In this document: one piece after another, positions 1-64,000 of the stretch | How the letters are laid out: the number at the start of each line of letters is the position of its first letter | How positions within the stretch are numbered: the first letter of the stretch is position 1 | Program-made: the position numbers and the translations under genes | NCBI GenBank assembly: GCA_903929765.1 | Contig: CAIYVX010000082.1 | Coordinates: 16,974-80,973 of the forward strand | DNA: 64,000 nt | Origin: an uncultured Planctomycetia bacterium | GTDB taxonomy: Bacteria; Planctomycetota; Phycisphaerae; FEN-1346; JAACEH01 | Direction of reading: 5' to 3' | The notes under the pieces: model-generated | What the model was told of the DNA's origin: nothing | Databases searched by the model: none | Seen by the model: only the letters and a program-made list of their open reading frames with translations

Positions 1-167
1 TCGCCTTTTTCATCGTGTACGCGGAGCGTAGTTTCGCGCCGCATAACCTTCGAGTACTTCGGATGCTTCACCGTCCGCTTCACCGAAACGGTGATGGTCT
101 TCTGCGACTTGGCGCTGGTGACCACGCCTTCGAGCGTCTCGAGTATTTTCGTCGGGTTCTGACTCAT
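1..167 (-). CDS. rpsQ: 30S ribosomal protein S17, 3' end truncated by the window start
   Basis: Reverse-strand translation from the ATG at 165-167 gives MSQNPTKILETLEGVVTSAKSQKTITVSVKRTVKHPKYSKVMRRETTLRVHDEKGE, a typical S17 N-terminus. The gene follows rpmC with a 4-nt overlap, as in S10 operons. Confidence 0.75.
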   Translation of the reverse strand, partial: MSQNPTKILETLEGVVTSAKSQKTITVSVKRTVKHPKYSKVMRRETTLRVHDEKG

Positions 168-382
168 GCTTTCACGCTCCCACCAGCAGACTGGGCGGCA
201 ATTTCTCGCTCACGCAACACCGTTTTAATCTTGGCCACGTCCTTGCGACCCTTAATAAGTTCGCTGACCTTCACCTTCTCCGTCACCGACTGGGTCCGCA
301 GGTCGAACAGGCGGCGCTCGATCGCTTCCAGTTCCGTCCCGAGTTGCGCCGATGAGTGGTCGCGCACTTCTTTAATCTTCAC
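164..382 (-). CDS. rpmC: 50S ribosomal protein L29
   Basis: The C-terminal 72 aa of the 164..499 ORF (VKIKEVRDHSSAQLGTELEAIERRLFDLRTQSVTEKVKVSELIKGRK...) match the L29 family. I chose the internal GTG start because L29 is about 65-70 aa. Confidence 0.85.
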   Translation of the reverse strand: MKIKEVRDHSSAQLGTELEAIERRLFDLRTQSVTEKVKVSELIKGRKDVAKIKTVLREREIAAQSAGGSVKA

Positions 383-435
383 GCCTGATTCTCCGCTTTC
401 GTAGGGGCACCCCTCGTGGACGCCCTGCCCTGCTA

Positions 436-849
436 CTAGAAACTGTGCCGCCGGACGACGAACCGCGTCTTGACCGGCAGTTTGTGGCTGACGCGACACA
501 ACGTTTCCTTGGCCGTCTCTTCCGAGACGCCGCCGACCTCAACCAGCACCTGGCCCGGCCGGACACACGCGACGTAATATTCTGGTTCGCCCTTGCCCTT
601 GCCCATGCGGGTTTCCAGGGGCTTGGCCGAAACCGGCTTGTGCGGGAACATCCGCATCCAAAGCTTGCCTTCGCGGTGCATGTGGTGCGTCGCCGTGACG
701 CGGCTGGCCTCAATCTGGTTGCCGGTGATCCAGGCCGCTTCGAGCGTCTGGAGGCCGTACTCGCCGAAGGCAACAAAGTTGCCACGGGTGGCGTTGCCAC
801 GAATGCGTCCGCGCTGGGCTTTGCGGAACTTAACTCGCTTTGGCATCAT
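436..849 (-). CDS. rplP: 50S ribosomal protein L16
   Basis: [15 protein letters not shown]...[27 protein letters not shown] matches L16. The start is set at the internal Met before PKRVKF; the exact start is uncertain by 3-6 nt. Confidence 0.9.
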
Positions 850-1492
850 GGCCATCGGCGGCGCCCTCCTCGTACTGCCCCTTGTAAATCCAAACCTTGA
901 TGCCAATCGCGCCGTAAGTCGTGAACGCTTCGGTGAAACCGTAGTCGATGTTGCTCATCAGCGTCTGCAGCGGAATCGACCCGACAATCTGCTTTTCGGT
1001 GCGGCTCATTTCCGCCCCGCCCAGACGACCGGCCAAGACGATCTTCACTCCTAAGGCTCCGTTCTGCATGATCGCTTCGGACCGCATCCGCAACACCCGC
1101 CGGAAAGCCTGGCGTTTCAACAGGTTGTCGGCAATCATCTCAGCGGCGAGCAAGGCGCTGGTGTCCGGGTTCTTGACTTCAATAATGTTCACGACCACCT
1201 TGCGGCTGGTCAGATCTTCGAGTTGCTCGCGCAGCTTGTCAACCTCGGCGCCTTTGCGACCGATGATCAGGCCGGGCCGGGCGGCGTGCAGCACAACCTT
1301 GAGTTCCTCGCGCGTCCGTTCGATCTCTACCTTCGGGATACCGGCGAACCGGTAGTTGTCCTTGATGAACTTCCTGATCTTGAAGTCCTCGATCAGCAGC
1401 ACCGGAAACACCTTTTTGCCGGCGTACCAGCGGCTTTTCCAGTCTTCAGTGATGCCGACCCGGAACCCGATTGGATTAACTTTTTGTCCCAT
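830..1492 (-). CDS. rpsC: 30S ribosomal protein S3
   Basis: [24 protein letters not shown]...KH domain...[12 protein letters not shown] is canonical S3. Confidence 0.95.
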
Positions 1493-1505
1493 GCTCTCCG
1501 GCTTC

Positions 1506-1838
1506 CTACTGTTTTTCGTCCAGTTCGACGATAATGTGACACGTCTGAATCTGTAGCGTATCAGCTCGCCCGCGACCGCGCGCCCAGAACCGCTTCATCG
1601 ACGGCCCCTCATCGACGCGAATGGTCGAAACGACCAGCGCTTCGAGATTGGCTTCCTTCTCGTCGGCGTTGGCCAGGGCCGACTTGATCACCAGGCGGGT
1701 GAAATAGGCCGCCCGCTGCGGCTGAAACTGAAGCTGATCCAAGGCCTGCTGGACCGGCAACCCGCGAACCGTATTGACCACCCGGCGCGCCTTGTGGGCC
1801 GCCATCGGGGCATACCTGTGTTTGGCTATGTATGGCAT
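1506..1838 (-). CDS. rplV: 50S ribosomal protein L22
   Basis: MPYIAKHRYAPMAAHKARRVVNTVRGLPVQQALDQLQF...IIVELDEK matches L22. The start is the internal ATG, preceded by GGAG about 9 nt upstream. The longer Arg-rich N-terminal extension in the track ORF is probably not translated. Confidence 0.9.
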   Translation of the reverse strand: MPYIAKHRYAPMAAHKARRVVNTVRGLPVQQALDQLQFQPQRAAYFTRLVIKSALANADEKEANLEALVVSTIRVDEGPSMKRFWARGRGRADTLQIQTCHIIVELDEKQ

Positions 1839-1878
1839 CGCATCCACTCCAGGGTCCGCTTTCGGACCCGCATTACAC

Positions 1879-2196
1879 TTACGCCTTCGGCGCCGCCGGA
1901 GCCGGGGCCGCCGTCGCGGCCGCTGCCGCCGCCGCACGTCCGCCGGAATGACCGCGGAATACACGTGTCGGCGAGAATTCGCCCAGTTTATGGCCGACCA
2001 TGTCTTCCGTCACATAGACCCGATGAAAAATCTTGCCGTTGTGCACGTTGAAGGTGTGCCCGATGAAGTCCGGCACGATGGTCGAGCGCCGCGACCAGGT
2101 CTGCATCGGCGTCCGCTCGCCGGTGGCGTTCATCTTCTCCACGCGCGTCAGCAACTTCGCGTCCACAAACGGCCCTTTTTTCGTCGAACGACCCAT
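1879..2196 (-). CDS. rpsS: 30S ribosomal protein S19 with an Ala/Pro-rich C-terminal tail
   Basis: [74 protein letters not shown] matches S19. An extra ~20-aa tail ([18 protein letters not shown]) follows. Confidence 0.9.
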
Positions 2197-2243
2197 AGCT
2201 TCCCTCGCTCTGGTCCGGACTCAAGCGGCCCGGACCGGACTGA

Positions 2244-3098
2244 CTATCTAAGTTTCACTTCGCCATAGCGACGGCTGCGGCGCCGCCGAATGATGTTCCG
2301 ACTCGTCGGATTGCGCGGCTTGCGGGTCCGACCGCCCTTGGCCAGCACGCCGGTGGGCGAGCAGGGATGGCGACCGCCGCCGGACCGACCCTCGCCGCCG
2401 CCCAGCGGATGATCCACGGGGTTCTGCGACGTGCCGCGATTGTGCGGCTTGCGGCCACGGTAGCGCGTCCGACCGGCCTTGCCCCAGCGGATGTTCTGAT
2501 AGTCGCCGTTGCCGAGCTTGCCGATGGTGGCCATGCAGTCCAGGTTGACACGCCGTGTTTCGCCGGACGGCATGATGATAGTGGCATCATTGCCTTCCTT
2601 GGCCGAGAGTACCGCCGCACGTCCGGCGGAGCGAATGAACTGGGCGCCGCGACCGCGGTGCAACTCGATGCAGTGAATCTCCAGGCCCGCCGGGATGTTG
2701 CGAATCGGCATAGCATTGCCGGGCTTCGGTTCAACGCGGTCGCCGCTCAGCAGCATCTCGCCGACCTTGATCCCCTCGGGACAGAGAATATAACGCTTCG
2801 CACCGTCGGCGTAGTGCAACAGGGCGATTCGGCAATTGCGGTTCGGATCGTACTCAATCGTAGCCACCTTGGCCGGAATGTCGAACTTTTCGCGTTTGAA
2901 GTCGATCAGGCGGTAAATCAGCCGTGCTCCGCCGCCACGGAACCGCACCGTGTGTACGCCCGTACAGTTGCGGCCGCCGTGCTTCTTGATCCGGAAACTG
3001 AGCGACTTTTCCGGCTTCGACGCCGTCAGATCCGAAAAGTCCTGAACGCTCGAATTGCGGCGCCCGGCGCTCGTCGGATTATAGACCCTGTTTGCCAT
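2244..3098 (-). CDS. rplB: 50S ribosomal protein L2
   Basis: Length and motifs (GRNCTGVHTVRFRGGG...HPLGGGEGR) are typical of L2. Confidence 0.95.
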   Translation of the reverse strand: MANRVYNPTSAGRRNSSVQDFSDLTASKPEKSLSFRIKKHGGRNCTGVHTVRFRGGGARLIYRLIDFKREKFDIPAKVATIEYDPNRNCRIALLHYADGAKRYILCPEGIKVGEMLLSGDRVEPKPGNAMPIRNIPAGLEIHCIELHRGRGAQFIRSAGRAAVLSAKEGNDATIIMPSGETRRVNLDCMATIGKLGNGDYQNIRWGKAGRTRYRGRKPHNRGTSQNPVDHPLGGGEGRSGGGRHPCSPTGVLAKGGRTRKPRNPTSRNIIRRRRSRRYGEVKLR

Positions 3099-3158
3099 CT
3101 CGACCGTCCTCGTCTTAAACCTGTCGGGTCCGTTGACCCGGCCTGCGTAACTTAAGTT

Positions 3159-3440
3159 CTAGAACAAATCAATGTGGTCTTCTTCGTGCAGCGTGACCAC
3201 GGCTCTCTTGAAACTTTTGGTGTGCCCGACCTTCCGGGTCCGCGTGTGACGCACCTTGCCCTTGCGATTCATGGTCCGCACGTTGACCACGCGCACACCG
3301 TAAATCTGCTTGATCGCCGCAGCGATCTCGGCCTTGTTGGCATCCGCATGGACCTCAAAGGGGTACTGATTCAACTCCTCGTTCAAAGAGGTTCCCTTTT
3401 CGGTGATCATCGGACGAACGATAATTTTATACGGATCCAT
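3159..3440 (-). CDS. rplW: 50S ribosomal protein L23
   Basis: MDPYKIIVRPMITEKGTSLNEELNQYPFEVHADANKAEIAAAIKQIYGVRVVNVRTMNRKGKVRH matches L23. The start is the internal ATG, directly after the rplD stop. Confidence 0.9.
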   Translation of the reverse strand: MDPYKIIVRPMITEKGTSLNEELNQYPFEVHADANKAEIAAAIKQIYGVRVVNVRTMNRKGKVRHTRTRKVGHTKSFKRAVVTLHEEDHIDLF

Positions 3441-3442
3441 TG

Positions 3443-4072
3443 CTAGTTGCTCCGTGCCGAAACCAGGGCATCGAACGCCTCGCGGGTGAAAATCAACCGC
3501 TTCGGCCACAGCACTTCCCAGGGATTGAGTTCAGCCACCGGCCGCACCTTCAACCGCGGCAGATTCCGCGAACTCTTCCAGATATTTTCGTTTGGATTAC
3601 CGATGGTCAACAGGCAGGTACTGGAAACTTTCAGGGCTTTGAGAATGGCCGTCATGCTCTTGGTCTTCGGGGCGGCGATCTCCAGAGCCGACAGCACACA
3701 GACCGACCCGTCGATCATCTTCGACAGGAGGGCCGAGTCCAGGGCCGCCCGCCGCGCCTGCTTCGGCATCGACTGGCGGAAGCTCCGGTTCTTCTTGCCG
3801 AAGGCCACACCGCCGCCCCGGCGGACATTGGTCCGGATGGTGCCCATGCGGGCCCGGCCGGTCCCCTTCTGCCGGTAAATCTTCTTCGTCGAGCCGGCCA
3901 CCAGGCCGCGACCCTTCGTCGTCGCCGTGCCTACATGCTGATTGGCCTCGTAGCGGATGATCGCGGCCCGCAACAACTCGCGCCGCACTTTCGACCCGAA
4001 CAGCGCCTCGTCGACCTGCACGGATTCGACCTGGCTGCCATCGGGACTATAGACCGGTATTTCCAACATCAC
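3443..4072 (-). CDS. rplD: 50S ribosomal protein L4
   Basis: MMLEIPVYSPDGSQVESVQVDEALFG...KGTGRARMGTIRTNVRRGGGVAFGKKNR is the L4 family. Confidence 0.95.
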   Translation of the reverse strand: MMLEIPVYSPDGSQVESVQVDEALFGSKVRRELLRAAIIRYEANQHVGTATTKGRGLVAGSTKKIYRQKGTGRARMGTIRTNVRRGGGVAFGKKNRSFRQSMPKQARRAALDSALLSKMIDGSVCVLSALEIAAPKTKSMTAILKALKVSSTCLLTIGNPNENIWKSSRNLPRLKVRPVAELNPWEVLWPKRLIFTREAFDALVSARSN

Positions 4073-4096
4073 GCTATCCTCGGACGTTCCTACGTC

Positions 4097-4732
4097 TTAT
4101 TCCTTGACGCTCTTACGAACCATCACATAGCCGCCTGTGGGACCGGGAATGCTGCCCTTGACGATCAGCAGATTCCTGGCCGCATCGATCTTGATTAACG
4201 TCAGCCGCTCGGCCGTGCGGCGCACATGGCCCATGTGGCCGGACATCTTTTTGCCGGGCAGAATGCCCTTGTCCGGTAGGGCGTTGGAGGCAATGGCCCC
4301 GGGACTGCGATGCTTGCGCTCGGTGCCGTGACTGGCGCACTGGCCGCCGAAGTGCCAGCGTTTCATGACGCCCTGAAAACCTTTACCCTTGGTCGTGCCG
4401 ACCACGTCGACCAGCTTCACGCCCTCAAACGAGCCGACCGTGATGGTCGCGCCCGGCTCGACCGTCTCGCCGGCCGCCAGGCGGAACTCACGGACATAAT
4501 ACATCGGTTTGCCGTTGGTCTTGGCCGCATGGCCGGCCAAAGGCTTCGTGATGCGGGCTTTCTTGAGCGGGTCGAAGCCGAGTTGCATGGCCTGATAGCC
4601 ATCGGTCTCCACGGTTCTGACCTGGAGTACGTGGCACGGCCCCGCCTCGATGAGCGTGACGGGAGAACTTCGGCCCTCGGTGTCAAAAAGCTGAGTCATA
4701 CCCAGCTTTTTGCCAAGAATTGCTGGCGCCAT
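4097..4732 (-). CDS. rplC: 50S ribosomal protein L3
   Basis: MAPAILGKKLGMTQLFDTEG...GKGFQGVMKRWHFGGQCASHG is the L3 family. Confidence 0.95.
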   Translation of the reverse strand: MAPAILGKKLGMTQLFDTEGRSSPVTLIEAGPCHVLQVRTVETDGYQAMQLGFDPLKKARITKPLAGHAAKTNGKPMYYVREFRLAAGETVEPGATITVGSFEGVKLVDVVGTTKGKGFQGVMKRWHFGGQCASHGTERKHRSPGAIASNALPDKGILPGKKMSGHMGHVRRTAERLTLIKIDAARNLLIVKGSIPGPTGGYVMVRKSVKE

Positions 4733-4820
4733 CTCTAAGTTCCTCACTTGCGCGGTAGTCGGGCCGTGGCACGGCCACTATCGCTCGCTAGGACTTCACC
4801 CGCTGGACTGCCGACCAAGG

Positions 4821-5129
4821 TTAAGCCTTGATCTTGATATAAACGCCGGCGGGCATATTCAACTTGTTGAGCGCATCGACCGTCTTGGCCGTCGGCTCTT
4901 CAATATCGATCAGACGCTTGTGCGTCCGAATCTCAAACTGTTCGCGCGACTTCTTGTCCGTGTGCGGCGAACGCAACACCGTGTACCGTTCGATTCTCGT
5001 CGGCAGCGGAATCGGCCCCTTGACCCGGGCCCCGGTCCGCTTGCTGGTCTCGACGATCTCCATCGCGCTGGTATCCAGAACGCGGTGATCGTAGGCTTCC
5101 ATCCGGATACGAATTCGGCCTTCTGGCAT
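4821..5129 (-). CDS. rpsJ: 30S ribosomal protein S10
   Basis: [72 protein letters not shown] is canonical S10. Confidence 0.95.
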
Positions 5130-5255
5130 ATCTTGCTCTCACTCCCGAAAACTGACCCGCCCAGTACGGCCACAGTTCGTTGTTCACTTGTTCCGAAGCC
5201 GCCCTGCCGCCCGACTCCTTCACTCTACCGCATTTACCAATTCGACAGACCGAGC

Positions 5256-5283
5256 AGTCTATCATCCCGAAGCGTTATGTCAA
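5256..5283 (-). promoter_or_regulatory. Candidate sigma70-type promoter for the S10 operon
   Basis: On the minus strand TTGACA (5283-5278) is followed 16 nt later by TAGACT (5261-5256), inside an unusually AT-rich 120-nt leader upstream of rpsJ. It is a pattern match only. Confidence 0.25.
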
Positions 5284-5323
5284 ACAGAAAAATTACTTTT
5301 CTGACACAAAAAATACTATTTTC

Positions 5324-7435
5324 TTACTTCAAGCCGTTCGCGATGTCCTCGGCCACGCTCTCCGGCACCGGTGCGTAAACGTGCGGTTCCATGCTGTAGG
5401 AGGCCCGACCCTGGGTCAAACCACGAATCACAGTTGAATATCCAAACATCTCGCCAAGAGGAACTTCTGCATGAATGATTCGCAGATTGTTCCGCATGTC
5501 GGTGTGGGTGATCGTGGCCCGGCGGCTCATCAGGTCGCCCGTCACGTCGCCGAAAAACTCGTTGGGTGTCACGACTTCGACCTTCATCAGCGGTTCCAGC
5601 AGCGTCACCCCGGCGTGTTCCACGGCCGCCTTGAGGGCAATGGACCCGGCCGCCTCGAAGGCCATTTCGGAGGAGTCCACCGGGTGATCCTTGCCGTCCA
5701 CCAGAGAAACCTTGATATCAATAAGCGGATATCCCGAGACGATGCCGCTCTGGGCTGCGGTGCGGACGCCGGCTTCAACGGCCGGGATGTAGTTCCGTTC
5801 GATGGCCCCCTGGCGAATCTCATTGACGAAGGTCACCGTAATGTCTTCGTCCTCGTTCTTGAAGGGTTCGACCACCAACTTGCAGACGGCGAAGGCTCCG
5901 TGGCCGCCGGTCTGGCGAACAAATTTTCCTTCGGCCTGGGCGGCGCTCTTGATGGTTTCGCGATAGGCCACGCGCGGCCGGCCGACGCGCACGTCGAGAT
6001 TAAAGTCGCGCAGCATCCGGTGCTTCAACACCTCCAGGTGCAACTCGCCCATGCCGGCGACGATGGTCTGGCCGGTCTCGGAGTCGCCGAAGAATTTAAA
6101 CGTCGGATCCTCGCGGGCCAGGATGCGCAGCACCTCGCCCAGGCGGTCCTTCTCGGCGCTCGACTGCGGTTCGATCGACATCGAAATTACCGTCTTGGGG
6201 AAGTGCATCTTTTGCAGCAGCACCGGACGCTTCGGGTCGCAGAGCGTGTCGCCGGTGACCGACTCCTTCGGCCCCACGGCGGCGATGATGTCGCCGGCCA
6301 CGGCCTCGTCGACCCGAATCCGCTCGTCGGCGTGCATCCGCCACAGGCGGCTGACGATTTCCTTCTTGTCACGGTTGACGTTCAGAACCCGCGAGCCGGA
6401 CTTCAGCGTCCCCGAGTAGATGCGAATCCAGGTCAGGTCGCCGTGCTGGTCGCTGGCAATCTTGAAGGCCAGCCCGGCAAACGGTTCATTCGGGTCGGGA
6501 TGAAGTTCGACCATCTCCTCTTTTTTCTCTTTGTCTTTGCTCGGCACGTGAGCCTGGTAAACGCCGATGTCGGCCGGACTCGGCAGGTAGGCCACCACCG
6601 CGTCCAGGAGCGGCTGAATATTCCGTTTTTTCAGGGCCGACCCGCAGAGCACGGGGTTGACCCGGCCGAGGATGGTGCCCTTGCGGATGGCCCGGCGAAT
6701 CATCTCGTTGGTGATCGTCTGATGCTCCAGGTAGGCGTGCATCATTTCATCGTCGAACTCGGCCACGTGTTCGATCAGGTGTTCGCGTTCGATGTGGGCG
6801 GTGACGTGCTGCTCCTCGCTGATCTCCGTCTCTTCGAATTTGTTGCCCATTTCGTCCGTGTAGACGTAACCCTTCTGCTCGATGACGTCGATGAACCCGT
6901 TAAAATCGGCTTCCCGGCCCAGGGGCAGAATCACCGGCACGGGATTGGAGTGCAACCGTTCCTTGATGTCGGCCAACACGCGGGCGAAATCGGCCCCCGT
7001 GCGGTCAAGCTTGTTGATGAAAATCAGGCGCGGCACCTTGTAGCGGTCGGCCTGGCGCCAGACCGTCTCGCTCTGGGCCTCGACCCCGGCCACGCCGCAA
7101 AAAACGGTGATCGCTCCGTCCAGCACGCGCAGCGAACGCTCGACCTCGGCCGTAAAATCGACATGGCCCGGCGTATCGATCAGGTTGATCGTGTGGTCGG
7201 CCCACGGGCAGGTTGTGGCCGCAGCGTGAATGGTGATGCCGCGGGCCTGCTCCTCGGGGTCGAAGTCCATGATGGCCGTGCCCTCGTGGACCTCGCCCAT
7301 CTTGTGCGTCAGCCCCGTGTAATAGAGGATCCGCTCCGTAACCGTGGTCTTGCCGGCGTCGATGTGTGCCATGACACCGATGTTGCGCAGTTGCCGCAGA
7401 TCAAACTGAACTTGAGATTCGCCTTTTTCCGTCAT
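5324..7435 (-). CDS. fusA: Elongation factor G
   Basis: The 703-aa product has the GTPase motifs [17 protein letters not shown] and NKLD followed by EF-G domains II-V. It sits in the conserved rpsL-rpsG-fusA context. Confidence 0.97.
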
Positions 7436-7530
7436 TTGTCCTTACCCATAAAAAGACCGACGGCGAGGTCGTCGCATTCCTGCGGCCGACCTCGCCGTGG
7501 TCGACCGTGGCCTGGGGCCACGGACTCGTG

Positions 7531-8004
7531 TTACCACGCAAAGTGGGCAAAGGCCGTGTTGGCCTCGGCCATCTTATTCACATTTTCCCGAGTGGTCATG
7601 GCGGTGCCTTCCTTGCGATACGCCGCCATCAATTCATCGGCCAGGCGAACGCACATGGCCTTGCCGCCCTTGTCGCGAGCAGCGCCAAGAATCCAGCGGA
7701 TGGCCAGCGACTGCTGGCGCTTCCGGTTAACCTGCATCGGCACCTGGTAGGTGGCCCCGCCGACGCGCTTGGAACGCACTTCGAGGTAAGGCTTGACGTT
7801 GTTCAACGCCGTCTCAAAGACGACGATCGGCTCGGCGTCCTTGATCTTCTTGGCGATGATCTCCAGCGCATCATAGAAGATCCGCTGGGCCACGCTCTTC
7901 TTGCCTTGCCACATCATGCAGTTAATGAACTTGGCCGCCAGAACGTTGCCGAACTTCGGGTCCGGCTTCAACGTCTCGACCGATGCCGTGAATTTCTTCG
8001 CCAT
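7531..8004 (-). CDS. rpsG: 30S ribosomal protein S7
   Basis: [47 protein letters not shown] is the S7 family. Confidence 0.95.
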
Positions 8005-8061
8005 CCGTTATCCTCTTTACCCCTTGCGGCGGCCATAAGGCCCGAGCCGCAAAAAATGTCC

Positions 8062-8433
8062 TTACTTGCCTTTCTTCGCCCCGTACCGTGAACGCGACTG
8101 CTTGCGGGCCTCGACGCCCATCGCGTCGAGTGTGCCGCGGATAATGTGGTAGCGCACGCCGGGCAGATCGCGGACGCGCCCACCGCGCACCAGCACGATC
8201 GAGTGTTCCTGCAGGTTGTGATCGACGCCTGGAATGTAGACGGTCACTTCCTTGCCGTTCGAGAGCCGCACGCGAGCCACTTTCCGCAAGGCCGAGTTCG
8301 GCTTCTTGGGCGTCATGGTCTTTACCAGCGTGCATACGCCGCGCTTGAACGGGTTCCGGTCGAGCACCGGGCTCTTCGACTTGGCCCGGACCTTGTTCCG
8401 ACCCTTCCTGATCAACTGGTTAACTGTGGGCAT
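8062..8433 (-). CDS. rpsL: 30S ribosomal protein S12
   Basis: [69 protein letters not shown] is the S12 family. Confidence 0.95.
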
Positions 8434-8538
8434 CGAAACCGCCTCTCCTGTTTTCAGTCCTTCTTCAACTTCCGGTTATCCCAGCGCCGCCCAAAGGGCC
8501 GACGCGAGTCCCATAGTATAGCACATCTTTTCGGGATT

Positions 8539-12843
<4,305 letters not shown>

Positions 12844-12897
12844 ATTTCCGCTCCTCTGGAAATCCCTCGTCCGGCCCTGAAGCGGCCGGCCAAAGAA

Positions 12898-15800
12898 CTA
12901 AATCCTCTTCTTTTCCATCTGAATGTTCAGGCCCAGGCCCTTGATTTCGTTGCACAGAACGTCGAAGGACACCGGCGTCCCGGCCTCGAGCTTGTTCTTG
13001 CCCATCACGATGGCCTCGTAAATCTTCGTCCGGCCCTCGACGTCGTCGCTCTTTACGGTCAGTAGTTCCTGGAGAATGTGGGCGGCGCCGTACGCCTCCA
13101 GGCCCCACACTTCCATTTCGCCGAACCGCTGACCGCCGCTGCGGGCCTTGCCGCCCAGGGGCTGCTGGGTGATCAAGCTGTACGGCCCCGTGGCCCGGGC
13201 GTGCACCTTGTCGTCGACCAGGTGATGGAGCTTCATCATGTAAATGTACCCAACCGTCACTTGCTGGTCGAACGGCTCGCCCGTGCGCCCGTCGTACATC
13301 TCCACCTTCCCGGAGGACGGCAGACCGGCTTCTTCCAGCAACTCGTGAATCGTGTCTTCCTTGCAGCCGTCGAAAATCGGCGTGATGGCCTGGAAGCCCA
13401 GCAACTTGGCCGCCCAGCCCAGGTGCGTCTCCAGAATCTGCCCGACGTTCATGCGGCTCGGAACGCCCAGCGGGTTCAGCAGAATCTCGACCGGCGTGCC
13501 ATCGGCCTGGAACGGCATGTCCTCTTCCGGCAGAATCCGGGCAATGACGCCCTTGTTGCCGTGCCGGCCGGCCATCTTGTCGCCCACCGAAAGTTTACGC
13601 TTCGTGGCGATGTAAATCTTGACCATTTCCAGCACGCCCGAAGGCAACTCGTCGCCGCGCTTCAGGCGGTTCAACTCACGTTCCCGGTCGTCCAGCAGGG
13701 TCTGCAGTCGCGGCCAGGCCCGCACCACGTAGGCCCGCCCGTCATCAACATTCTTCGACCGCGTCTTCAAGGCATCGTAGTTGAATGCCGACGCTTCACG
13801 CACCAGGTCGGCTTCAACCTGGCTCGTGGCGTACTCGACGCCGTTCTGCGGATCGGCCACCTTGGTGTTCAGCATCACGTTCAGATTTGTGATGATCTCG
13901 CGGAACACGTCGGCGATGCGGGCGTTGATTTCCTTCTCGAACTTGCGGGCTTCGCGCTGCCGGTTCTTCTTGGCGTCCTCGCTCAGGTGCTGGAGCCGCG
14001 AAAAATGGCTGTGCCCGATGACGATGCCCTCGGTGCCCGCCGGCACGGTCAGCGAATCGTTTTTCACGTCCTCGCCCGCACGGCCGAAAATGGCGTGCAG
14101 CAGTTTCTCTTCCGGCGACAGCTCGCTCTTGGATTTCGGACTGACCTTGCCGACCAGCAGGTCGTTCGGGCCGACCCGCGTCCCGACCCGGACCACGCCC
14201 ATTTCGTCCAGATTCCGCAGGGCCTTTTCACTGACGTTGGGAATGTCGCGCGTGAACTCCTCGCGGCCCAACTTCGTCTCGCGGATCTCGACGTCGAACT
14301 CTTCGATATGAATCGACGTGAACCGGTCGTCCTTCAGCAGGCTCTCGCTGATCAGGATGGCGTCCTCGAAGTTAAAGCCGTCCCAGGCCATGAAGCCCAC
14401 CAGGACGTTCTTCCCGAGGGCCAGTTCGCCCTGGTTCGTCCCGGCCCCGTCGGCCACGATCTGTCCCTTCTTCACCTTCTGACCCTGGCGGACGATGGCC
14501 GTCTGGTTCAGGCAGGTCCGCTCGTTCATCCCGACGTACTTGCGCAACTCGTATTCGTCCTCGTCGTCGATGATGATCCGCTGGCTGTCGACGTAGGTCA
14601 CCGTCCCGGCGCGCTTGGTCCGGACCACCAGACCCGAATTCTGGGCCACCGGCTTTTCCATGCCCGTAGCCACGATCGGCGGCTCCGGCCTCAAGAGCGG
14701 CACGGCCTGACGCTGCATGTTCGAACCCATCAAGGCCCGGTTGGCGTCGTCGTGCTCCAGGAACGGAATGAGACTGGCCGAGACGCCGACCAACTGCTTC
14801 GGGCTGACGTCACAATACGTCACGTCCTCGGGCGCCACCTCGCGGAAGTCGCCGCCCTGGCGGCTCAGAACCGTCGTCCCCTTGATTTTCTTATTGTCGT
14901 CCTGCGGCACGTCGGCCGGGGCCAGCACCGCCGCCAGATCCTCGTCGGCCCGCAGGTTCACCACCTCATCGGTGATCTTCGACCGGGACACTTTGCGGTA
15001 AGGCGTGATCAGGAAGCCGTACTCGTCCACCGCGGCAAAGATACTGAGCTGGGCGATCAGACCGATGTTCGTGCCTTCCGGCGTCTCGATCGGACAGATG
15101 CGGCCATAATGGCTGATGTGTACGTCGCGGACCTCGAAGCCCGCACGCTTCCGGTTCAATCCGCCCGGTCCCAGGGCGCTCAAGCGACGCTCGTGGGCCA
15201 GGGTGCTCAGAGCGTTGGTCTGGTCGACCACCTGCGACAACTCGCTCCGGCCGAAGAAAAACTCGATGGCCGACGAAACGCTCTTGGTGTTGATCAGCGT
15301 GCGCGGCGTCATCTCCTTGGGATCTTTGATGCTCATCCGTTCCTGGACGGTGCGGCGCAGCTTCAGGAAGCCCTTGCGGATTTCGTCGCCCGACAATTCG
15401 TCGATGGTCCGCAGGCGGCGATTACCCAGGTCGTCGATATCGTCGACCAGGCCTTCGCCGGCCCGCAGCTTCATGATGTAACGGATCGATTCGATGAAGT
15501 CCTCGGGCCGCAAGGTCATCTCGGTGTCCTTGACCTCGGTCCCGAACTTGCGGTTCAGACGGAACCGGCCCACGCGGCCCAACCGGTAGCGATTCTCGTC
15601 ATAGAATTTCTCAAAGAAAAGCTGCTTGGCCTTGTCGAGGTTCGGCGGGTTGCCGACGCGGAGTCGGGCATAGATCCGCAGCAACGCGTCGTCGTTGGTC
15701 TTCGTCGAATCTTCGGCCAGCGTGTTCAGAATCAGCGGATCGACCACCTTCTGATCGACCACTTCCAACTGCTTAATCGTCGAGTTGCGGATCACGTCCC

Positions 15801-16572
15801 ACTTCTCGCCGATCTGGCGACCGGCCTCGACGATAACCTCGCCCGTCTCCGGGTCGATCACGTCGCCCACCACATACATCTGCTGGGGTTTCTGGCTCGG
15901 CTTGACCTGACTCAGGTTCTGGACTTTGGTCTGGTAGAAGAGCCGGATCAGGTCCACCGAATCGCCGAACTTCGGGTCCATGGCCCGCAGGAACGCCGTG
16001 GCCAGGATCTTGCTCGACTGGTCGATCTTGATGGTCAGAACGTCTTTCTTGGTGACGTTGACCTCGATCCAACTGCCGCGCTCGGGAATGATGCGGCAGG
16101 AGTGCAGGCGCCGGTCGCCGGCCTCCAACTCCACACTGAAGTCGATGCCGGGGCTGCGGTGCAACTGGCTGACGATGACGCGCTCGGCCCCGTTGATGAT
16201 GAATTCGCCGCCGCCCATCATGATCGGCATTTCGCCGAGATAGACGTCCTCTTCGATCACTTCTTCCAGTTGCTTGCCCGACAGGCGAATCCAGATCCGC
16301 AGCGGCATGCCGTAGGTCAGCCGCAACTCGCGGCAATCGGTCGGCCGGTAGCGGGGCTTGCCGAGATCATATTTCACATAATCCAGGGTCAGCGACTCGT
16401 CGTAGGACTTGATCGGAAAAATCTCGCGCAGCGTCGATTCCAGTCCGTGATTCTTGCGCTTTTCCGGATCGACGTCGGCCTGAAGGAACCGCTCGTAAGA
16501 CTTGGTCTGAATCTCCGTCAGGTTCGGGATCTCGATCAAATCCCCCAGACGACCAAAATTGCGGATCTGCAT
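12898..16572 (-). CDS. rpoB: DNA-directed RNA polymerase subunit beta
   Basis: The 1224-aa product carries the rifampicin-cluster and conserved blocks ([15 protein letters not shown]) and is followed by rpoC. Confidence 0.98.
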
Positions 16573-16642
16573 AACGTGTGATCCTCTTCTTAAGAAGGCT
16601 TCAGTCTTCAGACCTCAGACTTCAGGAACGGCAGAACACATG

Positions 16643-16700
16643 CCGGGTGCGCGGCCGAAACCGCTCACCCGGCCTTTTTCTCCAGGCCAACCTCTCCCAA
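16643..16700. terminator. Stem-loop structures in the rplL-rpoB intergenic region (candidate attenuator or processing hairpins)
   Basis: CCGGGTGCGCGGCCGAAACCGCTCACCCGG (16643-16672) is a 7-bp-stem hairpin followed by TTTTT on the plus strand. An adjacent CCTCTC/GAGAGG hairpin lies at about 16682-16700. Many bacteria have a partial terminator at this position. The T-run is on the antisense side, so the orientation and function are uncertain. Confidence 0.25.
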
Positions 16701-16724
16701 GAGAGAGGGGTACAATCGCCGCGA

Positions 16725-17150
16725 CTACTTGATCTCGACGGCCGCGCCGACTTCTTCCAGCTTCTTCTTGAGGTCGGCCGCCTCGTCCTTCGAGACGCCG
16801 GTCTTGACCGGCTTGGGGGCGCCGTCCACCAGGTCTTTGGCTTCCTTGAGACCGAGGCTCGTGATTTCGCGCACGACCTTGATCACCGGAATCTTCTTGT
16901 CGCCAGCGCCCACCAGAATGACGTCGAAGGTCGTCTTCTCGGCCGGGGCCGCGGCAGCCGCCGCCGGAGCCGCCATCATCATGCCGCCCGCCGCCGGCTC
17001 AATGCCGTACTGATTCTTCAGATAATCCTTGAGGTCCCGGGCCTGGAGCACCGTCAGGGCCACCAGCTTGTCGCCCAGTTCCTTGATTTCCGGAGCCACT
17101 GCCGCCGCCGGAGTCGCCACCACCGCCGCTGTTTCTTCCGCCATGTTCAA
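16725..17150 (-). CDS. rplL: 50S ribosomal protein L7/L12
   Basis: The product has an Ala-rich hinge and the C-terminal domain [56 protein letters not shown]. Confidence 0.95.
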
Positions 17151-17250
17151 TCTCCTCGACTTCCCTGGGGCCGACCGTCGCCCCCGTTAATGACCAGATT
17201 CCTTATTTGCACTGCTTCCGACCGCCGGCACCCTGCCGGCACGCCGGCCA

Positions 17251-17784
17251 TCATGCCGCTTGTTTGCCTTCCTCCGTACGTTCGGAGATCTTCTCGATCT
17301 GGCTGGCAATTTGCGACGCCGGGGCGTTGATCGCGCCCACCACGCCGGAAACGGTCGCCAGCAATCCGCCCACCACCATGCCCAGCAGTTCCTCACGACC
17401 GGGCAACTTGCTCAGCGCCGTCACGTCGGTGGCACTGAAGACCAGGCCGTCGCCGGCCCCGCCGCGCAGCACCACCATCTTGAACGGTTTGGCGGCCTCG
17501 ACCAGAACCTTGGCCGTGTCGACCAGCGTTTCGCCGCCATAAATCAGCGTGCTCGGCCCCTCCAGCACCGGACGGGCATAGCTCATCTCCATCGCGTCGA
17601 ACGCCCGACCGCAGAGCGAATTTTTGACCACCAGTGCCCGTACGTCTTTCGCACGGAGGGCGGCACGAAACTTCACGGCGTCTTTCACCGTCAGGCCCTT
17701 GGTCGAGACCACCAGCAGGCCCGGTGCGCCTTTGAGCCGCCGGACGATCTCATCGACCACGAGCTGTTTGACTGCCTTACTCAT
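17251..17784 (-). CDS. rplJ: 50S ribosomal protein L10
   Basis: MSKAVKQLVVDEIVRRLKGAPGLLVVSTKGLTVKDAVKFRAALRAKDVRALVVKNSL is the L10 family and lies upstream of rplL. Confidence 0.95.
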   Translation of the reverse strand: MSKAVKQLVVDEIVRRLKGAPGLLVVSTKGLTVKDAVKFRAALRAKDVRALVVKNSLCGRAFDAMEMSYARPVLEGPSTLIYGGETLVDTAKVLVEAAKPFKMVVLRGGAGDGLVFSATDVTALSKLPGREELLGMVVGGLLATVSGVVGAINAPASQIASQIEKISERTEEGKQAA

Positions 17785-17924
17785 GTCGCTATCCTCGCTT
17801 GAACTTCCACTCTCGAAAAGCCGTTTATGTACACCGCGCTATTGCTCCGGTGAGAAGCGCCGGCCCTCGAAAGCTCGTTCTCCCGAGCCGGCCACCAGAG
17901 TTTTTTCGCGGACGGTTGTCCCGC

Positions 17925-18608
17925 CTACAGCGCCAACTTGATCCCCGGACTCATCGTCGCCGTCAGGGTCAGGCTCTTGATATAGACGCCCTTGACCGCG
18001 GCCGGCCGAATCCGCCGGATGTGTTCCAGGAAGGCATCAACGTTCTGCTTCAGGGCCGGCGCCGCGAACGACACCTTGCCCACAATCACGTGCAGGTTCC
18101 CGCCGTCGTCGTTGCGGAACTCCACCTTGCCGGCCGCAAATTCCTTAACCGCCTGAACCACGTCCGCCGTCACCGTCCCGGCCTTGGGACTGGGCATCTT
18201 GCCTTGCGGTCCGAGCACGCGGCCCAGCTTGCCCACCTTCGACATCAGCGTCGGATGGGCGATAGCCACGTCGAAATCGAGCCAGCCGCCCTGAACCTTG
18301 GCGATCAGATCGTCGGCCCCGGCCTCAATCGCGCCGGCCGCCTTGGCCTGCTCCGCCGCAGCGCCGTCCACGAAACAGATCACCTTCTTGGTGCCGCCGA
18401 TGCCCTGCGGCAGGCTGAGGGCCCCGCGCAACGTCTGGTCGCTCTGCTTCGGATCGATTCCTAAATTCAGGTGCAACTCGACCGTCTGGTCGAATTTCGT
18501 CTTGGGCAGCGCCAGCAGCAGCGCGATCGCCTCGTCCAACGTATATAGACGCGGTTCGACCTTACCCGCCGATTCCCTGAAACGTTTACTGTGCTTGGTA
18601 ATAACCAT
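17925..18608 (-). CDS. rplA: 50S ribosomal protein L1
   Basis: MVITKHSKRFRESAGKVEPRLYTLDEAIALL...GKMPSPKAGTV matches L1. The start is the internal ATG; the 20-aa N-terminal extension in the track ORF is probably not translated. Confidence 0.93.
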   Translation of the reverse strand: MVITKHSKRFRESAGKVEPRLYTLDEAIALLLALPKTKFDQTVELHLNLGIDPKQSDQTLRGALSLPQGIGGTKKVICFVDGAAAEQAKAAGAIEAGADDLIAKVQGGWLDFDVAIAHPTLMSKVGKLGRVLGPQGKMPSPKAGTVTADVVQAVKEFAAGKVEFRNDDGGNLHVIVGKVSFAAPALKQNVDAFLEHIRRIRPAAVKGVYIKSLTLTATMSPGIKLAL

Positions 18609-18689
18609 GTTCGCTCCTTGTGGTTCCGGCGATTCCTGTGGCTCCCGAAGAGCCTCGGAATCTCCCACTCCGAAGAGTTCGTTCGAAGG

Positions 18690-19115
18690 CTAGTCCTTGA
18701 TCGTAATGCCCATGCTGCGGGCCGTTCCGGCCACGATTTTCGCCCCGGCTTCGAGGCTGCCCGCGTTCAGGTCCGCCAACTTCGTCTTGGCGATTTCCAG
18801 AACCTGGGCCATCGTCACCGTACCAACGGTCTGGCTGTGCGGCGTGGGAGAGCCTTGCGCAACGCCGGCCGCCTGCTTCAGCAGCACCGACGCCGGCGGG
18901 CTCTTCAGAATGAAGTCGAAGGTCTTGTCGTGGTAGACGTTGATCTCAACCGGGATCGTCGTCCCGTTGAACTCCCGCGTCCGTTCGTTGAACTGGCTGA
19001 TGAACTGCCCGATGTTGACGCCGTGCTGGCCCAGCGCCGGGCCGACCGGAGGCGCAGGCGTCGCCTTGCCGCCGGGACATTGCAACTTGATCTTGGCCAC
19101 TAATTGCTTCGCCAT
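18690..19115 (-). CDS. rplK: 50S ribosomal protein L11
   Basis: [46 protein letters not shown] is canonical L11. Confidence 0.95.
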
Positions 19116-19177
19116 TGTTCTTCTCTTCCTTTCGCGGTCCGAACGGAACCCTCACCGGGTTCCTCCCGCAACGAGGA

Positions 19178-19744
19178 TTAAACGGCTTCAACCATCCAGT
19201 ATTCGAGTTCGACCGGCGTCGGCCGACCGAAGATCGTCACGATGACCTTGACCAGGCCCTTCGAGGGCACCACTTCGTCGACCACGCCGTCGAAGTTCTC
19301 GAACGGACCTTCCTTGATCTTGACCGAGTCGCCCTTCTTGAAGTCGATCTTCAGCGTCGGCGCCTGGTCCGGGGCCTTGTCCACCTGAATCAGCAGCTTC
19401 TCAACCTCGTGCGTCTCCATGGCCACGGGCTTCGAGTACTTGCCGCCCTCGGTCCCGATAAAATCGCCGACGCCGTTGGTCTCCCGAATCAGGAACCAGG
19501 CCCGCTCGGGAATCGTCCCGTCTTCTTTCACGTCCATTTCGACGAAAACATAGCCGGGATAAAGCTTGCGCTCCATGATGCGGCGCTTGCCGCTCTTCAT
19601 CACCGAGACGCTTTCGGTCGGCACCAGGACGCGCGCGATCTCGCTCTCCAGGCCCTCAATCCGTATCTTCTCCTGGAGCGTCCGGCAGACACTCACTTCC
19701 CGGTTGCTCTGAACGCGAAGGACCAGCCAGCGCTTCGCCATCAA
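19178..19744 (-). CDS. nusG: Transcription termination/antitermination factor NusG
   Basis: The product has an NGN domain (WLVLRVQSNREVSV...) and a C-terminal KOW domain (GDSVKIKEGPFENFDGVV). It sits in the secE-nusG-rplK context. Confidence 0.95.
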   Translation of the reverse strand: MMAKRWLVLRVQSNREVSVCRTLQEKIRIEGLESEIARVLVPTESVSVMKSGKRRIMERKLYPGYVFVEMDVKEDGTIPERAWFLIRETNGVGDFIGTEGGKYSKPVAMETHEVEKLLIQVDKAPDQAPTLKIDFKKGDSVKIKEGPFENFDGVVDEVVPSKGLVKVIVTIFGRPTPVELEYWMVEAV

Positions 19745-19767
19745 AAACCTCGCAGACGCTCAACGGG

Positions 19768-20352
19768 TTAGTAAACGCCTAATTTCTGATTGCCCCAGAT
19801 GACGATCATGTCCGCCAGCCAGATAATCACCGCCAGGATGACCACTGTTGCAATCACCACCGCCGTCGAACCCAGCAACTCCTGCCGGCTCGACCACGAA
19901 ACTTTCTTCATCTCGCTTTCCGTGGCGATCAGGAAGTCGGCGAACCGCTCCTTGTTCACCAGGACGAAAATAAAATATGCCCCGACCAGGAACACCAAAA
20001 ACGGCACGCAATACTGGATGTACATGGCGTAGGGAATCGGGTGGGCCGGGGCCACCTTCCACTTCTTCAGGCCCGCCTTCTCCACCTCGTCAATCATCTG
20101 CTCCGTAACCAGCGTCCCGACCGCGTACTTCGGATTTTCGGTCGTCGGCCAACCGTCCGTCAGCGCCATGCCCTTGGTGTTGTGAATCTCCATCGTCACG
20201 GGCTTGTTACTGGGGATCACCTGCAACAGGTAGGCGTTGATCAGGTAACAAATCGCCCCCAACGCCACCACCAGCCCGACCGCCGTCAGGCTGCGGGTCG
20301 TCTGGCCCTGATTCCTCTTATAGATCGTCGGCAGTACAGGCACTTTTAGCAC
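19768..20352 (-). CDS. secE: Preprotein translocase subunit SecE with an extended N-terminal membrane region
   Basis: The C-terminal ~60 aa (FIFVLVNKERFADFLIATESEMKKVSWSSRQELLGSTAVVIATVVILAVIIWLADMIVIW) match the SecE core. About 130 extra N-terminal residues include additional hydrophobic helices. The gene is syntenic between tRNA-Trp and nusG. Confidence 0.8.
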   Translation of the reverse strand: MLKVPVLPTIYKRNQGQTTRSLTAVGLVVALGAICYLINAYLLQVIPSNKPVTMEIHNTKGMALTDGWPTTENPKYAVGTLVTEQMIDEVEKAGLKKWKVAPAHPIPYAMYIQYCVPFLVFLVGAYFIFVLVNKERFADFLIATESEMKKVSWSSRQELLGSTAVVIATVVILAVIIWLADMIVIWGNQKLGVY

Positions 20353-20460
20353 CTCTTATTATCGTCCGGCATCCGCGACCTCACCTGGCCGCACTCCGGA
20401 CTCTCTTCGGCCCAGCCGCCACCCTGGGGGGCCTCGCTCAGCGGCTCGACCGGCTCTTTG

Positions 20461-20537
20461 TGGCAGGGGCGGAGGGACTCGGACCCCCAACATGCGGTTT
20501 TGGAAACCGCCGCTCTACCAATTGGAGCTACGCCCCT
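20461..20537 (-). tRNA. tRNA-Trp: tRNA-Trp (anticodon CCA)
   Basis: The minus-strand sequence AGGGGCGTAGCTCCAATTGGTAGAGCGGCGGTTTCCAAAACCGCATGTTGGGGGTCCGAGTCCCTCCGCCCCTGCCA folds as a cloverleaf: 7-bp acceptor stem, anticodon loop TTCCAAA, encoded CCA end. It lies between rpmG and secE as in many bacteria. Confidence 0.9.
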
Positions 20538-20570
20538 GTGGATTCTCGTCCGGCCTGCGGCACGGACGGT

Positions 20571-20720
20571 CTACTTCTTCTTCTCCTTGTGCGCCGTGCG
20601 CTTGCGGTCGAACTTGCAATACTTCTTCAGTTCGAGCTTCTTCTGCGCCCGGGAATCGATCTGCGTCCGGTAGTTCCGGTTGCCGCACTCGGTACATTCC
20701 AGTGATACATACTCACGCAT
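20571..20720 (-). CDS. rpmG: 50S ribosomal protein L33
   Basis: MREYVSLECTECGNRNYRTQIDSRAQKKLELKKYCKFDRKRTAHKEKK has the zinc-ribbon CxxC...C motifs of L33. The internal ATG was used. Confidence 0.85.
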   Translation of the reverse strand: MREYVSLECTECGNRNYRTQIDSRAQKKLELKKYCKFDRKRTAHKEKKK

Positions 20721-20812
20721 CGAACACACCCCTGAAAAAGACGATGACGCCGCTACGGCAGGTTCTGCTTCTCGGCCCAACCTGCCGCGCTTCGCTTCGT
20801 TGCTCTAGTTCC

Positions 20813-22021
20813 CTAGGCAATAATCTTGGACACCACGCCGGCCCCGATCGTCCGGCCGCCCTCGCGAATCGCGAAACGCAGCCCTTCCTCCATGGCGATC
20901 GGATACCCAAGTTTCACCTTCACCCGGACGTTGTCGCCCGGCATGCACATGTCGGCCCCGCCGCCCAGTTCCAGGCTTCCCGTCACGTCCGTCGTGCGGA
21001 AATAGAACTGCGGCCGGTAACCCGTGAAGAACGGCGTATGGCGGCCGCCTTCCTCTTTCGTCAGAACGTAAATCTCGCCGTCGAATTCCGTGTGCGGCGT
21101 AATCGAACCAGGCGCCGCAATGACCTGACCGCGCTCGATGTCCGTACGCTCCACGCCGCGGAGCAGAACGCCCACGTTGTCGCCGGCCATGCCTTCGTCC
21201 ATCGTCTTCTGGAAAGCCTCGACGCCCGTGACGGTCGTCTTCTTCGCGTCAGGCGACAGACCGATGATTTCCACCGGATCGCCGACGTGCACTTTGCCGC
21301 GCTCGATACGGCCCGTGGCCACCGTGCCGCGGCCCTTGATCGAGAACACGTCTTCAACCGCCAGCAGGAACGGCTTGTCGACCAGACGCACCGGCTCTGG
21401 AATCGACTTATCCAGGGCCGCAACCAGTTCGAGAATGCACTTGCGGGCTTCCGGCGGACAGTTGAGCACCGTGGCCGGCAGGGCCGAGCCGCGAACGACC
21501 GGAATGTCGTCGCCGGGGAATTCGTACTTCGACAGCAGTTCGCGAATTTCCAGTTCGACCAGGTCCAGCAGTTCCGGATCGTCCACCAGGTCGCACTTAT
21601 TCATGAAGACGACCAGCGCCGGCACGTTCACCTGGCGAGCCAGGAGGACGTGTTCGCGCGTCTGCGGCATCGGGCCGTCGGCGGCCGAAACCACCAGGAT
21701 CGCCCCGTCCATCTGGGCCGCGCCCGTGATCATATTCTTCACGTAATCGGCGTGACCGGGGCAGTCGATGTGGGCATAGTGCCGCGTCGCCGACTGATAT
21801 TCGACGTGCGCGACCGCAATGGTCAGAATCTTCGTCGGATCGCGCCGGCCCTGCGACTCGCTGGCCTTGGCGATTTCGTCGTAGCTCTTGCTCTTGGCCA
21901 GGCCTTCGAGCGACAGCACGTTCAGAAGCGCCGCCGTCAAGGTCGTCTTGCCATGGTCAACGTGCCCGATCGTCCCGACGTTCACGTGCGGCTTGGTCCG
22001 TTGGAAAGTTTCTTTAGCCAT
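20813..22021 (-). CDS. tuf: Elongation factor Tu
   Basis: [32 protein letters not shown]...[26 protein letters not shown]...NKCD is canonical EF-Tu. The start was chosen at the Met before AKETF. Confidence 0.98.
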
Positions 22022-22110
22022 CGCCGATGTCAACCTCCATGAAAAGGTTATTAGTTTCCGTCTCTACACAGTCCGCGGGGACTTCCCGCGGGAACCGATT
22101 CTCTCGTTAC

Positions 22111-22186
<76 letters not shown>

Positions 22187-22373
22187 GACACTTCTGCGGC
22201 TCCTCAAAAATTCGCCGCCCGCCGCTTCCCAGCACTGATAGACGCCCTGCGCAGGGAACGGCCAACGTTAAGACCGCCCATTAAACCGTAAAGAATCGGT
22301 TACGTCAACCGAAAAAAAACAAAATTCCGCTTTTTCACCACAAAAAATGAACCCGCCGTTGACTGACCTGAAA

Positions 22374-23870
22374 CTACTCCACGCGTTCCCAGATCGGCTT
22401 GATCCGCTTTTTGCCGCGCTTGCCCAGTACCACCGGCGTTATGCCCGCGATTTCGCACAGGTAAACCAGCGGCTGCACGTGGTCGCCCGCCAGGCCGAGT
22501 ACATGGTTGCATGGGAACGTCGCCAGGAATTCCTCAAAATCGCAGTCCAGCTTGGCGTGAACGTGCGGCCAGGTCGGCGTCGTCTGAGCGTTGAGCTCTT
22601 TCCGCGTCTCGGCGTCCAGTTCGGTCGACTCGCCCGGCACGATCACCATATACGGCTTCTGGTCCCACAGTCCGAGCCGCGCGAACGTCATCGGCCCCGG
22701 CAGAGCGTCGAACTCCACGCTCGCCCCGCCCGCCTTGAAGTAGAACTTCAGCGCCGGGTGGAGCGTCACCGTCTCGAAATTCTTCTTGGCCGTCAGGCTC
22801 TGCGCCGCAAAATAACTGGCGTGGTTGCCCGAGTTGCACCAGTCCCACAAATCGCGGTCCGGGTGATAGAGCCGCACGTCCATGAACAGCGTCGGATAAC
22901 CACCAGAGATATATTTCATTAGCTGCATGGTTATGGCGGCATAGGCGTCGGCTTCCGTGGCGCAGACCGTCGGCTCCTTCGGCCCGTTCCAGTCGTAAGG
23001 ATCGTTCATCAGCATCTCCGGCACGTCGCCCAGGCAGACGTATTCCGTCATCTCGCGCTGCCCCTTCAGCCCGCAGTAGTCGAAGCCGTTTTCCTCGTTG
23101 ACCTGACGCATGGCGCAGTACAGGCGAATCTGCGTCGAGAGCCTCTCCTCCGTCAGCATGTCGCCGTCCCAGAGAATCCGCTGGCCCAGCAGCCGCTTGA
23201 ACCACTGGAGCCCCTTCTTCACCTCCGCCTCATCCACCTTCTTCATCGCCTCTACGAGCCAGAGCTGGTCGATCTGGTAACAGGTCGTGCCCAGCGACTT
23301 CAGCGTCGGCGTCAGGTGGAAAAACCCGGTTTCCATACCCATCGAGTGGCCGCCGTACAGGCCATAGACCTCGTTCTTGATCGTCGTCCGGGCCTGGGCC
23401 GCCCGAACCCAATCGAACACCTGCTGCTGCGTCGCCGCATCGTTCATGTCGCCCACGATCCGATGCGTGCGCCGCCCCGCCTGCCGCAACGCTCCGTCCG
23501 TGGCCAGCAGGCCCACGTTCCCCGGATACTCCCCGTTATTGTTCGACAGGCTCAGGATCGGCGTATCGACGCCGAAGCAATTCACGAACGGCCAGCACAG
23601 ATACGGAAAATCCCAGACGTTGTAGAGCATGATAATGCTGCGGCACCCCGCCTTGAGCAACTGTTCGCCGATCTGCTGGGCCGACCGCACCGAATGGACC
23701 GTCGAGCGGGCCGCGACCAGATTCACCGTGCTGCCGTCGAGATTCTTGACCTTCTTCTCAATCAGCGCCGCCCAGTCCGCGACGATCTTCAGATTCTCCG
23801 CCTGGTTCGCCTTCCACACCGCGTCCCGCCCGTCGTTCAGCATCACAATTCCAATTGGGGTACTTCGCAT
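22374..23870 (-). CDS. L-fucose / L-arabinose isomerase-family sugar isomerase
   Basis: The 498-aa product resembles the FucI/AraA-type aldose-ketose isomerase family in length and general pattern (from memory, not computed). It is the last gene of a tight 7-gene minus-strand operon. Confidence 0.55.
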   Translation of the reverse strand: MRSTPIGIVMLNDGRDAVWKANQAENLKIVADWAALIEKKVKNLDGSTVNLVAARSTVHSVRSAQQIGEQLLKAGCRSIIMLYNVWDFPYLCWPFVNCFGVDTPILSLSNNNGEYPGNVGLLATDGALRQAGRRTHRIVGDMNDAATQQQVFDWVRAAQARTTIKNEVYGLYGGHSMGMETGFFHLTPTLKSLGTTCYQIDQLWLVEAMKKVDEAEVKKGLQWFKRLLGQRILWDGDMLTEERLSTQIRLYCAMRQVNEENGFDYCGLKGQREMTEYVCLGDVPEMLMNDPYDWNGPKEPTVCATEADAYAAITMQLMKYISGGYPTLFMDVRLYHPDRDLWDWCNSGNHASYFAAQSLTAKKNFETVTLHPALKFYFKAGGASVEFDALPGPMTFARLGLWDQKPYMVIVPGESTELDAETRKELNAQTTPTWPHVHAKLDCDFEEFLATFPCNHVLGLAGDHVQPLVYLCEIAGITPVVLGKRGKKRIKPIWERVE

Positions 23871-23896
23871 GTTTTGTTTCTCCTTATTTTCTGTCC

Positions 23897-24973
23897 TTAC
23901 CGTGGAAACCGTTCCGGCCGCGTCGGCAGTTTCGGAAACTTGCCGTGCGGCTCCGCCTGATACCAGTACGCCGTGCTGGCGATATCATCCGTCAAGGGCT
24001 GGTACCTAAAGTTCGGCCACCAACCCAGAGCCTGCATCGTCACCCGTAAATCTTTCCCAAACCGCACCGGATCCATAATGTGCCAGCGATACAGGCCGTG
24101 CTTCGGCACCTTACCCTCGCCCTTGACAAACAAGGGATAGCCCAGGAACGCCGTCGTGAACGTCTCGCCCAAAGGATTCTGCGGCGTCTGAAAACCCCAC
24201 GCCCCGCCGAAGTAATCCTCCGTCCCCGTGCCGCAAATGGTCGGATCGTCCTTGTCGCCGTCCATGAAAAACTTGATCTCGCCCTCGCCCCACCACCCGT
24301 CCGACATCTGCGTCCAGGCCAGATACGTGCCGACGTACTGCCCCTGCCCTTTCACTCCGTCCAGAATCGTGTGCTCCGGGCACTCGCGCGTCGTCACGCT
24401 CCGCCGCCACTGGGCATGAAAATACGCCGCCTCCGCCGGCACGTCGGTCAGACTATAGTTGATCTGATAGAAGAACCCGTCGATCTTATCGATATGCTGA
24501 TTCTCGATCGTGATGCGGGCCGACTTCCGGAACGGCATCGGCCAGTAGCAATTCATCCCGCCGCTCGCATTCACCGCCACCGCCAGGCTGTCAATCTTGG
24601 TCCGCAGGGCATGACCGCAGGCGAAGAAATCTCCCAGCGGCACTTCCACGCTCGGCGTCGTCTCCCCATCCCAGTAGAAGCGCAGCAGACAATTCCGATA
24701 AGCGACCTCGGCCACCGTCATCCAGATCTGCCCAATGACGCCAGGCCCCTTGATCTCCGCCAGCGTCACCGTCTCGCCCGCTGGCAGAGTAATACAAGGC
24801 CGCGCTTTCCAGCCTCGCCCCAGGTCGCTCGCCGGACCGCCCGGTTCGGGCTTGGCTTTCGCCCCGCCGCCCTTGGCCCCGTCGGGATTCTCCGCCGAAA
24901 TGCTTCGCGTCTGGGCTTTCGACATCAAAAAGATATTGCCCAGCCCCATGGACAGCCCGCTGAATGAATCCAT
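23897..24973 (-). CDS. DUF2961 / GH172-like putative glycoside hydrolase
   Basis: The 358-aa product carries motifs I associate with DUF2961 (ISAENP..., GTGTEDYFGGAWGF, WYQ near the C-terminus). Characterised DUF2961 members are fructofuranosidase / D-arabinofuranosidase-type enzymes (GH172). The assignment is from memory. Confidence 0.55.
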   Translation of the reverse strand: MDSFSGLSMGLGNIFLMSKAQTRSISAENPDGAKGGGAKAKPEPGGPASDLGRGWKARPCITLPAGETVTLAEIKGPGVIGQIWMTVAEVAYRNCLLRFYWDGETTPSVEVPLGDFFACGHALRTKIDSLAVAVNASGGMNCYWPMPFRKSARITIENQHIDKIDGFFYQINYSLTDVPAEAAYFHAQWRRSVTTRECPEHTILDGVKGQGQYVGTYLAWTQMSDGWWGEGEIKFFMDGDKDDPTICGTGTEDYFGGAWGFQTPQNPLGETFTTAFLGYPLFVKGEGKVPKHGLYRWHIMDPVRFGKDLRVTMQALGWWPNFRYQPLTDDIASTAYWYQAEPHGKFPKLPTRPERFPR

Positions 24974-25061
24974 TACGCCATCCCTTACTTTTTTACCGCC
25001 GGGTACGCATCAAAGTGACCCTCGCGGGCCAAGACTGTTCTTAAAGAACTGCTCTTGGCGC

Positions 25062-26111
25062 TCAGGCGCCGCCGACGCTGACCCAACCTCCGGTCTCGGC
25101 CGAGTCGTACATGGCCAAGGCCAGTTCAAGCGTCTTGCGGCCTTCGCGTCCGGTGATTCGCGGATCACGGTTCCGGCGGATCGCCTCGCACAGATCCTCG
25201 ATCAGGTATTGGTGTTCGAAGTACTGAAACGACGCCGCGCCCGCCGCCCCGGTCGGCCCCTGCTGGGCGCCGATCTGGAGCACCGCCGCGTCCTCCGGCC
25301 GCTCGTCCTCGAACTGGAACCGGACCAGCCGTTCGCCCACCAGCACCGCCGTGCCTTTTGATCCGTTGATTTCGATCCGCAAGTCGCTACCCGGGTACAT
25401 GGCGGTCGAGGCCTGCATCACGCCACGGGCCCCGTTGGCGTACTCGAACAGCGCGGTCGTCGAGTCTTCCACCGGCACTCCGGGATGAGCGAGATTGTCC
25501 ATCCTGGCCCAGACCCGGCTGATCGGACCCAGCAGGTAGAGCAAGAGATCGTAGTAATGAAACGCCTGCTGCACCGTCACTCCGGCCCCATGCTCGCGGC
25601 TCGAGCGCCACGAGTCCAGATGATAATAGCTATCCGGTCGGAACCATTTCATATACACGTCGCCCGACAGCAGCGTTCCGAACCGCCCCTGCGCCAGGGC
25701 CTCGCGGATCGGCACAAGGGCCTTGCGGAACCGACAGTTCAGGCAAATAGCCAGCTTCGTCCCCGAGCGGTCAAAAGCCGCGATCAGCCGGTCCGTCTTC
25801 TCCAGCGTCATGTCCGGCGGCTTCTCCACCAGACAATGCTTGCCCGCCGCCGCCACTTTGATCCCCAACTCCGCGTGTGTGGCGTTCGGTGTCAACACGC
25901 TAATCACGTCGAGATCCTTACGGGCGAGCATGGCCTCGGTCGAACTCTCCGCCTCGCAACCGTAGGTTTTCGCGAACTTCGCCAGGCGTTCGCCATTGGG
26001 ATCGCAGGCCGCCACCAGCGTAGTCTCGGCGGAAGCCTGGAGAGCCTTGGCGTGAAAATCGGCCACCAGCCCCGTGCCGATCAGCCCGAAACGCAACCTT
26101 TTATTTTCCAT
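25062..26111 (-). CDS. Gfo/Idh/MocA-family NAD(P)-dependent oxidoreductase
   Basis: The N-terminal Rossmann motif LRFGLIGTGLVADFHAKAL and the conserved EKP motif place it in the family. The product is 349 aa. Confidence 0.85.
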   Translation of the reverse strand: MENKRLRFGLIGTGLVADFHAKALQASAETTLVAACDPNGERLAKFAKTYGCEAESSTEAMLARKDLDVISVLTPNATHAELGIKVAAAGKHCLVEKPPDMTLEKTDRLIAAFDRSGTKLAICLNCRFRKALVPIREALAQGRFGTLLSGDVYMKWFRPDSYYHLDSWRSSREHGAGVTVQQAFHYYDLLLYLLGPISRVWARMDNLAHPGVPVEDSTTALFEYANGARGVMQASTAMYPGSDLRIEINGSKGTAVLVGERLVRFQFEDERPEDAAVLQIGAQQGPTGAAGAASFQYFEHQYLIEDLCEAIRRNRDPRITGREGRKTLELALAMYDSAETGGWVSVGGA

Positions 26112-26125
26112 GACGACCTCCTCGA

Positions 26126-27172
26126 TTAGGGGATCAGGATGGCCTTGAGCCCGCGCTGGGCTTCGACGTCCTCAAACACGGTTTTCCACTTTTCCAGCGG
26201 TTCGCGATGCGAAATCAGAGCTTTCAGATTCAATTGTCCGGACGCGGCCATGGCCAGCGTCCGGTCCCAGCACTCGAAGGCCGTCGAGATGTGGAAATCG
26301 ATCCGGCAATCGCGGAAAATGGCCGCGTCCCATTTGAAAGCAATCTGCGGTTTGCCGGTCATGCCGATGACCGCGATGCGGCCCTGCTTGCGAATGAGTT
26401 GCACCGCCTGGTTGATGGCAGGCTCGGCCCCTGAGGCTTCGACCACCAGGTCGGCCCCGCGTCCGCCCGAAAGTTGTGTCACCAGCGCCGGCAGATCCTG
26501 CTGTTGAACATTGATCGCCTGATCGAAACCGAGCTTCCTGGCCGTCGGCAGGCGCAGTTCCTCATCTCGGTTTGTGCCCGCCACGATCACCGCTTTGGCC
26601 CCGCCCAACCGGGCACACATCGCCGCCATCAGACCGATCGGTCCGGGTCCCAGCACGACCACGACGTCGCCCGGATCGACCCGCGTCCTGAGCAGGACGT
26701 CCTGAAACACGTTGGCCGCCGGTTCCACCACCGCCGCCTCGTCATAGCTCATGCCTTCGGGAATCCGGTGCAGCAGAACCTCAGGCATCACGATGAACTT
26801 GGCGAACGCGCCATCGATGCCCCAGCCCGGACTGCGTTTCTCCGGACAGATCTGCCGGTTCCCCGTGCGGCACAGATAGCACTTGCCGCAAGCCCGCGTA
26901 TGCGGTTCGCCGATGACCCGGTCGCCGACTTTGAATCCCGTGACCTGCGGCCCGACCTCCACGATTTCGCCCGAGAACTCGTGACCCAGGATGACCGGTG
27001 GCCAATAGGGGAATTCGTCATGCAGAATGTGAATGTCGGTGCCGCAAATGCCCGCCGCCTTCACGGCAATCAGCACCTCGTCGCCGCCGCGAATCACCGG
27101 CACCGGCTTGTCCTGCAGTTCGACGTGGCCCACGCCTTTGGCCGTCTTGACCAGCGCCTTCATCGTTGCCAC
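26126..27172 (-). CDS. Zinc-dependent alcohol/polyol dehydrogenase (MDR family, sorbitol/threonine-DH-like)
   Basis: It has the catalytic zinc ligands (C...GHEFSGEIVEVG), the structural-Zn cysteine cluster CGKCYLCRTGNRQIC and the NAD fold GPGPIGLMAAM. Confidence 0.85.
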   Translation of the reverse strand: MATMKALVKTAKGVGHVELQDKPVPVIRGGDEVLIAVKAAGICGTDIHILHDEFPYWPPVILGHEFSGEIVEVGPQVTGFKVGDRVIGEPHTRACGKCYLCRTGNRQICPEKRSPGWGIDGAFAKFIVMPEVLLHRIPEGMSYDEAAVVEPAANVFQDVLLRTRVDPGDVVVVLGPGPIGLMAAMCARLGGAKAVIVAGTNRDEELRLPTARKLGFDQAINVQQQDLPALVTQLSGGRGADLVVEASGAEPAINQAVQLIRKQGRIAVIGMTGKPQIAFKWDAAIFRDCRIDFHISTAFECWDRTLAMAASGQLNLKALISHREPLEKWKTVFEDVEAQRGLKAILIP

Positions 27173-27267
27173 CGCTCCGCTCCTCTCTTATCTCGGGCGC
27201 CCTGGCCCACGCTTGCCTGGCCAGACACGGGAGCCGCTCAGTTGCTGTCCCGCGCGCCCGTATCCCG

Positions 27268-28530
27268 CTATCGTCCAAGTCTCTCGATGGCCAGCACCAG
27301 CGTTTCGGCCGCCCGCAGGATCTCGCCGATCTTGATCTGTTCGTCCTTGCCATGAGCCGTGCCCAGGTCGCCCGGTCCGAAGACCACCGTAGGAATCTCA
27401 AGCTGGTTGGCATAGAACCAGGCGTCGCACGAACCCGTCAGGGCGCTCAGGCACGGTTCCACCCCGACCGACCGCAGGCCGTCCTGGAGGGCCGTCACCA
27501 GCGCATGTCCCGGGTCAAGTTCGTTGCCGTCCGAGTTGAGCATCGGGAACGTCAACTCGAAATGCTCGCGCAGGTATTCATCGTCGGACTGCCGTAGAGC
27601 TTCGGCCATTTCCTTCTGAACCTGGTGCCGCGATTTCGGCGGCAGGAATCCGAAGACGCCCTTCAGGGTGGCCTCGGCCGGCGCCGCCGCCGGCCAGTTC
27701 CCCGCCTCACAGACCCCGAACGTCACGGGCATCGGATTGGCAAAGGCGTCGAACAGCGGATTTCGTCCCCGGCTGGCGGTCAGCAGCCGGTCGTGATAGT
27801 CCTCCAGCACCTGCATGGCCAGGACCGCTTTCTTCAGGGCGCTGACACTCGAACCCGGAGTGCCGCTGTGGCCCGGACGTCCGAAACACTTCAGTTGGAA
27901 CCAGACCGCCCCGCGGACGCTCGGCATGATCCGCAGATTCGACGGTTCCAGCACCACCGCTGCGGCGGCACAGCGCCGTCCGCGCGTAGCTTCCAGATGG
28001 CGAATCATGGCCAGGGTGCCGTTGCCGCCGTTCTCTTCTTCGACTACCAGGTGCGCTTCCACCGGCCCCGGCAACCGCAGATCCAACTCCTTCAGGGCAC
28101 GCATCACGGCATAGATGGTCGCCGCCTGGCCCTTGGCGTCACAGGCCCCGCGGCCGAAAACCGTCTCGCCCTCAACCCGCGGATCGAACGCCCGCTCCTG
28201 CCCCACGCTCGCCGGCACCACGTCCAGGTGCGTATTCAGAAAAACCGCCGGTCCCCGCCCGGCCCCTTGCCGCACCGCCGCCACATTCGGGCGGTCGGCA
28301 TAGGTGAGGCTCGGCAGTTTGAAGGCGTAATCGCGGTCGTTCTGGATGGTCTCGGGAATCGTCACGTCCGTGCTGGAATCGCAGACCGAGGCCAGGGCCT
28401 CGCGCATGATCCCCAGCGCCGGCCCTTCCTGGCCGCGTGTCGATGGCACGGCGATCAAACGGCACAGGAGCGACTGAACGTCGCCGCGCGCTGCTTCAAG
28501 AATCGGACGGAGCCTGTTCTGGTCGATCAT
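27268..28530 (-). CDS. M20-family metallohydrolase (ArgE/DapE-like deacylase)
   Basis: The product has the NTHLDVVP, GRGACDAKG and HLVVEEENGGNG motifs characteristic of M20 peptidases/deacetylases. Confidence 0.8.
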   Translation of the reverse strand: MIDQNRLRPILEAARGDVQSLLCRLIAVPSTRGQEGPALGIMREALASVCDSSTDVTIPETIQNDRDYAFKLPSLTYADRPNVAAVRQGAGRGPAVFLNTHLDVVPASVGQERAFDPRVEGETVFGRGACDAKGQAATIYAVMRALKELDLRLPGPVEAHLVVEEENGGNGTLAMIRHLEATRGRRCAAAAVVLEPSNLRIMPSVRGAVWFQLKCFGRPGHSGTPGSSVSALKKAVLAMQVLEDYHDRLLTASRGRNPLFDAFANPMPVTFGVCEAGNWPAAAPAEATLKGVFGFLPPKSRHQVQKEMAEALRQSDDEYLREHFELTFPMLNSDGNELDPGHALVTALQDGLRSVGVEPCLSALTGSCDAWFYANQLEIPTVVFGPGDLGTAHGKDEQIKIGEILRAAETLVLAIERLGR

Positions 28531-28540
28531 GATTTCCGTC

Positions 28541-29860
28541 CTACAGGCCCTTCAGCACCTTCTCCATGATATCGCACGACCGCTCGGCTTCGTCGCGGCT
28601 GATGACCAGCGGGGGCGCCACGCGAATGACCGAGCCATAGTAGCCCACGCGGCCGACCAGCAGCCCCTGGGCCGCCGCCCGGTTGATGACCTCGACCGTG
28701 AGACCCGGTCCCGGCTCCTTGGTCTTCTTGTCCTTGACGAACTCCAGGCCCATGACCAGCCCCTTGCCGCGCACGTCGCCCAGATAACGGCAGGTCTGCT
28801 GCATTTTACGGAAGCGTCCGAGCATGTACCGGCCGATGGCCACCGCATTGGCGACCAGATGCTCTTCCTCGAAAATGTCCAGCACGGCCAGCGTCCCGGC
28901 GCTGCACAGGGGATTGCCGCCGTGGGTGCTCGACATCTCTCCCGGCGACAGGCAACTGAATATCCGCTCTTCGCTCATCAGCGCTGCGGTCGTCACTCCC
29001 GAACCGATGCCCTTGCCCAGGCAGAGCATGTTCGGCTTCAGTTTCTCATGTTCGAGCGCGAACATCTTGCCAGTCCGGCCGAACGAGGCCTGCACTTCGT
29101 CCAGAATAAATAGCACGTCGTTCGCTCGGCACCACTCCTGGACGCCCGTCAGCCAGCCGTCCGGCGGGAAGATGAACCCGGACGCCCCCTGATATGGTTC
29201 GACGATCAGCCCGCCCACGTCGCCGGCCGTTTCGGTGGCCATCACCTTGTCCAGCCACTGGAGGCAATGCATCTTGCACTTCGGATAGCTCTCGCCGAAC
29301 GGGCAGCGGTAGCAATAGGCATACGGGCTGAAGTACACGCCCGGGAGCATGGTCCCGAAGCCTTTCTTCCCGGACGCCTTGCCGCCCATGCTCGTGGCCC
29401 CCATGGTGCGGCCGTGGAATCCACCCCAGAAACTCATGATTCCATTCCGCCCGGTGTAGCGTTTGGACAGCCGCATCGCCGCTTCCGTCGCCTCGCTCCC
29501 GGTCGTCAGCAGGAAACAGCGGTTCAGGTGCTTGGGCATCAGCCCCACCAGCCGCCGGGCCACTTCCAGCCGGGGCGGCGTCGGAAAATCATAGACGTTC
29601 AAGAGCAGCGACGCCTGCTTCTGGATGGCCGCCACCAGCTTCGGGTGGCAGTGGCCGACGTTGGTCACCAAAACCCCGCTGGTCCAGTCGATAAACTCGC
29701 GGCCATCGACGTCCCACAACTTCGCTCCGCGACCATGATCGAGCACCACCGCCGCCTGTTGGCTCATACAACCGGCCTCATACTCGCGGCTGATCTTCAA
29801 AAGCTCAGCGCTGCGCGGACCGGTGACACTACCCGTGGAACGACTCTGTTTCTTAGCCAT
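28541..29860 (-). CDS. Class-III (acetylornithine / GABA-type) PLP-dependent aminotransferase
   Basis: The 439-aa product has GSEATEAAMRLSK, the PLP-lysine region DEVQASFGRTGK and overall class-III organisation. Confidence 0.85.
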   Translation of the reverse strand: MAKKQSRSTGSVTGPRSAELLKISREYEAGCMSQQAAVVLDHGRGAKLWDVDGREFIDWTSGVLVTNVGHCHPKLVAAIQKQASLLLNVYDFPTPPRLEVARRLVGLMPKHLNRCFLLTTGSEATEAAMRLSKRYTGRNGIMSFWGGFHGRTMGATSMGGKASGKKGFGTMLPGVYFSPYAYCYRCPFGESYPKCKMHCLQWLDKVMATETAGDVGGLIVEPYQGASGFIFPPDGWLTGVQEWCRANDVLFILDEVQASFGRTGKMFALEHEKLKPNMLCLGKGIGSGVTTAALMSEERIFSCLSPGEMSSTHGGNPLCSAGTLAVLDIFEEEHLVANAVAIGRYMLGRFRKMQQTCRYLGDVRGKGLVMGLEFVKDKKTKEPGPGLTVEVINRAAAQGLLVGRVGYYGSVIRVAPPLVISRDEAERSCDIMEKVLKGL

Positions 29861-29905
29861 CGTAGAACTGATCCTTCCTATCTATCCAGAGGCGAGGGCA
29901 CCAAC

Positions 29906-30946
29906 TCAGCCCCGCGCCAGGGCCTTCTCAACTTCCGCATTCACCGTGAACCGAGGCGGCCGGCCTTCCAGGTGCAGAATAATGTTTTCGAGAATCTTCT
30001 CCCGGATGCTCCAACCCGACTCCTCGCTGTACCAGGAGAGGTGAGGCGTCAGCAGGCACTTCGGCGAACCCAGGAGGGGACTGTCCGGAGAAGGCGGCTC
30101 GCGATGATAAACGTCCAGCGCCGCCCCGGCGATCGTGCCCTGGGCGAGCGCCGCCGCCAGGTCCTCATCGACGATGAGCGGCCCGCGCGCTGTATTCACC
30201 AACAGGGCGGTCTTTTTCATCTGGGCCAGCGTGCGCTTGTTGATCAACCCGCGAGTCTCGTCTTTCACGGGGATGTGCAGGGTGAGCACGTCTGCTTCGG
30301 CCAGCACCTTTTCCAGGGACACCGGCTCGACATCCAGTTCCCGGCGACTCTCCGGGCTTAGGTACGGGTCGCAGACGAGGATCTTCATGTCGAACGAGCG
30401 CATCTTGCGCAGCACGCGACTGCCGATACGTCCGCAGCCGACGATGCCCAGAGTTTTGCCCTCCATCAGGCCCACCGGAGCCACGGGCGAGAAATCCCAT
30501 TGCCCCTTGGCCACGCTGGCCGCCATGGAAACCTGCTGCTCGACCAGGTGGCGAGCCGCACACATGATCAGCATGACCGTCTGCTCGGCCACTTCCCCGA
30601 CGCAGTAATCCGGAATGTTCGCTACCCGGATGCCCTTGGCGGTCGCGGCGGCCAGGTCGACGTTGTCGTAGCCGATGCCGTGGCGGATAATCAGCTTGCA
30701 ATTCTGAAGCCGGCCGATAACGCCCGCCGTCATGCGGGCCATGTTCACCACCAGGACGTCGGCCTCACGGATGGCCGGCGCCAATTCCTCCTCCGAGGCG
30801 AACTTGAGCTGGTGTTCCTGCCAGGAAAAATCAAAACCCCGGTTGCGAAGCTGCTCCTTCTCCCAATTGAAGTCAGGTTCCAGGTAGTCGGTGACGACGA
30901 TTTTCGTGGGCACGATGGTAACTCCTGCGCCGAATGGGTTAAACAA
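29906..30946 (-). CDS. D-isomer-specific 2-hydroxyacid dehydrogenase (PGDH/CtBP family)
   Basis: It has the NAD motif GIVGCGRIGSRV and the catalytic R...E...H triad region (ARGPLIVDEDL...PHLSWYSEES). It is the first gene of the operon. Confidence 0.85.
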   Translation of the reverse strand: MFNPFGAGVTIVPTKIVVTDYLEPDFNWEKEQLRNRGFDFSWQEHQLKFASEEELAPAIREADVLVVNMARMTAGVIGRLQNCKLIIRHGIGYDNVDLAAATAKGIRVANIPDYCVGEVAEQTVMLIMCAARHLVEQQVSMAASVAKGQWDFSPVAPVGLMEGKTLGIVGCGRIGSRVLRKMRSFDMKILVCDPYLSPESRRELDVEPVSLEKVLAEADVLTLHIPVKDETRGLINKRTLAQMKKTALLVNTARGPLIVDEDLAAALAQGTIAGAALDVYHREPPSPDSPLLGSPKCLLTPHLSWYSEESGWSIREKILENIILHLEGRPPRFTVNAEVEKALARG

Positions 30947-31129
30947 ATAGGACGATCAAACCCGGGTCGCCAGGACGAAACTGCTGCCGCCCTGGACGAA
31001 CTCCCGCGATAATTCCGGGCCAGATTCTATAGTCCCGACAAGCTCGTGTCCACCAGATTATACCGGAGTTACATCTGGTCTGAGCCGTGCGCAGGAATAG
31101 AGCAGTTCACGATTGAATGGTTACTTCCA

Positions 31130-31175
31130 GGGTGCCACACCTTGGCCCCCGGCTGTATGGGGGCAAGGTCTGTGG
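31130..31175 (+). repeat. Degenerate copy of the REP family H palindrome
   Basis: GGTGCCACACCTTGGCCCCCGGCTGTATGGGGGCAAGGTCTGTGG retains the GGTGCCACAC...CAAGGTCTGTGG outer arms and the inner CCCCCGG/GGGGG palindrome of family H. Confidence 0.4.
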
Positions 31176-31221
31176 AAGGCCGGCATACTTTCCCAGAGAG
31201 AACACCCCATCGTTAACTGCT

Positions 31222-31587
31222 CTAGGAGGCCGAAGCTGCCGGTTTCGCGCTAACGGCGGAGGTTGGTTTCGCCACTGGCGGGACGCCCGCCGCCCAGGCC
31301 CGGTGCGCCCCTGTCGCCGCCAAGCCGCCGGCCAGGTTACGCAACAACGTGTCCGCGTCGTTCAGCTTCTTCGCCGCCGTCGCGCTGTCACCGGTCGTCA
31401 GAGCTTTTTTCGCCGCCGCCACATCCTGCGCCGCTTTGTCCACCGCCTGGCTGCCGCCATGACACGTGACGCAGTGGCTGACGACCTTGGGCGGCGCCGG
31501 GGCCTGGGCCGTCACAGCGTGAACCGCCGCCAGGGCCAGGAACGTCGCGGCCGCCACACCTAGGACCAAAGCAATTGTCTTACTCAT
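31222..31587 (-). CDS. Small secreted mono-haem c-type cytochrome
   Basis: It has a signal peptide (MSKTIALVLGVAAATFLALAAVHA), a single CVTCH haem-binding motif and an Ala/Ser-rich tail. Confidence 0.55.
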   Translation of the reverse strand: MSKTIALVLGVAAATFLALAAVHAVTAQAPAPPKVVSHCVTCHGGSQAVDKAAQDVAAAKKALTTGDSATAAKKLNDADTLLRNLAGGLAATGAHRAWAAGVPPVAKPTSAVSAKPAASAS

Positions 31588-31633
31588 CCACCGCTCCTTT
31601 TATAATGGGGTTCTCACCTCTGAATTGCCCGCT

Positions 31634-32704
31634 TCAGGATTTAGCCTTTTCCGGCGGCGCGTACCACCTCAGGCACCAGTTGCGCCAGCGCCGCTCCAGT
31701 TCCTTATAATTCAGCCCGGGATAGGCCTGCCCCAGCGCTTCTTCCCCCCGCGTGCCGTCCTTCATCAAGTCCAGAAAACGCCGGATGCCGTCCGGGTCGC
31801 GGCTCGCCAGGTAATCGATCAGGCTCATGCTCACCTCATAGGCCTGGATGTCGCTGGGCGGAAACGGTTCGGTCAGTATCCGCTGAATGGAAACGTATGG
31901 CTCCGTTCCCGCCCGCTGGTAAGCCGGAACCTCTTTCCCGACCCGCAGCCCCGGATCGATTTCCACCGTCATGTATTCCGCCAGGCCTTCATGCACCCAG
32001 AGCGGCAGGGGCACCGACTCCCGGTACATCTCCACCAGGGCGTGCGTGCTTTCGTGCACCAGCACGTCCCGGAAATGTTCGATGCCTCCCTCGGCCGGCT
32101 GATAGGTCGCAATGTGCACCAGCCGCGGCCCGCCGGCCTGCCGGGCTTCCAGAACAAAGTACCCGCGCGAGTGCGTCACCAGGTGCCGGTCGAACCGCCG
32201 GGCGAAGGCGTCCAGGGCCTCCTGCTGGGAAAAAACCACCACCAGGCACTTGCCGTCCCACAAGCGTTGCTCGGCGGGAATGGCCAGCCGAGCCATCAGC
32301 TTCGTCCGCAGATCCTCCAGCCAGACGAGGATCGCGTTTCGCATCTTCGGATCAAGATCTGAAAAAAGAATATAATTCTTCGATTCCTTCGCCACCAGCG
32401 CCGTCTGCAAGGTCCGCCGCATCTCCCCCAGCCGGTCACGCTGGCTCTGCACGATGGCCGCCTGGTCGATCTGCGGCCGCGGCGGCAAAGCCTCCGTCGC
32501 CGGCGCCGACAGAATCACCGTCGCCGAAGGCGACGCCACCGGGGCCGCCTGACCTGAGGGCGCTGCCGAACTCCAGACCACCGCGTCGGCCGCCATGCTG
32601 CCGGAGACGAACGAGAGCATGAGAACCAGGACGACTGCCGCTCCTGGAATCCTGCCGTTTATAATTTTTAATTTTTCATTTTGCATTTTGCCTTCTTCCA
32701 TCAC
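31634..32704 (-). CDS. Secreted HExxH-motif protein (putative zinc metallopeptidase, DUF1570-like)
   Basis: It has a signal peptide, HESTHALVEMY...WVHEGLAEY (HExxH plus a downstream Glu), and its start codon overlaps the hflX stop (ATGA). The N-terminal codons (MQNEKLKIIN) are encoded by the AT-rich J element. Confidence 0.55.
   Translation of the reverse strand: MMEEGKMQNEKLKIINGRIPGAAVVLVLMLSFVSGSMAADAVVWSSAAPSGQAAPVASPSATVILSAPATEALPPRPQIDQAAIVQSQRDRLGEMRRTLQTALVAKESKNYILFSDLDPKMRNAILVWLEDLRTKLMARLAIPAEQRLWDGKCLVVVFSQQEALDAFARRFDRHLVTHSRGYFVLEARQAGGPRLVHIATYQPAEGGIEHFRDVLVHESTHALVEMYRESVPLPLWVHEGLAEYMTVEIDPGLRVGKEVPAYQRAGTEPYVSIQRILTEPFPPSDIQAYEVSMSLIDYLASRDPDGIRRFLDLMKDGTRGEEALGQAYPGLNYKELERRWRNWCLRWYAPPEKAKS
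32657..32692. repeat. AT-rich element J, copy 1
   Basis: TTTATAATTTTTAATTTTTCATTTTGCATTTTGCC. Near-identical copies lie at 59698-59735 and 63691-63742 in an otherwise ~65% GC genome. Confidence 0.5.
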
Positions 32705-34029
32705 GACGCCGACTTCCTCGTTTCACCCGCCAGAACTACGCCCGCGCGCTCGGCCGGGTGCAACGTAATCTCCAGCCGCGAAAACTCCCGCAGCAAAAAA
32801 TCCGTCAAATGTTGCGGCAACCGCACCTTCATCACCGTCCGGCTGCCGTCCAGTTCGCACTCCACCCGCCCGGCGTGCCGCGTCACCGCCGACTGCCACG
32901 CCCCGTCCTCGCTCGGACCCTTGATCGTCAGATCCCGCAGCGGACCGCCCAGAATCTCCAGCACCCGTTCCCGCAGCGCCTCGATCCCCCGACCCGTCAC
33001 GGCGCTGGTGAGCACGTTTTCCTGATGGCGGAATTCCAGCACGCGCAACCCGTTCTCGTCCGCCAGCAGATCCGTCTTGTTGAACACCATCAGGACCGGT
33101 TTAGTGCCGCACCCAATTTCCCGCAGCACCACGTTCACCGCCTCAATCTGCCCTTCCACGTCCGCCGCGCTTGAGTCCACGACGTGCAGCAACAAATCCG
33201 CGCTGCGGGCCTCCTCCAGCGTCGCCCGAAACGACGCCACCAGATGGTGCGGCAAGTCGCGCACAAATCCCACCGTGTCGCTCAGCAGCACCCGCAGGTT
33301 GTACGGCAAAGTCCAGGTCCGCGTCCGCGTGTCCAGCGTCGCAAACAGCTTGTCTTCCACGTAAGCATTAGCGTTCGTCAGGGCGTTCAGCAGCGACGAT
33401 TTCCCGGCGTTGGTATACCCCACCAGGCTCACCGCAAACTCTTCCTTGCGCGATTGCACCTGCCGCTCGCGCCGCTCCTGAATCTCCTGAATCCGCCGCT
33501 TCAAATCCACGATGCGCTTCCGCACCAGCCGCCGGTCGGTTTCCAACTGCGTTTCGCCCGGCCCGCGCACCCCGATGCTCCCGCCGCCCTCCAGCCGCGA
33601 CAAATGCGTCCACATCTGCCGCAAGCGCGGATAGGTGTATTCCAATTGCGCCAGTTCGACCTGAAGCTTTGCTTCCGACGTGCGCGCCCGTGTGGCAAAA
33701 ATGTCGAGGATCAATTCGCTGCGGTCCAGCACCTTGACCCCAACCGCCTTTTCGAGGTTCCTGATCTGCCCCGGCGTCAGGTCATTATCAAAAATCACCA
33801 CCGTCGCCTTCCGCGCCACGGCCAGCCGCCCGATCTCCTCGGCCTTGCCTTTGCCGACGTAAAGCCCGGCGTCGGTCATGCGACGGTTCTGCACCACCGT
33901 CCCCACCACCGCTCCGCCCGCCGCCTCCGTCAACCGCGTCAACTCCGCCAGCGGCTCTTCGCCGACATCGGCCTTGCGCTCCGGCAGAATCACCTCCACC
34001 AGAATCGCCCGTTCGCGCGCCACCGTCAT
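32701..34029 (-). CDS. hflX: GTPase HflX
   Basis: It has the HflX N-terminal domain, the G-domain motifs GYTNAGKSSLLNALT, DTVGFV and NKTD, and the expected 442-aa length. Confidence 0.92.
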   Translation of the reverse strand: MTVARERAILVEVILPERKADVGEEPLAELTRLTEAAGGAVVGTVVQNRRMTDAGLYVGKGKAEEIGRLAVARKATVVIFDNDLTPGQIRNLEKAVGVKVLDRSELILDIFATRARTSEAKLQVELAQLEYTYPRLRQMWTHLSRLEGGGSIGVRGPGETQLETDRRLVRKRIVDLKRRIQEIQERRERQVQSRKEEFAVSLVGYTNAGKSSLLNALTNANAYVEDKLFATLDTRTRTWTLPYNLRVLLSDTVGFVRDLPHHLVASFRATLEEARSADLLLHVVDSSAADVEGQIEAVNVVLREIGCGTKPVLMVFNKTDLLADENGLRVLEFRHQENVLTSAVTGRGIEALRERVLEILGGPLRDLTIKGPSEDGAWQSAVTRHAGRVECELDGSRTVMKVRLPQHLTDFLLREFSRLEITLHPAERAGVVLAGETRKSAS

Positions 34030-34147
34030 CGTCGCGCGCTTCGGCTCGTTTATATTCTTTCCCAGGCTTTGTTACCCCTCAAAAAATGCAGTTATTGTAC
34101 ACCTCATTCTATACCTGCCGCGCCTGACATTCAACGCGGCTGCTTCA

Positions 34148-34196
34148 CAGTGGCACGGGCATCTTGCCCGTGAGTCTTAGGGGCATCTTGCCCCTG
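34148..34196 (+). repeat. REP family A, copy 1 (double hairpin)
   Basis: CAGTGGCACGGGCATCTTGCCCGTGAGTCTTAGGGGCATCTTGCCCCTG is two 7-bp-stem hairpins (CACGGGC/GCCCGTG and AGGGGC/GCCCCT). The consensus recurs 8 times in the window. Confidence 0.7.
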
Positions 34197-34208
34197 GTTC
34201 TTCTTTTA

Positions 34209-35633
34209 TTATTGTTTCTTCTCTCCGGGTGCCACACTTTGAAGCCCCGGCTTTGCCGGGGCCAAAGTGTGTGCTTTGTCGCGCTCCTCGCTCTCCTCGA
34301 CAACCACCTTCGGCTCCGGGAACAACCACATCACCAGCCGCCCGTGATTCGACACGGCCGCAGCGGGCAATTCTACCGCCGAATTTCCGTCGAACCACCC
34401 GAACAGCACGCCCACGCCCTGCCGCACATATTGCTGCGCGACCCAGCGCATGGCCCGCCGCCTAAACGCATCCGCCGGCGCTTCCGCCGAAAACGCCGCC
34501 GCGTCGATCGAAACCGCCTCGCTCGTCGGCCGGTACACTTCGTCAACCAGCCCCATCCGCCACGCCCGGCCCGCCAGATAGCACCACGCATCCTCCAGCC
34601 GCGCCCCATCACCTAAACGCACTCCGGGCACACCCGATTGCACCCAAAACATTTTACCACCACTCGAAGGGTAGGTGCTTATATCCCACTCGCCAGCCTC
34701 AAAGGCCAGAATCAGACCAGGGGTAGCAGGAATGTTCTCCACCGACCATTCTCCGCCCTCGTGGCGATGAAGTATCACCCCTTCGTACATCACCCGGTCC
34801 GCCTCGGCCGCCACCAGCGGGCGCGGCTGCAACCGTGCCTTAAAGTACAGCGTCGCTGGACCTGCTCGGAGAGCCGTCACCGCCGCCAGATCTTCCACCA
34901 GGGCCTGACCCGTCGAGCCATCACGGGAAACGACCGAAACTGCATCCACCGAATACAGCGGTTTTTCAACCAGGGCCACGGCCCAGACCGCCCCACCCAA
35001 AGCCACAACAACCATCGCCGCGATCTTAATCCTATGCGAAAAAAGTTCTGCCACCAACGCCAGGCAAACCAGCACCGCCGTCACCGCCAGCGCCGGAATC
35101 AGAAAATGCCAAACGTCAGCCAACTGCCACGACCGCCCCTGAAACAACATCGTTGGAATCTGTCCTTTATTCTGATCCACATATCCAATCAAATCCGGCC
35201 GCACATGCGTCCGCGCCGCCAGACGGTCGAGCAAACTACCTGACGAAGCCGCACCCTGCCCTCCCAAGCTCGGCCTCAGTTTCGCAGGAGCATAGCTAAC
35301 CAACAACTTCCCTGCGGCGTCCAGCCCCTCGATGGCCGAAAGGTTCAGCGACCCGTCGAAATACCACGGCTCAAACGTCACGTCGCCCGTTTGCCGCGCC
35401 GGAATCAGCACGTCCAGCCGGTACTCGAAAAGTTGATTGGTTTTAATCCGCACCTGCCGGATGTCGGCCGCCGAAGTGTTCGCCAGTTGCAGCGCCACCG
35501 GCAGCTTCATCCCCGAAATTCCCACATCCGAGCCGGCGAAACGAACGTTCGCCCCCGTCTCAGCCCGCGCCTCCACACCCAACGCCGCCGAAAACATGAA
35601 AACCAACAGAACGACGAGCGGCAACTTTTTCAT
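34209..35633 (-). CDS. Hypothetical membrane/secreted protein
   Basis: The ORF has a signal peptide (MKKLPLVVLLVFMFSAALG) and two internal hydrophobic helices. I recognise no family. Confidence 0.5.
   Translation of the reverse strand: MKKLPLVVLLVFMFSAALGVEARAETGANVRFAGSDVGISGMKLPVALQLANTSAADIRQVRIKTNQLFEYRLDVLIPARQTGDVTFEPWYFDGSLNLSAIEGLDAAGKLLVSYAPAKLRPSLGGQGAASSGSLLDRLAARTHVRPDLIGYVDQNKGQIPTMLFQGRSWQLADVWHFLIPALAVTAVLVCLALVAELFSHRIKIAAMVVVALGGAVWAVALVEKPLYSVDAVSVVSRDGSTGQALVEDLAAVTALRAGPATLYFKARLQPRPLVAAEADRVMYEGVILHRHEGGEWSVENIPATPGLILAFEAGEWDISTYPSSGGKMFWVQSGVPGVRLGDGARLEDAWCYLAGRAWRMGLVDEVYRPTSEAVSIDAAAFSAEAPADAFRRRAMRWVAQQYVRQGVGVLFGWFDGNSAVELPAAAVSNHGRLVMWLFPEPKVVVEESEERDKAHTLAPAKPGLQSVAPGEKKQ
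34227..34273 (+). repeat. REP family H, copy 1
   Basis: GGGTGCCACACTTTGAAGCCCCGGCTTTGCCGGGGCCAAAGTGTGTG is a nested palindrome. It is near-identical to 63566-63611 and related to the repeats flanking RAYT-1. Confidence 0.7.
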
Positions 35634-35637
35634 GTCA

Positions 35638-37605
35638 TCACAAATCATAAGCCCGCTTCACCCTCAGTATTTCCGCCACGCTCCAGGCCTGAGCGAAACA
35701 GCCGCGCGGCCAGTGCGGCTCGTCCCCATCAAATATCTCCGCCACCGTGCCCAGCGTCCCCTGGTCCAACGTCGCCAGGGCATTGTCGATCACGCCCTGA
35801 GCCTCGCCGTGGGCCACAAACTCCGACTCCGCCGACGCCATCAGGGCATCGACATACGGCCCCAGCAGCCACGGCCAGACCGTCCCCTGGTGATACGCGA
35901 AATCCCGCTCGAACCAATTCCCGATGCACCGGCCCCGGTAATCCCGATCCTCGCGCGCGAGCGTCCGCAGGCCGCACGGCGTCAAAAGTTTCCGCCGCAC
36001 CGTCCCCACCACCGCCCGCGCCCGCTCGCCCGTCACCGGGGCAAAGGGCAGCGACACCGCGAAAAGCTGATTCGGCCGCACCCGGACATCCCGGTTCTTA
36101 CCGTCCACGCAGTCATAAAGGTAGCCGCCCTCAGCGTTCCAGAACGTCTCGCCGAAGGCCGCCGTCGTCCGAGCCCGCCCGCGCACCGCCTCGGGCAATT
36201 TCGCTTTCGTCGCCCACTTTTCGCCCCAGTCCGCCACGATCCCCAGCGCCGACAGCCACAGGGCGTTGATCTCCACCGCCTTGCCGCGCCGCTGCGTAAA
36301 GGGAACGCCCCCGTGCATCGCGTCCATCCAGGTCAGGGCGTGGCCGTCCTCGCCCGCCCAGATCAGCCCGTCGGTGTCCGCATGAATGTGGTGCCGCGTC
36401 CCCGAGTGGTAGCGCCGCACAATTTCCAGAATCGGCTTCCACAGCTTGTCGTGGACGAAGTCCAGGTCGCCCGTCGCCTGCCCATAGGCCCGCGCCGCCT
36501 GGATGAACCAGAGCGACGAATCCACAGAGTTATATGACAACTTCTTGTTGTCGTCCTCGAAGCGGTTCGGCATCATCCCTTCGTCAATGAGGCCGGCGAA
36601 AAGTTCCAGCACCGCCCGGGCCAGGTCGTGCCGCCCCGTCGCCAGGCACAGCCCCGGCAGCGCAACCATCGCGTCGCGGCCCCAGTCCGCGAACCACGGA
36701 TAACCCGCCAGAATGCTCGCCAGAGTCCGCTCCCGGCTCGGCCGTTCCACCAGGAACTGATCCGCCGCGATCACCAGCATCTCTTCACGCTGCCCGCGCG
36801 GCCCCGCCAGCCGTACCAGTTCCCGCCGCCGCGCCAGTTCTCCCTGACACGCCGCCGCGAACGTCAGCGCCGGTTCATCCGCCCCCAGACTCGCCGTCAG
36901 CACCACTTCCTGCCGCGCGTCCAGATCGACCGTCGCCGACCCGACGCGCAACAAATCTTCCACGTCGTCCTGCCCGCGCTCCGTCTCCACGCGATAGCAA
37001 ATCCCCTTGTACCAGATCGGCTCAACCATGATCTCCGCCCCGCCCGCACGAATGAAGAGATCCTGTCCCCCGACACCCGACACCCGCCAGCCCGCGTCCG
37101 CCGGCTCAACATTCAGCCCGTCGCGCCGCCCTTTCAACTCATGAAAACTCCGCATCGCCACAAACGGCGCGAGCACCAGCTTGGCCCCCGCCGGCGCCCC
37201 GGTCACCTGGTACTGAATCATCACGCAATTGGTCCGGTACACCATCAGGACGCGCTTCGTCACCACCGTTTCGCCGACCTGCCAGCGCCAGACCGGCAGC
37301 GGATCGAGCCGGAAGTCGAGCAGCCGCCGATTGCCATCCGGAAAAAATCCGTCGCGATATTCCGTTGTGTTGAGGTAATGTTCGCCCGACGGCAGGACCA
37401 GCATTTCGTCCAGGTGCGACAGCAGGACGTAACGATCCAGCGGCGGATTCAGCGCCGCCACCAAGAGGCCGTGGTACCGCCGCGTGTTGCACCCCACCAG
37501 GCTCGACGAGCAATACCCGCCCAGCCCGTTGGTCAGCAGAAACCCGCGCCGCAACGACCACTCCAAATCCTGAAGATTATCCGCCCCGGCCACAAACGTC
37601 CACAT
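35638..37605 (-). CDS. Glycogen debranching enzyme (archaeal-type GDE; amylo-alpha-1,6-glucosidase family)
   Basis: The 655-aa product combines an N-terminal GDE_N region with a C-terminal (alpha/alpha)6 catalytic domain whose motifs include GYPWFADWGRDAMVALPGL and WMDAMHGG. Confidence 0.8.
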   Translation of the reverse strand: MWTFVAGADNLQDLEWSLRRGFLLTNGLGGYCSSSLVGCNTRRYHGLLVAALNPPLDRYVLLSHLDEMLVLPSGEHYLNTTEYRDGFFPDGNRRLLDFRLDPLPVWRWQVGETVVTKRVLMVYRTNCVMIQYQVTGAPAGAKLVLAPFVAMRSFHELKGRRDGLNVEPADAGWRVSGVGGQDLFIRAGGAEIMVEPIWYKGICYRVETERGQDDVEDLLRVGSATVDLDARQEVVLTASLGADEPALTFAAACQGELARRRELVRLAGPRGQREEMLVIAADQFLVERPSRERTLASILAGYPWFADWGRDAMVALPGLCLATGRHDLARAVLELFAGLIDEGMMPNRFEDDNKKLSYNSVDSSLWFIQAARAYGQATGDLDFVHDKLWKPILEIVRRYHSGTRHHIHADTDGLIWAGEDGHALTWMDAMHGGVPFTQRRGKAVEINALWLSALGIVADWGEKWATKAKLPEAVRGRARTTAAFGETFWNAEGGYLYDCVDGKNRDVRVRPNQLFAVSLPFAPVTGERARAVVGTVRRKLLTPCGLRTLAREDRDYRGRCIGNWFERDFAYHQGTVWPWLLGPYVDALMASAESEFVAHGEAQGVIDNALATLDQGTLGTVAEIFDGDEPHWPRGCFAQAWSVAEILRVKRAYDL

Positions 37606-37661
37606 AGTGACCCCCAGTATACGCTACTGTTGGTATGGTGCAATAGAAGATGACAAATACA

Positions 37662-37710
37662 GGGTGCCACACTTTGTCCCGACCGCCTTTTGGTCGGGCA
37701 AAGTGTGTGG
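37662..37710 (+). repeat. REP family H, copy 2 (RAYT-1 flank)
   Basis: GGGTGCCACACTTTGTCCCGACCGCCTTTTGGTCGGGCAAAGTGTGTGG lies 18 nt downstream of the RAYT-1 stop. Confidence 0.75.
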
Positions 37711-37727
37711 TTGGTCTGCCGGAAACC

Positions 37728-38264
37728 TCAGACCGGAAGAATATCCATCTCTAAACCTTCATGTCGTTCGTACCACGCGGCACTACTCCAGCGCCAGTCC
37801 GCGACCGACTCGACCAGGCCTCGCCGCACCGGATTATTGTGAATGTAATTGAGCTTCTCATAGAGTTCTTCCCGGCTTGTGATATTCCTATCATAACCAC
37901 CTCCTCCCAGCCAGAAGTGCGGCCTTCCCTGAGCGTCGGTGATCCGAGAGAGAATGGGGGCGTTCAACTCGCGCCACCGAGCGAGAACATCTTTCGAGAA
38001 CGGGCGCTTCAGGGCGTGAAGAATAGCCGTGACGGTAAAGTCAGGGAGGTCAGGTGTCAGAAGCAGGTGGAAATGCTCCGGCATAACGACCCAGGCGTAG
38101 AGGGCAAAGTCCGTCTGCCGCCGGACAAAAGACAACCGGTCTACGAAGGCGTCCTTGACGCGATCACTCTTGAACAGCGGCAACCGGCCGTAGCAGGAAC
38201 AAGTCAGGTAGCGAACATGGTTTGGCAACTCGTAGCGTTTAAGAGTTCGACGATTGTCGCTCAT
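37728..38264 (-). CDS. REP-associated tyrosine transposase (RAYT; IS200/Y1-transposase-like HUH enzyme)
   Basis: MSDNRRTLKRYELPNHVRYLTCSCYGRLPLF...LYAWVVMPEHFHLLLTP (HuH motif)...HFWLGGGGYDRNITSREELYEKLNYIHNNPVRRGLVESVADWRWSS (Tyr motif). It is collinear with E. coli RayT/YafM as I recall it. The start is the internal ATG; the upstream part of the track ORF is just the REP translated. Confidence 0.8.
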   Translation of the reverse strand: MSDNRRTLKRYELPNHVRYLTCSCYGRLPLFKSDRVKDAFVDRLSFVRRQTDFALYAWVVMPEHFHLLLTPDLPDFTVTAILHALKRPFSKDVLARWRELNAPILSRITDAQGRPHFWLGGGGYDRNITSREELYEKLNYIHNNPVRRGLVESVADWRWSSAAWYERHEGLEMDILPV

Positions 38265-38324
38265 GACGGGGCATCTCGACCAATCGGCACGAAGTTTATT
38301 CGGAAGATTTACTTGCGGTCCGAA

Positions 38325-38371
38325 CACACACTTTGCCCGGCATACTGCCGCCGGGACAAAGTGTGGCACCC
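38325..38371 (-). repeat. REP family H, copy 3 (RAYT-1 flank, inverted)
   Basis: CACACACTTTGCCCGGCATACTGCCGCCGGGACAAAGTGTGGCACCC is the reverse complement of the copy-2 pattern. The two copies form inverted REPs around RAYT-1. Confidence 0.75.
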
Positions 38372-38403
38372 TCGTTCCAAGGATCCCAAACAATCAGCTG
38401 AAA

Positions 38404-39579
38404 CTACCTCTTCAGCCGCTGCCGGATGTTGTCCAGGACGTTCATGTAGTTGATGTAGGAATCGTACGGTGAATCGTACGGATTGAAGTACTTATGAACG
38501 TCCCCGTCCGCGAACCACTTCGTGCACATGTAATAGAAATGGTCCGACGTCAGCAGCCGCCGCCAGTCGTGCAGCAGGTTCGGATCAGCCTTGTCCTTGA
38601 TCTGCTTCTCCAGCCGGTAGACTTCGTGCAGGGCGTTGGACTGCATGGCGTTGCCGAGCCACGCCGACAGGTCGCGCTCGATGTCCGCCCACGATATCAT
38701 GTGCGGCACGTCCAGCGTCCCCTCCGGCTCGTAGCGGTCCGTCGCCTCCGAGAGGGTCAGAAAATTATTATCCGGGTGCTGCAGCACGATCTCCGGCAAC
38801 TTCTGCATGAACTGGAAAATCCCCGTGTCTTCCCACTGGTGTTCGCCGAAGGTCTCATAGTCCATAAACAGGTTGACCATGTAGCCGTTGCCGTTGACCT
38901 GGTTGACCCACTGCCCGAACTTCTCCGCCGTCAGCGGCCACTCGTTCCACTGGCGGTTCGAGAAGCGGAAGGCGATGTCGTCGCTCAGGCGATAATTCTT
39001 CAGCAGCAGCTTGATGTTGCGCGTGCCCAGCGGCCGGTACATGAACGTCGGGCTGCGGTAGCCCAGAATGTGGTCCGCCCCCTCGGCCAGGATGCCCTTG
39101 AAGCCCATCTCCTCGATGTAGTGCGCCAGATCATTATTATAAATAAGCTCGGTGTTCCGGAAAACCTGCGGCTTGTAGCCGAACACTTCCTGCATCTTGG
39201 CCGCGTGCGAAACCACCTGCTGCCGGAATTCTTCCCGGCTGTACAGGAAGGCCAGCGAGTGGTAATAGGTCTCGTTCAGAAATTCCACGCAACCGGTGGC
39301 CGCCAGTTGCTTGAAGCTCTCGATCACCTCCGGGCAATAGGCCAGGAACTGATCGACCGCGATCCCGGTGATCGAATAGCTGCACCGGAACCGTCCCTGG
39401 TTGCGGCGGATCAGATCCAGCATCACCTGGTTCGCCGGCAGGTAGCACTTGGTGGCCACCTTCCGACAAATTTCCGCATTCTTGTAGTCATCGAAATAAT
39501 ACGGATCGGTGTCAAAGACGGAATAGCGGCGCAACCGGTACGGCTGATGCACTTGGAAATAAAAACACACTGAGGCCAT
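38404..39579 (-). CDS. Glycoside hydrolase family 57 protein (alpha-glucan-acting; amylase/branching-type)
   Basis: The N-terminus CFYFQVHQPYRL and the 391-aa length fit the GH57 catalytic domain as recalled. It sits in a glycogen-gene context. Confidence 0.7.
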   Translation of the reverse strand: MASVCFYFQVHQPYRLRRYSVFDTDPYYFDDYKNAEICRKVATKCYLPANQVMLDLIRRNQGRFRCSYSITGIAVDQFLAYCPEVIESFKQLAATGCVEFLNETYYHSLAFLYSREEFRQQVVSHAAKMQEVFGYKPQVFRNTELIYNNDLAHYIEEMGFKGILAEGADHILGYRSPTFMYRPLGTRNIKLLLKNYRLSDDIAFRFSNRQWNEWPLTAEKFGQWVNQVNGNGYMVNLFMDYETFGEHQWEDTGIFQFMQKLPEIVLQHPDNNFLTLSEATDRYEPEGTLDVPHMISWADIERDLSAWLGNAMQSNALHEVYRLEKQIKDKADPNLLHDWRRLLTSDHFYYMCTKWFADGDVHKYFNPYDSPYDSYINYMNVLDNIRQRLKR

Positions 39580-39616
39580 ATCGTCGTTTCGTCCTTCCCC
39601 CGCAAGTTGTCCTTAC

Positions 39617-39666
39617 CAGTGGCACGGGCGTCCCGCCCGTGAGTCCCACGGCCATCTTGGCCGTGG
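39617..39666 (+). repeat. REP family A, copy 2
   Basis: CAGTGGCACGGGCGTCCCGCCCGTGAGTCCCACGGCCATCTTGGCCGTGG lies between the GH57 and glycogen-synthase genes. Confidence 0.7.
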
Positions 39667-39687
39667 TTGTTTTTGTTTTTTGCGCCA

Positions 39688-41073
39688 CTACGCCTGCGTC
39701 ACCGCCCGCTCGTACACCTTCACACACGCATTGGCCGCGTCATGCCACGAGAACTTCCGCACCTCAAAGTGGGCGTGTTTCTTCAGCGTCTCCTGCAACG
39801 GCGCGTGCCGCAGCACCGCGATGATCTTGTTGGCCATCTCGTTGATGTCCCAGAAATCGACCTTCAGCACGTGCGTCAGCACCTCGCTCACCCCGCTCTG
39901 CTTCGAGATGATCACCGGCACGTTCTGGCTCATCGCCTCCAGCGGCACCAGCCCGAACGGTTCGCTCACGCTCGGCATCACGAACAGGTCGGCCATCCGG
40001 AAAATCTTCTGCACGTCATCGCCCCGCAGGAACCCCGTAAAGAGAATCCGGTGCCCGATCCCCAGGTGCGCCGCCAGTTCGATCACCCGCCGGAACATGT
40101 CCCCGTCCCCGGCCATGACGAACTTCACGTTCCCCATTTTTTCCAAAACCTTCTTCGCCGCCGCCACAAAATATTCCGGCCCCTTCTGCATCGTCATCCG
40201 GCCCAGGAAGAGCACCAGCCGCTCGTCCGAATCGAAATCCACCGGGCCTTCCTGCACCGCCTCGGCCGCCGTCTCGTCGATGTCGATCTGGTTGTGCACC
40301 ACCTCCACCTTCTCCGGGTCCGCCCCGTAGCGCGAAATACAGATGTTCCGCGTCAGGTTCGACACGGCGATGACCTTCGTCGCCCCGTGCATCCCCGCCC
40401 GCTCAATGTCGTAGACGACCTGGTTGACGTTGTCCCCCGACCGGTCGAACTCCGTGCTGTGTACGTGGACCACCAGGGGCTTGCCGGTAATTCCTGCCAC
40501 AGCCAGCGCCGCCGGGAAGGTCATCCAGTCGTGGGCGTGAATCACGTCGAACTCGATCCGGTGAGCGAAGGCCATCAGCAGTTTCGTGTAGCGGTGCACC
40601 TCCGACATCAGGTTCCGCCCGTACTGTCCGGTCAACATGGCGCTTTCGGGTCCCGAGGCGGCGGAGCTTTGCTGCTCCCGCCCGATTTCCCGCAGTTCGC
40701 CCTCGGCCGTCATTTCTTCCAGGAACGCCGTACGTTCCTTTTCCGCCCGCTGGGCATAAGTCCCGGCCGTCGCGTACGGCATGAGGTTAACCTGCACCGG
40801 CACGAACGTCACGTTCTCCATATTCTTCAGCCGGTAGCTCAGCAATCCGCCCGGACCCAGGATCGGCACCCACGGCGCTGCATTGCCGTTGGTCTCCGCC
40901 TTTGGCGCGATCAGCCGCACGTGCGTTGCCAGGTCGCTTCGCACCGCCCGCGGCAGCACGAAAAACACTTCCACGCCCAGTTCGCTCATGGCCCGCGTCA
41001 GTCCATAGCAGGCCACCCCCAGGCCCCCACTGATGAACGGCGGAAATTCCCATCCTAACATCAATACACGCAT
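39688..41073 (-). CDS. glgA: Glycogen (alpha-1,4-glucan) synthase, archaeal/GT5-GT4-like glycosyltransferase
   Basis: MRVLMLGWEFPPFISGGLGVA resembles the Pyrococcus-type glycogen synthase N-terminus (GFEFLPVKVGGLAEA). The C-terminus has GT-B motifs (E...E). The product is 461 aa. Confidence 0.75.
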   Translation of the reverse strand: MRVLMLGWEFPPFISGGLGVACYGLTRAMSELGVEVFFVLPRAVRSDLATHVRLIAPKAETNGNAAPWVPILGPGGLLSYRLKNMENVTFVPVQVNLMPYATAGTYAQRAEKERTAFLEEMTAEGELREIGREQQSSAASGPESAMLTGQYGRNLMSEVHRYTKLLMAFAHRIEFDVIHAHDWMTFPAALAVAGITGKPLVVHVHSTEFDRSGDNVNQVVYDIERAGMHGATKVIAVSNLTRNICISRYGADPEKVEVVHNQIDIDETAAEAVQEGPVDFDSDERLVLFLGRMTMQKGPEYFVAAAKKVLEKMGNVKFVMAGDGDMFRRVIELAAHLGIGHRILFTGFLRGDDVQKIFRMADLFVMPSVSEPFGLVPLEAMSQNVPVIISKQSGVSEVLTHVLKVDFWDINEMANKIIAVLRHAPLQETLKKHAHFEVRKFSWHDAANACVKVYERAVTQA

Positions 41074-41261
41074 GAATAACCTCTCGAGCCCGGCGTCTCC
41101 GCCGGACTCCCATGTCCCGTCCCTGGGTTACTTCGGATTGCCCCCTGGTCGATAGCGGCGTGGTTGTTCCGTCAACGGACGTGCTTCGACTTGCTTGAAG
41201 ATACTCTGCGCGCTGTTTTAAGTCAATCGTTATAAACCAAAATTTTTTCGTGAGCGACAGG

Positions 41262-42278
41262 TTAACTTGTCAGCCGTGCGAACTCCGCCGCGTAGTACGT
41301 CAGAATAATGTCCGCCCCGGCCCGACGAATACTCGTCAGCGTCTCACGAATCGCCGCGCCGCGGTCGATCCACCCCGCCCGCGCCGCCGCTTCGATCATC
41401 GCGTACTCACCGCTCACCTGGTACGCCGCCACCGGCACGCCAAACCGCTGTTTCACCCGCCAGATCACGTCCAGATACGCCAGGGCCGGCTTCACCATCA
41501 CGATGTCGGCGCCTTCCTGCAAATCGTTTTCCACCTCACGCAATGCTTCGTTCCCATTGCGATAATCCATCTGGTACCCGCGCCGGTCGCCGAACTGCGG
41601 CGGACTTTCCGCCGCCTCCCGGAACGGCCCGTAAAAACTCGACGCGAACTTCGCCGCATAAGACATGAGCGGCACGTGGCTCAGGGACGCCGCATCCAGC
41701 GCCTGGCGAATCGCCCCCACCCGCCCGTCCATCATGTCGCTCGGCGCCACCACGTCCGCCCCCGCACGGGCGTGGGCCAGCGCCATCGCCGCCAGGAGCG
41801 GCAACGTCTGATCATTATCTATGACGCGCCGCCCGCCGCGCTCCACCGGCACGCCGCAATGGCCGTGATCGGTATATTCGCACAGGCAGACGTCCGTAAT
41901 CACCGCCAGGTCCGGCAGCGCCTTCTTGAGCGCCCGCACCGCCCGCGGAATCAGCCCGTCCGGATCGACCGCGCTCGTCGCCCCGGCGTCCTTGCGGTCC
42001 GGTATCCCGAACAGAATCACCGCCGGCACGCCCGCCGCCGCCACCTCGCCCGCCCGCTCCACCAGCGTGTCCACCGACCACTGGAACTGCCCCGGCATCG
42101 ACGAAATCGCCCGCCGCTCCCCCCGCCCTTCCCGCACAAACAGCGGCTGCACCAAATCCTTCGCCTCCAGCGTCGTCTCCGCCACCATCTCGCGCAGCAC
42201 TGCCGTGTCCCGCAGCCGCCGCAGACGTGTTATCGGAAAAGCCACGATCCATTCCTCCGCGTGCCGCTTCTTTTTCAC
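41262..42278 (-). CDS. hemB: Porphobilinogen synthase (delta-aminolevulinate dehydratase)
   Basis: PITRLRRLR, DVCLCEYTDHGHCG (Zn site), the active-site lysines and YQVSGEYAM match HemB. The track's start is a GTG lying inside the family-B repeat, so the exact start is uncertain. Confidence 0.93.
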   Translation of the reverse strand: MKKKRHAEEWIVAFPITRLRRLRDTAVLREMVAETTLEAKDLVQPLFVREGRGERRAISSMPGQFQWSVDTLVERAGEVAAAGVPAVILFGIPDRKDAGATSAVDPDGLIPRAVRALKKALPDLAVITDVCLCEYTDHGHCGVPVERGGRRVIDNDQTLPLLAAMALAHARAGADVVAPSDMMDGRVGAIRQALDAASLSHVPLMSYAAKFASSFYGPFREAAESPPQFGDRRGYQMDYRNGNEALREVENDLQEGADIVMVKPALAYLDVIWRVKQRFGVPVAAYQVSGEYAMIEAAARAGWIDRGAAIRETLTSIRRAGADIILTYYAAEFARLTS

Positions 42279-42325
42279 CCCTCTCCCTTGAGGGGAGAGG
42301 GTAGGGTGAGGGTGTTGCTGTTTCT
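42268..42325 (+). repeat. Palindromic element family B, copy 1
   Basis: CTTCTTTTTCACCCCTCTCCCTTGAGGGGAGAGGGTAGGGTGAGGGTG has a core inverted repeat CCCTCTCCC/GGGAGAGGG. It overlaps the hemB 5' end. Confidence 0.7.
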
Positions 42326-42374
42326 TCTGCTTTTGTTGCTGCGCCTTAAGCCTTAAGCCTCAAGCCTGCCTTTC

Positions 42375-43607
42375 CTACTCCTTCTCCAGTTCAAACGCCG
42401 CATGCACCGCCCGCAGCGCCTGTTCCGCGTGATCGCGGCTGATGATGCACGAAATCTTGATCTCGCTCGTCGTGATCATCTGGATGTTGATCTTCGCGTC
42501 GGCCAGGGCCTTGAACATCTTCTGGGCCACGCCCGTGTGGCTCCTCATGCCCACGCCGACAATCGAAACTTTCGATATATTCTTGTCGATTTCGACCGCG
42601 CCCGCCCCGAGTTCTTTGGTCAGACCGTTGGCCACGTCGATCACATCCTCAATGTCGGCCAGGGCCACGGTGAATGACAGGTCGGTCTGCCCTTCGCGCG
42701 AAATGTTCTGAATGATGTCGTCCACCACGATGTTGGCCGACGCGATTTGGTGGAAAATTTCCGCCGCCGCCCCCGGCCGGTCCGGCACCGACCGCAGCGT
42801 CACCTTGGCCAGGTCCCGCGTCATGGCCGCCCCGCGCACCACGATGCCTTCCATGCTCTTTACCTCCTTCGTAATCAGCGTCCCCTCCGCCTCGCTGAAA
42901 CTAGAGCGGACGTGAATCGCTATGTCGTATTTCTTTCCGAACTCAATCGACCGGCTGTGCATCACGCCCGCCCCCAGCGAGGCCAGTTCCAGCATCTCCT
43001 CGTAGCTGATCTCCGTCAGCTTCCGCGCCTCCGGCACTTTCCGCGGATCGGCCGTATACACCCCGTCCACGTCCGTGTAAATCTCGCAAACAACATTTTC
43101 GCTGCCGCACAATTTCAGCGCCGCCGCCAGGGCCACCGCCGTCGTGTCGCTCCCGCCGCGCCCCAGCGTCGTCACGTTCGCGTTCGCGTCCACGCCCTGA
43201 AACCCCGCCACGATCACGATGTTGCCCTTGGCGAACTCCTTCTTGATCCGTTCGCAATCGACGCTCTTGATCCGGGCCTTCGTGTGCACGCTGTCCGTAA
43301 TCATCCCGACCTGGTGACCCGTGAAGCTGATCGCCCCGGCCCCCTCGGCATGAATCGCCATGGCCATCAACGCGATCGAAATCTGCTCGCCCGTCGCCAG
43401 CAACTGGTCCATCTCCCGGGCCGACGGTCGATCCGTAATTTCCTTGGCCAACTCGATCAATTCGTCCGTCGTGTCGCCGCGCGCCGAGACCACCACCACC
43501 ACCTGGTTGCCCCGGTCCCGCGCCGCAATCGCCCGCCGCGCCGCCCGCTTGATCTTCTCGGCCGTCGCCACGCTCGACCCACCGAACTTCTGCACCACCG
43601 TCGCCAT
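42375..43607 (-). CDS. lysC: Aspartate kinase
   Basis: MATVVQKFGGSSV...the kinase domain plus two C-terminal ACT domains. The start is the internal ATG; the upstream extension in the track ORF is a family-D repeat translated. Confidence 0.93.
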   Translation of the reverse strand: MATVVQKFGGSSVATAEKIKRAARRAIAARDRGNQVVVVVSARGDTTDELIELAKEITDRPSAREMDQLLATGEQISIALMAMAIHAEGAGAISFTGHQVGMITDSVHTKARIKSVDCERIKKEFAKGNIVIVAGFQGVDANANVTTLGRGGSDTTAVALAAALKLCGSENVVCEIYTDVDGVYTADPRKVPEARKLTEISYEEMLELASLGAGVMHSRSIEFGKKYDIAIHVRSSFSEAEGTLITKEVKSMEGIVVRGAAMTRDLAKVTLRSVPDRPGAAAEIFHQIASANIVVDDIIQNISREGQTDLSFTVALADIEDVIDVANGLTKELGAGAVEIDKNISKVSIVGVGMRSHTGVAQKMFKALADAKINIQMITTSEIKISCIISRDHAEQALRAVHAAFELEKE

Positions 43608-43631
43608 CAGAACCAACCTTTCAAACCTGTG

Positions 43632-43667
43632 CTGGGTGGCATGGCCGCTTGCGGCCATGCGCATAAC
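43632..43667. repeat. Palindromic element family D (variant)
   Basis: CTGGGTGGCATGGCCGCTTGCGGCCATGCGCATAAC carries the GGGTGGCATGGC...GCCATG hairpin shared with 46233-46271 and 58073-58112. Confidence 0.55.
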
Positions 43668-43673
43668 CCCGCC

Positions 43674-44861
43674 TCACGCCCTCAAAAAATATTCCATCAA
43701 CTCATAACCCACCGGAATCCGGAACCCGCTCGCCGCCGCATGTTTCTCCGTGTACGGCCCCGGCCGCGACGGACTCATCCCCGTCCCGATAATTCCCACC
43801 GGCACCGCATCGTGCGTGTGCGTCCGCAAGCTGATCGGCGTCAGGTGATCCGGCAGAACCATCAGCCGCCACTTCTCCAGCGTTTCCATGTAGCCCAGGA
43901 GCGGCGCCAGAATGTGCCGGTCGATCTGCTGAATCGCCTGAATCTTGTGCTGCGCCGAGCCCTCGTGCCCCGCCTCGTCCGTCGCCTCCACGTGCACGCA
44001 AACGATGTCGCAATCCTCCAGGGCCTTGATCGCCGCCTCGCCTTTGCCCTTGTAATTGGTATCCAGATAGCCCGTCGCCCCCTCGACCTCGATCACCCGC
44101 CAGCCGATGCCCTTGGCCAGCCCGCGCACCAAATCCACCGCCGTGATCGCCTCCCCTTGCAGCTTGTGCAGTTCCCGGAACGGCGTCAGCTTCGGCCGCG
44201 TCCCCTGGCCCCACAGCCAGATCTGCGTCGCCGGCCGCTCGCCCAGATCGCGCCGCACTCGATTTATTTCATGCTCCCCCAAGAGCGCCCGGCTCCCTTC
44301 CATCAGCCGCACCAACTCCGCCGCCCCCGGACCGCGCGGCAAATGCGTCGCCACCTCCTGATCCAGAATGTCGTGCGGCGGAGTCGTCTGAAGCTCGTCC
44401 TTCCCGTGTCCGCGATGCACCAGCAAATGCCGGTACCCGACCCCGTTGTGAAATTCCCACCGGTCGGATCCCAACGCGATGGCGAGTTCCTTAATTATCG
44501 CCGCCCCTTCCTCCGTCGAAATCCCGCCCGCCGTGTTATCCAGCATTTTCCCGTCGATCACCGTCACCAGATTACACCGAAACACCACGTCGTCGTCGCC
44601 AAGCTCGATGTCGCGGGCCAACGCCTCCAGCGGCGCCCGGCCCGTGTAATATTTGTGCGGATCGTAGCCCAGGAGGCTCAGGATCGCCACGTCGCTGCAC
44701 GCCGGCAAATCCTTCGGCGTGTTGCACGTCGTCCCGAACAGACCTTCCATCGACACCCGGTCAAAAGCAGGACACTCCGCCATCTCCAGCGGCGTCCGCC
44801 CCTTCAGCGACGCCTGCGGCAGGTCGCCCGCTCCGTCCGGAATGACAATCGCAAATTTCAT
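43674..44861 (-). CDS. Cofactor-independent phosphoglycerate-mutase-family protein (ApgM-like; possible non-orthologous homoserine kinase)
   Basis: MKFAIVIPDGAGD...the metalloenzyme phosphopentomutase/iPGM-like fold. It is wedged between lysC and hom. A predicted alternative ThrB of this family occupies this genomic position in other bacteria. Confidence 0.8.
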   Translation of the reverse strand: MKFAIVIPDGAGDLPQASLKGRTPLEMAECPAFDRVSMEGLFGTTCNTPKDLPACSDVAILSLLGYDPHKYYTGRAPLEALARDIELGDDDVVFRCNLVTVIDGKMLDNTAGGISTEEGAAIIKELAIALGSDRWEFHNGVGYRHLLVHRGHGKDELQTTPPHDILDQEVATHLPRGPGAAELVRLMEGSRALLGEHEINRVRRDLGERPATQIWLWGQGTRPKLTPFRELHKLQGEAITAVDLVRGLAKGIGWRVIEVEGATGYLDTNYKGKGEAAIKALEDCDIVCVHVEATDEAGHEGSAQHKIQAIQQIDRHILAPLLGYMETLEKWRLMVLPDHLTPISLRTHTHDAVPVGIIGTGMSPSRPGPYTEKHAAASGFRIPVGYELMEYFLRA

Positions 44862-44866
44862 CCCGC

Positions 44867-46174
44867 TCATCGGCTCCGCTCCTCGTCCAGAACTCGTATG
44901 CACACCGGCCGATTATGCACCACGTCCAGCCCGGCAAATTCCTTCAGCGCCACCCGCATGTCCCGTTCCACCGCCAGGTGCGTCATAATCATGAGCGGCA
45001 CGCTCGTCGCCTCCACCGGCTCGTGCTGAAGCACGCTGGCGATGGAAATGTGGTGCGCGCCCAGCACCCCCGTGATCCGCGACAGCACGCCCGGCTGATC
45101 CACCACGTCGAACCGCAGATAATACCGCGACGGCACGTCGTCAATCGACTGCACCGTCCCCTTTCCCGCGATGCTGAAAATGTCCCGCGCCGCAAACGTG
45201 ATCTCCGCCCGGCCCAGGGCCACGTCCACCAGGTCCGCCACCACCGCCGAAGCCGTCGGCCGCTGCCCCGCCCCTGCCCCATAATATAAGGTGTCGCCCG
45301 TCTCGTCGCCGCGCACCATCACCGCGTTGAACGGCCCGTCCACGTGGGCCAGCGGATTGCTGCGCGGCACAAAGGCCGGATGCACCCGCAGGCTCACCCC
45401 GCCGTCCGCCCCGCGCCGCCCGATGGCCAGCAGCTTGATTGTGTAATTCAACTCGGCGGCATAACGCACGTCCGCCGCCTCGATCTTCTGAATCCCTTCG
45501 CAGTGCACGTCCTCGAACCGCGCCGGCACGTCGAACGCCAGCCGCGCCAACACCGTCAGCTTGTGGGCGCTGTCCCCGCCCGACACGTCCAGCGTCGGAT
45601 CCGCCTCCGCATAGCCCTTGGCCTGCGCCTCCGCCAGGGCCTTCTTATAGCTCGTCCCCTGCTTCGTCATGCTCGTCAAAATGTAATTCGACGTCCCGTT
45701 CAGTATCCCCGTCAGCCCGGTGATCCGGTTGGCCACCAGCCCGTCCCGCACCGCCAGAATGAGCGGCAACCCGCCGGCCACCGCCGCCTCAAAACAAATC
45801 GCCTTGCCCAACTCCCGCGCCAACTTCACGAGCGGCTCTCCCCGCTCGGCCAGCAACGCCTTGTTCGCCGTGACCACGTCTTTGCCCGCCCGCAGACAGC
45901 GCTCGACCACGTCGTAAGCCGTCGTCGTCCCGCCGACCAACTCGCACACCACCGTCACTTCCGGGTCGGCCAGCACGCGATCCAGATCGTTGGTCAACAG
46001 TTCCGCCGGAACCTTCACCCCGCGATCCCGCGCCAGCTCTGTGTCGCAAACATATTTCAACTTTAGCCGCACCCCGGCCCGCGCCGCCACGGTCTCGCCG
46101 GACTCCAACAGAATCCGCGCCACCCCGCTGCCCACGGTCCCGAACCCGACTATCGCCACAGTTACCGTCTTCAT
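44867..46174 (-). CDS. hom: Homoserine dehydrogenase
   Basis: MKTVTVAIVGFGTVGSGVARIL, the NAD-binding and catalytic domains, and a C-terminal ACT domain are present. Confidence 0.93.
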   Translation of the reverse strand: MKTVTVAIVGFGTVGSGVARILLESGETVAARAGVRLKLKYVCDTELARDRGVKVPAELLTNDLDRVLADPEVTVVCELVGGTTTAYDVVERCLRAGKDVVTANKALLAERGEPLVKLARELGKAICFEAAVAGGLPLILAVRDGLVANRITGLTGILNGTSNYILTSMTKQGTSYKKALAEAQAKGYAEADPTLDVSGGDSAHKLTVLARLAFDVPARFEDVHCEGIQKIEAADVRYAAELNYTIKLLAIGRRGADGGVSLRVHPAFVPRSNPLAHVDGPFNAVMVRGDETGDTLYYGAGAGQRPTASAVVADLVDVALGRAEITFAARDIFSIAGKGTVQSIDDVPSRYYLRFDVVDQPGVLSRITGVLGAHHISIASVLQHEPVEATSVPLMIMTHLAVERDMRVALKEFAGLDVVHNRPVCIRVLDEERSR

Positions 46175-46232
46175 GGTTTCCCCGGACGCGACTCGCACGT
46201 CGTCTCTTTACCCCTCTCCCCATAAGGGAGGA

Positions 46233-46271
46233 CGGGTGGCATGGCGGCGTCGTTTGCCGCCATGTTTCGCC
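46233..46271. repeat. Palindromic element family D, copy 1
   Basis: GACGGGTGGCATGGCGGCGTCGTTTGCCGCCATGTTTCGCC has the stem CATGGCGGC/GCCGCCATG. Confidence 0.65.
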
Positions 46272-46295
46272 AGTGCCCGTTCTTCGGGTGCCGCC

Positions 46296-46352
46296 GTTTC
46301 TTCACCCCTCTCCCTCGGGAGAGGGTGGCCCGAAGGGCCGGGTGAGGGGTTA
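46296..46352 (+). repeat. Palindromic element family B, copy 2
   Basis: GTTTCTTCACCCCTCTCCCTCGGGAGAGGGTGGCCCGAAGGGCCGGGTGAGGGGTTAG is near-identical to the copy inside valS (56208-56272). Confidence 0.7.
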
Positions 46353-46489
46353 GCTCACCACCTCAAAAACTTCACCAGAACGCCATCATACGCGAGGACA
46401 TGCCCTGCCCGCGCCCTAAGCCCGACCAAAGTATTCCGAATCGCCCCATTTTTCAAGTAAAAACGCTGTGCGTACAGCCTTTGTTGTTC

Positions 46490-46514
46490 GTAGGGACAGG
46501 GCTCTGCCCTGTCC
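46490..46514 (+). repeat. GTAG-type hairpin element family G, copy 1
   Basis: GTAGGGACAGGGCTCTGCCCTGTCC is identical to 63476-63500 and begins with the GTAG tetranucleotide typical of classical REPs. Confidence 0.65.
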
Positions 46515-46543
46515 AGCCGTTTCTTTTGCCGTTGCCGCTTCAC

Positions 46544-46592
46544 CGTGGCACGGGCTTCCCGCCCGTGAGTCGCAGGGGCATCTTGCCCCTGT
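46544..46592 (+). repeat. REP family A, copy 3
   Basis: CGTGGCACGGGCTTCCCGCCCGTGAGTCGCAGGGGCATCTTGCCCCTGTG is present, and its flanking TGCCGTTGCCGCTTCAC... context also matches copy 8. Confidence 0.7.
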
Positions 46593-46670
46593 GCCGTTGT
46601 TCTTGCCGTTGCCGCGTGTAGGGGCAACCCGTGGGTCGCCCGTTGCTGTTGTTTGTTGCTTCTCTCTAGG

Positions 46671-46985
46671 CCCCCGCGCCATCGCCCTCCACTCCGCTCT
46701 CCCCCAGCCGCGAAGCGGCGAAAGTTTTTAGCCGGGCGGCGTCAGCCCCCGGTCCCCGCCGCAAACACATTCTTCTTCTTTTTCTTCTTATTTCTCTTCT
46801 CAGCCGCAGCGCGGCGTCTGATAATAACCACGCGGCGCAAGCCCGTGGTTCCCAACGCGCCGACCCGGCTTTTTTCTTCTTCTTTTTCTTTTCCCAGCCC
46901 CCTCCCCCCGCGCCATCCCCCTCCCCTCCGCTCACCCCCAGCCGCGAAGCGGCGAAAGTTATTAGCCGGGTGGCATAAGCCAGCC
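46671..46985 (+). repeat. Two ~77-nt direct repeats separated by polypyrimidine tracts
   Basis: 46671-46747 is CCCCCGCGCCATCGCCCTCCACTCCGCTCTCCCCCAGCCGCGAAGCGGCGAAAGTTTTTAGCCGGGCGGC. 46903-46985 is the same sequence with 8 substitutions. Between them lie TTCTTCTTCTTTTTCTT tracts and a GC hairpin, with no credible CDS. Confidence 0.6.
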
Positions 46986-47167
46986 ACACCCTGTCCGCGC
47001 AGACATTCACCATCCGCTTTGGCTTGGTTATTAACACATGACAATGTTCATTTTGAGGAGGGCAGGTCGAAGTAAAGGCGGAGCCAGGGTTCAAGGTCTT
47101 CGAGCGCCACGGCCTTGCCTGTAGAGATGAGGAAGGACTTCATGTTCTCGGTGAATCCGTCGCCGTC

Positions 47168-47920
47168 TTAGGAAGCGAGATTCATCTCAATGCCGAATAA
47201 GTTTTTGCCCCGCTCAAACCCGACAGCAAAATCATGCAACTCCCCGACTTCTTCGTATCGGTGAAATCGAAATCGTTCTCGGTACTGTCTGAATGGCGAT
47301 TGACTCATGTAACGCTCGAAAAGATGCTCTTCCTCATCACCCTGCCCAATGATATAGAGACCTGTTTGGAATCGTTTGGGGATTTTTAGCAACCGCAGGA
47401 GCCCGCTTTTCACTTTGGTGCTATGCTCGACTTCGAATGCGTAACGAGGGTAAAGGCCCTCATCGTCCTCGGACAGCCACATTACATCAACGTCTCGCAT
47501 CCTTGAAAGTGGCAAGCCGCTTATGCTGGCCGAGTCATTACGAACTGTGGCAAAAGAATGAATTGGGATTGCACCCATCGAGCGAATGGTCCGGTCAGTC
47601 GCATTGGTGTAGGTTTCATAGCCACATAATCGTCCGATATGAAGAAGCAACCCTTGCTGTTCCCCGTGTGGATCATTTGCGGCTCCATCGACCACAGGAG
47701 GAAGCTGGCCAAACTCAACGAGGCGATATGCCGCCCTTCCCGACGACGAACGAAATGGCTCAAATATCCGGTATTGCCGCACGACGCGACGAACAGTTGC
47801 CTCCCATGTGGCGGTCCGCGGTCGTTGCGGGCTATTCGCCAAGCACTCCGTAAGAGTTTCAAGCGTCGCCTCACCCCCGAGCTGGCGCAAAGCGTCGGCG
47901 ACAATATCTTTCCAAGTCAT
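47168..47920 (-). CDS. HARE-HTH/Mrr_N-type winged-helix protein with a nuclease-like C-terminal domain (candidate Mrr-like type IV restriction protein)
   Basis: The N-terminus MTWKDIVADALRQLGGEATLETLTECLANSPQRPRTATWEATVRRVV matches the Mrr_N/HARE-HTH pattern as recalled. The C-terminus has D...EVEHSTK-type acidic/lysine residues, a possible PD-(D/E)xK variant. The gene lies in a ~50% GC islet. Confidence 0.5.
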   Translation of the reverse strand: MTWKDIVADALRQLGGEATLETLTECLANSPQRPRTATWEATVRRVVRQYRIFEPFRSSSGRAAYRLVEFGQLPPVVDGAANDPHGEQQGLLLHIGRLCGYETYTNATDRTIRSMGAIPIHSFATVRNDSASISGLPLSRMRDVDVMWLSEDDEGLYPRYAFEVEHSTKVKSGLLRLLKIPKRFQTGLYIIGQGDEEEHLFERYMSQSPFRQYRERFRFHRYEEVGELHDFAVGFERGKNLFGIEMNLAS

Positions 47921-47922
47921 AT

Positions 47923-48180
47923 TTATGCCCTGCTAGTTTTGGCGCCCGGTTTCAATTTGGTCACAAACCTTTTACCGGCACGGCCTCTTGAAACTGGCTT
48001 TGCGGAAACAACATTGGTCACCAACGTTGGCCCGACAACGGACATACGGGGGCCTTTGCAACAAAAATCAATTATCGACTCTGGTGGGAGGCACTCTACC
48101 CAATCACGAGCATCAGCCTCATCGTCGCACTCAACAACCATCTTAAAAGGAACAGAAAGGTTCACAAGGAATTCCGGCAT
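47923..48180 (-). CDS. Small hypothetical ORF upstream of the HARE-HTH gene
   Basis: The ORF is 85 aa from the internal ATG. It has low-GC codon usage like its neighbour and no recognisable family. It may be non-coding. Confidence 0.2.
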   Translation of the reverse strand: MPEFLVNLSVPFKMVVECDDEADARDWVECLPPESIIDFCCKGPRMSVVGPTLVTNVVSAKPVSRGRAGKRFVTKLKPGAKTSRA

Positions 48181-48395
48181 TGTATCCTCCTGGAGGGACG
48201 AACTATTATGCACCTCAAAGCTTGCTTGATGCAATAGGCAAATGCCAAACCCGCAAGATTTTTCTCCACCCTCAGACAAATGGGCTGGGAAAGAGGTGAT
48301 AATTGAGTGGCCTGAGCCACAACTCTTTCCACCACACCATTGTTTTTTCTCCTTCATTCGGCGACAATATCCCCATTCTCTCGCGGAGGTCTCTT

Positions 48396-48764
48396 ATGTC
48401 CTACGAACTTCTTGTCACCATGGATTTCGGCGCCGCCCATTCCCTGCGGCAATATAAGGGCAAGTGCGAGCGGCTGCACGGCCACAACTGGCACATCGAC
48501 GTTTGCCTCGCCGCCGACGTCCTCAACCCCGACGGCATGGTCATGGACTTCGTCGAGGCCAAGGCCCTCATCCGCGAAATCCTCTCAAGTTACGATCACT
48601 ATCATCTGAACGAGGTGCCGCCCTTCGACCAGATCAACCCCACCAGCGAGAACCTGGCCCGTGTTCTGTCCGAGCGGCTCCAGCCCGGCCTGCCGCCGGG
48701 CGTCCGCGTCGTCCGCGTCACCGCCTGGGAAAGCGATAATTGCGGCGCGACGTTTATTGTGTAA
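48396..48764 (+). CDS. queD: 6-carboxytetrahydropterin / 6-pyruvoyl-tetrahydropterin synthase family (QueD/PTPS)
   Basis: MSYELLVTMDFGAAHSLRQYKGKCERLHGHNWHIDV has the Cys-x5-His-Gly-His zinc/catalytic motif of the PTPS fold. The product is 122 aa. Confidence 0.85.
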   Translation: MSYELLVTMDFGAAHSLRQYKGKCERLHGHNWHIDVCLAADVLNPDGMVMDFVEAKALIREILSSYDHYHLNEVPPFDQINPTSENLARVLSERLQPGLPPGVRVVRVTAWESDNCGATFIV

Positions 48765-48785
48765 GATGAACGACAAAAGAAGCAA

Positions 48786-48839
48786 CACCCTCACCCTACC
48801 CTCTCCCCTCAAGGGAGAGGGGTGAAGAAGAAAAAGAAG
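48786..48839 (-). repeat. Palindromic element family B, copy 3
   Basis: CACCCTCACCCTACCCTCTCCCCTCAAGGGAGAGGGGTGAAGAAGAAAAAGAAG is the reverse complement of copy 1. It supplies the GTG and lysine codons of the next gene's annotated start. Confidence 0.7.
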
Positions 48840-50150
48840 AGGCAGGCCGTGACCGAACGAAAAATCCGCATCCAACTCGCCCTCGATTTCGCCGACCTGA
48901 GCCGCGCCCTGGCCGTGGCCCGCGCCGCCGTGCCCGAGGGCATCGACATCGTCGAAGCCGGCACGCCGCTCATCAAGAGCGAGGGTCTTAACGCCGTCCG
49001 CGAGTTGCGCCGCCTCTTTCCCGACCGGCCGATCCTGGCCGACCTCAAGACCGCCGACGCGGGCCGCATCGAAATGGAATGCGCCGCCAAGGCCGGGGCC
49101 ACGATGGCCATCTGCCTCGGCGCCGTCAGCGAATCGACCGTCCAGGAATCCATCGAAGCCGGCCGCAATTACGGCATCGAGGTCGGCGTCGACATGCTCG
49201 GCGTCGCCGATTACGTCGCCCTGGCCAAAAAATGCGAAGCCTGGGGCGCCGCCTTCCTCAACGTCCACCTCCCCATCGACGACCAGATGCGCGGCCTCCA
49301 ATCATTCGACCGCCTCCGCCAGATCGCCGAAGCCGTCTCGATTCCCGTCGCCGCCGCCGGGGGACTTAATTCCGAAAACGTCGTCGACGCCATCGCCGCC
49401 GGCGCTGCCATCGTCATCATCGGCGGCGCGATCACCAAGGCCGCCGACGTGGCCCAGGCCACGAGGGACATTCGCCGCGCGGTGGACACGCGGGCCAAAG
49501 TCGCCACCGAACTTTTCCGCCGCGCCGGCGAGACCGACATCCGCGAAGTCCTCGGCCGCGTCTCGGCCGCCAATTTAAGCGACGGGGCACACCGCCTGCC
49601 CTCGCTCGACGGACTCCGCCCGCTCTGGCCGGGCATCCGCTTTTGCGGCCCGGCCCTGACCGTCCGCACCGTCCCCGGCGATTGGTCGAAGCCCGTCCTG
49701 GCCATCGACCAGGCTGAGCCTGGCGACGTTCTCGTCATCGACGCCGGCGGCCGCCCGCCCGCCGTCTGGGGCGAACTGGCCACACAGAGCGCCATCGTCA
49801 ACAAGCTCTCCGGCGCCGTCATCGACGGGGCCGTCCGCGACACCATGGACATCCGCCGCCTCGAATTCCCGATCTTCTCCCGCTGCGTCTCGGCCAACGC
49901 CGGCGAACCCAAGGGCCTCGGCGAAATCGGCCAGCCGATTTTCCTTTCCGGCCAGCGAATCATGACCGGCGACTGGATTCTCGCCGACGACGACGGCGTC
50001 GTGGTTCTGCCCAAGGCCCGGGCGGTGGAAATGGCCAACCGCGCCCAGGACGTTCTGGAAAAAGAAAACCGCCTTCGCGACGAAATCACCAGCGGCCGCA
50101 GCTCGCTCGGCAAAGTCGCCGAACTTTTGCGCTGGGAGAAAAAATCTTAA
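48822..50150 (+). CDS. Fusion protein: 3-hexulose-6-phosphate synthase (HPS/KGPDC-OMPDC fold) N-terminal domain plus RraA/MenG-like (HMG/CHA-aldolase family) C-terminal domain
   Basis: Residues ~15-215 (IQLALDF...DIVEAGTPLIKSEGLNAVRELRRLFPDRPILADLKTADAG...IIGGAITKAAD) align with B. subtilis HxlA as recalled. Residues ~250-420 (GPALTVRTVPGDW...GDVLVIDAGG...WGELATQSAIVNKLSGAVIDGAVRD) match the RraA-like fold. The true start may be downstream of the repeat-derived GTG. Confidence 0.8.
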   Translation: MKKKKKRQAVTERKIRIQLALDFADLSRALAVARAAVPEGIDIVEAGTPLIKSEGLNAVRELRRLFPDRPILADLKTADAGRIEMECAAKAGATMAICLGAVSESTVQESIEAGRNYGIEVGVDMLGVADYVALAKKCEAWGAAFLNVHLPIDDQMRGLQSFDRLRQIAEAVSIPVAAAGGLNSENVVDAIAAGAAIVIIGGAITKAADVAQATRDIRRAVDTRAKVATELFRRAGETDIREVLGRVSAANLSDGAHRLPSLDGLRPLWPGIRFCGPALTVRTVPGDWSKPVLAIDQAEPGDVLVIDAGGRPPAVWGELATQSAIVNKLSGAVIDGAVRDTMDIRRLEFPIFSRCVSANAGEPKGLGEIGQPIFLSGQRIMTGDWILADDDGVVVLPKARAVEMANRAQDVLEKENRLRDEITSGRSSLGKVAELLRWEKKS

Positions 50151-50251
50151 CCCCGCATTTCCCCGTTGTCCCTTACAATCTTTTGTTCGCGCCCGACAAG
50201 TTTGCTCGGTAGAATACGTCCGATTCCGATGTTGAAAAACAGGAGAGAAAT

Positions 50252-51319
50252 ATGGTGCCGACGATCCGATCCGTTGCAGCGTGGTTGTTATTGGCTGTGT
50301 TCCTGGCGACTGCGGGGTGTACTGCGCCATCCACGATGCCAACGGCTCCGAAGGGCGCCGTGACGGGCGCCGCGTCGGCAGCCTCCAGCGCCCAGCCCCC
50401 CTGCCCGGCTACGGCGACCGACCTCAAGGGCGCCTATGCCATGAACGGTGAACTGTACGTCAACACCTTCGGCACGCCGGAGGGCCGGCCGATCACGACC
50501 GGACACCATGACATGAAGCCCTCCTGGTCCAAGACGGGCGACAGTCTCGTCTTCTTCCGCGTCATCGCCTTCGCCAAGCAGGTTCCCGACTGGAAGACCG
50601 CGATCTGCACGATCAAGACCGACGGCTCGGGCTTCCGCCAGCTCACCGACGGAACCCACACCGACTTCAATCCCACCTGGACGCGAGACGGCCAGAACCT
50701 GATCGTCTTGAATCGACAGGACAAACAGGTCGTCGGAACCCACAGTTACGTTGTGATGTTCACCCGCTCCGACGCCGGCCCCGGCGATGAGTACGCCGTG
50801 AGCGACACGCGGACCCCCACCGAGTCCCTCAGTTGCCTCAAGGATGGCCGCGAACTGGTCTGGGCCTTCAGGGGCCTGGGGATCAAACGTGGCTACTTTC
50901 TCATGACGCCCGGCCGAGACAACAGTGCGAAATACGAACCCCTTCAGTGCGAGTTGGCGAACGCGGGCCTGCTCGATCGTGTCAGCGTCTCGCCCGGCGA
51001 GACGAAGATCTGCTTCGAGTTCCAGAGAGGCTCCGGCGCCTACCGCTACCCCGGCCGGATTCTCTACATCGCCGACTTCGACGCCAGGGCGAAAACCATC
51101 ACCAACCCGAAGATCATTGCCAACGAGGCCGGCGACCCGGACACCGTCTATCTCTACCCCCGCTGGACCAGGGACGAGAGTGCGGTCGTTTACCACTGCA
51201 ATAAGACCGGCAAGAATCAGTTGTACCTGTACCGGCTTAAGGACGGATCGACGATCCGCGTTTCGACCAACGCCGGCGCGGATTATATGTTCCCCCACGG
51301 CGAGGCGACGCCGAAATAG
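50252..51319 (+). CDS. Lipoprotein with WD40-like (PD40/TolB-type) beta-propeller repeats
   Basis: It has a lipobox (LATAGC) and recurring PSWSKTGDSLVF / NPTWTRDGQNLIV / YPRWTRDESAVVY blades. Confidence 0.7.
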   Translation: MVPTIRSVAAWLLLAVFLATAGCTAPSTMPTAPKGAVTGAASAASSAQPPCPATATDLKGAYAMNGELYVNTFGTPEGRPITTGHHDMKPSWSKTGDSLVFFRVIAFAKQVPDWKTAICTIKTDGSGFRQLTDGTHTDFNPTWTRDGQNLIVLNRQDKQVVGTHSYVVMFTRSDAGPGDEYAVSDTRTPTESLSCLKDGRELVWAFRGLGIKRGYFLMTPGRDNSAKYEPLQCELANAGLLDRVSVSPGETKICFEFQRGSGAYRYPGRILYIADFDARAKTITNPKIIANEAGDPDTVYLYPRWTRDESAVVYHCNKTGKNQLYLYRLKDGSTIRVSTNAGADYMFPHGEATPK

Positions 51320-51366
51320 GCTTCCTCCGCGGCAGCTTTGCCGTGGGCCGACGAAAGGAACCGAGA

Positions 51367-52443
51367 ATGGCGAAAGAAACTGACCAACTCTCGCGGCGGG
51401 ACATGCTCAAGCTGGCCGCGCAAGCCGCCCTCGTGGCCACAGTTTCGGGCTGCCTCTCGCGGACGGTTACGCCGCCGGTTGTTAAGGTCGCGCCGGTTGA
51501 CCAGCCCGCGCCGGCGGACCAGGCCGTGGCGACCGGGACCATCCCCGCGCGGGCCTTCGGCCGGACCGGCCTGGAACTGCCGATTCTCGGCTTTGGCGGC
51601 GCCGCCCTCCCCGCCACCTGGGGCAATCCGCTCTCGCTCGACGACCGCGTGAAACTGGTTCGCTACGCCTATGATCGCGGCGTGCGCTACTTCGACACCG
51701 CCGGCAACTATTTTGAGAGCGAGTCGATTCTCGGCCAGGGACTGCTGGGCCTCCGTCAGCACGTCCAGTTGGCCACGAAGGTCCAGACGACCATCCCGGC
51801 CGAGGTGCCGAAGGCCGTGGAGAAGTCTCTCCAGCAACTCCAAACGGACTACCTCGACTTCATCCAGATTCACGGCACGCCGGGCCTGGAGCAGATGAGC
51901 GTCAAGCAGGCCATGGCGATCCACGGTGAACTGGTCAAGCTGCGCGACCAGGGCGTCGTCCGACATATCGGGTTCAGCGCCCACTCCTACTTCGACAAGG
52001 CCCTGGCCCTAATCGAGACCGGCGGCTTCGAACAGTGCATGCTGGCGTACGGCTATCTTCCCAAAGGCTACAATCAGGTCTTTGCCGCCAGAATGCTGGA
52101 GCTGCGTAACGCCTGCCTGGCCAAAGCCCATGAGCGGGGCATGGCCATCGTCGCCATGAAGGTCGTTGGCGCCGGGTGTCTCGGCGTACGGGCCGGATCC
52201 TTGGTCCCCGACTTCGACAAAAAACGCCTCACCCAACTGCCCGCCGCCGCGATCCGCTATGTGCTGCAAGACCAGCGGGTTAACCTCCTCGCCATCGGCA
52301 TGCGTCTCAAGCAGGAGATTGACGCGAACATCGGTACGCTTGCGGGGGATACTGCGTTCACCGCCGCAGACCGCGCGCTTCTTGCGGAGTTCTCCGTGCG
52401 CGTGCTGGATAGCGAACCGCTCAAGAAGCTGCGGGTGGACTGA
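51367..52443 (+). CDS. Tat-exported aldo/keto reductase
   Basis: It has a twin-arginine signal (SRRDMLKLAAQAAL), the AKR motifs (RYFDTAGNY, HIGFSAHS) and a 359-aa length. Confidence 0.85.
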   Translation: MAKETDQLSRRDMLKLAAQAALVATVSGCLSRTVTPPVVKVAPVDQPAPADQAVATGTIPARAFGRTGLELPILGFGGAALPATWGNPLSLDDRVKLVRYAYDRGVRYFDTAGNYFESESILGQGLLGLRQHVQLATKVQTTIPAEVPKAVEKSLQQLQTDYLDFIQIHGTPGLEQMSVKQAMAIHGELVKLRDQGVVRHIGFSAHSYFDKALALIETGGFEQCMLAYGYLPKGYNQVFAARMLELRNACLAKAHERGMAIVAMKVVGAGCLGVRAGSLVPDFDKKRLTQLPAAAIRYVLQDQRVNLLAIGMRLKQEIDANIGTLAGDTAFTAADRALLAEFSVRVLDSEPLKKLRVD

Positions 52444-52603
52444 GTTCACCGCCGGGGCCGGGCGTCATTGGTTCATCGCCGCAACACTTTTTATCCCCAA
52501 GGTCTTGATTTCCTGACACGAAGTCCTCAAACTGTTGTCCGAAGAGCCCGGCTTCGTGGCCGGACCAGTCCAAGTGGAAAATATCGGTTAAAAGGAGATT
52601 CTC

Positions 52604-53404
52604 ATGCTCGTAGTTGCCGAACGCCTCAACTGCACCCGTAAACGCATCCGCCAGGCCGTCCTGGACAAGAACGCGGAGTTCGTCCGCGATGAGGCCACCC
52701 GCCAGGCCGCGGCCGGCGCCGCCTATATCGACGTCAACTCCGCCACCGGCGTCGACTCGGAAGTCGACGACATGAAATGGATGATCGAGCAGGTCCGCTC
52801 TGTCACCGCCCTGCCCATCAGCGTCGACACGGCCAACCCCACGGCCATGCGCGTCGGCCTGGAGCTGCACGGCCCCGGCCAGCCCATGCTCAACTCCATC
52901 ACCGGCGAAAGTGAACGCCTGAAGATCATGCTGCCTCTGGCCGCGGCGTTCCACACCAAGGTCGTCGCCCTGGCCATGGACGACACCGGCATGCCCGAAA
53001 CCATCGACGCCCGCTTCGTGGCCATCGAAAAAATTCTTGCCGCCGCCGGCCCTCTCGGCATCAAACGAGAGGACATCTACATCGACCCGCTCATCCGCCC
53101 CATCTCGACCAACCCCACCCACGCCCTGGACTGCCTGGAAACGGTGCGGCGCATCAAGGCCGAGTTCGGCCCGCTCCAGACCACCGGCGGCCTCTCCAAC
53201 GTCAGCTACGGCCTGCCCAAGCGCAACCTCATCAACCGCGTCTTCATCCCCTACATGATCCTCTCCGGCATCGACGCCGCCATCATCGACCCGCTGGAAC
53301 CCGGCATCATGGCCGCCATCTACGCCGCCGAAGCCATCCTCAACCGCGACGAATACTGCATGAACTACATCACCGCCGACCGCGAAGGACGACTGGGACT
53401 ATAG
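52604..53404 (+). CDS. Pterin-binding methyltransferase (MtrH / AcsE-like methyl-tetrahydrofolate or -methanopterin:corrinoid methyltransferase)
   Basis: MLVVAERLNCTRKRIRQAV...IDVN...IYIDPLIRPISTN...GGLSNVSYGLPKRNLINRVF aligns along its whole length with AcsE/MtrH as recalled. Confidence 0.75.
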   Translation: MLVVAERLNCTRKRIRQAVLDKNAEFVRDEATRQAAAGAAYIDVNSATGVDSEVDDMKWMIEQVRSVTALPISVDTANPTAMRVGLELHGPGQPMLNSITGESERLKIMLPLAAAFHTKVVALAMDDTGMPETIDARFVAIEKILAAAGPLGIKREDIYIDPLIRPISTNPTHALDCLETVRRIKAEFGPLQTTGGLSNVSYGLPKRNLINRVFIPYMILSGIDAAIIDPLEPGIMAAIYAAEAILNRDEYCMNYITADREGRLGL

Positions 53405-53445
53405 GCTGCGGTTGCCCTTTCTTTTTCACCCGCACCCCCTTGCCG

Positions 53446-53482
53446 GTGGGTGAAATGGTCTGGCGCAGACAGGCCATGAAAG
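53446..53482. repeat. Hairpin element family E, copy 1
   Basis: GTGGGTGAAATGGTCTGGCGCAGACAGGCCATGAAAG has a ~9-bp stem (CATGGTCYG/CRGGCCATG); a near-identical copy lies at 61696-61731. Confidence 0.6.
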
Positions 53483-53586
53483 AATAACTGTTCGCAAATA
53501 TTGTAGGGTGCGTGCTTGCACGCACCAAAATTAAAAGCTGTTTTCCGCTTGCTGTTGCCGTCGTTTCTTTTATTGAATTTTCTTCT

Positions 53587-53622
53587 TTTGAAGCCCCCAG
53601 CACTACTGGGGGATGCTGTTTC
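53587..53622. repeat. Hairpin element family F, copy 1
   Basis: TTTGAAGCCCCCAGCACTACTGGGGGATGCTGTTTC contains the CCCCCAG/CTGGGGG hairpin. It is paired with family E again at 61565-61731. Confidence 0.6.
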
Positions 53623-53647
53623 TTCTTTTTCTTAGAAATCTTTCGCC

Positions 53648-54133
53648 ATGACCAAAACTTCTTTCACCATCCGCCCCGCCACTCCCGCCGACGCCGACGC
53701 CGTCGTCGCCATGTGGCAGATCATGGTGGACCAGCACCAGGCTTACGATCGCCTGCGCTGGCGCATGAAGCCCAACGCCCCCGCCCTTTGGCGCAAGTTC
53801 TTTCTGGAAGTCCTGGCCAAAAAAGATTCCTTCGCCCTGGTCGCCGTCAACGCCACTGGTCAACCCATTGGCTATCTCGTCGCCAACATCGCCGCTCCGC
53901 CGCCGATCGTGGCCATCCGCTCCCGCGGCGATATCGGCGATCTCTTTGTCCGAAAAGAATATCGCCGCCACGGTCTCGGCCGCCGACTAATGAACCACGC
54001 CGTCAAAATCATGAAGAGCCGCGGCGCCGAATATATCAGCCTCTACGTTGCCGCCTCGAACCGCAGCGCCGTCCGTTTCTACAAAAACCTCGGCCTGAAA
54101 CCGCTCGTGCTGCAGATGTGCAATAAGTTATAA
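53648..54133 (+). CDS. GNAT-family N-acetyltransferase
   Basis: The 161-aa product carries the acetyl-CoA-binding motif RRHGLGRRLM and the GNAT beta-strand pattern. Confidence 0.85.
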   Translation: MTKTSFTIRPATPADADAVVAMWQIMVDQHQAYDRLRWRMKPNAPALWRKFFLEVLAKKDSFALVAVNATGQPIGYLVANIAAPPPIVAIRSRGDIGDLFVRKEYRRHGLGRRLMNHAVKIMKSRGAEYISLYVAASNRSAVRFYKNLGLKPLVLQMCNKL

Positions 54134-54139
54134 TGAAAC

Positions 54140-54186
54140 GTGCCACGGCGGGTCTTGTCCCGCCGTGCGAATGCGGGCCGACGCTC
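54140..54186. repeat. Hairpin element family C, copy 1 (immediately upstream of valS)
   Basis: GTGCCACGGCGGGTCTTGTCCCGCCGTGCGAATGCGGGCCGACGC has the stem CACGGCGGG/CCCGCCGTG. Its partner copy is 66 nt downstream of the valS stop. Confidence 0.65.
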
Positions 54187-54207
54187 GCTAAAAGGATAAT
54201 TGTCCCG

Positions 54208-57200
54208 ATGACCCAACCCGAAACCAACTCCACCAACCCCACCGACCTTCCCACCCAATACGACCCCAAGCTCTTCGAAAAGGAAGTTTACGCCTTCTGG
54301 GAATCTCATAACTATTTCCACGCCGACCCCGCGCGCGGCGGAAAACCCTACGCCATAGCCATCCCGCCCCCCAACGTCACTGCCGCCCTCCACCTCGGCC
54401 ACGCCCTCAACAACACCCTTCAGGACATCCTCGTCCGCTGGCGCCGCCAGCAGGGCTACAACACCCTCTGGATGCCCGGCACCGACCACGCCGGCATCGC
54501 CACCCAGGCCGTCATCGAAAAACGTCTCCTCGCCAACGAAGGCCTGCGCCGCAAAGACCTCGACCCCGACCCCGCCGTCGCCCGCACCAAGTTCGTCGCC
54601 CGCGTTCAGGCCTGGAAAGACGAGTACGAAGCCCGCATCCTCGGCCAGCTCAAAGCCATGGGCTGCTCCTGCGACTGGGACCGCACCCGCTTCACCATGG
54701 ACGAAACCTGCGCCGCCGCCGTCCGCGAAGCCTTTTTCCGCCTCTTCAAAGACGGCCTCATCTATCGCGGCAAACGCCTCGTCAACTGGGACCCCGCCAC
54801 CCAGACCGTCCTCGCCGACGACGAAGTCGAACACGAAACCGTCCAGGGAAATTTCTATTACCTCCGCTACCCGCTGGCTGAAGCCGTTGCTTTACCCAGT
54901 GACACGGGCATCTTGCCCGTGAGTCCCACGGGCGTCCCGCCCGTGGCCGCCGTTTCTTCTTCACCCAGTGGCACGGGCGTCCCGCCCGTGAGTGCCACGG
55001 GCATCTTGCCCGTGGAAGACTTGCCTGTAATCAAGCGTCAGGGTGCCAACCTGCCTCACTGGACTCAATCCGGCGCAACCTATGCCATCACGTTCCGGTT
55101 GGCCGATTCTCTCCCCGCCCAAGTCATTGAATCATGGAAGCATCACCGGGAAGAAATCGAACAAAGAGCCAACTCCCAAGGCCGCAAGATGACCTGGCAG
55201 GAGCGTAAGGAACTCCACCAACTGTACGAATCCCGCATCGACAGCATGCTGAACACCGGTCTTGGGGCGTGTTATCTCAACAATCCGGAAGTAGCCGAAA
55301 TCGTCCAGGACGCACTGAAACATTTCCACGGCGAGCGATACGAACTGATCGCCTGGTCACTCATGCCCAACCACATCCATGCCGTTCTCCGTCCTCTGGG
55401 AGAACACCATCTCGCGGACATCATCCACTCCTGGAAGTCCTTCACGGCTAAGCAAGCCAACAAAATTCTTGGACGAGAAGGACAGTTCTGGATGGAGGAA
55501 TACTACGACCACCTGATTCGCGACGAAGAGGATTTTGGCCATGCGGTAATGTACGCGATCAGCCATCCGGAGCGCGCCGGCCTGGCCGACTGGCCGTGGG
55601 TCGGACTGCAAAAAACGGCACAGGGGCAAGATGCCCCTGCGACTCACGGGCAAGATGCCCGTGCCACTGTTATAACACACATCACCGTCGCCACCACCCG
55701 ACCCGAAACCATGCTCGGCGACACCGCCGTCGCCATGAACCCCCGCGACCCCCGCGCCGCCGCTCTCGTCGGCCAGATGGTTCGCCTCCCCATCGTCGGC
55801 CGCCTCATCCCCATCATCGCCGACGAACACGTCGTCCTCCCCAACCCCGAAGGCGACGAAAAAGCCCGCTTCTCCACCGGCTTCCTCAAAGTCACACCCG
55901 CCCACGACCCCAACGACTGGGACATCGGCCAGCGCCACAAACTCCCGGCCATCAACGTCATGGCCCCCGACGGCTCAATCTCCGACAAGCACGGCTGGAC
56001 CGACTGGGACGCCGTCAAAAATCCTGATGTCGAAAAATTCATTGGCCTCGACCGCTTCATAGCCCGAAAGAAGATCGTCGACTGGTTCGGCGAAAACAAT
56101 CTTCTCGAAGAAGTCCGCCCCTACGCCCACGAAGTCGGCCACTCCTACCGCAGCCATGTCCCCATCGAACCCTACCTCTCCGACCAGTGGTTCATCGCCG
56201 TGAAAAAGCCGTTTCTTCTTCACCCCTCTCCCTCGGGAGAGGGTGGCCCTTCAGGGCCGGGTGAGGGGTTGAGGCCCTTGCCCGTTCCGACCGCGCCCGA
56301 ACTGATCCCCGGCACCGACGTGCCAGTTAATTCTTTAGCCGGCTTGGCCATCAAGCCGCTCCTCGACGGCAAACTCAAATTCGTCCCCGAGCGCTACGCC
56401 CGCAACTACCAGAACTGGCTCGAAAACCTTCGCGACTGGCCCATCTCCCGCCAACTCTGGTGGGGACACCGAATTCCAGTGTGGCAAGGAATCACTGAAT
56501 TTGGATCGAAGGTGTTTGAGGGCAAGGACACAGCAAAATCTCCATTCGGAATAGCCGGCGTAGAAGGAATACACATACAGCACAGAGATGAGGCTGGAAA
56601 ACTGGGACTGTATGCCTCGGTACCGCCCGGCCATCCAGACAAGGAAAAGAAACTGGAGGAGGCTGGCCTAACCCGCGACCCCGACGTCCTCGACACCTGG
56701 TTCTCTTCCGGCCTCTGGCCCATCTCAACCCTCGGTTGGCCGGAACAAACCGACGCGCTGAAATTCTATTACCCCACCTCCGTCCTCTGCACCGCCCGCG
56801 AAATCATCACCCTCTGGGTCAGCCGCATGGTCATGTTCGGCGAATATTTCCAGCACGACCTCCCCTTCCGCACCGTCTACATCCACGCCATGATTCAGGA
56901 CGGCGAAGGCCGCAAAATGTCCAAGAGCCTCGGCAACGGCATCGACCCCCTCGACATCATCGACTCTCACGGGGCCGACGCCATGCGCTTCACCATCGCC
57001 GCCATGACCACCGAAACTCAGGACGTCCGCATGCCGGTCGAAACCCTCACCCTCCGCGACGGCCGCACCGCCAACTCCAGCCCCAAGTTCGACCTCGGCC
57101 GCAACTTCTGCAACAAGCTCTGGAACGCCTCCCGCTTCGCCTTCATGAACCTCGCCGAACTTTCCCCCGAGCCGTTCGACCGCGCAAAAATGCTCCTCGA

Positions 57201-58053
57201 AGACCGCTGGATTCTCTCCCGCCTCACCACCACCGTCGAAGCCGCCACACAGGCCCTCGAAAAGTTCCAGTTCCACGACGCCACCGACGTGATCTACTCT
57301 TTCTTCTGGAACGATTTCTGCGACTGGTACCTCGAAATCACCAAGCCGCGCATGCGCGACGCCGCCACCAGAGCCGTCCCCCAACGCATCCTCGCCTACG
57401 CCCTCGACCGTCTCCTGCGGCTCCTCCACCCCTTCGTCCCGCACATTACCGAGCACCTCTGGACCCACTTCGCCCGCCTCGTCCCCGACCGCTCGCTCGA
57501 CTCTGCGGCCCCCGCCCCACCCGCCGAAGCCTGCATCATCGCCCTTTGGCCCGAGCCGGTCGCCGCTTTTTACGCGCCCCAGGCCGAAACCGATTTCGCC
57601 CTCGTCCAGGCCGTCATCCGCGCCATCCGCAACATCCGTTCGCGCATGAACATCGCCCCGCGCGTCCCGCTCCGCGCCGTCATCCGCTCGAGCGCCGCCG
57701 CCACCGCCCGCCTCTCCGCCGCCGCCGACACCATCCGCCACCTCGCCGCCCTCGAATCTCTTGAGGCCGACCCTGCCGCCGAAAAGCCCAAAGCCTCCGC
57801 CGCCGAAATCGTCGAAGGCCTGGAAGTCTTCGTCCCCCTCGCCGGCGTCATCGACCTCGCCACCGAGCGCGACCGCCTCGCCAAACTCTCGGCCGAGAAG
57901 GATAAGGCCCTCGACAGCGTCCGCAAAAAACTCTCGAACGAAAACTTCGTCGCCCGCGCCAAGCCCGAAATCGTCGCCAGCGAACGCGACCGCGCCGCCA
58001 AGCTCGAATCCGAACTCGCCGCCCTCACAGCCAACATGAAAGATTTGGAATAG
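54208..58053 (+). CDS. valS: Valyl-tRNA synthetase carrying two in-frame repeat-derived insertions (one is a complete REP-RAYT-REP unit)
   Basis: The HIGH (HLGH), KMSKS, TTRPETMLGD (CP1), WCISRQ-like (WPISRQLWWGHRIP) and anticodon-binding regions are present, as is the C-terminal coiled coil. The ORF is uninterrupted for 1282 codons from the chosen ATG, versus about 880-1000 aa typical. Confidence 0.93.
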   Translation: MTQPETNSTNPTDLPTQYDPKLFEKEVYAFWESHNYFHADPARGGKPYAIAIPPPNVTAALHLGHALNNTLQDILVRWRRQQGYNTLWMPGTDHAGIATQAVIEKRLLANEGLRRKDLDPDPAVARTKFVARVQAWKDEYEARILGQLKAMGCSCDWDRTRFTMDETCAAAVREAFFRLFKDGLIYRGKRLVNWDPATQTVLADDEVEHETVQGNFYYLRYPLAEAVALPSDTGILPVSPTGVPPVAAVSSSPSGTGVPPVSATGILPVEDLPVIKRQGANLPHWTQSGATYAITFRLADSLPAQVIESWKHHREEIEQRANSQGRKMTWQERKELHQLYESRIDSMLNTGLGACYLNNPEVAEIVQDALKHFHGERYELIAWSLMPNHIHAVLRPLGEHHLADIIHSWKSFTAKQANKILGREGQFWMEEYYDHLIRDEEDFGHAVMYAISHPERAGLADWPWVGLQKTAQGQDAPATHGQDARATVITHITVATTRPETMLGDTAVAMNPRDPRAAALVGQMVRLPIVGRLIPIIADEHVVLPNPEGDEKARFSTGFLKVTPAHDPNDWDIGQRHKLPAINVMAPDGSISDKHGWTDWDAVKNPDVEKFIGLDRFIARKKIVDWFGENNLLEEVRPYAHEVGHSYRSHVPIEPYLSDQWFIAVKKPFLLHPSPSGEGGPSGPGEGLRPLPVPTAPELIPGTDVPVNSLAGLAIKPLLDGKLKFVPERYARNYQNWLENLRDWPISRQLWWGHRIPVWQGITEFGSKVFEGKDTAKSPFGIAGVEGIHIQHRDEAGKLGLYASVPPGHPDKEKKLEEAGLTRDPDVLDTWFSSGLWPISTLGWPEQTDALKFYYPTSVLCTAREIITLWVSRMVMFGEYFQHDLPFRTVYIHAMIQDGEGRKMSKSLGNGIDPLDIIDSHGADAMRFTIAAMTTETQDVRMPVETLTLRDGRTANSSPKFDLGRNFCNKLWNASRFAFMNLAELSPEPFDRAKMLLEDRWILSRLTTTVEAATQALEKFQFHDATDVIYSFFWNDFCDWYLEITKPRMRDAATRAVPQRILAYALDRLLRLLHPFVPHITEHLWTHFARLVPDRSLDSAAPAPPAEACIIALWPEPVAAFYAPQAETDFALVQAVIRAIRNIRSRMNIAPRVPLRAVIRSSAAATARLSAAADTIRHLAALESLEADPAAEKPKASAAEIVEGLEVFVPLAGVIDLATERDRLAKLSAEKDKALDSVRKKLSNENFVARAKPEIVASERDRAAKLESELAALTANMKDLE
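54897..55669 (+). mobile_element. REP-RAYT-REP composite embedded in frame in valS
   Basis: Two tandem family-A REP doublets (54897-54946, 54966-55015) are followed by a RAYT-like HUH domain (~55012-55605: LPHWTQSGATYAITFRL...AWSLMPNHIHAVL...FWMEEYYDHLIRDEEDFGHAVMYAISHPERAGLADWPWVG) and one inverted family-A REP (55616-55669). The region has no stop codon and no ATG; it is contiguous with the flanking ValRS sequence. Confidence 0.8.
56208..56272 (+). repeat. Palindromic element family B, copy 4, in frame inside valS
   Basis: CCGTTTCTTCTTCACCCCTCTCCCTCGGGAGAGGGTGGCCCTTCAGGGCCGGGTGAGGGGTTGAGG is translated as PFLLHPSPSGEGGPSGPGEGLR. It sits within a ~40-aa insertion relative to the E. coli ValRS region DQWFV...FVPKQY. 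Confidence 0.75.
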
Positions 58054-58072
58054 GTGGACTCACATCCGTCGA

Positions 58073-58112
58073 ACGGGTGGCATGGCGGCCGTCGTTTGCC
58101 GCCATGTTTCGC
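58073..58112. repeat. Palindromic element family D, copy 2
   Basis: GAACGGGTGGCATGGCGGCCGTCGTTTGCCGCCATGTTTCGCC starts 20 nt after the valS stop. Confidence 0.65.
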
Positions 58113-58118
58113 CCCGGG

Positions 58119-58160
58119 TGTGCCACGGCGGGCTTGCCCCGCCGTGCGAATGCCCGCCAA
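58119..58160. repeat. Hairpin element family C, copy 2 (immediately downstream of valS)
   Basis: GTGTGCCACGGCGGGCTTGCCCCGCCGTGCGAATGCCCGCCA matches copy 1 at 54140-54186. Confidence 0.65.
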
Positions 58161-58215
58161 CCCCGGTTGCTCTAAAACGTGTTTTGATTCTTCTTTTTCT
58201 CTTTCCGCAACTCCC

Positions 58216-59607
58216 CTACCTCGGCCCCTCCCCAAAATCCAACCCGAACTTCTTCATCTTCTTATATAGCGTCGTCCGATTGATCTCCAGCACGTCGGCC
58301 GTCACCTGCCGGTTCCAGTTGTTCGCCCGCAGCGTCCGCTCGATGATCTCCTTTTCCGGCACCTCCAGCGCGTCCTTCAGCGGCCGGATCCGCCCGTCCG
58401 TCCCCGCCAGCCCCGCCTTCGGGCTTTCCCCGTGCTTGATAATCGTCGGCGGCAAATCCCCCGCCTCCACCTGCCGCCCCCGCGCCAGCACCGTCACCCG
58501 CTCCATCGCGTTTTCCAGTTCCCGCACATTCCCCGGCCAATCATACGTCTGCATTAGTTGCATCGCCTCGTTCGAGAACCCCAGGATCTTCTTCCCGTTC
58601 CGCTCACAGAACATCTTCAGAAAATGGTCTGCCAGGAGCGGTATGTCGCTCAGCCGCTCCCGCAGCGACGACAACTCAATCGCCACCACGTTGATCCGGT
58701 AATACAAATCCTGCCGGAACTTCCCATCATGCACATCCTGCAACAGGTCGCGATTCGTCGCCAGAATCACCCGCACATCGCTCTTGATGGTCTCCGATCC
58801 GCCCACCCGCTCGAACTCGAACGTCTGTAGCACGCGCAGCAACTTCACCTGAAACGCCGGGCTGGCGGTGGAAATTTCGTCCAGAAAAATCGTCCCCGTG
58901 TTGGCGATCTCAAACTTGCCTTGCCGGTCCGCCACCGCCCCGGTGAACGATCCCTTCGTATGCCCGAACAGTTCCGACTCCAGCAGCGTCTCCGGCAGAG
59001 CCCCGCAGGCCACTTCTATGAAGGGCCGGGCGTTGCGGCTGGACCGCTGGTGAATCGTCCGCGCGATCATGCTCTTGCCCGTCCCGCTCTCGCCGGTGAT
59101 CAGCACCGTCGCCCGCGAATCCGCCACCGCCTCGATCAGGTCGAAAACTCTCAGCATCTTATAATCGTTCCCGATCACGTTGTCGAGCGAGTAACGCATG
59201 TTCAACTGTTGCCGCAGGTTCCGGTTTTCCCCCACCAGGGCCTGCTGTTTCATCGCCCGCTCGATGACCAGTTTGATCTCGTCGTCGATAATCGGCTTGG
59301 TCAGATAATCATATGCCCCCAGCTTGATCGCATCGACCGCCGACTCAATCGTCCCGTACCCCGTAATCATAATCACCGCCGCGTCCGCGTGCCGGTTCTT
59401 GCAGACCTTCAGCAACTCGAACCCGTCCACTCCCGGCATGTTCACGTCGGTAATGACCACGTTGAACGGTTTGGTGTCGAGCCAACTGATCGCCGACTCG
59501 AACTTCTCCGCCGTCTCGACCTCGTACCCTTCCAGCCGCAAAAACTCGCACAGGCTGGTCAGAATAATCCGGTCGTCATCGACCACCAGAATGCTTCCCT
59601 TAGCCAC
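58216..59607 (-). CDS. Sigma-54-dependent response regulator (NtrC/Fis family)
   Basis: It has a receiver domain (DDD...K), an AAA+ sigma54-interaction domain (GESGTGKS, GAFTGA-like GSFTGA, ESELFGH) and a C-terminal Fis HTH. Confidence 0.93.
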   Translation of the reverse strand: MAKGSILVVDDDRIILTSLCEFLRLEGYEVETAEKFESAISWLDTKPFNVVITDVNMPGVDGFELLKVCKNRHADAAVIMITGYGTIESAVDAIKLGAYDYLTKPIIDDEIKLVIERAMKQQALVGENRNLRQQLNMRYSLDNVIGNDYKMLRVFDLIEAVADSRATVLITGESGTGKSMIARTIHQRSSRNARPFIEVACGALPETLLESELFGHTKGSFTGAVADRQGKFEIANTGTIFLDEISTASPAFQVKLLRVLQTFEFERVGGSETIKSDVRVILATNRDLLQDVHDGKFRQDLYYRINVVAIELSSLRERLSDIPLLADHFLKMFCERNGKKILGFSNEAMQLMQTYDWPGNVRELENAMERVTVLARGRQVEAGDLPPTIIKHGESPKAGLAGTDGRIRPLKDALEVPEKEIIERTLRANNWNRQVTADVLEINRTTLYKKMKKFGLDFGEGPR

Positions 59608-59628
59608 GTTTACATCCTTTCCTTGTTA

Positions 59629-59677
59629 CAGTGGCACGGGCGTCTCGCCCGTGAGTCGCAGGGGCATCTTGCCCCTG
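59629..59677 (+). repeat. REP family A, copy 7
   Basis: CAGTGGCACGGGCGTCTCGCCCGTGAGTCGCAGGGGCATCTTGCCCCTG lies between the histidine-kinase and response-regulator genes. Confidence 0.7.
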
Positions 59678-59697
59678 CTTACTGTTTTTGTTTCTTC

Positions 59698-59735
59698 AAT
59701 TTTTAATTTTTCATTTTTAACTTTTAATTTCCCTT
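59698..59735. repeat. AT-rich element J, copy 2
   Basis: CAATTTTTAATTTTTCATTTTTAACTTTTAATTTCCC overlaps the histidine-kinase stop codon. Confidence 0.5.
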
Positions 59736-61475
59736 TTCCTCACGGCTCGCCCACCGCGTCGCAATCCGCACCACGAACTCCGCCCCGCCCGTCGCCCGGT
59801 TCCGCGCCAGCAGCGTCCCGCCCTGCTTTTCCACCAGTTCCTTGCAAATCGCCAGGCCCAGCCCCGTCCCCTGCCCCGCCTCTTTGGTCGAGAAGAACGG
59901 CTCGAAAATATGGTCGAGCGCCTCGTGCGACAACCCCGGCCCGTCGTCCGCCACGGAGATATCCACCGCCCCGTCGATGCACACCGCCCGCACCTGCACC
60001 CGCCCGCCCTGGGGCTGCGCCTCGATCGCGTTCTTGATCAGGTTCGTAAACACCTGATACAGTGAACTTGACTCCATCTCCGGCACGTTGTCCGCAATTT
60101 CCAACTCCAGCGCCACGCCCCGTTCCTGGGCCTTGCCCGACAGCGACGTGATCGCGTCCTCCATCGCCGCCCGCAGCGTCCCGTCGCTCGAAGCCGCCAC
60201 CGTCGAACGCGAAAATTCCAGCAACTCGCTGATGATCCGCACCATCCGCATCAGCCCGCCGCGCGCCGACTCGACGTACCCCACCGCCCGCTGATCCGGC
60301 GTATCCTTCAGCACGCGCACCGCCAGCCCCAGATACCGCAGAATCCCGTCCAGCGGATTATTCAACTCATGTGCAACTTTTGCCGCCAGCTTCCCCACCG
60401 CCGCCAGCCGCTCGCTCGCCGCCAGCCGGTTCTCCATCGACACGTCGCGCGTCACGTCCTCGATCGTCATAATCCCGCCCACCGCCGCCTCGCGCTTGCC
60501 CACCAGCGGCGAAGCCGACAGCCGCAGCACCAGCGGCGCCGCGCCCGTTTTCCCCTGCCCCTGGCTCACCGCGTCAAACGTGCAGACCTGACCCAGCCGC
60601 ACCACGTCACGGAAGATCGCCTGGTAATCCCCGTACCGCGCCGCTATGTCCGTCCGCGCCAAACCATGCAGCACGTTCCGGTCGTCCGGAAAAATCCGTT
60701 CCGCCTCCCGGTTGCGGAAGACGACCGCGAACGACCGGTCGAAGACCACCACCCCCATCGGTATCGATTCAAATATGTTTTCGTTGAACGTCTTGACCTG
60801 GACCAGCTCCGCCGAGGCCCGCGCAAGCTCCTTCGTCGCCTCCACAATCCGCGACCGCAGATCGTAGCTGAAACATTTGAACTGCGTCGCGCTGTCCACC
60901 AGCGCCGCCGAAAAATTCGCCACCACCCCGAGCGCCGCCTGGTCCGCCGTCCCCAGCTTGCGACCGGGAATCGTCGAGGCCACCACCAGAATCCCCACCA
61001 GACGCTCCCCGGTCATCATCGGCACGGCCGCCAGCGCCGTCAGGTGCCCGAACGACAGCCCGAGGCTTTCCTCCGGATCCCCGAGGCACAGCCCCTCGTT
61101 CCGCTCGATCAGAACTTCCGTCACCGGCCGGCTCGCGAAAAAGTCCAGCGTCTGCAGCATGTGCCCCTCGCCCAACGTCGCCCCGGGCTTCAGGGCCTGC
61201 TCCGCATCGTCCCACAACGCCACCGCGCCGCACTGGCAATCCACGAGCGCCGCCGAACGCTGCAGCACCGTCTGCATGAGTTCCGCAGGCTCCGCCACCG
61301 CCGTCAGCTCCGCCCCCAGAGCCGCCAGCGCCGCCAGAATCCGGCCGTCAGGTTGCCCCCGCGAAACATCGGACGTTGTCTTTTTTCTCGCCAAAGCCAA
61401 ACCCCTCGTCAATACGGCTCTTCCGATTCGAAGTTCCTCAAAGATCCTCCGGCCCGCCATGTTGCCATTCCACAT
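59724..61475 (-). CDS. Cytoplasmic GAF-PAS sensor histidine kinase
   Basis: There are no TM segments. It has GAF and PAS-like regions, the HisKA H-box (AHELNNPL) and HATPase_c N/G1/G2 boxes (NLIKNAIEA, DDGPG, GTGLGL). It is adjacent to the NtrC-type regulator. Confidence 0.9.
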   Translation of the reverse strand: MWNGNMAGRRIFEELRIGRAVLTRGLALARKKTTSDVSRGQPDGRILAALAALGAELTAVAEPAELMQTVLQRSAALVDCQCGAVALWDDAEQALKPGATLGEGHMLQTLDFFASRPVTEVLIERNEGLCLGDPEESLGLSFGHLTALAAVPMMTGERLVGILVVASTIPGRKLGTADQAALGVVANFSAALVDSATQFKCFSYDLRSRIVEATKELARASAELVQVKTFNENIFESIPMGVVVFDRSFAVVFRNREAERIFPDDRNVLHGLARTDIAARYGDYQAIFRDVVRLGQVCTFDAVSQGQGKTGAAPLVLRLSASPLVGKREAAVGGIMTIEDVTRDVSMENRLAASERLAAVGKLAAKVAHELNNPLDGILRYLGLAVRVLKDTPDQRAVGYVESARGGLMRMVRIISELLEFSRSTVAASSDGTLRAAMEDAITSLSGKAQERGVALELEIADNVPEMESSSLYQVFTNLIKNAIEAQPQGGRVQVRAVCIDGAVDISVADDGPGLSHEALDHIFEPFFSTKEAGQGTGLGLAICKELVEKQGGTLLARNRATGGAEFVVRIATRWASREEKGN

Positions 61476-61564
61476 CGATTATGTCGGCAGGAAACAACCT
61501 CGGAATGATGCAAAAATACAACATTTTCCGCTGTTAGTCAAGTCGCCGCCCAGCTTTTCTTGCT

Positions 61565-61600
61565 TTTGAAGCCCCCTGCACTGCTGGGGGATGCTGTTGT
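61565..61600. repeat. Hairpin element family F, copy 2
   Basis: TTTGAAGCCCCCTGCACTGCTGGGGGATGCTGTTGT. Confidence 0.6.
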
Positions 61601-61611
61601 TGCCGCTTCAC

Positions 61612-61661
61612 CGTGGCACGGGCGTCCCGCCCGTGAGTCGCAGGGGCATCTTGCCCCTGTG
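61612..61661 (+). repeat. REP family A, copy 8
   Basis: CGTGGCACGGGCGTCCCGCCCGTGAGTCGCAGGGGCATCTTGCCCCTGTG. Confidence 0.7.
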
Positions 61662-61695
61662 CCGTTGCCGTTGTTTCACCGCCAATCCTTAACTG

Positions 61696-61731
61696 TGAGT
61701 GGCATGGTCCGGCGCAGACGGGCCATGAAAG
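61696..61731. repeat. Hairpin element family E, copy 2
   Basis: GTGAGTGGCATGGTCCGGCGCAGACGGGCCATGAAAGG. Confidence 0.6.
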
Positions 61732-61802
61732 GAGGTCGCCGAAAGTGGAACTGTTTCTGTTGTTTCTGTTGTTTTTGCCGTTCCTGAAGTCTGGCGTCAC
61801 TG

Positions 61803-61864
61803 TCCTCAACCGTCCTCAGAACGTCCTCAGAACGTTGACACGCCCCACCGCCCCCGCCTATACT
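61803..61864 (+). promoter_or_regulatory. Candidate purE promoter with three tandem 11-nt direct repeats
   Basis: GTCCTCAACCG / GTCCTCAGAACG / GTCCTCAGAACG (61803-61834) precede TTGACA (61835-61840), an 18-nt spacer and TATACT (61859-61864). The SD AAGGAG lies 7 nt before the purE ATG. Confidence 0.35.
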
Positions 61865-61905
61865 GTGCCGATTCTCAATCGGACCTTTTTGTAAGGAGCC
61901 AATCC

Positions 61906-62409
61906 ATGCCCCGCAGCGACAAACCCCAAGTCAGCATCGTCCTCGGCAGCGACAGCGACCTGCCCGCTATGCAGGAAGCCACCGAAATTCTCAACGACTT
62001 CGCCGTCGATTACGAGGTCCGCATCATCAGCGCCCACCGCTCGCCCGCCCTCGCCCACCAGTACGCCTGCACCCTCGAAGAGCGCGGCGTGGAAGTCGTC
62101 ATCGCCGCCGCCGGCGGCGCCGCCCATCTCGCCGGCGTCGTCGCCAGTTTCACCCCCCTGCCCGTCATCGGCGTCCCGATTGCCACCGCCCTGGCCGGCG
62201 GACTCGACTCGCTCCTCGCCATGGTTCAAATGCCCTCCGGCGTCCCCGTCGCCACCGTCGCCGCCGGCAAGAGCGGCCCGAAAAACGCCGCCCTCCTCGC
62301 CGTCCAGATTCTCGGCGTCAAACTCCCGGCCATGCGAAAAAAAATCAGCGACTACAAGGCGGCCCTGGCCCGCAAGATCGAAGACAAAGACAAACAGTTC
62401 CGAGGATAA
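61906..62409 (+). CDS. purE: N5-carboxyaminoimidazole ribonucleotide mutase
   Basis: VSIVLGSDSDLPAMQEA...RIISAHRSP...VIAAAGGAAHLAGVVA is canonical PurE. The product is 167 aa. Confidence 0.93.
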   Translation: MPRSDKPQVSIVLGSDSDLPAMQEATEILNDFAVDYEVRIISAHRSPALAHQYACTLEERGVEVVIAAAGGAAHLAGVVASFTPLPVIGVPIATALAGGLDSLLAMVQMPSGVPVATVAAGKSGPKNAALLAVQILGVKLPAMRKKISDYKAALARKIEDKDKQFRG

Positions 62410-62410
62410 C

Positions 62411-63460
<1,050 letters not shown>

Positions 63461-63475
63461 TGCCGTTGTTTTTTT

Positions 63476-63500
63476 GTAGGGACAGGGCTCTGCCCTGTCC
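63476..63500 (+). repeat. GTAG-type hairpin element family G, copy 2
   Basis: GTAGGGACAGGGCTCTGCCCTGTCC is followed by a related GTAGGGGCAGAGTTCATCTCTGCCCTGC at 63523-63550. Confidence 0.65.
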
Positions 63501-63565
63501 GGCAGTTGCTGTTGTTTCTTTCGTAGGGGCAGAGTTCATCTCTGCCCTGCTGTTTCTTTTTTTCC

Positions 63566-63611
63566 GGGTGCCACACTTTGAAGCCCCGGCCCTGCCGGGG
63601 CCAAAGTGTGT
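63566..63611 (+). repeat. REP family H, copy 4
   Basis: GGGTGCCACACTTTGAAGCCCCGGCCCTGCCGGGGCCAAAGTGTGT is near-identical to copy 1 at 34227-34273. Confidence 0.7.
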
Positions 63612-63690
63612 TCTTTGCTTCGCTCTACAATCCCCAATCGCCGCAACCCATCCTACTTCCGCCCGCCTCATTTTCTGCTTCTTTCGCTTT

Positions 63691-63742
63691 TACATTTTTA
63701 ATTTTTCATTTTTAATTTTTCATTTTGCATTTTTCATCTCCC
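63691..63742. repeat. AT-rich element J, copy 3
   Basis: TACATTTTTAATTTTTCATTTTTAATTTTTCATTTTGCATTTTTCATCTCCC encodes the last codons and stop of trpC. Confidence 0.5.
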
Positions 63743-64000
63743 GCACTTTCCCCGCCCGATCCTTCGCCCGCATCAGCGTCTCGCCCACCAGCACCGCCTG
63801 CGCCCCCACATTCAGCACGCGCCGCACTTCCGCCGCCCCCGCAATCCCGCTCTCGGCCACCAGCACCCGATCCCCCGGCACCCGCGCCGCCAGCCGCTCC
63901 GTCGTCGCCAGGTCCACCACGAACGTCCGCAAATCCCGGTTATTCACCCCCACCAGAGTCGCCCCCGAAGCCACCGCCCGCTCCAATGCCTCCGCCCCAT
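63720..64000 (-). CDS. trpC: Indole-3-glycerol-phosphate synthase, C-terminal part (5' end beyond the window)
   Basis: LVGVNNRDLRTFVVDLATTERLAARVPGDRVLVAESGIAGAAEVRRVLNVGAQAVLVGETLMRA matches the TrpC C-terminus. The ORF runs off the window edge. Confidence 0.8.
   Translation of the reverse strand, partial: GAEALERAVASGATLVGVNNRDLRTFVVDLATTERLAARVPGDRVLVAESGIAGAAEVRRVLNVGAQAVLVGETLMRAKDRAGKVREMKNAK

What the first reader, a model, noticed from the sequence alone, without database searches (positions are those of the whole stretch)
34140..63750. At least eight families of short palindromic repeats fill the intergenic gaps and cluster in hotspots
The second half of the window carries these families: A (double hairpin GTGGCACGGGCRTCYYGCCCGTGAGTCGCAGGGGCATCTTGCCCCTG, 8 copies); B (CCCTCTCCC/GGGAGAGGG, 4 copies); C (2); D (GGGTGGCATGGCGGC...GCCGCCATG, 3); E (2); F (2); G (GTAG-headed, 3-4); H (GGTGCCACACTTTG...CAAAGTGTG, 5). 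There is also the AT-rich J motif. Copies are near-identical, often 0-3 differences over 40-50 nt, which indicates recent spread. They pile up in specific gaps: 46,230-46,650 holds D, B, G, A and G in a row; 61,565-61,735 holds F, A and E; 63,476-63,611 holds G, G and H. The first 34 kb, the ribosomal/RNAP supercluster and the sugar operon, has none. Families E and F co-occur twice about 100 nt apart, as if parts of one larger unit. This density and diversity of REP/MITE-like elements, with cognate RAYTs present, could be an actively mobilising repeat system.
Basis: seen in the sequence. Interest (0 to 1): 0.6.

Follow-up and report, generated by a model that had tools for sequence, protein, structure and literature searches.

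The report
REP repeats; transposase nested inside valS
The short hairpin repeats are real REP elements with their own tyrosine transposases (RAYTs), and one of those transposases, with its flanking repeats, is written in frame inside the essential valyl-tRNA synthetase gene, an arrangement also seen in hundreds of other genomes and in other housekeeping genes that I could not find described.

Summary
The window carries 16 family-A hairpins against 0.01 expected by chance. Every perfect hairpin with a stem of at least 9 bp is a repeat copy lying between 39.6 and 63.5 kb. All families fold as stable ssDNA hairpins.

The REP/RAYT reading is supported by two cognate pairs. RAYT-1 (37728-38264, minus strand) is flanked by inverted family-H hairpins. 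A second RAYT is flanked by family-A hairpins. Both pairings recur in unrelated metagenomes.

The second RAYT is not a free gene. A 786-nt REP-RAYT-REP cassette lies in frame inside valS and replaces a 4-residue beta-turn just before the ATTRPET editing motif. Of the 120 best ValRS homologues, 117 carry a RAYT at this same spot. The HUH histidines are present in 117/117 and the catalytic Tyr in 116/117. The REP-encoded flanks vary in length and are predicted disordered.

RAYT+ and RAYT- valS alleles exist at about 95% core identity. The same RAYT clade is also nested in AlaRS, UvrA, MetH, MurC-Ddl, DinG-like helicases and restriction-modification enzymes.

Repeats also sit in frame in coding sequence, for example family B in valS. 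"Family C" is the Rfam Acido-Lenti-1 RNA. E and F are not one unit.

Novelty: a known kind of system with a new, intein-like nested variant.

The parts
34150..34196 (+). Family A REP doublet (GTGG head plus two 7-8 bp-stem hairpins), intergenic
39619..39665 (+). Family A doublet; the second stem carries a compensatory variant (CACGGCC/GGCCGTG)
46545..46591 (+). Family A doublet; 68/69 nt identical, flanks included, to the 61.6 kb copy
59631..59677 (+). Family A doublet between the histidine kinase and response regulator genes
61613..61659 (+). Family A doublet in the F-A-E hotspot
54208..58053 (+). valS (valyl-tRNA synthetase, 1281 aa). HIGH (HLGH) and KMSKS motifs are intact. It carries the nested cassette and an in-frame family B copy
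54886..55671 (+). REP-RAYT-REP cassette, 786 nt (262 codons), in frame in valS between YPLAEA and ITHITVATTRPET. It replaces the 4-residue beta-turn present in insert-free homologues
54899..54945 (+). Family A doublet, left flank of the nested RAYT; translated as DTGILPVSPTGVPPV
54968..55014 (+). Second family A doublet of the left flank; translated as GTGVPPVSATGILPV
55030..55608 (+). RAYT-2 domain (HUH = NHIHAV, Tyr in VMYAISHP), with no start or stop codon of its own
55621..55667 (-). Family A doublet in inverted orientation, right flank of the nested RAYT; translated as GQDAPATHGQDARAT
56200..56290 (+). Family B copy in frame in valS. The loop between AVKK and VPVNSLAG is 41 aa here against a modal 22 aa in homologues
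37728..38264 (-). RAYT-1, a free-standing REP-associated tyrosine transposase (178 aa) between the GDE and GH57 genes
37664..37712 (+). Family H hairpin downstream of RAYT-1
38320..38368 (-). Family H hairpin upstream of RAYT-1, inverted relative to 37664-37712
34228..34275 (+). Family H copy; forms the C-terminal ~20 codons of ORF 34209-35648 (minus strand)
63567..63614 (+). Family H copy in the G-G-H hotspot
31130..31172 (+). Slightly decayed H-variant hairpin (CACACCTTG...CAAGGT) in the first half of the window
42268..42319 (+). Family B copy abutting the hemB start codon
46298..46351 (+). Family B copy (branched hairpin)
48781..48832 (-). Family B copy; 51/52 nt identical to the 42.3 kb copy
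43634..43662 (+). Family D variant hairpin (GTGG-CATGGCCGC) in the first codons of the aspartate kinase ORF
46234..46271 (+). Family D copy
58075..58113 (+). Family D copy downstream of valS
54140..54174 (+). Family K hairpin (GTGC-CACGGCGGG) just upstream of the valS start
58120..58153 (+). Family K hairpin downstream of valS
46490..46520 (+). Family G (GTAG-headed) hairpin
63476..63553 (+). Two family G (GTAG-headed) hairpins in tandem
53455..53482 (+). Family E hairpin; the second copy is at 61704-61731
53578..53620 (+). Family F hairpin; the second copy is at 61555-61598

Best explanation
The second half of the window is populated by several families of REP elements. These are short GC-rich ssDNA hairpins with a conserved 5' head: GTGG/GTGC for A, D, E, H and K, and GTAG for G.

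At least two families have their cognate HUH/Y1 transposase (RAYT) in the window. Family H pairs with a free-standing RAYT (37728-38264). Family A pairs with a RAYT that has no gene of its own. A 786-nt cassette of two A doublets, the RAYT and one inverted A doublet is inserted in frame at the tip of a beta-hairpin of ValRS, seven residues before the Thr-rich ATTRPET editing motif.

Shown here:
- The reading frame is continuous.
- The RAYT fold and catalytic residues are conserved.
- The flanking REPs are intact hairpins at the DNA level and read as low-confidence Gly/Pro/Thr-rich linkers at the protein level.
- The same architecture recurs in more than 100 homologues and in many other host proteins.
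- REPs themselves are found in frame in ValRS surface loops.

Inferred:
- The RAYT is made as an internal domain of ValRS, tethered by REP-encoded linkers.
- It still nicks and joins A-type hairpins on single-stranded DNA, as E. coli TnpA_REP does. This would spread A doublets to intergenic gaps and occasionally into permissive loops of genes.
- Nesting inside an essential ORF shields the transposase from nonsense and frameshift decay, which would explain its persistence.
For: Repeats are real and structured.

RAYT identity:
- Pfam Y1_Tnp hits both.
- NCBIfam REP_Tyr_transpos scores 100.3 bits for RAYT-1 and 69.7 bits (E 2e-19) for RAYT-2.
- The best PDB sequence match for both is 4ER8 TnpA_REP.
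- The AF2 model of ValRS residues 241-520 has a RAYT core with pLDDT 80-98 and REP-coded flanks below 50. The top Foldseek hit is 4ER8_A, E 1.5e-7.

Cognate architecture:
- Inverted H hairpins flank RAYT-1. A copies flank RAYT-2.
- Cross-genome specificity: A with RAYT-2 type, H with RAYT-1 type.

Nesting:
- valS is a single 1306-codon stop-free ORF (annotated ValRS 1281 aa) containing the RAYT in the same frame.
- 117 of the 120 best ValRS homologues carry it at the same site.
- HUH is present in 117/117 and the Tyr in 116/117. Mean pairwise identity of the domain is 60%, against 74% for the ValRS core.
- Perfect A-type hairpins flank it in relatives L118, L103 and L119. The stem variants CACGGGC, CAGGGGC and CACGGCC are mutually compensatory.
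- The number of REP-peptide units and their reading frame vary between homologues, yet the ORF stays open.
- There is no conserved Met in front of the domain (24 of 115).
- RAYT+ valS sits in the native rho-valS synteny in two genomes.
- RAYT+/RAYT- allele pairs exist at about 95% core identity with clean junctions.

Generality:
- 67 of the 148 retrievable top hits (of the 150 listed) to the domain are at least 400 aa long with the RAYT internal.
- Hosts include AlaRS, UvrA, MetH, MurC-Ddl, DinG-like helicases and RM enzymes, with host domains on both sides of the RAYT.

In-frame REPs: family B in valS, and A-type peptides in two ValRS loops of other genomes.

Turnover: strain polymorphism at an orthologous site.
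Against: - No experiment or expression data shows that the fusion protein is made or that the nested RAYT is catalytically active.
- A second, uninterrupted valS elsewhere in the genome cannot be excluded, because only one window is available.
- The genome-wide copy number of each family in this organism is unknown.
- Families B, D, E, F, G and K have no identified transposase. They were not seen in the other loci held.
- Family A is a direct hairpin doublet, not the inverted doublet of classical REPINs.
- A, D, H and K do not carry the canonical GTAG/CGTC head.
- RAYT-2 scores below the NCBIfam cut-off (69.7 against 80 bits).
- An internal non-AUG start for separate RAYT translation cannot be ruled out.
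Confidence: 0.75

Rival explanations
1. The hairpins are host regulatory or structural elements (terminators, mRNA stabilisers, nucleoid-protein sites) kept by selection rather than spread by transposition. On this view the RAYT domain in ValRS is an exapted or inert relic with no present link to family A.
For: - Several A copies, with their T-rich tails, match an intrinsic-terminator pattern on the plus strand.
- REPs in E. coli have such roles (established knowledge; Di Nocera 2013, PMC3733652).
- Anaerobaca lacustris keeps the nested RAYT although its flanking hairpins have decayed, and no A hairpins occur in 23 kb around it.
Against: - Terminator-like sites are not enriched over shuffles: 16 against 12.4±3.8, and 16 against 10.7±3.4. 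They also face antisense to the flanking genes.
- Catalytic HUH and Tyr are conserved in 116-117 of 117 nested copies, and in 63 copies nested in unrelated hosts.
- Perfect inverted A hairpins flank the domain in several genomes.
- Copies that are near-identical including their flanks, and a strain polymorphism, indicate recent movement.
Confidence: 0.15
2. The cassette is an intervening sequence that is removed before ValRS functions, by intein-like protein splicing, RNA splicing or programmed DNA excision. Alternatively, this valS is a pseudogene backed up by another copy.
For: - The lifestyle resembles inteins: a selfish enzyme nested in a conserved site of an essential protein.
- RAYT+/RAYT- alleles at about 95% identity show clean gain or loss.
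- Y1 transposases of IS200/IS605 excise precisely (established knowledge).
Against: - Pfam reports only Y1_Tnp in the insert, with no Hint or intein domain.
- The junction residues are REP-derived and variable, with no conserved Cys/Ser/Thr or His-Asn splice residues.
- Rfam finds no intron.
- The frame is kept open through REP flanks of variable number and frame in more than 100 genomes. That is needed only if the insert is translated.
- The ValRS catalytic motifs are intact and the core is as conserved as in insert-free homologues.
Confidence: 0.06
3. The repeats are a local duplication or an assembly artefact of this contig.
For: Short-read contigs of the same organism break at a B copy and at an H copy.
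Against: - An independent assembly from another sample reproduces 8970 nt, including the A and H copies and RAYT-1, at 99.97% identity.
- A and H hairpins occur in more than 115 other contigs each.
- Copies are dispersed among unrelated genes.
Confidence: 0.02

Closest known systems
E. coli REP/BIME elements with TnpA_REP (RAYT; PDB 4ER8)
   Same: - Short GC-rich hairpins with a conserved 5' tetranucleotide foot.
- An HUH/Y1 transposase flanked by its own REPs in inverted orientation.
- 4ER8 is the best sequence match and the best fold match for both RAYTs.
   Different: - The heads are GTGG/GTGC in A, D, H and K, not GTAG. Only family G has GTAG.
- Family A is a direct doublet.
- One RAYT is not a gene. 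It is an in-frame internal domain of ValRS and carries an extra ~55-residue helical insertion after strand 1.
REPIN-RAYT systems of Pseudomonas and Enterobacteria (Bertels and Rainey)
   Same: A non-autonomous hairpin population served by a RAYT that is present once, with long-term persistence and near-identical copies.
   Different: - The classical REPIN is an inverted REP pair forming one long hairpin. That is not so for family A here.
- The described RAYTs are free-standing genes. The RAYT papers searched do not mention fusion or in-frame nesting.
- The A hairpin is shared across phyla.
Rickettsia palindromic elements (RPEs) and intragenic GTAG/CGTC REPs (Di Nocera 2013, PMC3733652)
   Same: Palindromic repeats inserted in frame into ORFs that stay functional. 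Examples: family B and A-type peptides in ValRS loops, and H at the end of ORF 34209-35648.
   Different: Those cases involve only the short repeat. Here a whole transposase with its REP flanks is translated within the host protein.
Inteins with homing endonucleases
   Same: A selfish enzyme nested in frame at a conserved site of an essential protein. Distribution among close relatives is patchy, with occupied and empty alleles.
   Different: There is no Hint splicing domain and no splice-junction residues. The insert appears to stay in the mature protein on disordered linkers.
IS200/IS605 insertion sequences
   Same: The same Y1 HUH fold (Foldseek hits 2-30) and hairpin ends acted on as ssDNA.
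   Different: There is no tnpB and no multiple identical full-length copies. The two RAYTs are only 28% identical. The short hairpins, not the transposase gene, are the amplified unit.

Membership tests
REP/RAYT system | Short (20-50 nt) imperfect palindromes present in many copies, mostly extragenic | tested here: met
   - 16 A hairpins against 0.01 expected.
- About 30 elements in about 12 of the 14 larger gaps of the second half.
- Fold z-scores of -2.2 to -7.8.
- Genome-wide copy number in this organism could not be counted.
REP/RAYT system | RAYT flanked by its cognate REPs in inverted orientation | tested here: met
   - H hairpins at 37664-37712 (+) and 38320-38368 (-) lie around RAYT-1.
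- A copies at 54899-55014 (+) and 55621-55667 (-) lie around RAYT-2.
- The same holds in relatives.
REP/RAYT system | Protein of the TnpA_REP type with an HUH motif and a catalytic Tyr | tested here: met
   - NCBIfam NF047646 scores 100.3 bits for RAYT-1. RAYT-2 scores 69.7 bits, below the 80-bit cut-off, with E 2e-19.
- 4ER8 is the top match by sequence and by fold.
- HUH and Tyr are conserved.
REP/RAYT system | The RAYT cleaves and joins its REP as ssDNA | not testable with these tools
   Needs biochemistry with GTGG-headed A hairpin oligonucleotides.
GTAG-/CGTC-tagged REP super-families (Di Nocera 2013) | GTAG or CGTC tetranucleotide at one foot of the stem | tested here: not met
   A, D, E, H and K carry GTGG or GTGC directly before a CA(C/T) stem start. 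Only family G carries GTAG.
REPIN (inverted REP doublet) | Two REPs in inverted orientation forming one long hairpin | tested here: not met
   The two hairpins of family A have heads and loops (RTCYY) in the same orientation, so the doublet is direct. H-type hairpins do occur as +/- pairs in other metagenomes.
RPE-like in-frame palindromic insertions | The repeat is inserted in frame in an ORF whose homologues lack it | tested here: met
   The family B copy adds 19 codons to a ValRS loop that is 22 aa long in 109 homologues. Sequence relatedness to Rickettsia RPEs was not tested.
Intein | Hint splicing domain and conserved splice-junction residues | tested here: not met
   Pfam finds only Y1_Tnp in the insert. 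The junctions are variable REP peptides.
Autonomous IS200/IS605 | Multiple near-identical full-length copies carrying tnpA (with or without tnpB) | tested here: not met
   There are two RAYTs at 28% identity and no tnpB among the ORFs scanned.
Acido-Lenti-1 RNA (Rfam RF01687), for the 'family C' pair | Match to the covariance model above the gathering score | tested here: met
   46706-46752 (-) scores 41.8 bits against a gathering score of 37. The second copy, 46940-46969 (-), scores 27.8 bits, E 5e-4, and lacks the first stem.

The most novel reading that the evidence does not exclude
A widespread clade of RAYTs has an intein-like way of life without splicing. REP-RAYT-REP cassettes live as translated, in-frame excursions from surface loops of essential or large host proteins: ValRS, AlaRS, LeuRS-type synthetases, UvrA, MetH, MurC-Ddl, IspG, CarB, DinG-like helicases and RM enzymes. 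The REP hairpins double as disordered peptide linkers. Host essentiality shields the transposase ORF from decay.

The cassette repeatedly invades, or is exchanged into, the same beta-hairpin tip of valS. Occupied and empty alleles exist at about 95% identity. There are 54 state changes on a 219-taxon core tree. Around the insert, the window's core resembles RAYT+ lineages although its two closest relatives are empty. Invasion may be guided by host codons that mimic the REP head: ...CACAGTGGCC... encoding VTVAT, and ...GACCAGTGG... encoding SDQW, each next to one of the two REP-insertion hot loops.
Probability: 0.4. Interest if true: 0.9.

Novelty: new variant of a known kind. Interest (0 to 1): 0.8.

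Why it matters
How RAYTs and their REP populations persist for very long times as single-copy, vertically inherited elements is an open question in the REPIN/RAYT literature. A transposase nested in frame inside an essential gene suggests a concrete and testable answer: the host gene's own purifying selection keeps the transposase ORF intact.

It would also be a new example of a mobile-element enzyme carried as a domain of a housekeeping protein. It shows that REP hairpins can serve as protein linkers.

There are practical consequences. Aminoacyl-tRNA synthetases, UvrA, MetH and others of unexpected length in Planctomycetota, Verrucomicrobiota and Acidobacteriota need not be mis-assemblies. 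RAYT surveys that discard "unexpectedly long proteins" (PMC6006769) will have missed this class. Anaerobaca lacustris is cultured and carries the ValRS::RAYT, so experiments are possible.

Tried and rejected
- **Source genome.** The exact ValRS protein is not on record in the contig index. None of the 116 loci from the genome scan is the window's genome. Only two short ENA contigs of the same organism were found. No genome-wide census was therefore possible.
- **tRNA, rRNA or known RNA origin of the repeats.** Rejected. There are only two tRNAs and one Acido-Lenti-1 hit.
- **Terminator function.** The scan is not enriched over shuffles and the orientation is antisense to the flanking genes.
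- **E and F as one composite unit.** Rejected, because their order is reversed between the two sites.
- **Intein or intron.** Rejected.
- **One ancient insertion with strict vertical descent.** Not supported. Identity in the ValRS core and in the RAYT domain correlate only weakly (r 0.34). Presence is patchy on an NJ tree. Empty alleles keep a conserved DGxx turn that occupied alleles lack. The NJ tree is crude, so the count of 54 changes is an upper-range estimate.
- **Mosaic test around the insert.** Significance is only modest and the region was chosen after seeing the data (p 0.01-0.1).
- **Target-mimicry scan.** The VTVAT site is the top PWM hit in the empty valS of L120, and the SDQW site is top in L117 and L118. 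It is not top in every gene, and the test is post hoc.
- **Families B, D, E, F, G and K.** Not found in the other loci held.
- **Literature.** Searches for RAYT plus valyl-tRNA synthetase, in-frame or fusion found nothing relevant.


Full report
**Observation**

Family A is a doublet of two 7-8-bp-stem hairpins. It has eight copies. The degenerate hairpin pattern gives 16 matches in the window against 0.01 expected from shuffles.

B has 4 copies, D has 3, E has 2, F has 2, G has 3 plus one degenerate copy, and H has 4. A further family that I call K has 2 copies (54140 and 58120). All fold as stable single-stranded DNA hairpins with z-scores of -2.2 to -7.8. All 13 perfect hairpins with a stem of at least 9 bp in the whole 64 kb are copies of these families, and all lie between 39.6 and 63.5 kb.

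The two halves of the window have similar intergenic space. The first half has 2985 nt in 11 gaps of at least 80 nt. The second has 3447 nt in 14 such gaps. Only the second half is colonised, in about 12 of its 14 gaps.

The repeats are not tRNA- or rRNA-derived and match no Rfam family. The exception is the 77-nt pair at 46671-46747 and 46905-46981, which is two copies of the Acido-Lenti-1 RNA motif on the minus strand.

- A slightly decayed H-variant hairpin lies at 31130-31172, so the first half is not completely empty.
- E and F occur in opposite order at their two sites, so they are not one unit.
- A, D, E, H and K share a GTG(G/C)CA(C/T) head. G has GTAG.

**Genes**

Pfam scans give a mostly minus-strand set of housekeeping genes. 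These include glycogen debranching enzyme, GH57, glycogen synthase, hemB, aspartate kinase, apgM-like mutase and homoserine dehydrogenase. They also include queD-like, pterin-binding, valS, a sigma-54 response regulator with its kinase, purE and mtnA-like genes.

Two Y1_Tnp hits appear. One is a 178-aa protein at 37728-38264 (minus strand), here called RAYT-1. The other is unexpected. It lies at residues 387-458 of the 1306-codon ORF 54133-58053, which is otherwise valyl-tRNA synthetase, and it is in the same reading frame.

**Cognate pairs**

RAYT-1 passes the NCBIfam REP-associated tyrosine transposase model (100.3 bits, cut-off 80). Its best PDB match is E. coli TnpA_REP, 4ER8. It is bracketed by family H hairpins in inverted orientation at 38320-38368 and 37664-37712.

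The valS-embedded domain (RAYT-2) hits the same model at E 2e-19, which is 69.7 bits and below the cut-off. It also matches 4ER8. It is bracketed by two family A doublets on the left and one inverted A doublet on the right. The two RAYTs are only 28% identical.

The pairings hold elsewhere:
These come from Planctomycetota, Verrucomicrobiota, Acidobacteriota, Armatimonadota, Lentisphaerota and Myxococcota MAGs. The five RAYTs in those loci are all of the RAYT-2 type.
- A metagenome scan with the H outer stem hit its limit at 120 loci. The three RAYTs there are all of the RAYT-1 type, at 43-65% identity, and sit next to the hairpin.

Neither family is therefore window-local.

**The nested cassette**

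The valS translation reads ...FYYLRYPLAEA, then VALPSDTGILPVSPTGVPPV...SGTGVPPVSATGILPV (the A copies). Next comes EDLPVIKRQGANLPHW...MPNHIHAVL...EEYYDHLIRDEEDFGHAVMYAISHPERAGL...WVGL (the RAYT). Then comes QKTAQGQDAPATHGQDARATV (the inverted A copy), and finally ITHITVATTRPETMLGD....

The cassette is 786 nt, or 262 codons. It lies seven residues before the Thr-rich ATTRPET editing motif of the CP1 domain. The HIGH and KMSKS motifs are intact.

An AlphaFold2 model of residues 241-520 gives a confident RAYT core (pLDDT 80-98). The REP-encoded flanks have pLDDT below 50. The top Foldseek hit in the PDB is TnpA_REP bound to a REP hairpin (4ER8_A, E 1.5e-7, TM 0.63 on the target), followed by IS200/IS605 transposases.

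**Conservation**

Of the 120 best homologues of this ValRS (52-66% identical), 117 carry a RAYT at the same position. They include the cultured Anaerobaca lacustris, annotated simply as valine--tRNA ligase. One homologue (P0100) carries a RAYT at a different site near the C-terminus, again between REP peptides. Another (P0086) has its RAYT motif placed differently, and one (P0081) has no RAYT.

Within the 117:
- The HUH histidines are invariant, the Tyr is present in 116, and the YYDHLIRD motif is nearly invariant.
- Mean pairwise identity is 60% for the domain and 74% for the ValRS core.
- The flanks differ in the number of REP-peptide units (one to three) and in the frame in which the REP is read (GVPP.., GILP.., GFQPV on the left; GQDARAT, GRDALAT, GKMPVP on the right). 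The ORF stays open nonetheless.
- There is no conserved Met before the domain.

At the DNA level, perfect A-type hairpins flank the domain in relatives L118, L103 and L119. Their stem variants are mutually compensatory (CACGGGC, CAGGGGC, CACGGCC). L119 also has dispersed copies nearby. Anaerobaca lacustris has decayed flanks and no hairpins in 23 kb. The insert-free relative L120 has none. In two genomes the RAYT+ valS sits in the same rho-valS-lspA neighbourhood.

**Gain and loss**

A search with the insert removed shows that the window's two closest ValRS cores (69% identity) lack the insert. Only about a fifth of the 120 best core matches carry it. On a neighbour-joining tree of 219 cores, presence changes state 54 times. 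This is a crude tree.

Insert-free proteins have a tight hairpin, YPLVEPVEI-DGQR-IEHVTVATTRPET. Occupied alleles have exactly the four-residue turn replaced. Occupied and empty alleles exist at about 95% core identity (P0071/P0474, and six further pairs at 93-94%), with identical flanking strands.

The cassette ends are inverted copies of CAGTGGCACGGGC.

Around the insert, the window's core is relatively closer to RAYT+ lineages than to its overall nearest relatives. This signal is modest (Fisher p 0.01-0.1) and the region was chosen post hoc.

A position weight matrix of the A left flank and head was scanned over valS genes. It ranks the codons for HVTVAT (ATGTCACAGTGGCCA), next to the insertion point, first in the empty valS of L120. 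It ranks the SDQW codons (TCCGACCAGTGGTAC), next to the second REP-insertion loop, first in L117 and L118. I treat this as a lead, not a result.

**Generality**

An exhaustive HMMER search with the RAYT-2 domain finds 9863 representative proteins at E ≤ 0.001 and 770 at E ≤ 1e-30. Of the 148 retrievable top hits (150 listed), 67 are at least 400 aa long with the domain internal.

The hosts are:
- alanyl-tRNA synthetase and class I synthetases;
- UvrA, DinG-like and SNF2-like helicases;
- MetH and a MurC-Ddl fusion;
- IspG, CarB, isochorismate synthase and GH38;
- Type ISP, Eco57I and other methylase/restriction enzymes.

Where checked individually, host domains lie on both sides of the RAYT. 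The HUH histidines and the Tyr are invariant in 63 such proteins.

REPs without a transposase are also translated. Family B adds 19 codons to a ValRS loop that is 22 aa long in 109 homologues. A-type REP peptides occupy that loop and a second loop in other genomes. In all, 14 of 219 homologues carry REP peptides outside the main site.

**Activity**

Copies are near-identical, flanks included: 68/69 nt for A, 51/52 for B, 52/55 for H.

A contig from a second sample is 99.4% identical across the GH57 gene. Immediately downstream it carries a different spacer and an H-variant hairpin with a compensatory stem change (CACACCTTG...CAAGGTGTG). This is the variant also present at 31.13 kb in the window.

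**Interpretation**

The new element is the nested, translated REP-RAYT-REP cassette.

The steps shown are the frame, the fold, the conserved catalytic residues, the hairpin flanks, the recurrence and the polymorphism. The steps inferred are translation as one polypeptide, catalytic activity on A hairpins (by analogy with TnpA_REP biochemistry) and protection of the transposase ORF by host essentiality.

Rival readings are less well supported for the reasons given under each. They are regulatory hairpins with an inert relic domain, removal of the insert by splicing or excision, a pseudogene with a backup copy, and artefact.

**Literature**

Di Nocera et al. 2013 (PMC3733652) describe GTAG/CGTC REPs, including some inside ORFs, and cite Rickettsia RPEs. 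Quentin et al. [quoted passage not shown]

Searches for RAYT together with valyl-tRNA synthetase, in-frame, fusion or essential gene, and word searches within two key RAYT papers, found no description of nested RAYTs. The library lacks most subscription journals, so prior description cannot be excluded.

Noticed in passing
window 46706-46752 (-) and 46940-46969 (-): Two copies of the Rfam Acido-Lenti-1 RNA motif (41.8 bits, above the gathering score of 37; and 27.8 bits). They lie in the 969-nt gap that also holds the largest REP cluster, and they account for the 77-nt '91% identical' repeat pair.
   Followed up: partly
window 32644-32705, 59686-59733, 63667-63742: The AT-rich 'J' motif reads ATGCAAAATGAAAAATTAAAAAT on the minus strand, and 26 nt are identical at two sites. 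At 32.7 kb it encodes the N-terminus MEEGKMQNEKLKII of gene 31634-32704. At 63.7 kb it forms a mini-ORF MQNEKLKMKN* beside a REP cluster. Function unknown.
   Followed up: partly
L122:2357-2445 versus window 38317-38405: A strain 99.4% identical in the GH57 gene has a different spacer and a different H-variant hairpin at the orthologous site downstream of that gene. This is a natural REP polymorphism. The contig ends before it shows whether RAYT-1 follows.
   Followed up: partly
window 31130-31172 and ORF 31222-31587 (-): A decayed H-variant hairpin lies in the otherwise repeat-free first half. The adjacent small CxxCH (cytochrome c-like) ORF ends with ...AAGVPPVAKP, possibly a decayed family A remnant in frame.
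   Followed up: no
window 54140-54174 and 58120-58153: valS is bracketed by two direct copies (94% identical) of a further hairpin family (K, GTGC-CACGGCGGG). One is just upstream of the start codon and one is downstream of the stop, next to a D copy.
   Followed up: no
window 42268-42278, 43639-43660, 34209-34278: REP copies supply ORF ends. The GTG start of the hemB ORF lies in the B left flank. A D hairpin lies in codons 2-9 of the aspartate kinase ORF. An H copy encodes the last ~20 residues of ORF 34209-35648. Whether these are the true starts and ends was not tested against homologues.
   Followed up: no
L120:10706-10720; L117 and L118 valS nt ~1870-1900; window ~56104-56118: Host codons next to the two REP-insertion hot loops of ValRS resemble the REP-A head. 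These are ...CACAGTGGCC... (HVTVAT) and ...GACCAGTGGT... (SDQW). They are the top PWM hits in some valS genes, which raises the possibility of target mimicry.
   Followed up: partly
loci L001-L116 (genome-contig scan): The 23-nt A hairpin GGCACGGGCRTCYYGCCCGTGAG is identical in MAGs of at least six phyla, while the associated RAYT-2-type proteins are only 40-65% identical. The REP is more conserved than its transposase.
   Followed up: partly
L019:2187-2849, L085:6650-7216; proteins P0254, P0257, P0274, P0327: RAYTs of the same clade are nested in frame in an SNF2-like helicase, a DinG-like helicase, UvrA, AlaRS, MurC-Ddl and MetH of other organisms, each between REP-derived peptides.
   Followed up: yes

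Follow-up and report, generated by a model that had tools for sequence, protein, structure and literature searches.

The glycogen gene cluster of this Phycisphaerae (Planctomycetota) genome contains a 798-nt gap between two of its genes, which raises the question of what fills the gap and how it came to be there. On the minus strand of the window, as we call the whole 64-kb stretch of DNA that was analyzed, the gene order is ALAD, a GT5/GT4 glycogen-synthase-like gene (39688..41073), a GH57 gene (38404..39579; PF03065, 3.2e-74), a small gene for a domesticated transposase, the REP-associated tyrosine transposase (RAYT), the glycogen debranching enzyme gene (GDE; 35638..37605, with domain matches to GDE_N and GDE_C), an ORF of 479 aa, and HflX. 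The GH57-GDE spacer is made up of 31 nt after the GH57 stop codon (38373..38403), a 712-nt unit, and 55 nt before the GDE start codon (37606..37660). A preliminary description had proposed that a REP-RAYT-REP unit fills the gap between GH57 and GDE in a same-strand cluster, and annotation of the neighbors agrees. Its placement of the glycogen synthase was right as to strand but not as to position, since this gene lies, in transcriptional terms, upstream and not downstream of the unit. We read the locus as a REPtron, that is, a gene for a single-stranded DNA HUH/Y1 endonuclease placed between one inverted cognate REP on either side, and give this reading a probability of roughly 0.85.

The RAYT Gene and Its Product

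The ORF at 37728..38264 (minus strand) encodes a protein of 178 aa, and profiles, fold, and catalytic residues confirmed it as a RAYT (TnpA_REP). The NCBIfam RAYT model NF047646 scored 100.3 bits (cutoff 80), with a match spanning residues 9-160 and model positions 3-146 of 146. Pfam Y1_Tnp was barely above threshold (25.1 bits, cutoff 23), and the IS200 model NF033573 was below it (17.4 bits, cutoff 55). The preliminary description had staked its claim on a Y1-transposase/RAYT domain in 37728-38264, and both NF047646 and Y1_Tnp found one. The HuH and Tyr motifs that it had reported in a 178-aa protein were likewise reproduced by sequence, translation, and profiles, with PEHFHLLL at residues 62-69 and LYEKLNYIHNNPV at residues 134-146. 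The catalytic set consists of H64 and H66 of the HuH motif, the tyrosine Y140, and N144 as third metal ligand. In the E. coli TnpA_REP, the third metal ligand is also an asparagine (N119), four residues past the catalytic tyrosine (PMC6006769). All four residues were invariant in an alignment of 30 RAYT homologues, as was a GGGYDxN block, and R126 was present in at least 90% of them. The mechanical ORF list also holds a longer, TTG-initiated version (37728-38393) that overlaps the upstream REP; we place the start at ATG 38264 because it matches the N-termini of the aligned homologues (MxxxRRTLKR).

Structural comparison led to the same family. E. coli TnpA_REP (4er8) was the top PDB match by sequence (7.7e-8), and an AlphaFold (AF2) model built from the homologue alignment (pLDDT 92.5) retrieved 4er8_A as its top Foldseek match (E 9.8e-10, TM 0.62/0.66), followed by the TnpA proteins of ISDra2 and IS608. 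A protein-collection search returned 1,777 relatives, of which the named ones belong to Planctomycetota and Phycisphaerae; several are already annotated as REP-associated tyrosine transposases. At least 584 confirmed matches to the clade were found in species-representative genomes. Within the 64-kb window, we found no second copy of the gene.

Flanking Repeats and Their Copies in the Window

Both sides of the gene carry a REP of the family designated H, each in inverted orientation to the other. The downstream REP (37661..37710, plus strand) has its head, GGGTGCC, at 37662-37668 and its hairpin at 37668-37707. The upstream REP (38325..38372, minus strand) has the head AGGGTGCC at 38372-38365, in which GGGTGCC occupies 38371-38365, and a hairpin at 38365-38327. 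In both, the head is followed by the stem CACACTTTG/CAAAGTGTG: on the plus strand the left REP runs A-GGGTGCC-ACACTTTG-TCCCGACC-loop-GGTCGGG-CAAAGTGTG, and the right REP reads alike on the minus strand. The preliminary description had the gene bracketed by inverted family-H REPs 18 nt downstream and 60 nt upstream. A repeat search agrees, with inverted arms 26 nt long (92% complementary) and 25 nt long (84%). The REPs lie 18-20 nt from the stop of the ORF and 60-62 nt from its start, the exact figure varying with the REP end chosen. As single-stranded DNA, the downstream REP folds at -18.3 kcal/mol (z -4.1) and the upstream REP at -18.7 kcal/mol (z -3.7), values matched by none of 200 shuffles for either REP. 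Neither a target-site duplication at the edges of the unit nor a further ORF within it, tnpB included, was seen.

Family H resembles canonical REPs in being a stable imperfect palindrome of 20-40 nt that is mostly extragenic. Its foot, directly 5' of the stem CACACTTTG, is GTGC and not the canonical GT[AG]G (PMC6006769; PMC3733652), of which it is a close variant.

Three further copies are dispersed over the window, all on the plus strand. Those at 34227..34275 (-20.7 kcal/mol, z -5.1) and 63566..63612 (-19.3 kcal/mol, z -4.7) are nearly identical to each other and form intact hairpins with a sister apical stem; the one at 31130..31172 is degenerate, with an intact head and mismatches in the basal stem (z -2.1). 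The motif CACACTTTGYCC occurs six times in the window against 0.52 expected, and GGGTGCCACAC, the head plus the start of the stem, six times against 1.49, counts that no shuffle reached. When the five copies are aligned, they have the head and basal stem GGGTGCCACAC..TTG in common, and the GTGC foot is invariant in all five. The head and 9-bp basal stem of the upstream REP are identical to those of other copies. The apical stems vary with compensating changes (TCCCGACC/GGTCGGGC, TCCCGGC/GCCGGGC, AAGCCCCGGC/GCCGGGGCC). The flanking repeats are thus conserved with the other three copies in head and basal stem, as the preliminary description had required of them. Its label of degenerate copies holds for 31130 only: the hairpins at 34227 and 63566 are perfect, and these two copies are a sister sub-family of family H and not decayed.

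Of the five copies, four are intergenic and the fifth, at 34227, overlaps the last 20 codons of the 479-aa ORF (34209-35648, minus strand), for which no Pfam hit was obtained. The REP at 34227-34275 is there translated as roughly the last 20 residues of the protein, which ends in ...RDKAHTLAPAKPGLQSVAPGEKKQ before the stop. All three dispersed copies in the 64 kb are singlets, not inverted doublets. A further candidate, GGGTGCAACAC at 37484, was rejected as a chance match, as it lies inside the GDE coding sequence with one mismatch and no hairpin. Two metagenome contigs of 841 and 819 nt that carry the identical RAYT (L003 and L004) begin within the upstream REP; this suggests that assemblies break there and thereby hints, indirectly, that family H is multi-copy in the genome.

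A Constant Head Across the RAYT Clade

We fetched 80 loci of RAYT relatives from species-representative genomes. Nearly all came from Phycisphaerae, the exceptions being other Planctomycetota (Isosphaeraceae, Pirellulaceae, and Planctomycetales), and the best relative was 64% identical. Most of these loci carry an inverted repeat that starts with GGGTGCC on both flanks of the gene. Counting GGGTGCC wherever a perfect stem of 7 bp or longer comes after it, we found 127 occurrences in the 46 kb within 300 nt of a RAYT and 34 in the other 683 kb, a density of 2.75/kb vs. 0.05/kb, or about 55-fold. Such hairpins lay on both sides of the gene in 34 of the 80 loci and on at least one side in 48, and in the commonest orientation both heads point outward, which is also the case in the window.

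The stems behind this head were diverse. Across the 80 loci, 47 distinct stem openings (the first up to 8 nt) follow the one GGGTGCC, and in genomes with multiple RAYTs a different stem accompanies each paralogue (e.g., L012, L047, and L056, one MAG). The window's basal stem, CACACTTTG, is retained in L005-L007, whose RAYTs are 58-65% identical. From these comparisons, the head is a clade-wide constant and the stem its lineage-specific partner. An enzyme that reads the foot and the shape of the hairpin would be expected to leave such a combination of constant head and diversified stems.

A Site That Is Empty in Relatives

A metagenome scan based on GDE yielded 80 loci, in 40 of which GH57 precedes GDE on the same strand. 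The spacer between the two genes lacks a RAYT in all of these: in 38, which retain the order GT-GH57-GDE, it measures 85-251 nt (median 147), and in the other two a GH15-ferredoxin gene lies between. These two genes (L089 1067-3799 and L091 1389-3767) encode a glucoamylase-like GH15 fused to a C-terminal 4Fe-4S ferredoxin, an odd combination of domains. One locus, L085, retains the whole order ALAD-GT-GH57-GDE-ORF-HflX, with a repeat-free GH57-GDE spacer of about 150-175 nt. Conversely, neither GDE nor GH57 was found near the RAYT in any of the 80 RAYT loci of other genomes.

Because the relatives' spacers are short and RAYT-free, and because RAYT loci elsewhere are without GH57 and GDE, the 712-nt unit is most readily seen as a lineage-specific insertion into an operon-like GH57-GDE spacer, with the proviso that even the nearest relatives whose spacer is informative are only distantly related (80% identity in GH57, 59% in GDE). 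Loss of the unit in other lineages, instead of insertion here, could in principle also have produced the pattern. A search for a closer empty site through GH57 homologues gave none, as in the two nearest of them, at 83% identity, GDE no longer follows GH57. These loci (L165-L168) retain ALAD-GT-GH57 and have unrelated opposite-strand genes in place of GDE, so the 3' side of GH57 is a synteny breakpoint in the clade. In one of them (L168, 6190-6420), the spacer after GH57 carries canonical GTAG-footed REPs.

A Second RAYT Inside valS and Other Repeat Families

A complete second REPtron lies within the valS ORF (54133-58053, plus strand), where it occupies 54898-55670 on the same strand, in frame and with no stop codon. 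Its RAYT segment scored 64.3 bits with the RAYT model and 23.6 with Y1_Tnp and is 28% identical to the RAYT at 37728-38264. The insert is ordered as four family-A REPs, the RAYT (motifs PNHIH and VMYAISHPERAG), and two inverted family-A REPs. A second RAYT with its own REP family means that two RAYT/REP lineages coexist, H in the glycogen cluster and A in valS, and on this point the preliminary description is borne out. The proteins closest to the insert are RAYTs that stand alone, 186-342 aa in length (best 73% identical), and no fusion to ValRS occurs among the best 120 homologues. On the T. thermophilus ValRS structure (1gax), its 268 residues replace a five-residue beta-turn (205-209). The valS RAYT is without a stop codon of its own, whether through loss or from the outset. 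An essential enzyme may tolerate the insert as a surface loop, or the gene may be disrupted. Exact-match searches for the ValRS product, made with two alternative starts, returned no recorded protein. The in-frame element is a more unusual feature of the window than the unit in the glycogen cluster.

Family A is a direct doublet of two hairpins of about 50 nt, GTGGCACGGGC(G/A)TC..GCCCGTGAGTC and then ..GGGGCATCTTGCCCC, with the foot GTGG. Its doublets occupy five intergenic spacers (34150, 39619, 46545, 59631, and 61613, plus strand), among them those between GT and GH57 and after ORF 34209-35648, so that no spacer of the glycogen cluster is without a REP, whichever its family. At least five families are present in the 64 kb, which makes this a REP-rich genome. 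A further REP-like family, GTGCCACGGCGGG(T/C)CTTG..CCCGCCGTGCGAA, occurs in direct orientation on both sides of valS (54140-54172 and 58120-58152), and since its first copy falls within the first codons of the mechanical ORF, valS probably starts at ATG 54208. Other REP-like elements are a hairpin GGGTGGCATGGCGGC... and a GTAG-footed hairpin GTAGGGGCAGAG...CTCTGCCC (58076-58107; 63523-63548).

Elements of the form GTGNCAC plus stem have their head on the plus strand in 13 of 15 cases, regardless of the direction of neighboring genes. The other two, with heads on the minus strand, correspond exactly to the arms distal to the RAYT in the two REPtrons. GC skew stays negative from one end of the window to the other, so this strong strand bias is relative to one replication arm; it fits strand-specific, replication-coupled insertion.

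Alternative Readings

The RAYT ORF is full-length and uninterrupted, with all catalytic residues present, the same protein recurs without a change on contigs of several metagenome samples, and its model is confidently folded. These observations sit poorly with the idea that the RAYT is an inactive relic whose hairpins now serve the host alone, marking transcript ends in the glycogen cluster or attenuating or stabilizing its mRNA. Such an idea draws on the known action of REPs on mRNA stability and termination (PMC6006769; PMC3733652), on the RNA folds, in which both flanking REPs are strong hairpins within inter-cistronic regions, and on the presence of some REP in every spacer of the cluster. 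We consider it very improbable; in addition, there is no U-tract directly after either hairpin, and the hairpins are absent from the GH57-GDE site in relatives.

The end hairpins of IS200/IS605 elements such as IS608 have the same orientation on one strand. Recent transposition of an autonomous insertion sequence of this type into the glycogen cluster, with the hairpins as its left and right ends, would account for a compact 712-nt unit bounded exactly by hairpins, for the empty site in relatives, and for a protein fold and single-strand hairpin recognition in common with the IS608 and ISDra2 systems, but it is very improbable given that the IS200 model falls well below its cutoff, that the Tyr motif is YIHNNP and not the Y...Q of IS200 (Table 1, PMC6006769), that the hairpins of the unit are inverted, that tnpB and a second gene copy are missing from the 64 kb, and that solo hairpins are dispersed without the gene.

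Comparison With Known Systems

Among known systems, the locus is close to the REPtron of E. coli (tnpA_REP/yafM with REP/BIME flanks; structure 4ER8). Both have the HUH-Y1 fold with H-u-H, Y, and N at +4, a gene between inverted cognate REPs, solo REPs of the same family in intergenic DNA, and one REP family per RAYT (PMC6006769). The differences are in host (Planctomycetota here), in sequence (about 21% identity between the two proteins), in the number of repeats (one REP per side here, several REPINs in E. coli), and in the foot, which is GTGC within the 7-nt head GGGTGCC here vs. GTAG in E. coli. The E. coli W94-R104 region corresponds to FW(Q/L)xGGGYDRN, in which D and R stand where E. coli has E100 and H101, and the guide-contacting R104 has no conserved counterpart in the window's RAYT family (PMC6006769). 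Given the GTGC foot and the missing counterpart of R104, details of recognition may differ from those in E. coli.

Among described subclasses, TnpA_Y1 2.4 and 2.6 of Quentin et al. (2018), Bertels groups 4 and 5, are similar in their W and Y motifs: WQ and YIxNNP in 2.4 and WQ and YIH[QN]NP in 2.6, compared with a consensus of FWQ and YIHNNP in the window's family. The length of 178 aa is also near their medians (194 and 179). The HuH context differs, being E-H-[FV]-H here and not N-H-x-H, and the window's REPs are neither the 'double foot' nor the gene-inserted kind of subclass 2.4, nor the atypical weak structures of 2.6. Judged by motifs alone (EH[FV]H, W[QL], YIHNNP), two of three fit 2.4 or 2.6, and no subclass fits on all three. 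The REPIN, a pair of inverted REPs, was reportedly proposed as the mobile unit by Bertels and Rainey in 2011. The unit in the window is laid out in this way, the RAYT gene serving as spacer; the dispersed copies differ from REPINs in being singlets and not inverted doublets.

Proposed Mechanism

Taking E. coli TnpA_REP and IS608 TnpA as models, we infer an active enzyme. The RAYT would bind the REP hairpin in single-stranded DNA and read the conserved foot (GTGC in GGGTGCC, 5' of CACACTTTG) as a guide. Cleavage and rejoining would take place nearby through a phosphotyrosine at Y140, with the metal held by H64, H66, and N144. Copies of the REP could thereby have spread to other intergenic sites, such as 31130, 34227, and 63566.

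REPtrons are held not to transpose as a unit (PMC6006769). Taken at face value, the empty sites would nevertheless show that this one has changed address at least once, the whole 712-nt unit having probably been inserted, in this genome's lineage, into a GH57-GDE spacer that was short before (about 86-250 nt). As to its mode of arrival, its own enzymatic chemistry may have moved it, or REPs may have recombined.

We also infer an effect on transcription. The RAYT gene is on the same strand as the glycogen genes and may thus be read through from the cluster transcript, and the two strong hairpins may attenuate or stabilize the cluster mRNA, as REPs do elsewhere. A scan for sigma-70 promoters and terminators gave counts close to shuffle expectation and nothing decisive in the spacers, and so speaks neither for nor against the co-transcription that the preliminary description thought probable; an Rfam scan of 37000-39000 (E <= 1) returned only a chance-level sRNA match within GDE. 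Read-through expression with some attenuation is plausible. More tentatively, and with considerable doubt, we put forward that the unit moved in one piece into a conserved operon spacer, behaving like a giant REPIN whose spacer is the gene, and that RAYT expression by read-through from the cluster would tie REP mobilization to carbon-storage physiology. A one-piece move, if true, would speak against the prevailing view of REPtrons as immobile.

Significance

The finding is real and ordinary in kind: a further REPtron, in Planctomycetota. It departs from known REPtrons only in the GTGC foot, where GT[AG]G is the rule, and in the evidence for relocation of the whole unit. A non-exhaustive literature check found no earlier description of a RAYT clade centered on Phycisphaerae, and the locus can serve as an exemplar of this large clade, some members of which belong to other Planctomycetota. 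For annotation, it carries the warning that the 798-nt gap in the glycogen cluster is an insertion and not a regulatory region. The empty site in relatives offers a datable instance of a RAYT moving to a new genomic location, and the retention of GGGTGCC while stems diversify provides a natural series for asking which part of the REP the enzyme reads.

Follow-up and report, generated by a model that had tools for sequence, protein, structure and literature searches.

A type II restriction endonuclease should normally kill a cell that lacks the cognate methylase; solitary enzymes of this type are rare, and for most of them no explanation is at hand. The stretch of planctomycete DNA analysed here, which has a length of 64 kb and is referred to as the window, carries a gene for a restriction-endonuclease homologue in an islet of unusually low GC content, apparently on its own. 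This locus raises the question of whether the gene encodes a nuclease that still works and, if so, by what means the host DNA is spared.

The low-GC islet and its genes

The islet and the features in and around it are as follows:

46200-47000: repeat-rich gap, which forms one flank of the islet
47040-48395, no strand assigned: low-GC islet of foreign DNA, as evidenced by GC and GC3, which extends from the side of the repeat/sRNA gap up to where queD starts
47051-47167, minus strand: 39-codon C-terminal stub of a PDDEXK_11 (PF20472) gene, a remnant and not a gene, found by jackhmmer
47168-47920, minus strand: intact gene for a restriction-endonuclease homologue, 250 aa plus stop, assigned by PF27126, an AF2 model and conserved residues
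47186-47674, minus strand: predicted C-terminal PD-(D/E)XK nuclease domain of the NmeDI_C type
47711-47920, minus strand: predicted N-terminal winged-helix DNA-binding domain, approximately aa 1-70, with a conserved TWxAT(I/V)RRVVRQY helix
47923-48180, minus strand: small partner ORF, 85 aa plus stop, called in a second assembly and with homologues elsewhere
48181-48395, no strand assigned: low-GC leader or intergenic region, common to the divergent queD
48396-48764, plus strand: queD (PTPS), which forms the other flank of the islet

The GC content of the islet is 51.3%, compared to a mean of 61.9% (SD 2.5%) for same-size windows across the 64 kb, which places the islet approximately 4.2 SD under the mean and makes it the lowest-GC stretch of all 64 kb. 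The composition profile stays at 49-56% GC at approximately 47.0-48.45 kb and at 60-72% on either side; GC3 is 52.6% for the 250-aa ORF and 47.7% for the 85-aa ORF, compared to 81-85% for hom, apgM, queD and the OMPdecase/RraA gene. A sequence-only reading of this DNA had reported both the drop in GC and the placement between a repeat-dense gap and queD, and the windowed calculation and the gene coordinates bear out both. By GC as well as GC3 the islet is foreign DNA and, as that reading had proposed, was most likely acquired horizontally. Moreover, related cassettes were found in unrelated genomic contexts, with a GC content below that of their own flanks in all six of the other hosts checked.

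The islet is bordered by housekeeping genes. Those of one side are minus-strand genes for aspartokinase, cofactor-independent phosphoglycerate mutase and homoserine dehydrogenase, and those of the other are the plus-strand genes queD and an OMPdecase/HUMPS-RraA fusion. The identical pair of nuclease gene and small ORF was also found adjoining queD in an independent metagenome assembly. A scan of genome contigs with Hom gave a best match of 52% identity, among MAGs of Pirellulales, Thermoguttaceae and Planctomycetaceae; these MAGs keep the hom-apgM(-lysC) order, in which lysC is the aspartokinase gene, and have no queD nearby, the synteny being lost on the queD side. Within the islet, promoter and terminator counts were at chance level, and an exact 14-nt repeat is present with one copy in the leader (48358-48371) and one in nuclease codons 5-9 (47895-47908).

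The 250-aa ORF contains the peptide strings quoted in the sequence-only reading, which had taken the protein for a winged helix of the Mrr_N/HARE-HTH type joined to a divergent PD-(D/E)XK core. At the level of fold this description stands. The AF2 model (pLDDT 88.9) has the alpha-beta-beta-beta-alpha-beta core of PD-(D/E)XK nucleases, with acidic residues on beta2 and beta3, and the N-terminal domain has the H1-S1-H2-H3-S2-W-S3 fold of winged helices, nearest to forkhead and H1. The family labels do not stand. Neither HARE-HTH (PF05066) nor Mrr membership was supported, as hmmscan against Pfam-A at E<=1 gave no match to HARE-HTH, Mrr_N (PF14338) or Mrr_cat (PF04471) and only sub-threshold HEAT matches; nothing significant was found in local Pfam, NCBIfam and PDB sequence searches either. 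PF27126 (PF27126.1), named NmeDI_C and defined as a restriction endonuclease catalytic domain, is a precomputed match on the exact window protein (P0001, E<=1e-5) and on all 120 homologues listed of 332, and the Pfam copy searched locally is one without that model. What had been suggested to be an uncharacterised effector domain therefore belongs to the family that provides R.NmeDI, an enzyme already characterised, with its catalytic domain. PADLOC, which had also been proposed as a check, gave only a weak REase_II match (aa 142-180, E 0.023), to a profile whose 351 positions equal the length of R.NmeDI.

The putative catalytic residues of the nuclease are D145, E163, E165 and K171. The three acidic residues were found in 89 of 89 members, with or without a methyltransferase (MT), and H85, Q89, E102, D109, T168 and K/R171 in nearly all of the 89 sequences. 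The 332 homologues in a large protein database (236-282 aa) come from Verrucomicrobiota, WOR-3, Aerophobetes, Chloroflexota and others, and all are named hypothetical. With the N-terminal 80 aa as query, only 48 proteins were matched among 1.84 billion representatives. Outside the family itself, two of these proteins (P0164 and P0181) have the winged helix joined to a PF01555 DNA methylase and another (P0141) to a DndB-like domain; a fusion to a sigma factor also occurs, where the Pfam Forkhead model scores weakly. The 250-aa gene is an intact member of a family of predicted winged-helix/NmeDI_C endonucleases, and thereby a new and uncharacterised member of a known domain family; it should be annotated as an NmeDI_C-family restriction endonuclease homologue and not as an Mrr-type enzyme.

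The stop codon of the small ORF lies 2 nt ahead of the nuclease ATG. The sequence-only reading had listed an 85-aa ORF as possible, and it proved to be real, being called in the independent assembly and having homologues directly upstream of related nuclease genes in other loci. An extended 144-aa reading was rejected, since a start at 48180, which gives 85 aa, agrees with the homologues as well as with the gene caller. The encoded protein has a conserved alpha/beta core of approximately 60 aa (M..F.V.F....I.VECDDE.DA.E[FY]V), which is acidic, and a disordered basic tail; the net charge is only mildly acidic, and the model has a beta-beta-alpha-alpha-beta-beta order. The family is rare, with 14 clusters, and was reached by a profile search, a single-sequence search having returned only the query. 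No match to NCBIfam or Pfam was found, HTH_3 included; a PHROGs search gave a single weak match, of the small ORF of locus L019 to a function-unknown family (E 0.0039), and the phage genome collection gave none. By these searches and by its model, the small protein does not match a controller (C) protein, which would be an Xre-type HTH protein encoded upstream of the endonuclease; a separate, divergent Xre HTH gene is present in L028 and L132-135. The small ORF was also considered as a detached form of the C-terminal extension of approximately 100 aa found in long MTs, and this was rejected because jackhmmer over the locus ORFs found small ORFs only.

Methyltransferases in related loci

The claim that the gene is solitary was confirmed for the whole window, in which tblastn found no MT homologue and a motif scan found no N6/N4 or C5 MT motif. 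No MT remnant was found in 47921-48460 by blastn and tblastx against 88 nuclease loci, and the 430 bp upstream of the nuclease were rejected as such a remnant, as tblastn of two cognate MTs, BLASTP of the 144-aa ORF, blastn and tblastx all gave no MT similarity. The MT encoded beside the endonuclease that characterizes type II restriction-modification (R-M) systems is thus absent within 64 kb but is found in relatives. In a Verrucomicrobiales MAG (L001) and in L005-7, the nuclease homologue lies 14 nt downstream of a gene for a PF01555 MT of 449-474 aa, in a standard M-R operon. A PF01555-type MT match adjoins the nuclease in 49 of the 88 loci, and 4 further loci of the 88 have a convergent Dam-family gene downstream, which appears truncated or to carry a frameshift. 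Among characterised enzymes, the partner MTs are closest to CcrM (E 1e-49 to 6pbd) and the Dam family and are therefore N6-adenine enzymes.

Nineteen loci were informative, that is, non-redundant and covering 1.5 kb or more to either side of the nuclease; a full-length MT was found in nine of them, a fragment only in five and none in five. Judged by gene order, approximately half of these loci are type II R-M systems of two genes, with the nuclease as R gene. With a full-length MT in only 9 of 19, survival without an MT looks like a property of the family. Where the neighbours of MT-less copies were scanned with Pfam, they proved to be ordinary genes, such as those for amidase, NTP transferase and AIR synthase (L043 and L014).

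In the small-ORF loci examined, the MT is always truncated or absent and never intact. The truncations ahead of the small ORF concern two MT families and at least five junctions, as follows:

L019, L122-126 and L140 (17 contigs): PF01555 MT cut after approximately aa 297 of 455, before AdoMet motif I, with a 277-aa product
L010: PF01555 MT cut after approximately aa 233
L023: PF01555 MT cut after approximately aa 140
L032 and L136: PF01555 MT cut after approximately aa 104
L137 and L138: Dam-family MT cut at ...ERAARMIFLN, before the DPPY motif
L028 and L132: short remnants of the ERAARMIFLN Dam-family junction
Window, L003, L127 and L130: small ORF without any MT

On this evidence, the 85-aa ORF is a conserved and apparently selected partner specific to methylase-less cassettes. 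Downstream of the nuclease, the cassette can include a PDDEXK_11 gene, which is intact in L019 and L122-126 and reduced to an 80-aa stub in L028. The stub in the window begins directly past the nuclease stop codon and matches the PDDEXK_11 gene of 118-125 aa found downstream of the nuclease in L019 and L122 (jackhmmer E 4e-19). The order small ORF, nuclease, PDDEXK_11 is common to the window, L019, L028 and L122, and the match of the stub to the gene of the L019/L122 type marks the islet as a stripped version of a larger cassette of MT, small ORF, nuclease and PDDEXK_11. The window copy belongs to the sub-set of cassettes marked by the small ORF, where the MT is always truncated or missing and the nuclease retains every catalytic and conserved residue.

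In L127 and L137 the small ORF is followed by a DpnI-family enzyme (PF06044 and PF17726) and not by the NmeDI_C nuclease. The flanks of the swapped nuclease in L127, when compared to L122, have 83% nucleotide identity in the small ORF and 91-93% in the PDDEXK_11 stub.

How the nuclease may be tolerated

On balance, the islet is probably a functional restriction cassette without an MT, horizontally acquired and with a nuclease that still works. It consists of a two-gene operon, encoding the 85-aa protein and then the 250-aa endonuclease, and of the dead PDDEXK_11 stub. The winged helix would read the DNA target, a role suggested by its fusion to a methylase in other proteins, and the nuclease domain (D145, E163, E165, K171) would cut, probably as a dimer. 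As in R.NmeDI and type IIS modules, the cut may fall outside the recognition site and not within it. The product would still be a sequence-specific defence nuclease, the host being spared either by an unlinked adenine MT of the same specificity encoded elsewhere in the genome or by the small co-translated protein. In the window, neither GATC (378 observed versus 396 expected) nor GANTC (244 observed versus 245 expected) is avoided, and both are so abundant that an active enzyme of either specificity would need protection by full methylation. According to a survey of solitary restriction endonucleases, orphan Dam or CcrM-like enzymes can cover such nucleases (Ershova et al. 2012, PMC3488263). 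An unlinked adenine MT is judged to be the most likely single protection route.

Alternatively, the islet could be an inert relic, namely a decaying R-M cassette with an unexpressed or inactive nuclease whose ORF has not yet been mutated. We regard this as unlikely, although it deserves serious weight. The flanking genes of the cassette have already been destroyed, with the MT gone and the PDDEXK_11 gene down to 39 codons, and the unameliorated GC of the islet implies a recent arrival, so that the ORF could be intact simply for that reason. Related loci without an intact MT (L130-135) have a split nuclease gene although the small ORF is kept, with products of 147 and 116 aa in L130 (147 and 100 aa in L131) and of 103 and 113 aa in L132-135; with two small-ORF lineages affected, decay after loss of the MT does happen. 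Similar-looking inactive restriction endonucleases are on record, as is the PaeR7I case, in the same survey (PMC3488263).

The state of the window genes themselves speaks against a relic. The nuclease keeps all 34 columns that are invariant in a 37-sequence alignment and 75 of 82 conserved residues, and its seven differences are all conservative (of the I/L/V/M, K/R and Y/H kind). In the window, L003 and L028, erosion ends exactly at the borders of the small-ORF/nuclease pair, and the small ORF is still tightly coupled to the nuclease start. Both genes were also compared between L019, where the MT is truncated, and L028, which has no intact MT and only a short Dam-family remnant upstream. The values obtained, dN 0.09 and dS 1.57 for the nuclease (dN/dS of approximately 0.06) and dN 0.39 and dS 2.7 for the small ORF, with dS saturated in both, point to purifying selection on both genes, and the dN/dS of the nuclease may in part date from a period when an intact MT was still present.

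If the nuclease does work, as we favour, the small protein itself might be what protects the host. Under this explanation, which overlaps with that of a functional cassette and which we hold to be rather doubtful, the 85-aa protein would be an immunity factor that replaces the MT by antitoxin-like inhibition of the nuclease, and the R-M system would become a nuclease/inhibitor module that spreads without a methylase. The nuclease gene is in every case immediately preceded by the small ORF, to which it is coupled. The small ORF was never found with an intact MT, across at least five truncation junctions in two MT families and in loci with no MT, and it appears to be under purifying selection. 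Its conserved core is acidic, and its size and the gene order are antitoxin-like. However, the protein has no sequence or structural likeness to a known inhibitor, antitoxin or DNA mimic, and its net charge is only mildly acidic. Moreover, a small ORF is also found ahead of a methyl-dependent enzyme of the DpnI type, for which an inhibitor should be unnecessary, and the nuclease is split in two lineages that nevertheless retain the small ORF. The wider proposal that this protein is a new protein-based self-immunity or control factor, with which NmeDI_C and DpnI-type cassettes overwrite or outlive MTs and spread as methylase-free defence or addiction modules, is put forward here as an equally tentative suggestion.

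The explanation given in the sequence-only reading, a solitary, modification-dependent enzyme of the Mrr-like type IV that needs no MT, is very unlikely. The window protein does resemble Mrr and other type IV enzymes in the logic of a winged helix joined to a PD-(D/E)XK domain and in its solitary occurrence; approximately half of the family loci lack an intact MT, and a DpnI-type methyl-dependent enzyme can replace the nuclease in the same cassette slot. By contrast, the nuclease has no HMM match to either Mrr domain or to HARE-HTH, and the family is often MT-linked. Approximately half of the informative homologues are found in an operon with an adenine MT, like ordinary type II R genes, many of them in tight operons with full-length MTs, an arrangement incompatible with a methyl-dependent enzyme of the specificity concerned. 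In addition, the nuclease has its catalytic domain in common with R.NmeDI, which is a conventional type II enzyme and is blocked when its cognate methylase has acted (PMC2095814).

Solitary restriction-endonuclease homologues can be co-opted, as in the case of MutH, whose origin is a Sau3AI-like enzyme. Domestication of this kind, for strand-specific repair or as a DNA-binding regulator, would be in line with a family that is often MT-less yet conserved, but is hardly credible given the patchy distribution, the foreign GC, the linkage to mobile cassettes, the lack of a conserved host neighbourhood and the finding of no close planctomycete relative with the islet in synteny (nearest Hom at most 52% identical).

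Comparison with known restriction systems

R.NmeDI is a type II enzyme of Neisseria meningitidis of 351 aa, which cuts 12/7 on both sides of RCCGGY and whose partners are a C5-cytosine methylase and a Vsr nuclease (PMC2095814). The window protein shares with it the C-terminal PD-(D/E)XK catalytic domain (PF27126) and a modular build with a separate N-terminal region. However, the N-terminal part of R.NmeDI is unrelated to the forkhead-like winged helix of the 250-aa window protein, and the relatives of the latter pair with N6-adenine methylases while the window itself has no methylase. Type IIS cleavage modules, both FokI-like ones and those of the R.BspD6I small subunit and N.BspD6I, differ from the window protein in sequence (only 12% identity) and in that the latter shows no sign of heterodimeric or nicking behaviour and has a recognition domain that appears to be a single small winged helix.

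As a type II R homologue without a linked full-length MT, the window gene also fits the solitary restriction endonucleases described by Ershova et al. (2012), and the candidate explanations given in that survey apply here as well, namely a distant or orphan MT of the Dam/CcrM type, an inactive gene or another form of protection (PMC3488263). Unlike in that category, the MT-less state of the window gene recurs across a sub-family and is tied to a conserved small ORF; the abstract and Discussion of the survey contain no comparable association with a partner ORF (PMC3488263). The NmeDI_C domain family and solitary restriction endonucleases as a category are already known. What seems to be new, from the loci compared, is a rare small protein that consistently accompanies truncated MTs from two families as well as nucleases from two.

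The locus provides a concrete, testable system for methylase-less restriction endonucleases. If the small protein controls the nuclease, it would represent a methylation-independent form of self-protection, and the interest of the case would be considerably greater if it proved to be a protein-based substitute for methylation. If an unlinked methylase of the Dam/CcrM type protects the host, the islet would show restriction genes parasitising housekeeping methylation. Either way, the nuclease family, with its simple layout of winged helix and cleavage domain and with catalytic residues kept in many methylase-less loci, is a compact candidate for a new restriction specificity.

In pneumococcus, DpnI and DpnII reportedly form alternative restriction cassettes, as described by Lacks and colleagues in 1986. 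The small-ORF cassettes resemble these in that DpnI-type and NmeDI_C-type nucleases share a slot between the same flanks and in that MTs of the Dam family and of the DpnA/CcrM type occur as partners. They differ in being found in other organisms, with other nuclease families and with methylases that are truncated. Such swapping of the nuclease inside constant flanks, as suggested by the comparison of L127 and L122, also seems to be new.

Nuclease exchange and neighbouring genes in related loci

Comparison of homologous loci showed that either a DpnI-family enzyme or an NmeDI_C-type nuclease can occupy the interval inside the same flanks (L127:5001-6351 and L137:238-1426 versus L122:4151-6318). 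The shared flank is the small ORF, to which L127 adds the 3' stub of the PDDEXK_11 gene. In L137, a Dam-family methylase is truncated before its catalytic motif and is followed by the DpnI-type gene; this is the state that a methyl-GATC-dependent enzyme would require.

Two of the lineages that carry the small ORF also have a divergent Xre-type HTH gene directly upstream of this ORF and the nuclease gene, where controller proteins are typically encoded; a divergent gene of this type was absent from the window.

Divergent Xre-type HTH genes upstream of the small ORF/nuclease pair
L028, 1575-1796, minus strand
L132, 3134-3391, minus strand

Among the nuclease homologues of the more distant clade (42-46% identity), a conserved ORF of approximately 100-125 aa, without a Pfam match, is found just 3' of the nuclease in 11 loci (L051, L053, L064, L066, L069, L075, L077, L080, L083, L085 and L087; for example, L080:5008-5382), and a DNA methyltransferase was detected in 0 of these 11. 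The presence of this ORF in all of them may represent simple synteny among close genomes.

Direct repeats in and beside the islet

The small ORF and its leader are enclosed between two copies of a 14-nt exact direct repeat, TCGGCGACAATATC, 463 bp apart, for which the number expected by chance is, as a rough estimate, ~0.01.

Copies of the 14-nt repeat
47895-47908, within codons 5-9 of the nuclease gene
48358-48371, with the start of queD 25 nt further on

The sequence around the copy on the queD side (TGGGGGATATTGTCGCCGAA) is similar to the 5' end of the nuclease gene (TGGAAAGATATTGTCGCCGAC), and the pair may represent a recombination joint or what is left of a former copy of the nuclease gene.

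In the repeat hotspot adjoining the islet, a stretch of 77 nt is directly repeated, with 91% identity between the copies. The first copy matches the Acido-Lenti-1 RNA (RF01687) above the Rfam gathering score of 37 bits and the second scores below this threshold; both lie upstream of hom, on the strand of that gene.

Features of the repeat hotspot
46671-46747 and 46905-46981, copies of the 77-nt direct repeat
46706-46752, minus strand, Acido-Lenti-1 RNA in the first copy, 41.8 bits
46940-46969, minus strand, sub-threshold hit to Acido-Lenti-1 RNA in the second copy, 27.8 bits

The region is flanked on either side by intergenic DNA (46198-46330 and 48770-48825) with short G+C-rich repeats of the CCCCTCTCCC...GGGAGAGGG type, which have the appearance of a family of dispersed repeats of the host. 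The product of the gene after queD (48822-50150, plus strand) is a 442-aa protein in which an OMPdecase/HUMPS-family domain is fused to an RraA-like aldolase domain.

The winged helix in other proteins

Outside the nuclease, its forkhead-like winged helix recurs N-terminally in a DndB-like protein (P0141, 474 aa) and C-terminally in a PF01555 DNA methylase (P0164, 374 aa) and in a sigma-70 r2/r3 protein (P0156, 478 aa); in the sigma-70 r2/r3 protein, the eukaryotic Forkhead model of Pfam scores E 1.5e-7.

Follow-up and report, generated by a model that had tools for sequence, protein, structure and literature searches.

[quoted passage not shown] Because both active sites are conserved across 83 sampled sequences, we read it as a bifunctional C-C lyase that acts in the ribulose-monophosphate (RuMP) shunt, with a role for the RraA half that we infer. 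Taken as a whole, the reading of a family member with an N-terminal HPS, a C-terminal aldolase-type domain and a folate-linked operon seems probable. The features used here lie within the window, the whole 64,000-nucleotide (64-kb) stretch of DNA that was analysed:

48396..48764, forward strand: PTPS-family gene of QueD type, 122 aa (PF01242, 133 bits; TIGR03367)
48813..48829, reverse strand: copy of a REP-like dispersed repeat (TTCTTCACCCCTCTCCC...) in the spacer between the PTPS gene and the fusion, overlapping the GTG at 48822
48849..50150, forward strand: HPS::RraA-like fusion gene, 433 aa from the probable GTG start at 48849, in a frame open from 48822
48867..49472, forward strand: HPS (beta/alpha)8 domain (PF00215, aa 16-217; alignment to 3ajx and 9lj9; fold match)
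49569..50006, forward strand: RraA/HMG-CHA-aldolase-like domain (PF03737, aa 250-395; alignment to 3noj)
50252..51319, forward strand: PD40/beta-propeller protein with a lipoprotein-type N-terminus (…LATAGC; PF07676)
51343..52443, forward strand: aldo/keto reductase with a twin-arginine-like leader (SRRDMLK…VSGC; PF00248, 105 bits)
52604..53404, forward strand: stand-alone pterin-binding TIM-barrel methyltransferase, 266 aa (PF00809, 94 bits; NF005719)

Positions 48822-50150 were checked for an internal stop or frameshift that would split the gene in two, and form one uninterrupted forward frame of 442 aa. Pfam placed an OMPdecase/HUMPS match (106 bits) and an RraA-like match (145 bits) in the two halves, each covering nearly the whole model, and both folds were matched by known structures, which bears out the single two-domain protein of the preliminary description. 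The true start is more likely the GTG at 48849, since homologues of 428-437 aa begin at the same position. The REP-like repeat, which occurs four times in the window where 0.01 copies are expected, overlaps the first nine codons of the 442-aa call.

The preliminary description took the fusion to be unusual and not known to be characterised. The domain-architecture and phyletic search that it proposed was run, and found the fusion widespread and catalogued. A curated full-length NCBIfam model exists (NF005442), whose positions 4-429 of 430 align to aa 15-441 of the fusion at 520.9 bits. Of 8000 scored candidates, 7979 are hits. There are thousands of homologues, and the fusion is encoded in at least 590 species genomes, drawn from many phyla. 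In the literature the family goes by the name HPS-MenG; NCBI names it [quoted passage not shown]. Its HPS half has been characterised: Kono et al. 2017 measured 0.21 U/mg HPS activity for HPS-MenG of Methanospirillum hungatei, against 6.05 U/mg for Fae-HPS, and stated that the MenG-like domain is of unknown function. The RraA half is uncharacterised in the searchable literature, and to that extent the earlier claim stands.

The conservation and neighbour counts below come from 83 sampled fusion sequences and loci from about ten phyla. In alignments to 3ajx and 9lj9, the N-terminal half shows a Glu metal ligand, the D-x-K-x-x-D motif and the catalytic His. At the sites of Glu112/Arg139/Thr169 of KGPDC it has Asp/Ile/Ala, the specificity residues of the HPS state. 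These catalytic and specificity residues are invariant in all 83 sequences, except for the Ile (80 Ile, 3 Val) and the Ala (81 Ala, 2 Ser). The AlphaFold2 model of the fusion has a pLDDT of 90.3, and its N-terminal half matches the solved HPS structures 3f4w and 3ajx with a TM-score of 0.91-0.92. By its sequence and family this barrel is a Mg2+-dependent HPS, which interconverts ribulose-5-phosphate plus formaldehyde and D-arabino-3-hexulose-6-phosphate, the reaction of the RuMP shunt. In the planctomycete Kuenenia, 13C-formate tracing suggested that the HPS/PHI reactions carry ~23% of fructose-6-phosphate synthesis. A true part in the RuMP shunt is supported by PHI, a SIS-domain protein, which is the immediate neighbour of the fusion in 23 of the 83 loci; the window has no PHI gene, a point against the reading.

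The C-terminal half of the model matches structures of the HMG/CHA aldolase type (3noj, TM 0.81; 3k4i, TM 0.86). R123, D124, K147 and E199 of 3noj, the P. putida aldolase for which the roles of these residues are documented (PMC5065237), fall on identical residues in the fusion. The alignment has no gaps across R123/D124, nor between the GxL(A)T loop and the RD pair, and the equivalent of Glu199, a second metal ligand, is in the C-terminal helices a little past the PF03737 range, at about 50070-50090. The RraA half keeps the full catalytic set of a class II metal-dependent pyruvate aldolase/oxaloacetate decarboxylase: an Arg that stabilises the enolate, Asp and Glu as metal ligands, and a Lys in the pocket. 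The Arg and Asp are present in 83/83 sampled fusions, and there is almost no variation at the acidic and Lys positions. Both halves thus look catalytically competent as C-C lyases, and the earlier suggestion of a bifunctional C-C lyase is upheld at the level of sequence. Two pocket residues of the reference aldolase are changed, Asn71 to Trp and His75 to Val, within a family-specific PGDW(A/S)KP motif, so its substrate differs from that of LigK-type enzymes.

E. coli RraA is a regulator of RNase E, and the NCBI family name includes "ribonuclease regulator". The RraA half could then be non-catalytic, either a regulator or an oligomerisation scaffold that joins a trimer-forming domain to a dimer-forming barrel, and in the one assay of the family, HPS activity was all that was reported, at the low level given above. 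We consider this unlikely, given the conservation of the catalytic residues across about ten phyla. The fusion also scores just 59.4 against a cut-off of 136 with the RraA equivalog model, and the domain is matched best by aldolase-type models and structures. In a divergent sub-branch (P0173, P0189, P0192, P0213) the catalytic Arg is lost together with several HPS residues, which suggests that the two sites are functionally tied.

The RraA half may form the enolate of a 2-oxoacid, to which formaldehyde from the HPS domain would be added; run backwards, the reaction would set the formaldehyde free. This proposal is tentative, and we think it somewhat doubtful. It would parallel the Fae and aldehyde:ferredoxin oxidoreductase (AFOR) domains fused to HPS elsewhere; the other HPS fusions in the representative library have PHI or AFOR partners, and Fae-HPS is found in NCBIfam. 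In Actinomycetota the order panG-like (DUF2520)–panC–UPF0047–fusion occurs in 16-19 loci, and PanB performs the same aldol-type chemistry, so the RraA half might condense HPS-derived formaldehyde with 2-oxoisovalerate to ketopantoate without folate, replacing PanB. This seems very improbable, as the pantothenate context is limited to one phylum-level clade and the surroundings of the fusion contain no pantothenate genes, either in the window or in the Planctomycetota, Desulfobacterota or Omnitrophota loci.

The PTPS gene just upstream of the fusion and the pterin-binding methyltransferase about 2.5 kb downstream, both noted in the preliminary description, were confirmed by Pfam, and no corrinoid (B12-binding) protein was found among all GC3-supported ORFs of the window, as it had also noted. 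The PTPS scores above the QueD cut-off (TIGR03367, 102 bits vs 89.25) and carries the hybrid PTPS-I/III motif CExxHGH (C-E-R-L-H-G-H), a queuosine/folate motif (PMC5041015) found in 14/14 PTPS genes adjoining the fusion. It is predicted to be a 6-carboxytetrahydropterin synthase, possibly with 6-hydroxymethyl-dihydropterin (folate) activity too. The methyltransferase exceeds the NF005719 cut-off (308.6 bits vs 259), and its closest solved relatives are 4o0q (E 1e-52) and 2yci AcsE (E 8e-51). It appears to be of the methyl-tetrahydrofolate:corrinoid type, closest to the tetrahydrofolate enzymes MtgA/AcsE, and reaches no more than 17.8 bits with TIGR00284, an H4MPT-related DHPS-like model.

The earlier remark on this neighbourhood holds beyond the window: PTPS, fusion and Pterin_bind are closely packed as a three-gene operon in five relatives of Phycisphaerae type (L004, L087, L090, L091, L092), and in the first four the methyltransferase, 71-74% identical, is directly downstream of the fusion. 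In the window the PD40 and aldo/keto reductase genes, both for exported proteins, are inserted between the fusion and the methyltransferase, with the flanking genes kept. The PD40 gene is missing from the equivalent position in all five, and the aldo/keto reductase gene is likewise missing there in relatives. The PD40 insertion is specific to the lineage, and both genes are probably outside the system.

The preliminary description had suggested that the cluster was part of methanopterin-linked formaldehyde handling in Planctomycetes rather than queuosine synthesis. HPS acts on formaldehyde, archaeal Fae-HPS fusions tie it to methanopterin, and some Planctomycetes carry H4MPT genes. For this locus, however, that reading is largely refuted and we give it almost no weight. 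No fae, mtd, mch or fhc was found in the GC3-supported ORFs of the window or, in the proposed check of related neighbourhoods, in the Pfam-annotated flanks of nine homologues. In the window the PTPS has a queuosine/folate-type motif and the best matches of the methyltransferase are to tetrahydrofolate enzymes; the neighbours seen elsewhere are tetrahydrofolate pathway genes: a GcvT-SHMT fusion upstream in L004, and acsD–acsE–UPF0047–fusion in Omnitrophota. The C1 flavour of the cluster is real, but folate-type. PTPS(I/III), the fusion and the tetrahydrofolate methyltransferase make up a lineage-conserved operon, loosened in the window by the two inserted genes, and would therefore have a one-carbon link to the folate pool, not to methanopterin.

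These neighbours may also be no functional unit, a reading that we hold to be a serious one at somewhat under even chances. The fusion would then work alone in the RuMP shunt, the PTPS would be a QueD/folate enzyme (it is above the QueD equivalog cut-off), and the methyltransferase would serve an unlinked corrinoid-dependent methyl transfer. Which gene lies next to the fusion depends on the lineage (PHI in 23 loci, UPF0047 in 24, PTPS in 14), and the insertion of two unrelated genes in the window indicates that tight linkage is dispensable. Synteny in Planctomycetota also takes in the unrelated mcsA, mcsB and clpC, so the adjacency may be inherited order and not functional coupling. Spacers of 12-50 nt in most loci argue for a unit, as does PTPS adjacency that recurs in parts of the fusion tree lying on different branches (Phycisphaerae, Brocadiales, L038 and the distant L071). 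Omnitrophota also place a tetrahydrofolate methyltransferase beside the fusion, in another arrangement.

One of the closest known systems to the fusion is HPS-MenG of M. hungatei (Mhun0647; NF005442/PRK07028), with the same domain order, a length of ~430 aa and HPS activity shown for the archaeal protein. The model aligns over its full length, and Methanomicrobiales members are ~47% identical over the full length. The present fusion belongs to a bacterial Phycisphaerae-type branch, below the NF005442 cut-off of 593 bits, and its operon with PTPS and a tetrahydrofolate methyltransferase is not described for the archaeal gene. It shares fold, metal ligands, DxKxxD, catalytic His and specificity residues with stand-alone HPS (Mycobacterium gastri 3AJX, Salmonella 3F4W) and the Hps-Phi fusion 9LJ9, but has an RraA-like domain instead of PHI, and scores 190.2 against the TIGR03128 cut-off of 200. 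The RraA half keeps the four catalytic residues of the HMG/CHA aldolase (LigK/ProA-type, 3NOJ) and is a fold relative of the uncharacterised PSPTO_3204 (3K4I). It differs from the LigK-type aldolases in its ~30% identity, its scores far under the LigK equivalog cut-offs (107 vs 304.5 and 115.5 vs 179), the Trp/Val pocket and the absence of an aromatic-catabolic context. Fae-Hps of methanogens (PRK13307) and AFOR-HPS (P0160, P0193, P0170) likewise join HPS to a second, formaldehyde-acting domain, an activity that for the RraA-like domain we only infer. The three partner domains are unrelated in fold, and the logic in Fae-Hps and AFOR-HPS is that the C1 unit released or consumed by HPS is passed directly to the partner.

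[quoted passage not shown] The gene is a single open frame of 442 amino acids, with a GC3 of 0.85 and the codon-position GC pattern of a real gene. Pfam finds two complete domains in it: an OMPdecase/HUMPS barrel at residues 16-217 (PF00215) and an RraA-like domain at residues 250-395 (PF03737, 145 bits against a cut-off of 24.5). AlphaFold2 was used to predict the structure from 23 homologues (mean pLDDT 90.3), and Foldseek was used to compare the model with solved structures. The N-terminal half matches the HPS structures 3f4w (Salmonella) and 3ajx (M. gastri) with TM scores of 0.91-0.92, and the C-terminal half matches the HMG/CHA aldolase of P. putida and its relatives at 0.81-0.88 (3noj 0.81, 3k4i 0.86, 1j3l 0.87).

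The GTG at 48822 sits inside a dispersed REP-like repeat (48813-48829). Homologues are 428-437 amino acids long and their N-terminus matches another GTG, at 48849; because the homologue starts coincide with it, the true product probably starts there and has 433 amino acids. The repeat itself, the palindrome TTCTTCACCCCTCTCCC…GGGAGAGGG, has 4 copies in the window against 0.01 expected, at 42271, 46298, 48813 (-) and 56216. The copy over the annotated start accounts for the odd MKKKKKRQ N-terminus, and another copy lies within the valS reading frame.

The fusion had also been called unusual, and here the main effect of the analysis is to correct an over-reading. A curated NCBIfam model, NF005442/PRK07028, covers residues 15-441 of the protein (model positions 4-429 of 430) with 520.9 bits, short of its equivalog cut-off of 593, and the window protein is a divergent branch of that family. 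Among 8000 candidates sharing words with the fusion, 7979 match it at E ≤ 1e-10; the 120 matches listed all carry both PF00215 and PF03737 in about 430 amino acids, and several are already named [quoted passage not shown]. Source names of close relatives vary between bifunctional protein, HPS and OMP decarboxylase. A search through 1.84 billion cluster representatives, made without a profile, turned up full-length fusions at identities down to 38-51%. One genome per species was scanned with a pattern, which confirmed the fusion in at least 590 genomes (of 600 matched stretches), counts that are lower bounds, with the closest relatives taken from the protein index. Among the 80 loci kept are Desulfobacterota, Planctomycetota (Phycisphaerae, Planctomycetia and the anammox Brocadiales), Actinomycetota, Omnitrophota, Elusimicrobia, Spirochaetales, Poribacteria and Armatimonadota.

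Archaeal fusions occur in Archaeoglobi-like and Methanomicrobiales genomes. The Methanomicrobiales proteins align over their full length with the window protein at about 47% identity, and therefore belong to the same family as Mhun0647 of M. hungatei, which Kono et al. (2017) described as "HPS-MenG", an HPS fused to a MenG-like domain. Within the family, HPS activity has been reported for this M. hungatei homologue alone (Kono et al. 2017), and that is the sole paper on the fusion found in the searchable literature under several names; none was found that characterises the RraA-like half. The family is thus common, and characterised for one of its two halves. The window protein adds a bacterial and somewhat divergent member to a known fusion family and is not a new kind of system.

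The HPS half, a (beta/alpha)8 barrel of the OMPDC suprafamily, keeps what the enzyme needs. The metal-binding Glu (E33), the D-x-K-x-x-D motif (D62, K64, D67) and the catalytic His (H137) are present in 83 of the 83 fusions sampled, and so is the phosphate loop. The positions Glu112, Arg139 and Thr169 of 3-keto-L-gulonate-6-phosphate decarboxylase (KGPDC) are replaced in the 83 aligned fusions by Asp, Ile or Val, and Ala or Ser; the window protein has Asp, Ile and Ala, the same state as M. gastri HPS. These three positions separate HPS from KGPDC, as reportedly shown by work on KGPDC E112D/R139V/T169A, whose PDB entries are among the structural matches. The score against the HPS model TIGR03128 is a narrow miss (190.2 bits, cut-off 200). 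PHI, the SIS-domain partner enzyme of the RuMP pathway, adjoins the fusion in 23 of the 83 loci; the 64-kb window has no PHI gene. Because the residues are intact, a homologue has measured activity and PHI is adjacent in a quarter of the loci, the HPS half is almost certainly able to perform the predicted reversible aldol reaction, Ru5P + HCHO = Hu6P. In vivo support for this role in Planctomycetota comes from 13C-formate labelling in Kuenenia, where the best fit assigns about 23% of F6P synthesis to the HPS/PHI reactions. The HPS and PHI genes of Kuenenia lie at separate loci; its HPS gene may be of the fused form, which all Brocadiales loci sampled carry.

Genes around the fusion in the window

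42375-46198, divergent, upstream of the fusion: operon of aspartate kinase, a homoserine-kinase-like protein and homoserine dehydrogenase
48396-48764: PTPS (QueD-type)
48822-50150 (+): the HPS/RraA-like fusion
50252-51319: PD40 propeller protein, lipoprotein-type
51343-52443: aldo/keto reductase with a twin-arginine-like leader
52604-53404: Pterin_bind methyltransferase (MtgA/AcsE-like)
53648-54133: GNAT

Both Pfam and NCBIfam agree with the neighbours first proposed, PTPS upstream and a pterin-binding methyltransferase downstream. The window PTPS passes the QueD equivalog TIGR03367 (102 against 89.25), and its motif, KGK-C-E-R-L-H-G-H, is a CExxHGH hybrid, as it is in 14 of the 14 PTPS genes adjoining a fusion. 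Motifs tell the types of COG0720 apart: QueD has CxxxHGH, the folate enzyme PTPS-III has ExxHGH, and hybrids able to serve both pathways have CExxHGH (PMC5041015), so by motif the window enzyme is a PTPS-I/III hybrid. The methyltransferase scores 308.6 against a cut-off of 259 for NF005719, and its nearest structures (E 1e-52 to 1e-42) are 4o0q (1e-52), AcsE 2yci (8e-51) and 1f6y. The first of these is deposited as "dihydropteroate synthase DHPS" and is presumably the Desulfitobacterium methylcorrinoid:tetrahydrofolate methyltransferase MtgA. The alignment keeps the segments VDT, NSI, IDPL and GLSNVS, which we take to be pterin-contact motifs, with residue roles as in the MeTr literature.

Judged from motifs and family models, both neighbours are folate-type and not methanopterin-type. 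The cluster had been suggested to belong to methanopterin-linked formaldehyde handling, and this link is not supported: Pfam scans, on which the fae result rests, show none of fae, mtd, mch or fhc, nor any H4MPT biosynthesis gene, among all GC3-supported reading frames of the 64 kb or in the Pfam-labelled flanks of nine homologues. What the same scan of the window does show is a block of ribosomal-protein genes with rpoBC, sugar and glycogen genes, hemB, valS, a two-component system, purE and an IF-2B-family gene; it shows no UPF0047. The methyltransferase was said to lack a corrinoid partner nearby, and indeed Pfam detects no B12-binding family in the window reading frames, nor within 6-10 kb in five Phycisphaerae-type relatives (L004, L087, L090, L091, L092). 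In Omnitrophota, by contrast, the methyltransferase copy is accompanied by acsD, RACo and cooC.

Those five relatives, whose fusions are 65-75% identical to the window's, share the order PTPS – fusion – Pterin_bind – mcsA – mcsB, with spacers of about 10-30 nt in most of them. The relatives have this tight order without the PD40 and aldo/keto reductase genes, and therefore the window is a derived state in which two exported-protein genes have been inserted between fusion and methyltransferase. An identical protein is also present on metagenome contigs, in the window's gene order. The block in Planctomycetota also holds the unrelated genes mcsA, mcsB and clpC, which counts against over-reading gene context. 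Counts from a promoter and terminator scan of 46000-54300 were no higher than in shuffled sequence, so the transcription unit is not definable from it.

Unbiased clustering of all reading frames within 5 kb of the fusion at the 83 loci found three immediate same-strand partners that exclude one another: UPF0047/YjbQ (24 loci), PHI (23) and PTPS (14). The uncharacterised UPF0047/YjbQ protein is encoded directly upstream of the fusion in Actinomycetota, Omnitrophota and Firestonebacteria; PHI is the partner in Desulfobacterota, some Planctomycetota and Spirochaetales; PTPS is the partner in Phycisphaerae, Brocadia, Jettenia, Scalindua and others.

Loci with UPF0047/YjbQ: L028, L033-L037, L042-L048, L051, L053-L056, L064, L067, L069, L072, L074, L076, L082, L083

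In a rough neighbour-joining tree the partner type goes mostly by clade, and each type appears in more than one branch. The idea that PTPS or UPF0047 is a non-orthologous replacement for PHI was set aside: Kuenenia has HPS and PHI, and the partner largely follows the clade. The wider contexts of the fusion repeatedly touch C1 metabolism, with the orders RACo–cooC–acsD–acsE–UPF0047–fusion in Omnitrophota, panG-like(DUF2520)–panC–UPF0047–fusion in Actinomycetota and hydroxyacid dehydrogenase–glycerate kinase–truB–fusion in Elusimicrobia. Three features of this context seem not to have been described before in the searchable literature: the Phycisphaerae operon of PTPS(I/III), fusion and tetrahydrofolate methyltransferase; the PTPS adjacency common to Phycisphaerae and anammox bacteria; and the way in which PHI, UPF0047 and PTPS alternate as partners.

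Several other elements were seen along the way. Directly upstream of the operon in one Phycisphaerae MAG (L004, 6786-9440 (+)) is an 884-aa fusion of a GCV_T aminomethyltransferase with serine hydroxymethyltransferase. The 65%-identity relative L092 has a chorismate-binding enzyme of the anthranilate/para-aminobenzoate synthase component I type (3952-5463 (-)), divergent from its PTPS–fusion–Pterin_bind operon, a possible further folate link. In the window, a gap of 2 kb separates homoserine dehydrogenase from the PTPS operon. It contains a direct repeat of 77 nt (46671-46747/46905-46981, with 91% identity and 234 nt between the copies), REP hairpins and A/T runs in 46200-47100, and a 250-aa reading frame (47168-47920 (-)) that matches nothing in Pfam or NCBIfam. 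The valS frame (54133-58053 (+), 1306 aa) has an in-frame insert at about 54897-55670 that encodes a RAYT-type domain of the IS200-like Y1 transposases (PF01797, 26.6 bits, cut-off 23). Inverted copies of the REP-like hairpin repeat GGCACGGGCATCTTGCCCGTG flank the insert; the window has 13 copies of this repeat, the others at gene ends or just beyond them. The insert has the look of a REP/RAYT element residing in frame within an essential tRNA synthetase gene.

The second half of the fusion is the less familiar one. Its equivalog scores rule out both LigK/ProA, the 4-carboxy-4-hydroxy-2-oxoadipate aldolase (TIGR02798, 107.3 against 304.5; NF006731, 115.5 against 179), and RraA proper, the RNase E regulator (NF006875, 59.4 against 136; TIGR02998, 35.2 against 241), all missed by wide margins. 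Mazurkewich et al. 2016 (PMC5065237) found Arg-123 of the P. putida aldolase essential for stabilising the pyruvate enolate, identified Asp-124 and Glu-199 as the acidic metal-binding residues, and considered most RraA homologues with these motifs to be probable class II pyruvate aldolases. The Arg and Asp are present in 83 of 83 fusions, and this half is much more likely to be catalytic than passive. With the HPS residues equally constant, the earlier view that both halves look like C-C lyases is upheld at the level of residues. With a barrel that forms dimers and a second domain that forms trimers, the fusion would be expected to assemble as a hexamer. In a divergent sub-branch (P0173, P0189, P0192, P0213; about 27% identity), the catalytic Arg of the RraA-like half (RD to TD or SD) is gone together with the HPS His region and third Asp. 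These four may be pseudo-enzymes or have a changed function, and the joint loss hints that the two active sites are functionally tied.

HPS is found in other fusions too: with Fae (NCBIfam PRK13307), and as a C-terminal domain after aldehyde:ferredoxin oxidoreductase AFOR_N/AFOR_C (P0160, P0193, P0170). The fusion partners of HPS seem, again and again, to be enzymes that provide its sugar substrate or use up formaldehyde. The representative library, the source of the AFOR fusions, also holds tandem HPS-HPS(-SIS) fusions (P0135, P0155), a further tandem HPS duplication (P0181) and a STAS-HPS fusion (P0243).

Taken together, we consider it fairly likely that the window protein is a family member with HPS function and a catalytically competent second lyase domain, in a folate and not a methanopterin context. 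Beyond this core, a tentative proposal is that the RraA-like half may carry out metal-dependent 2-oxoacid enolate chemistry coupled to the formaldehyde of the HPS site, because the catalytic set is invariant, both sites degenerate together in one branch, and the other domains fused to HPS are PHI or formaldehyde consumers. The fullest reading seems unlikely as a whole. It would make the RraA-like half a formaldehyde-dedicated class II aldolase, joining HPS formaldehyde to a 2-oxoacid enolate or running in reverse (formaldehyde and pyruvate, for example, would give 4-hydroxy-2-oxobutanoate). The fusion would then connect sugar phosphates with the 2-oxoacid/folate C1 pool on its own, and the UPF0047/YjbQ and PTPS partners would act in the same unrecognised route. 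A link from 4-hydroxy-2-oxobutanoate to homoserine through the divergent upstream operon was dropped, as that operon stands beside the fusion in no relative.

The window itself is not exceptional, and the new context makes the second activity somewhat more tractable. A family present in at least 590 species' genomes, bacterial and archaeal, has a perfectly conserved second active site. Should this site act on formaldehyde, C1 disposal or supply would be accounted for in organisms with a RuMP shunt and no methanopterin, among them the anammox bacteria, for which tracer data already indicate HPS/PHI flux. Aldolases that join formaldehyde to 2-oxoacids are now being engineered for synthetic methanol assimilation, and such a site would provide a natural one.

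In the fullest reading, the Phycisphaerae operon of PTPS(I/III), fusion and corrinoid-less tetrahydrofolate-binding protein would be a bacterial, folate-based counterpart of the archaeal Fae–Hps. The P. putida HMG/CHA aldolase (3noj) shares its catalytic set with the fusion, whose Arg, Asp, Lys and Glu align ungapped with Arg-123, Asp-124, Lys-147 and Glu-199, but its pocket differs: Asn71 and His75 are Trp and Val in the fusion, within the family-specific motif PGDW(A/S)KP.
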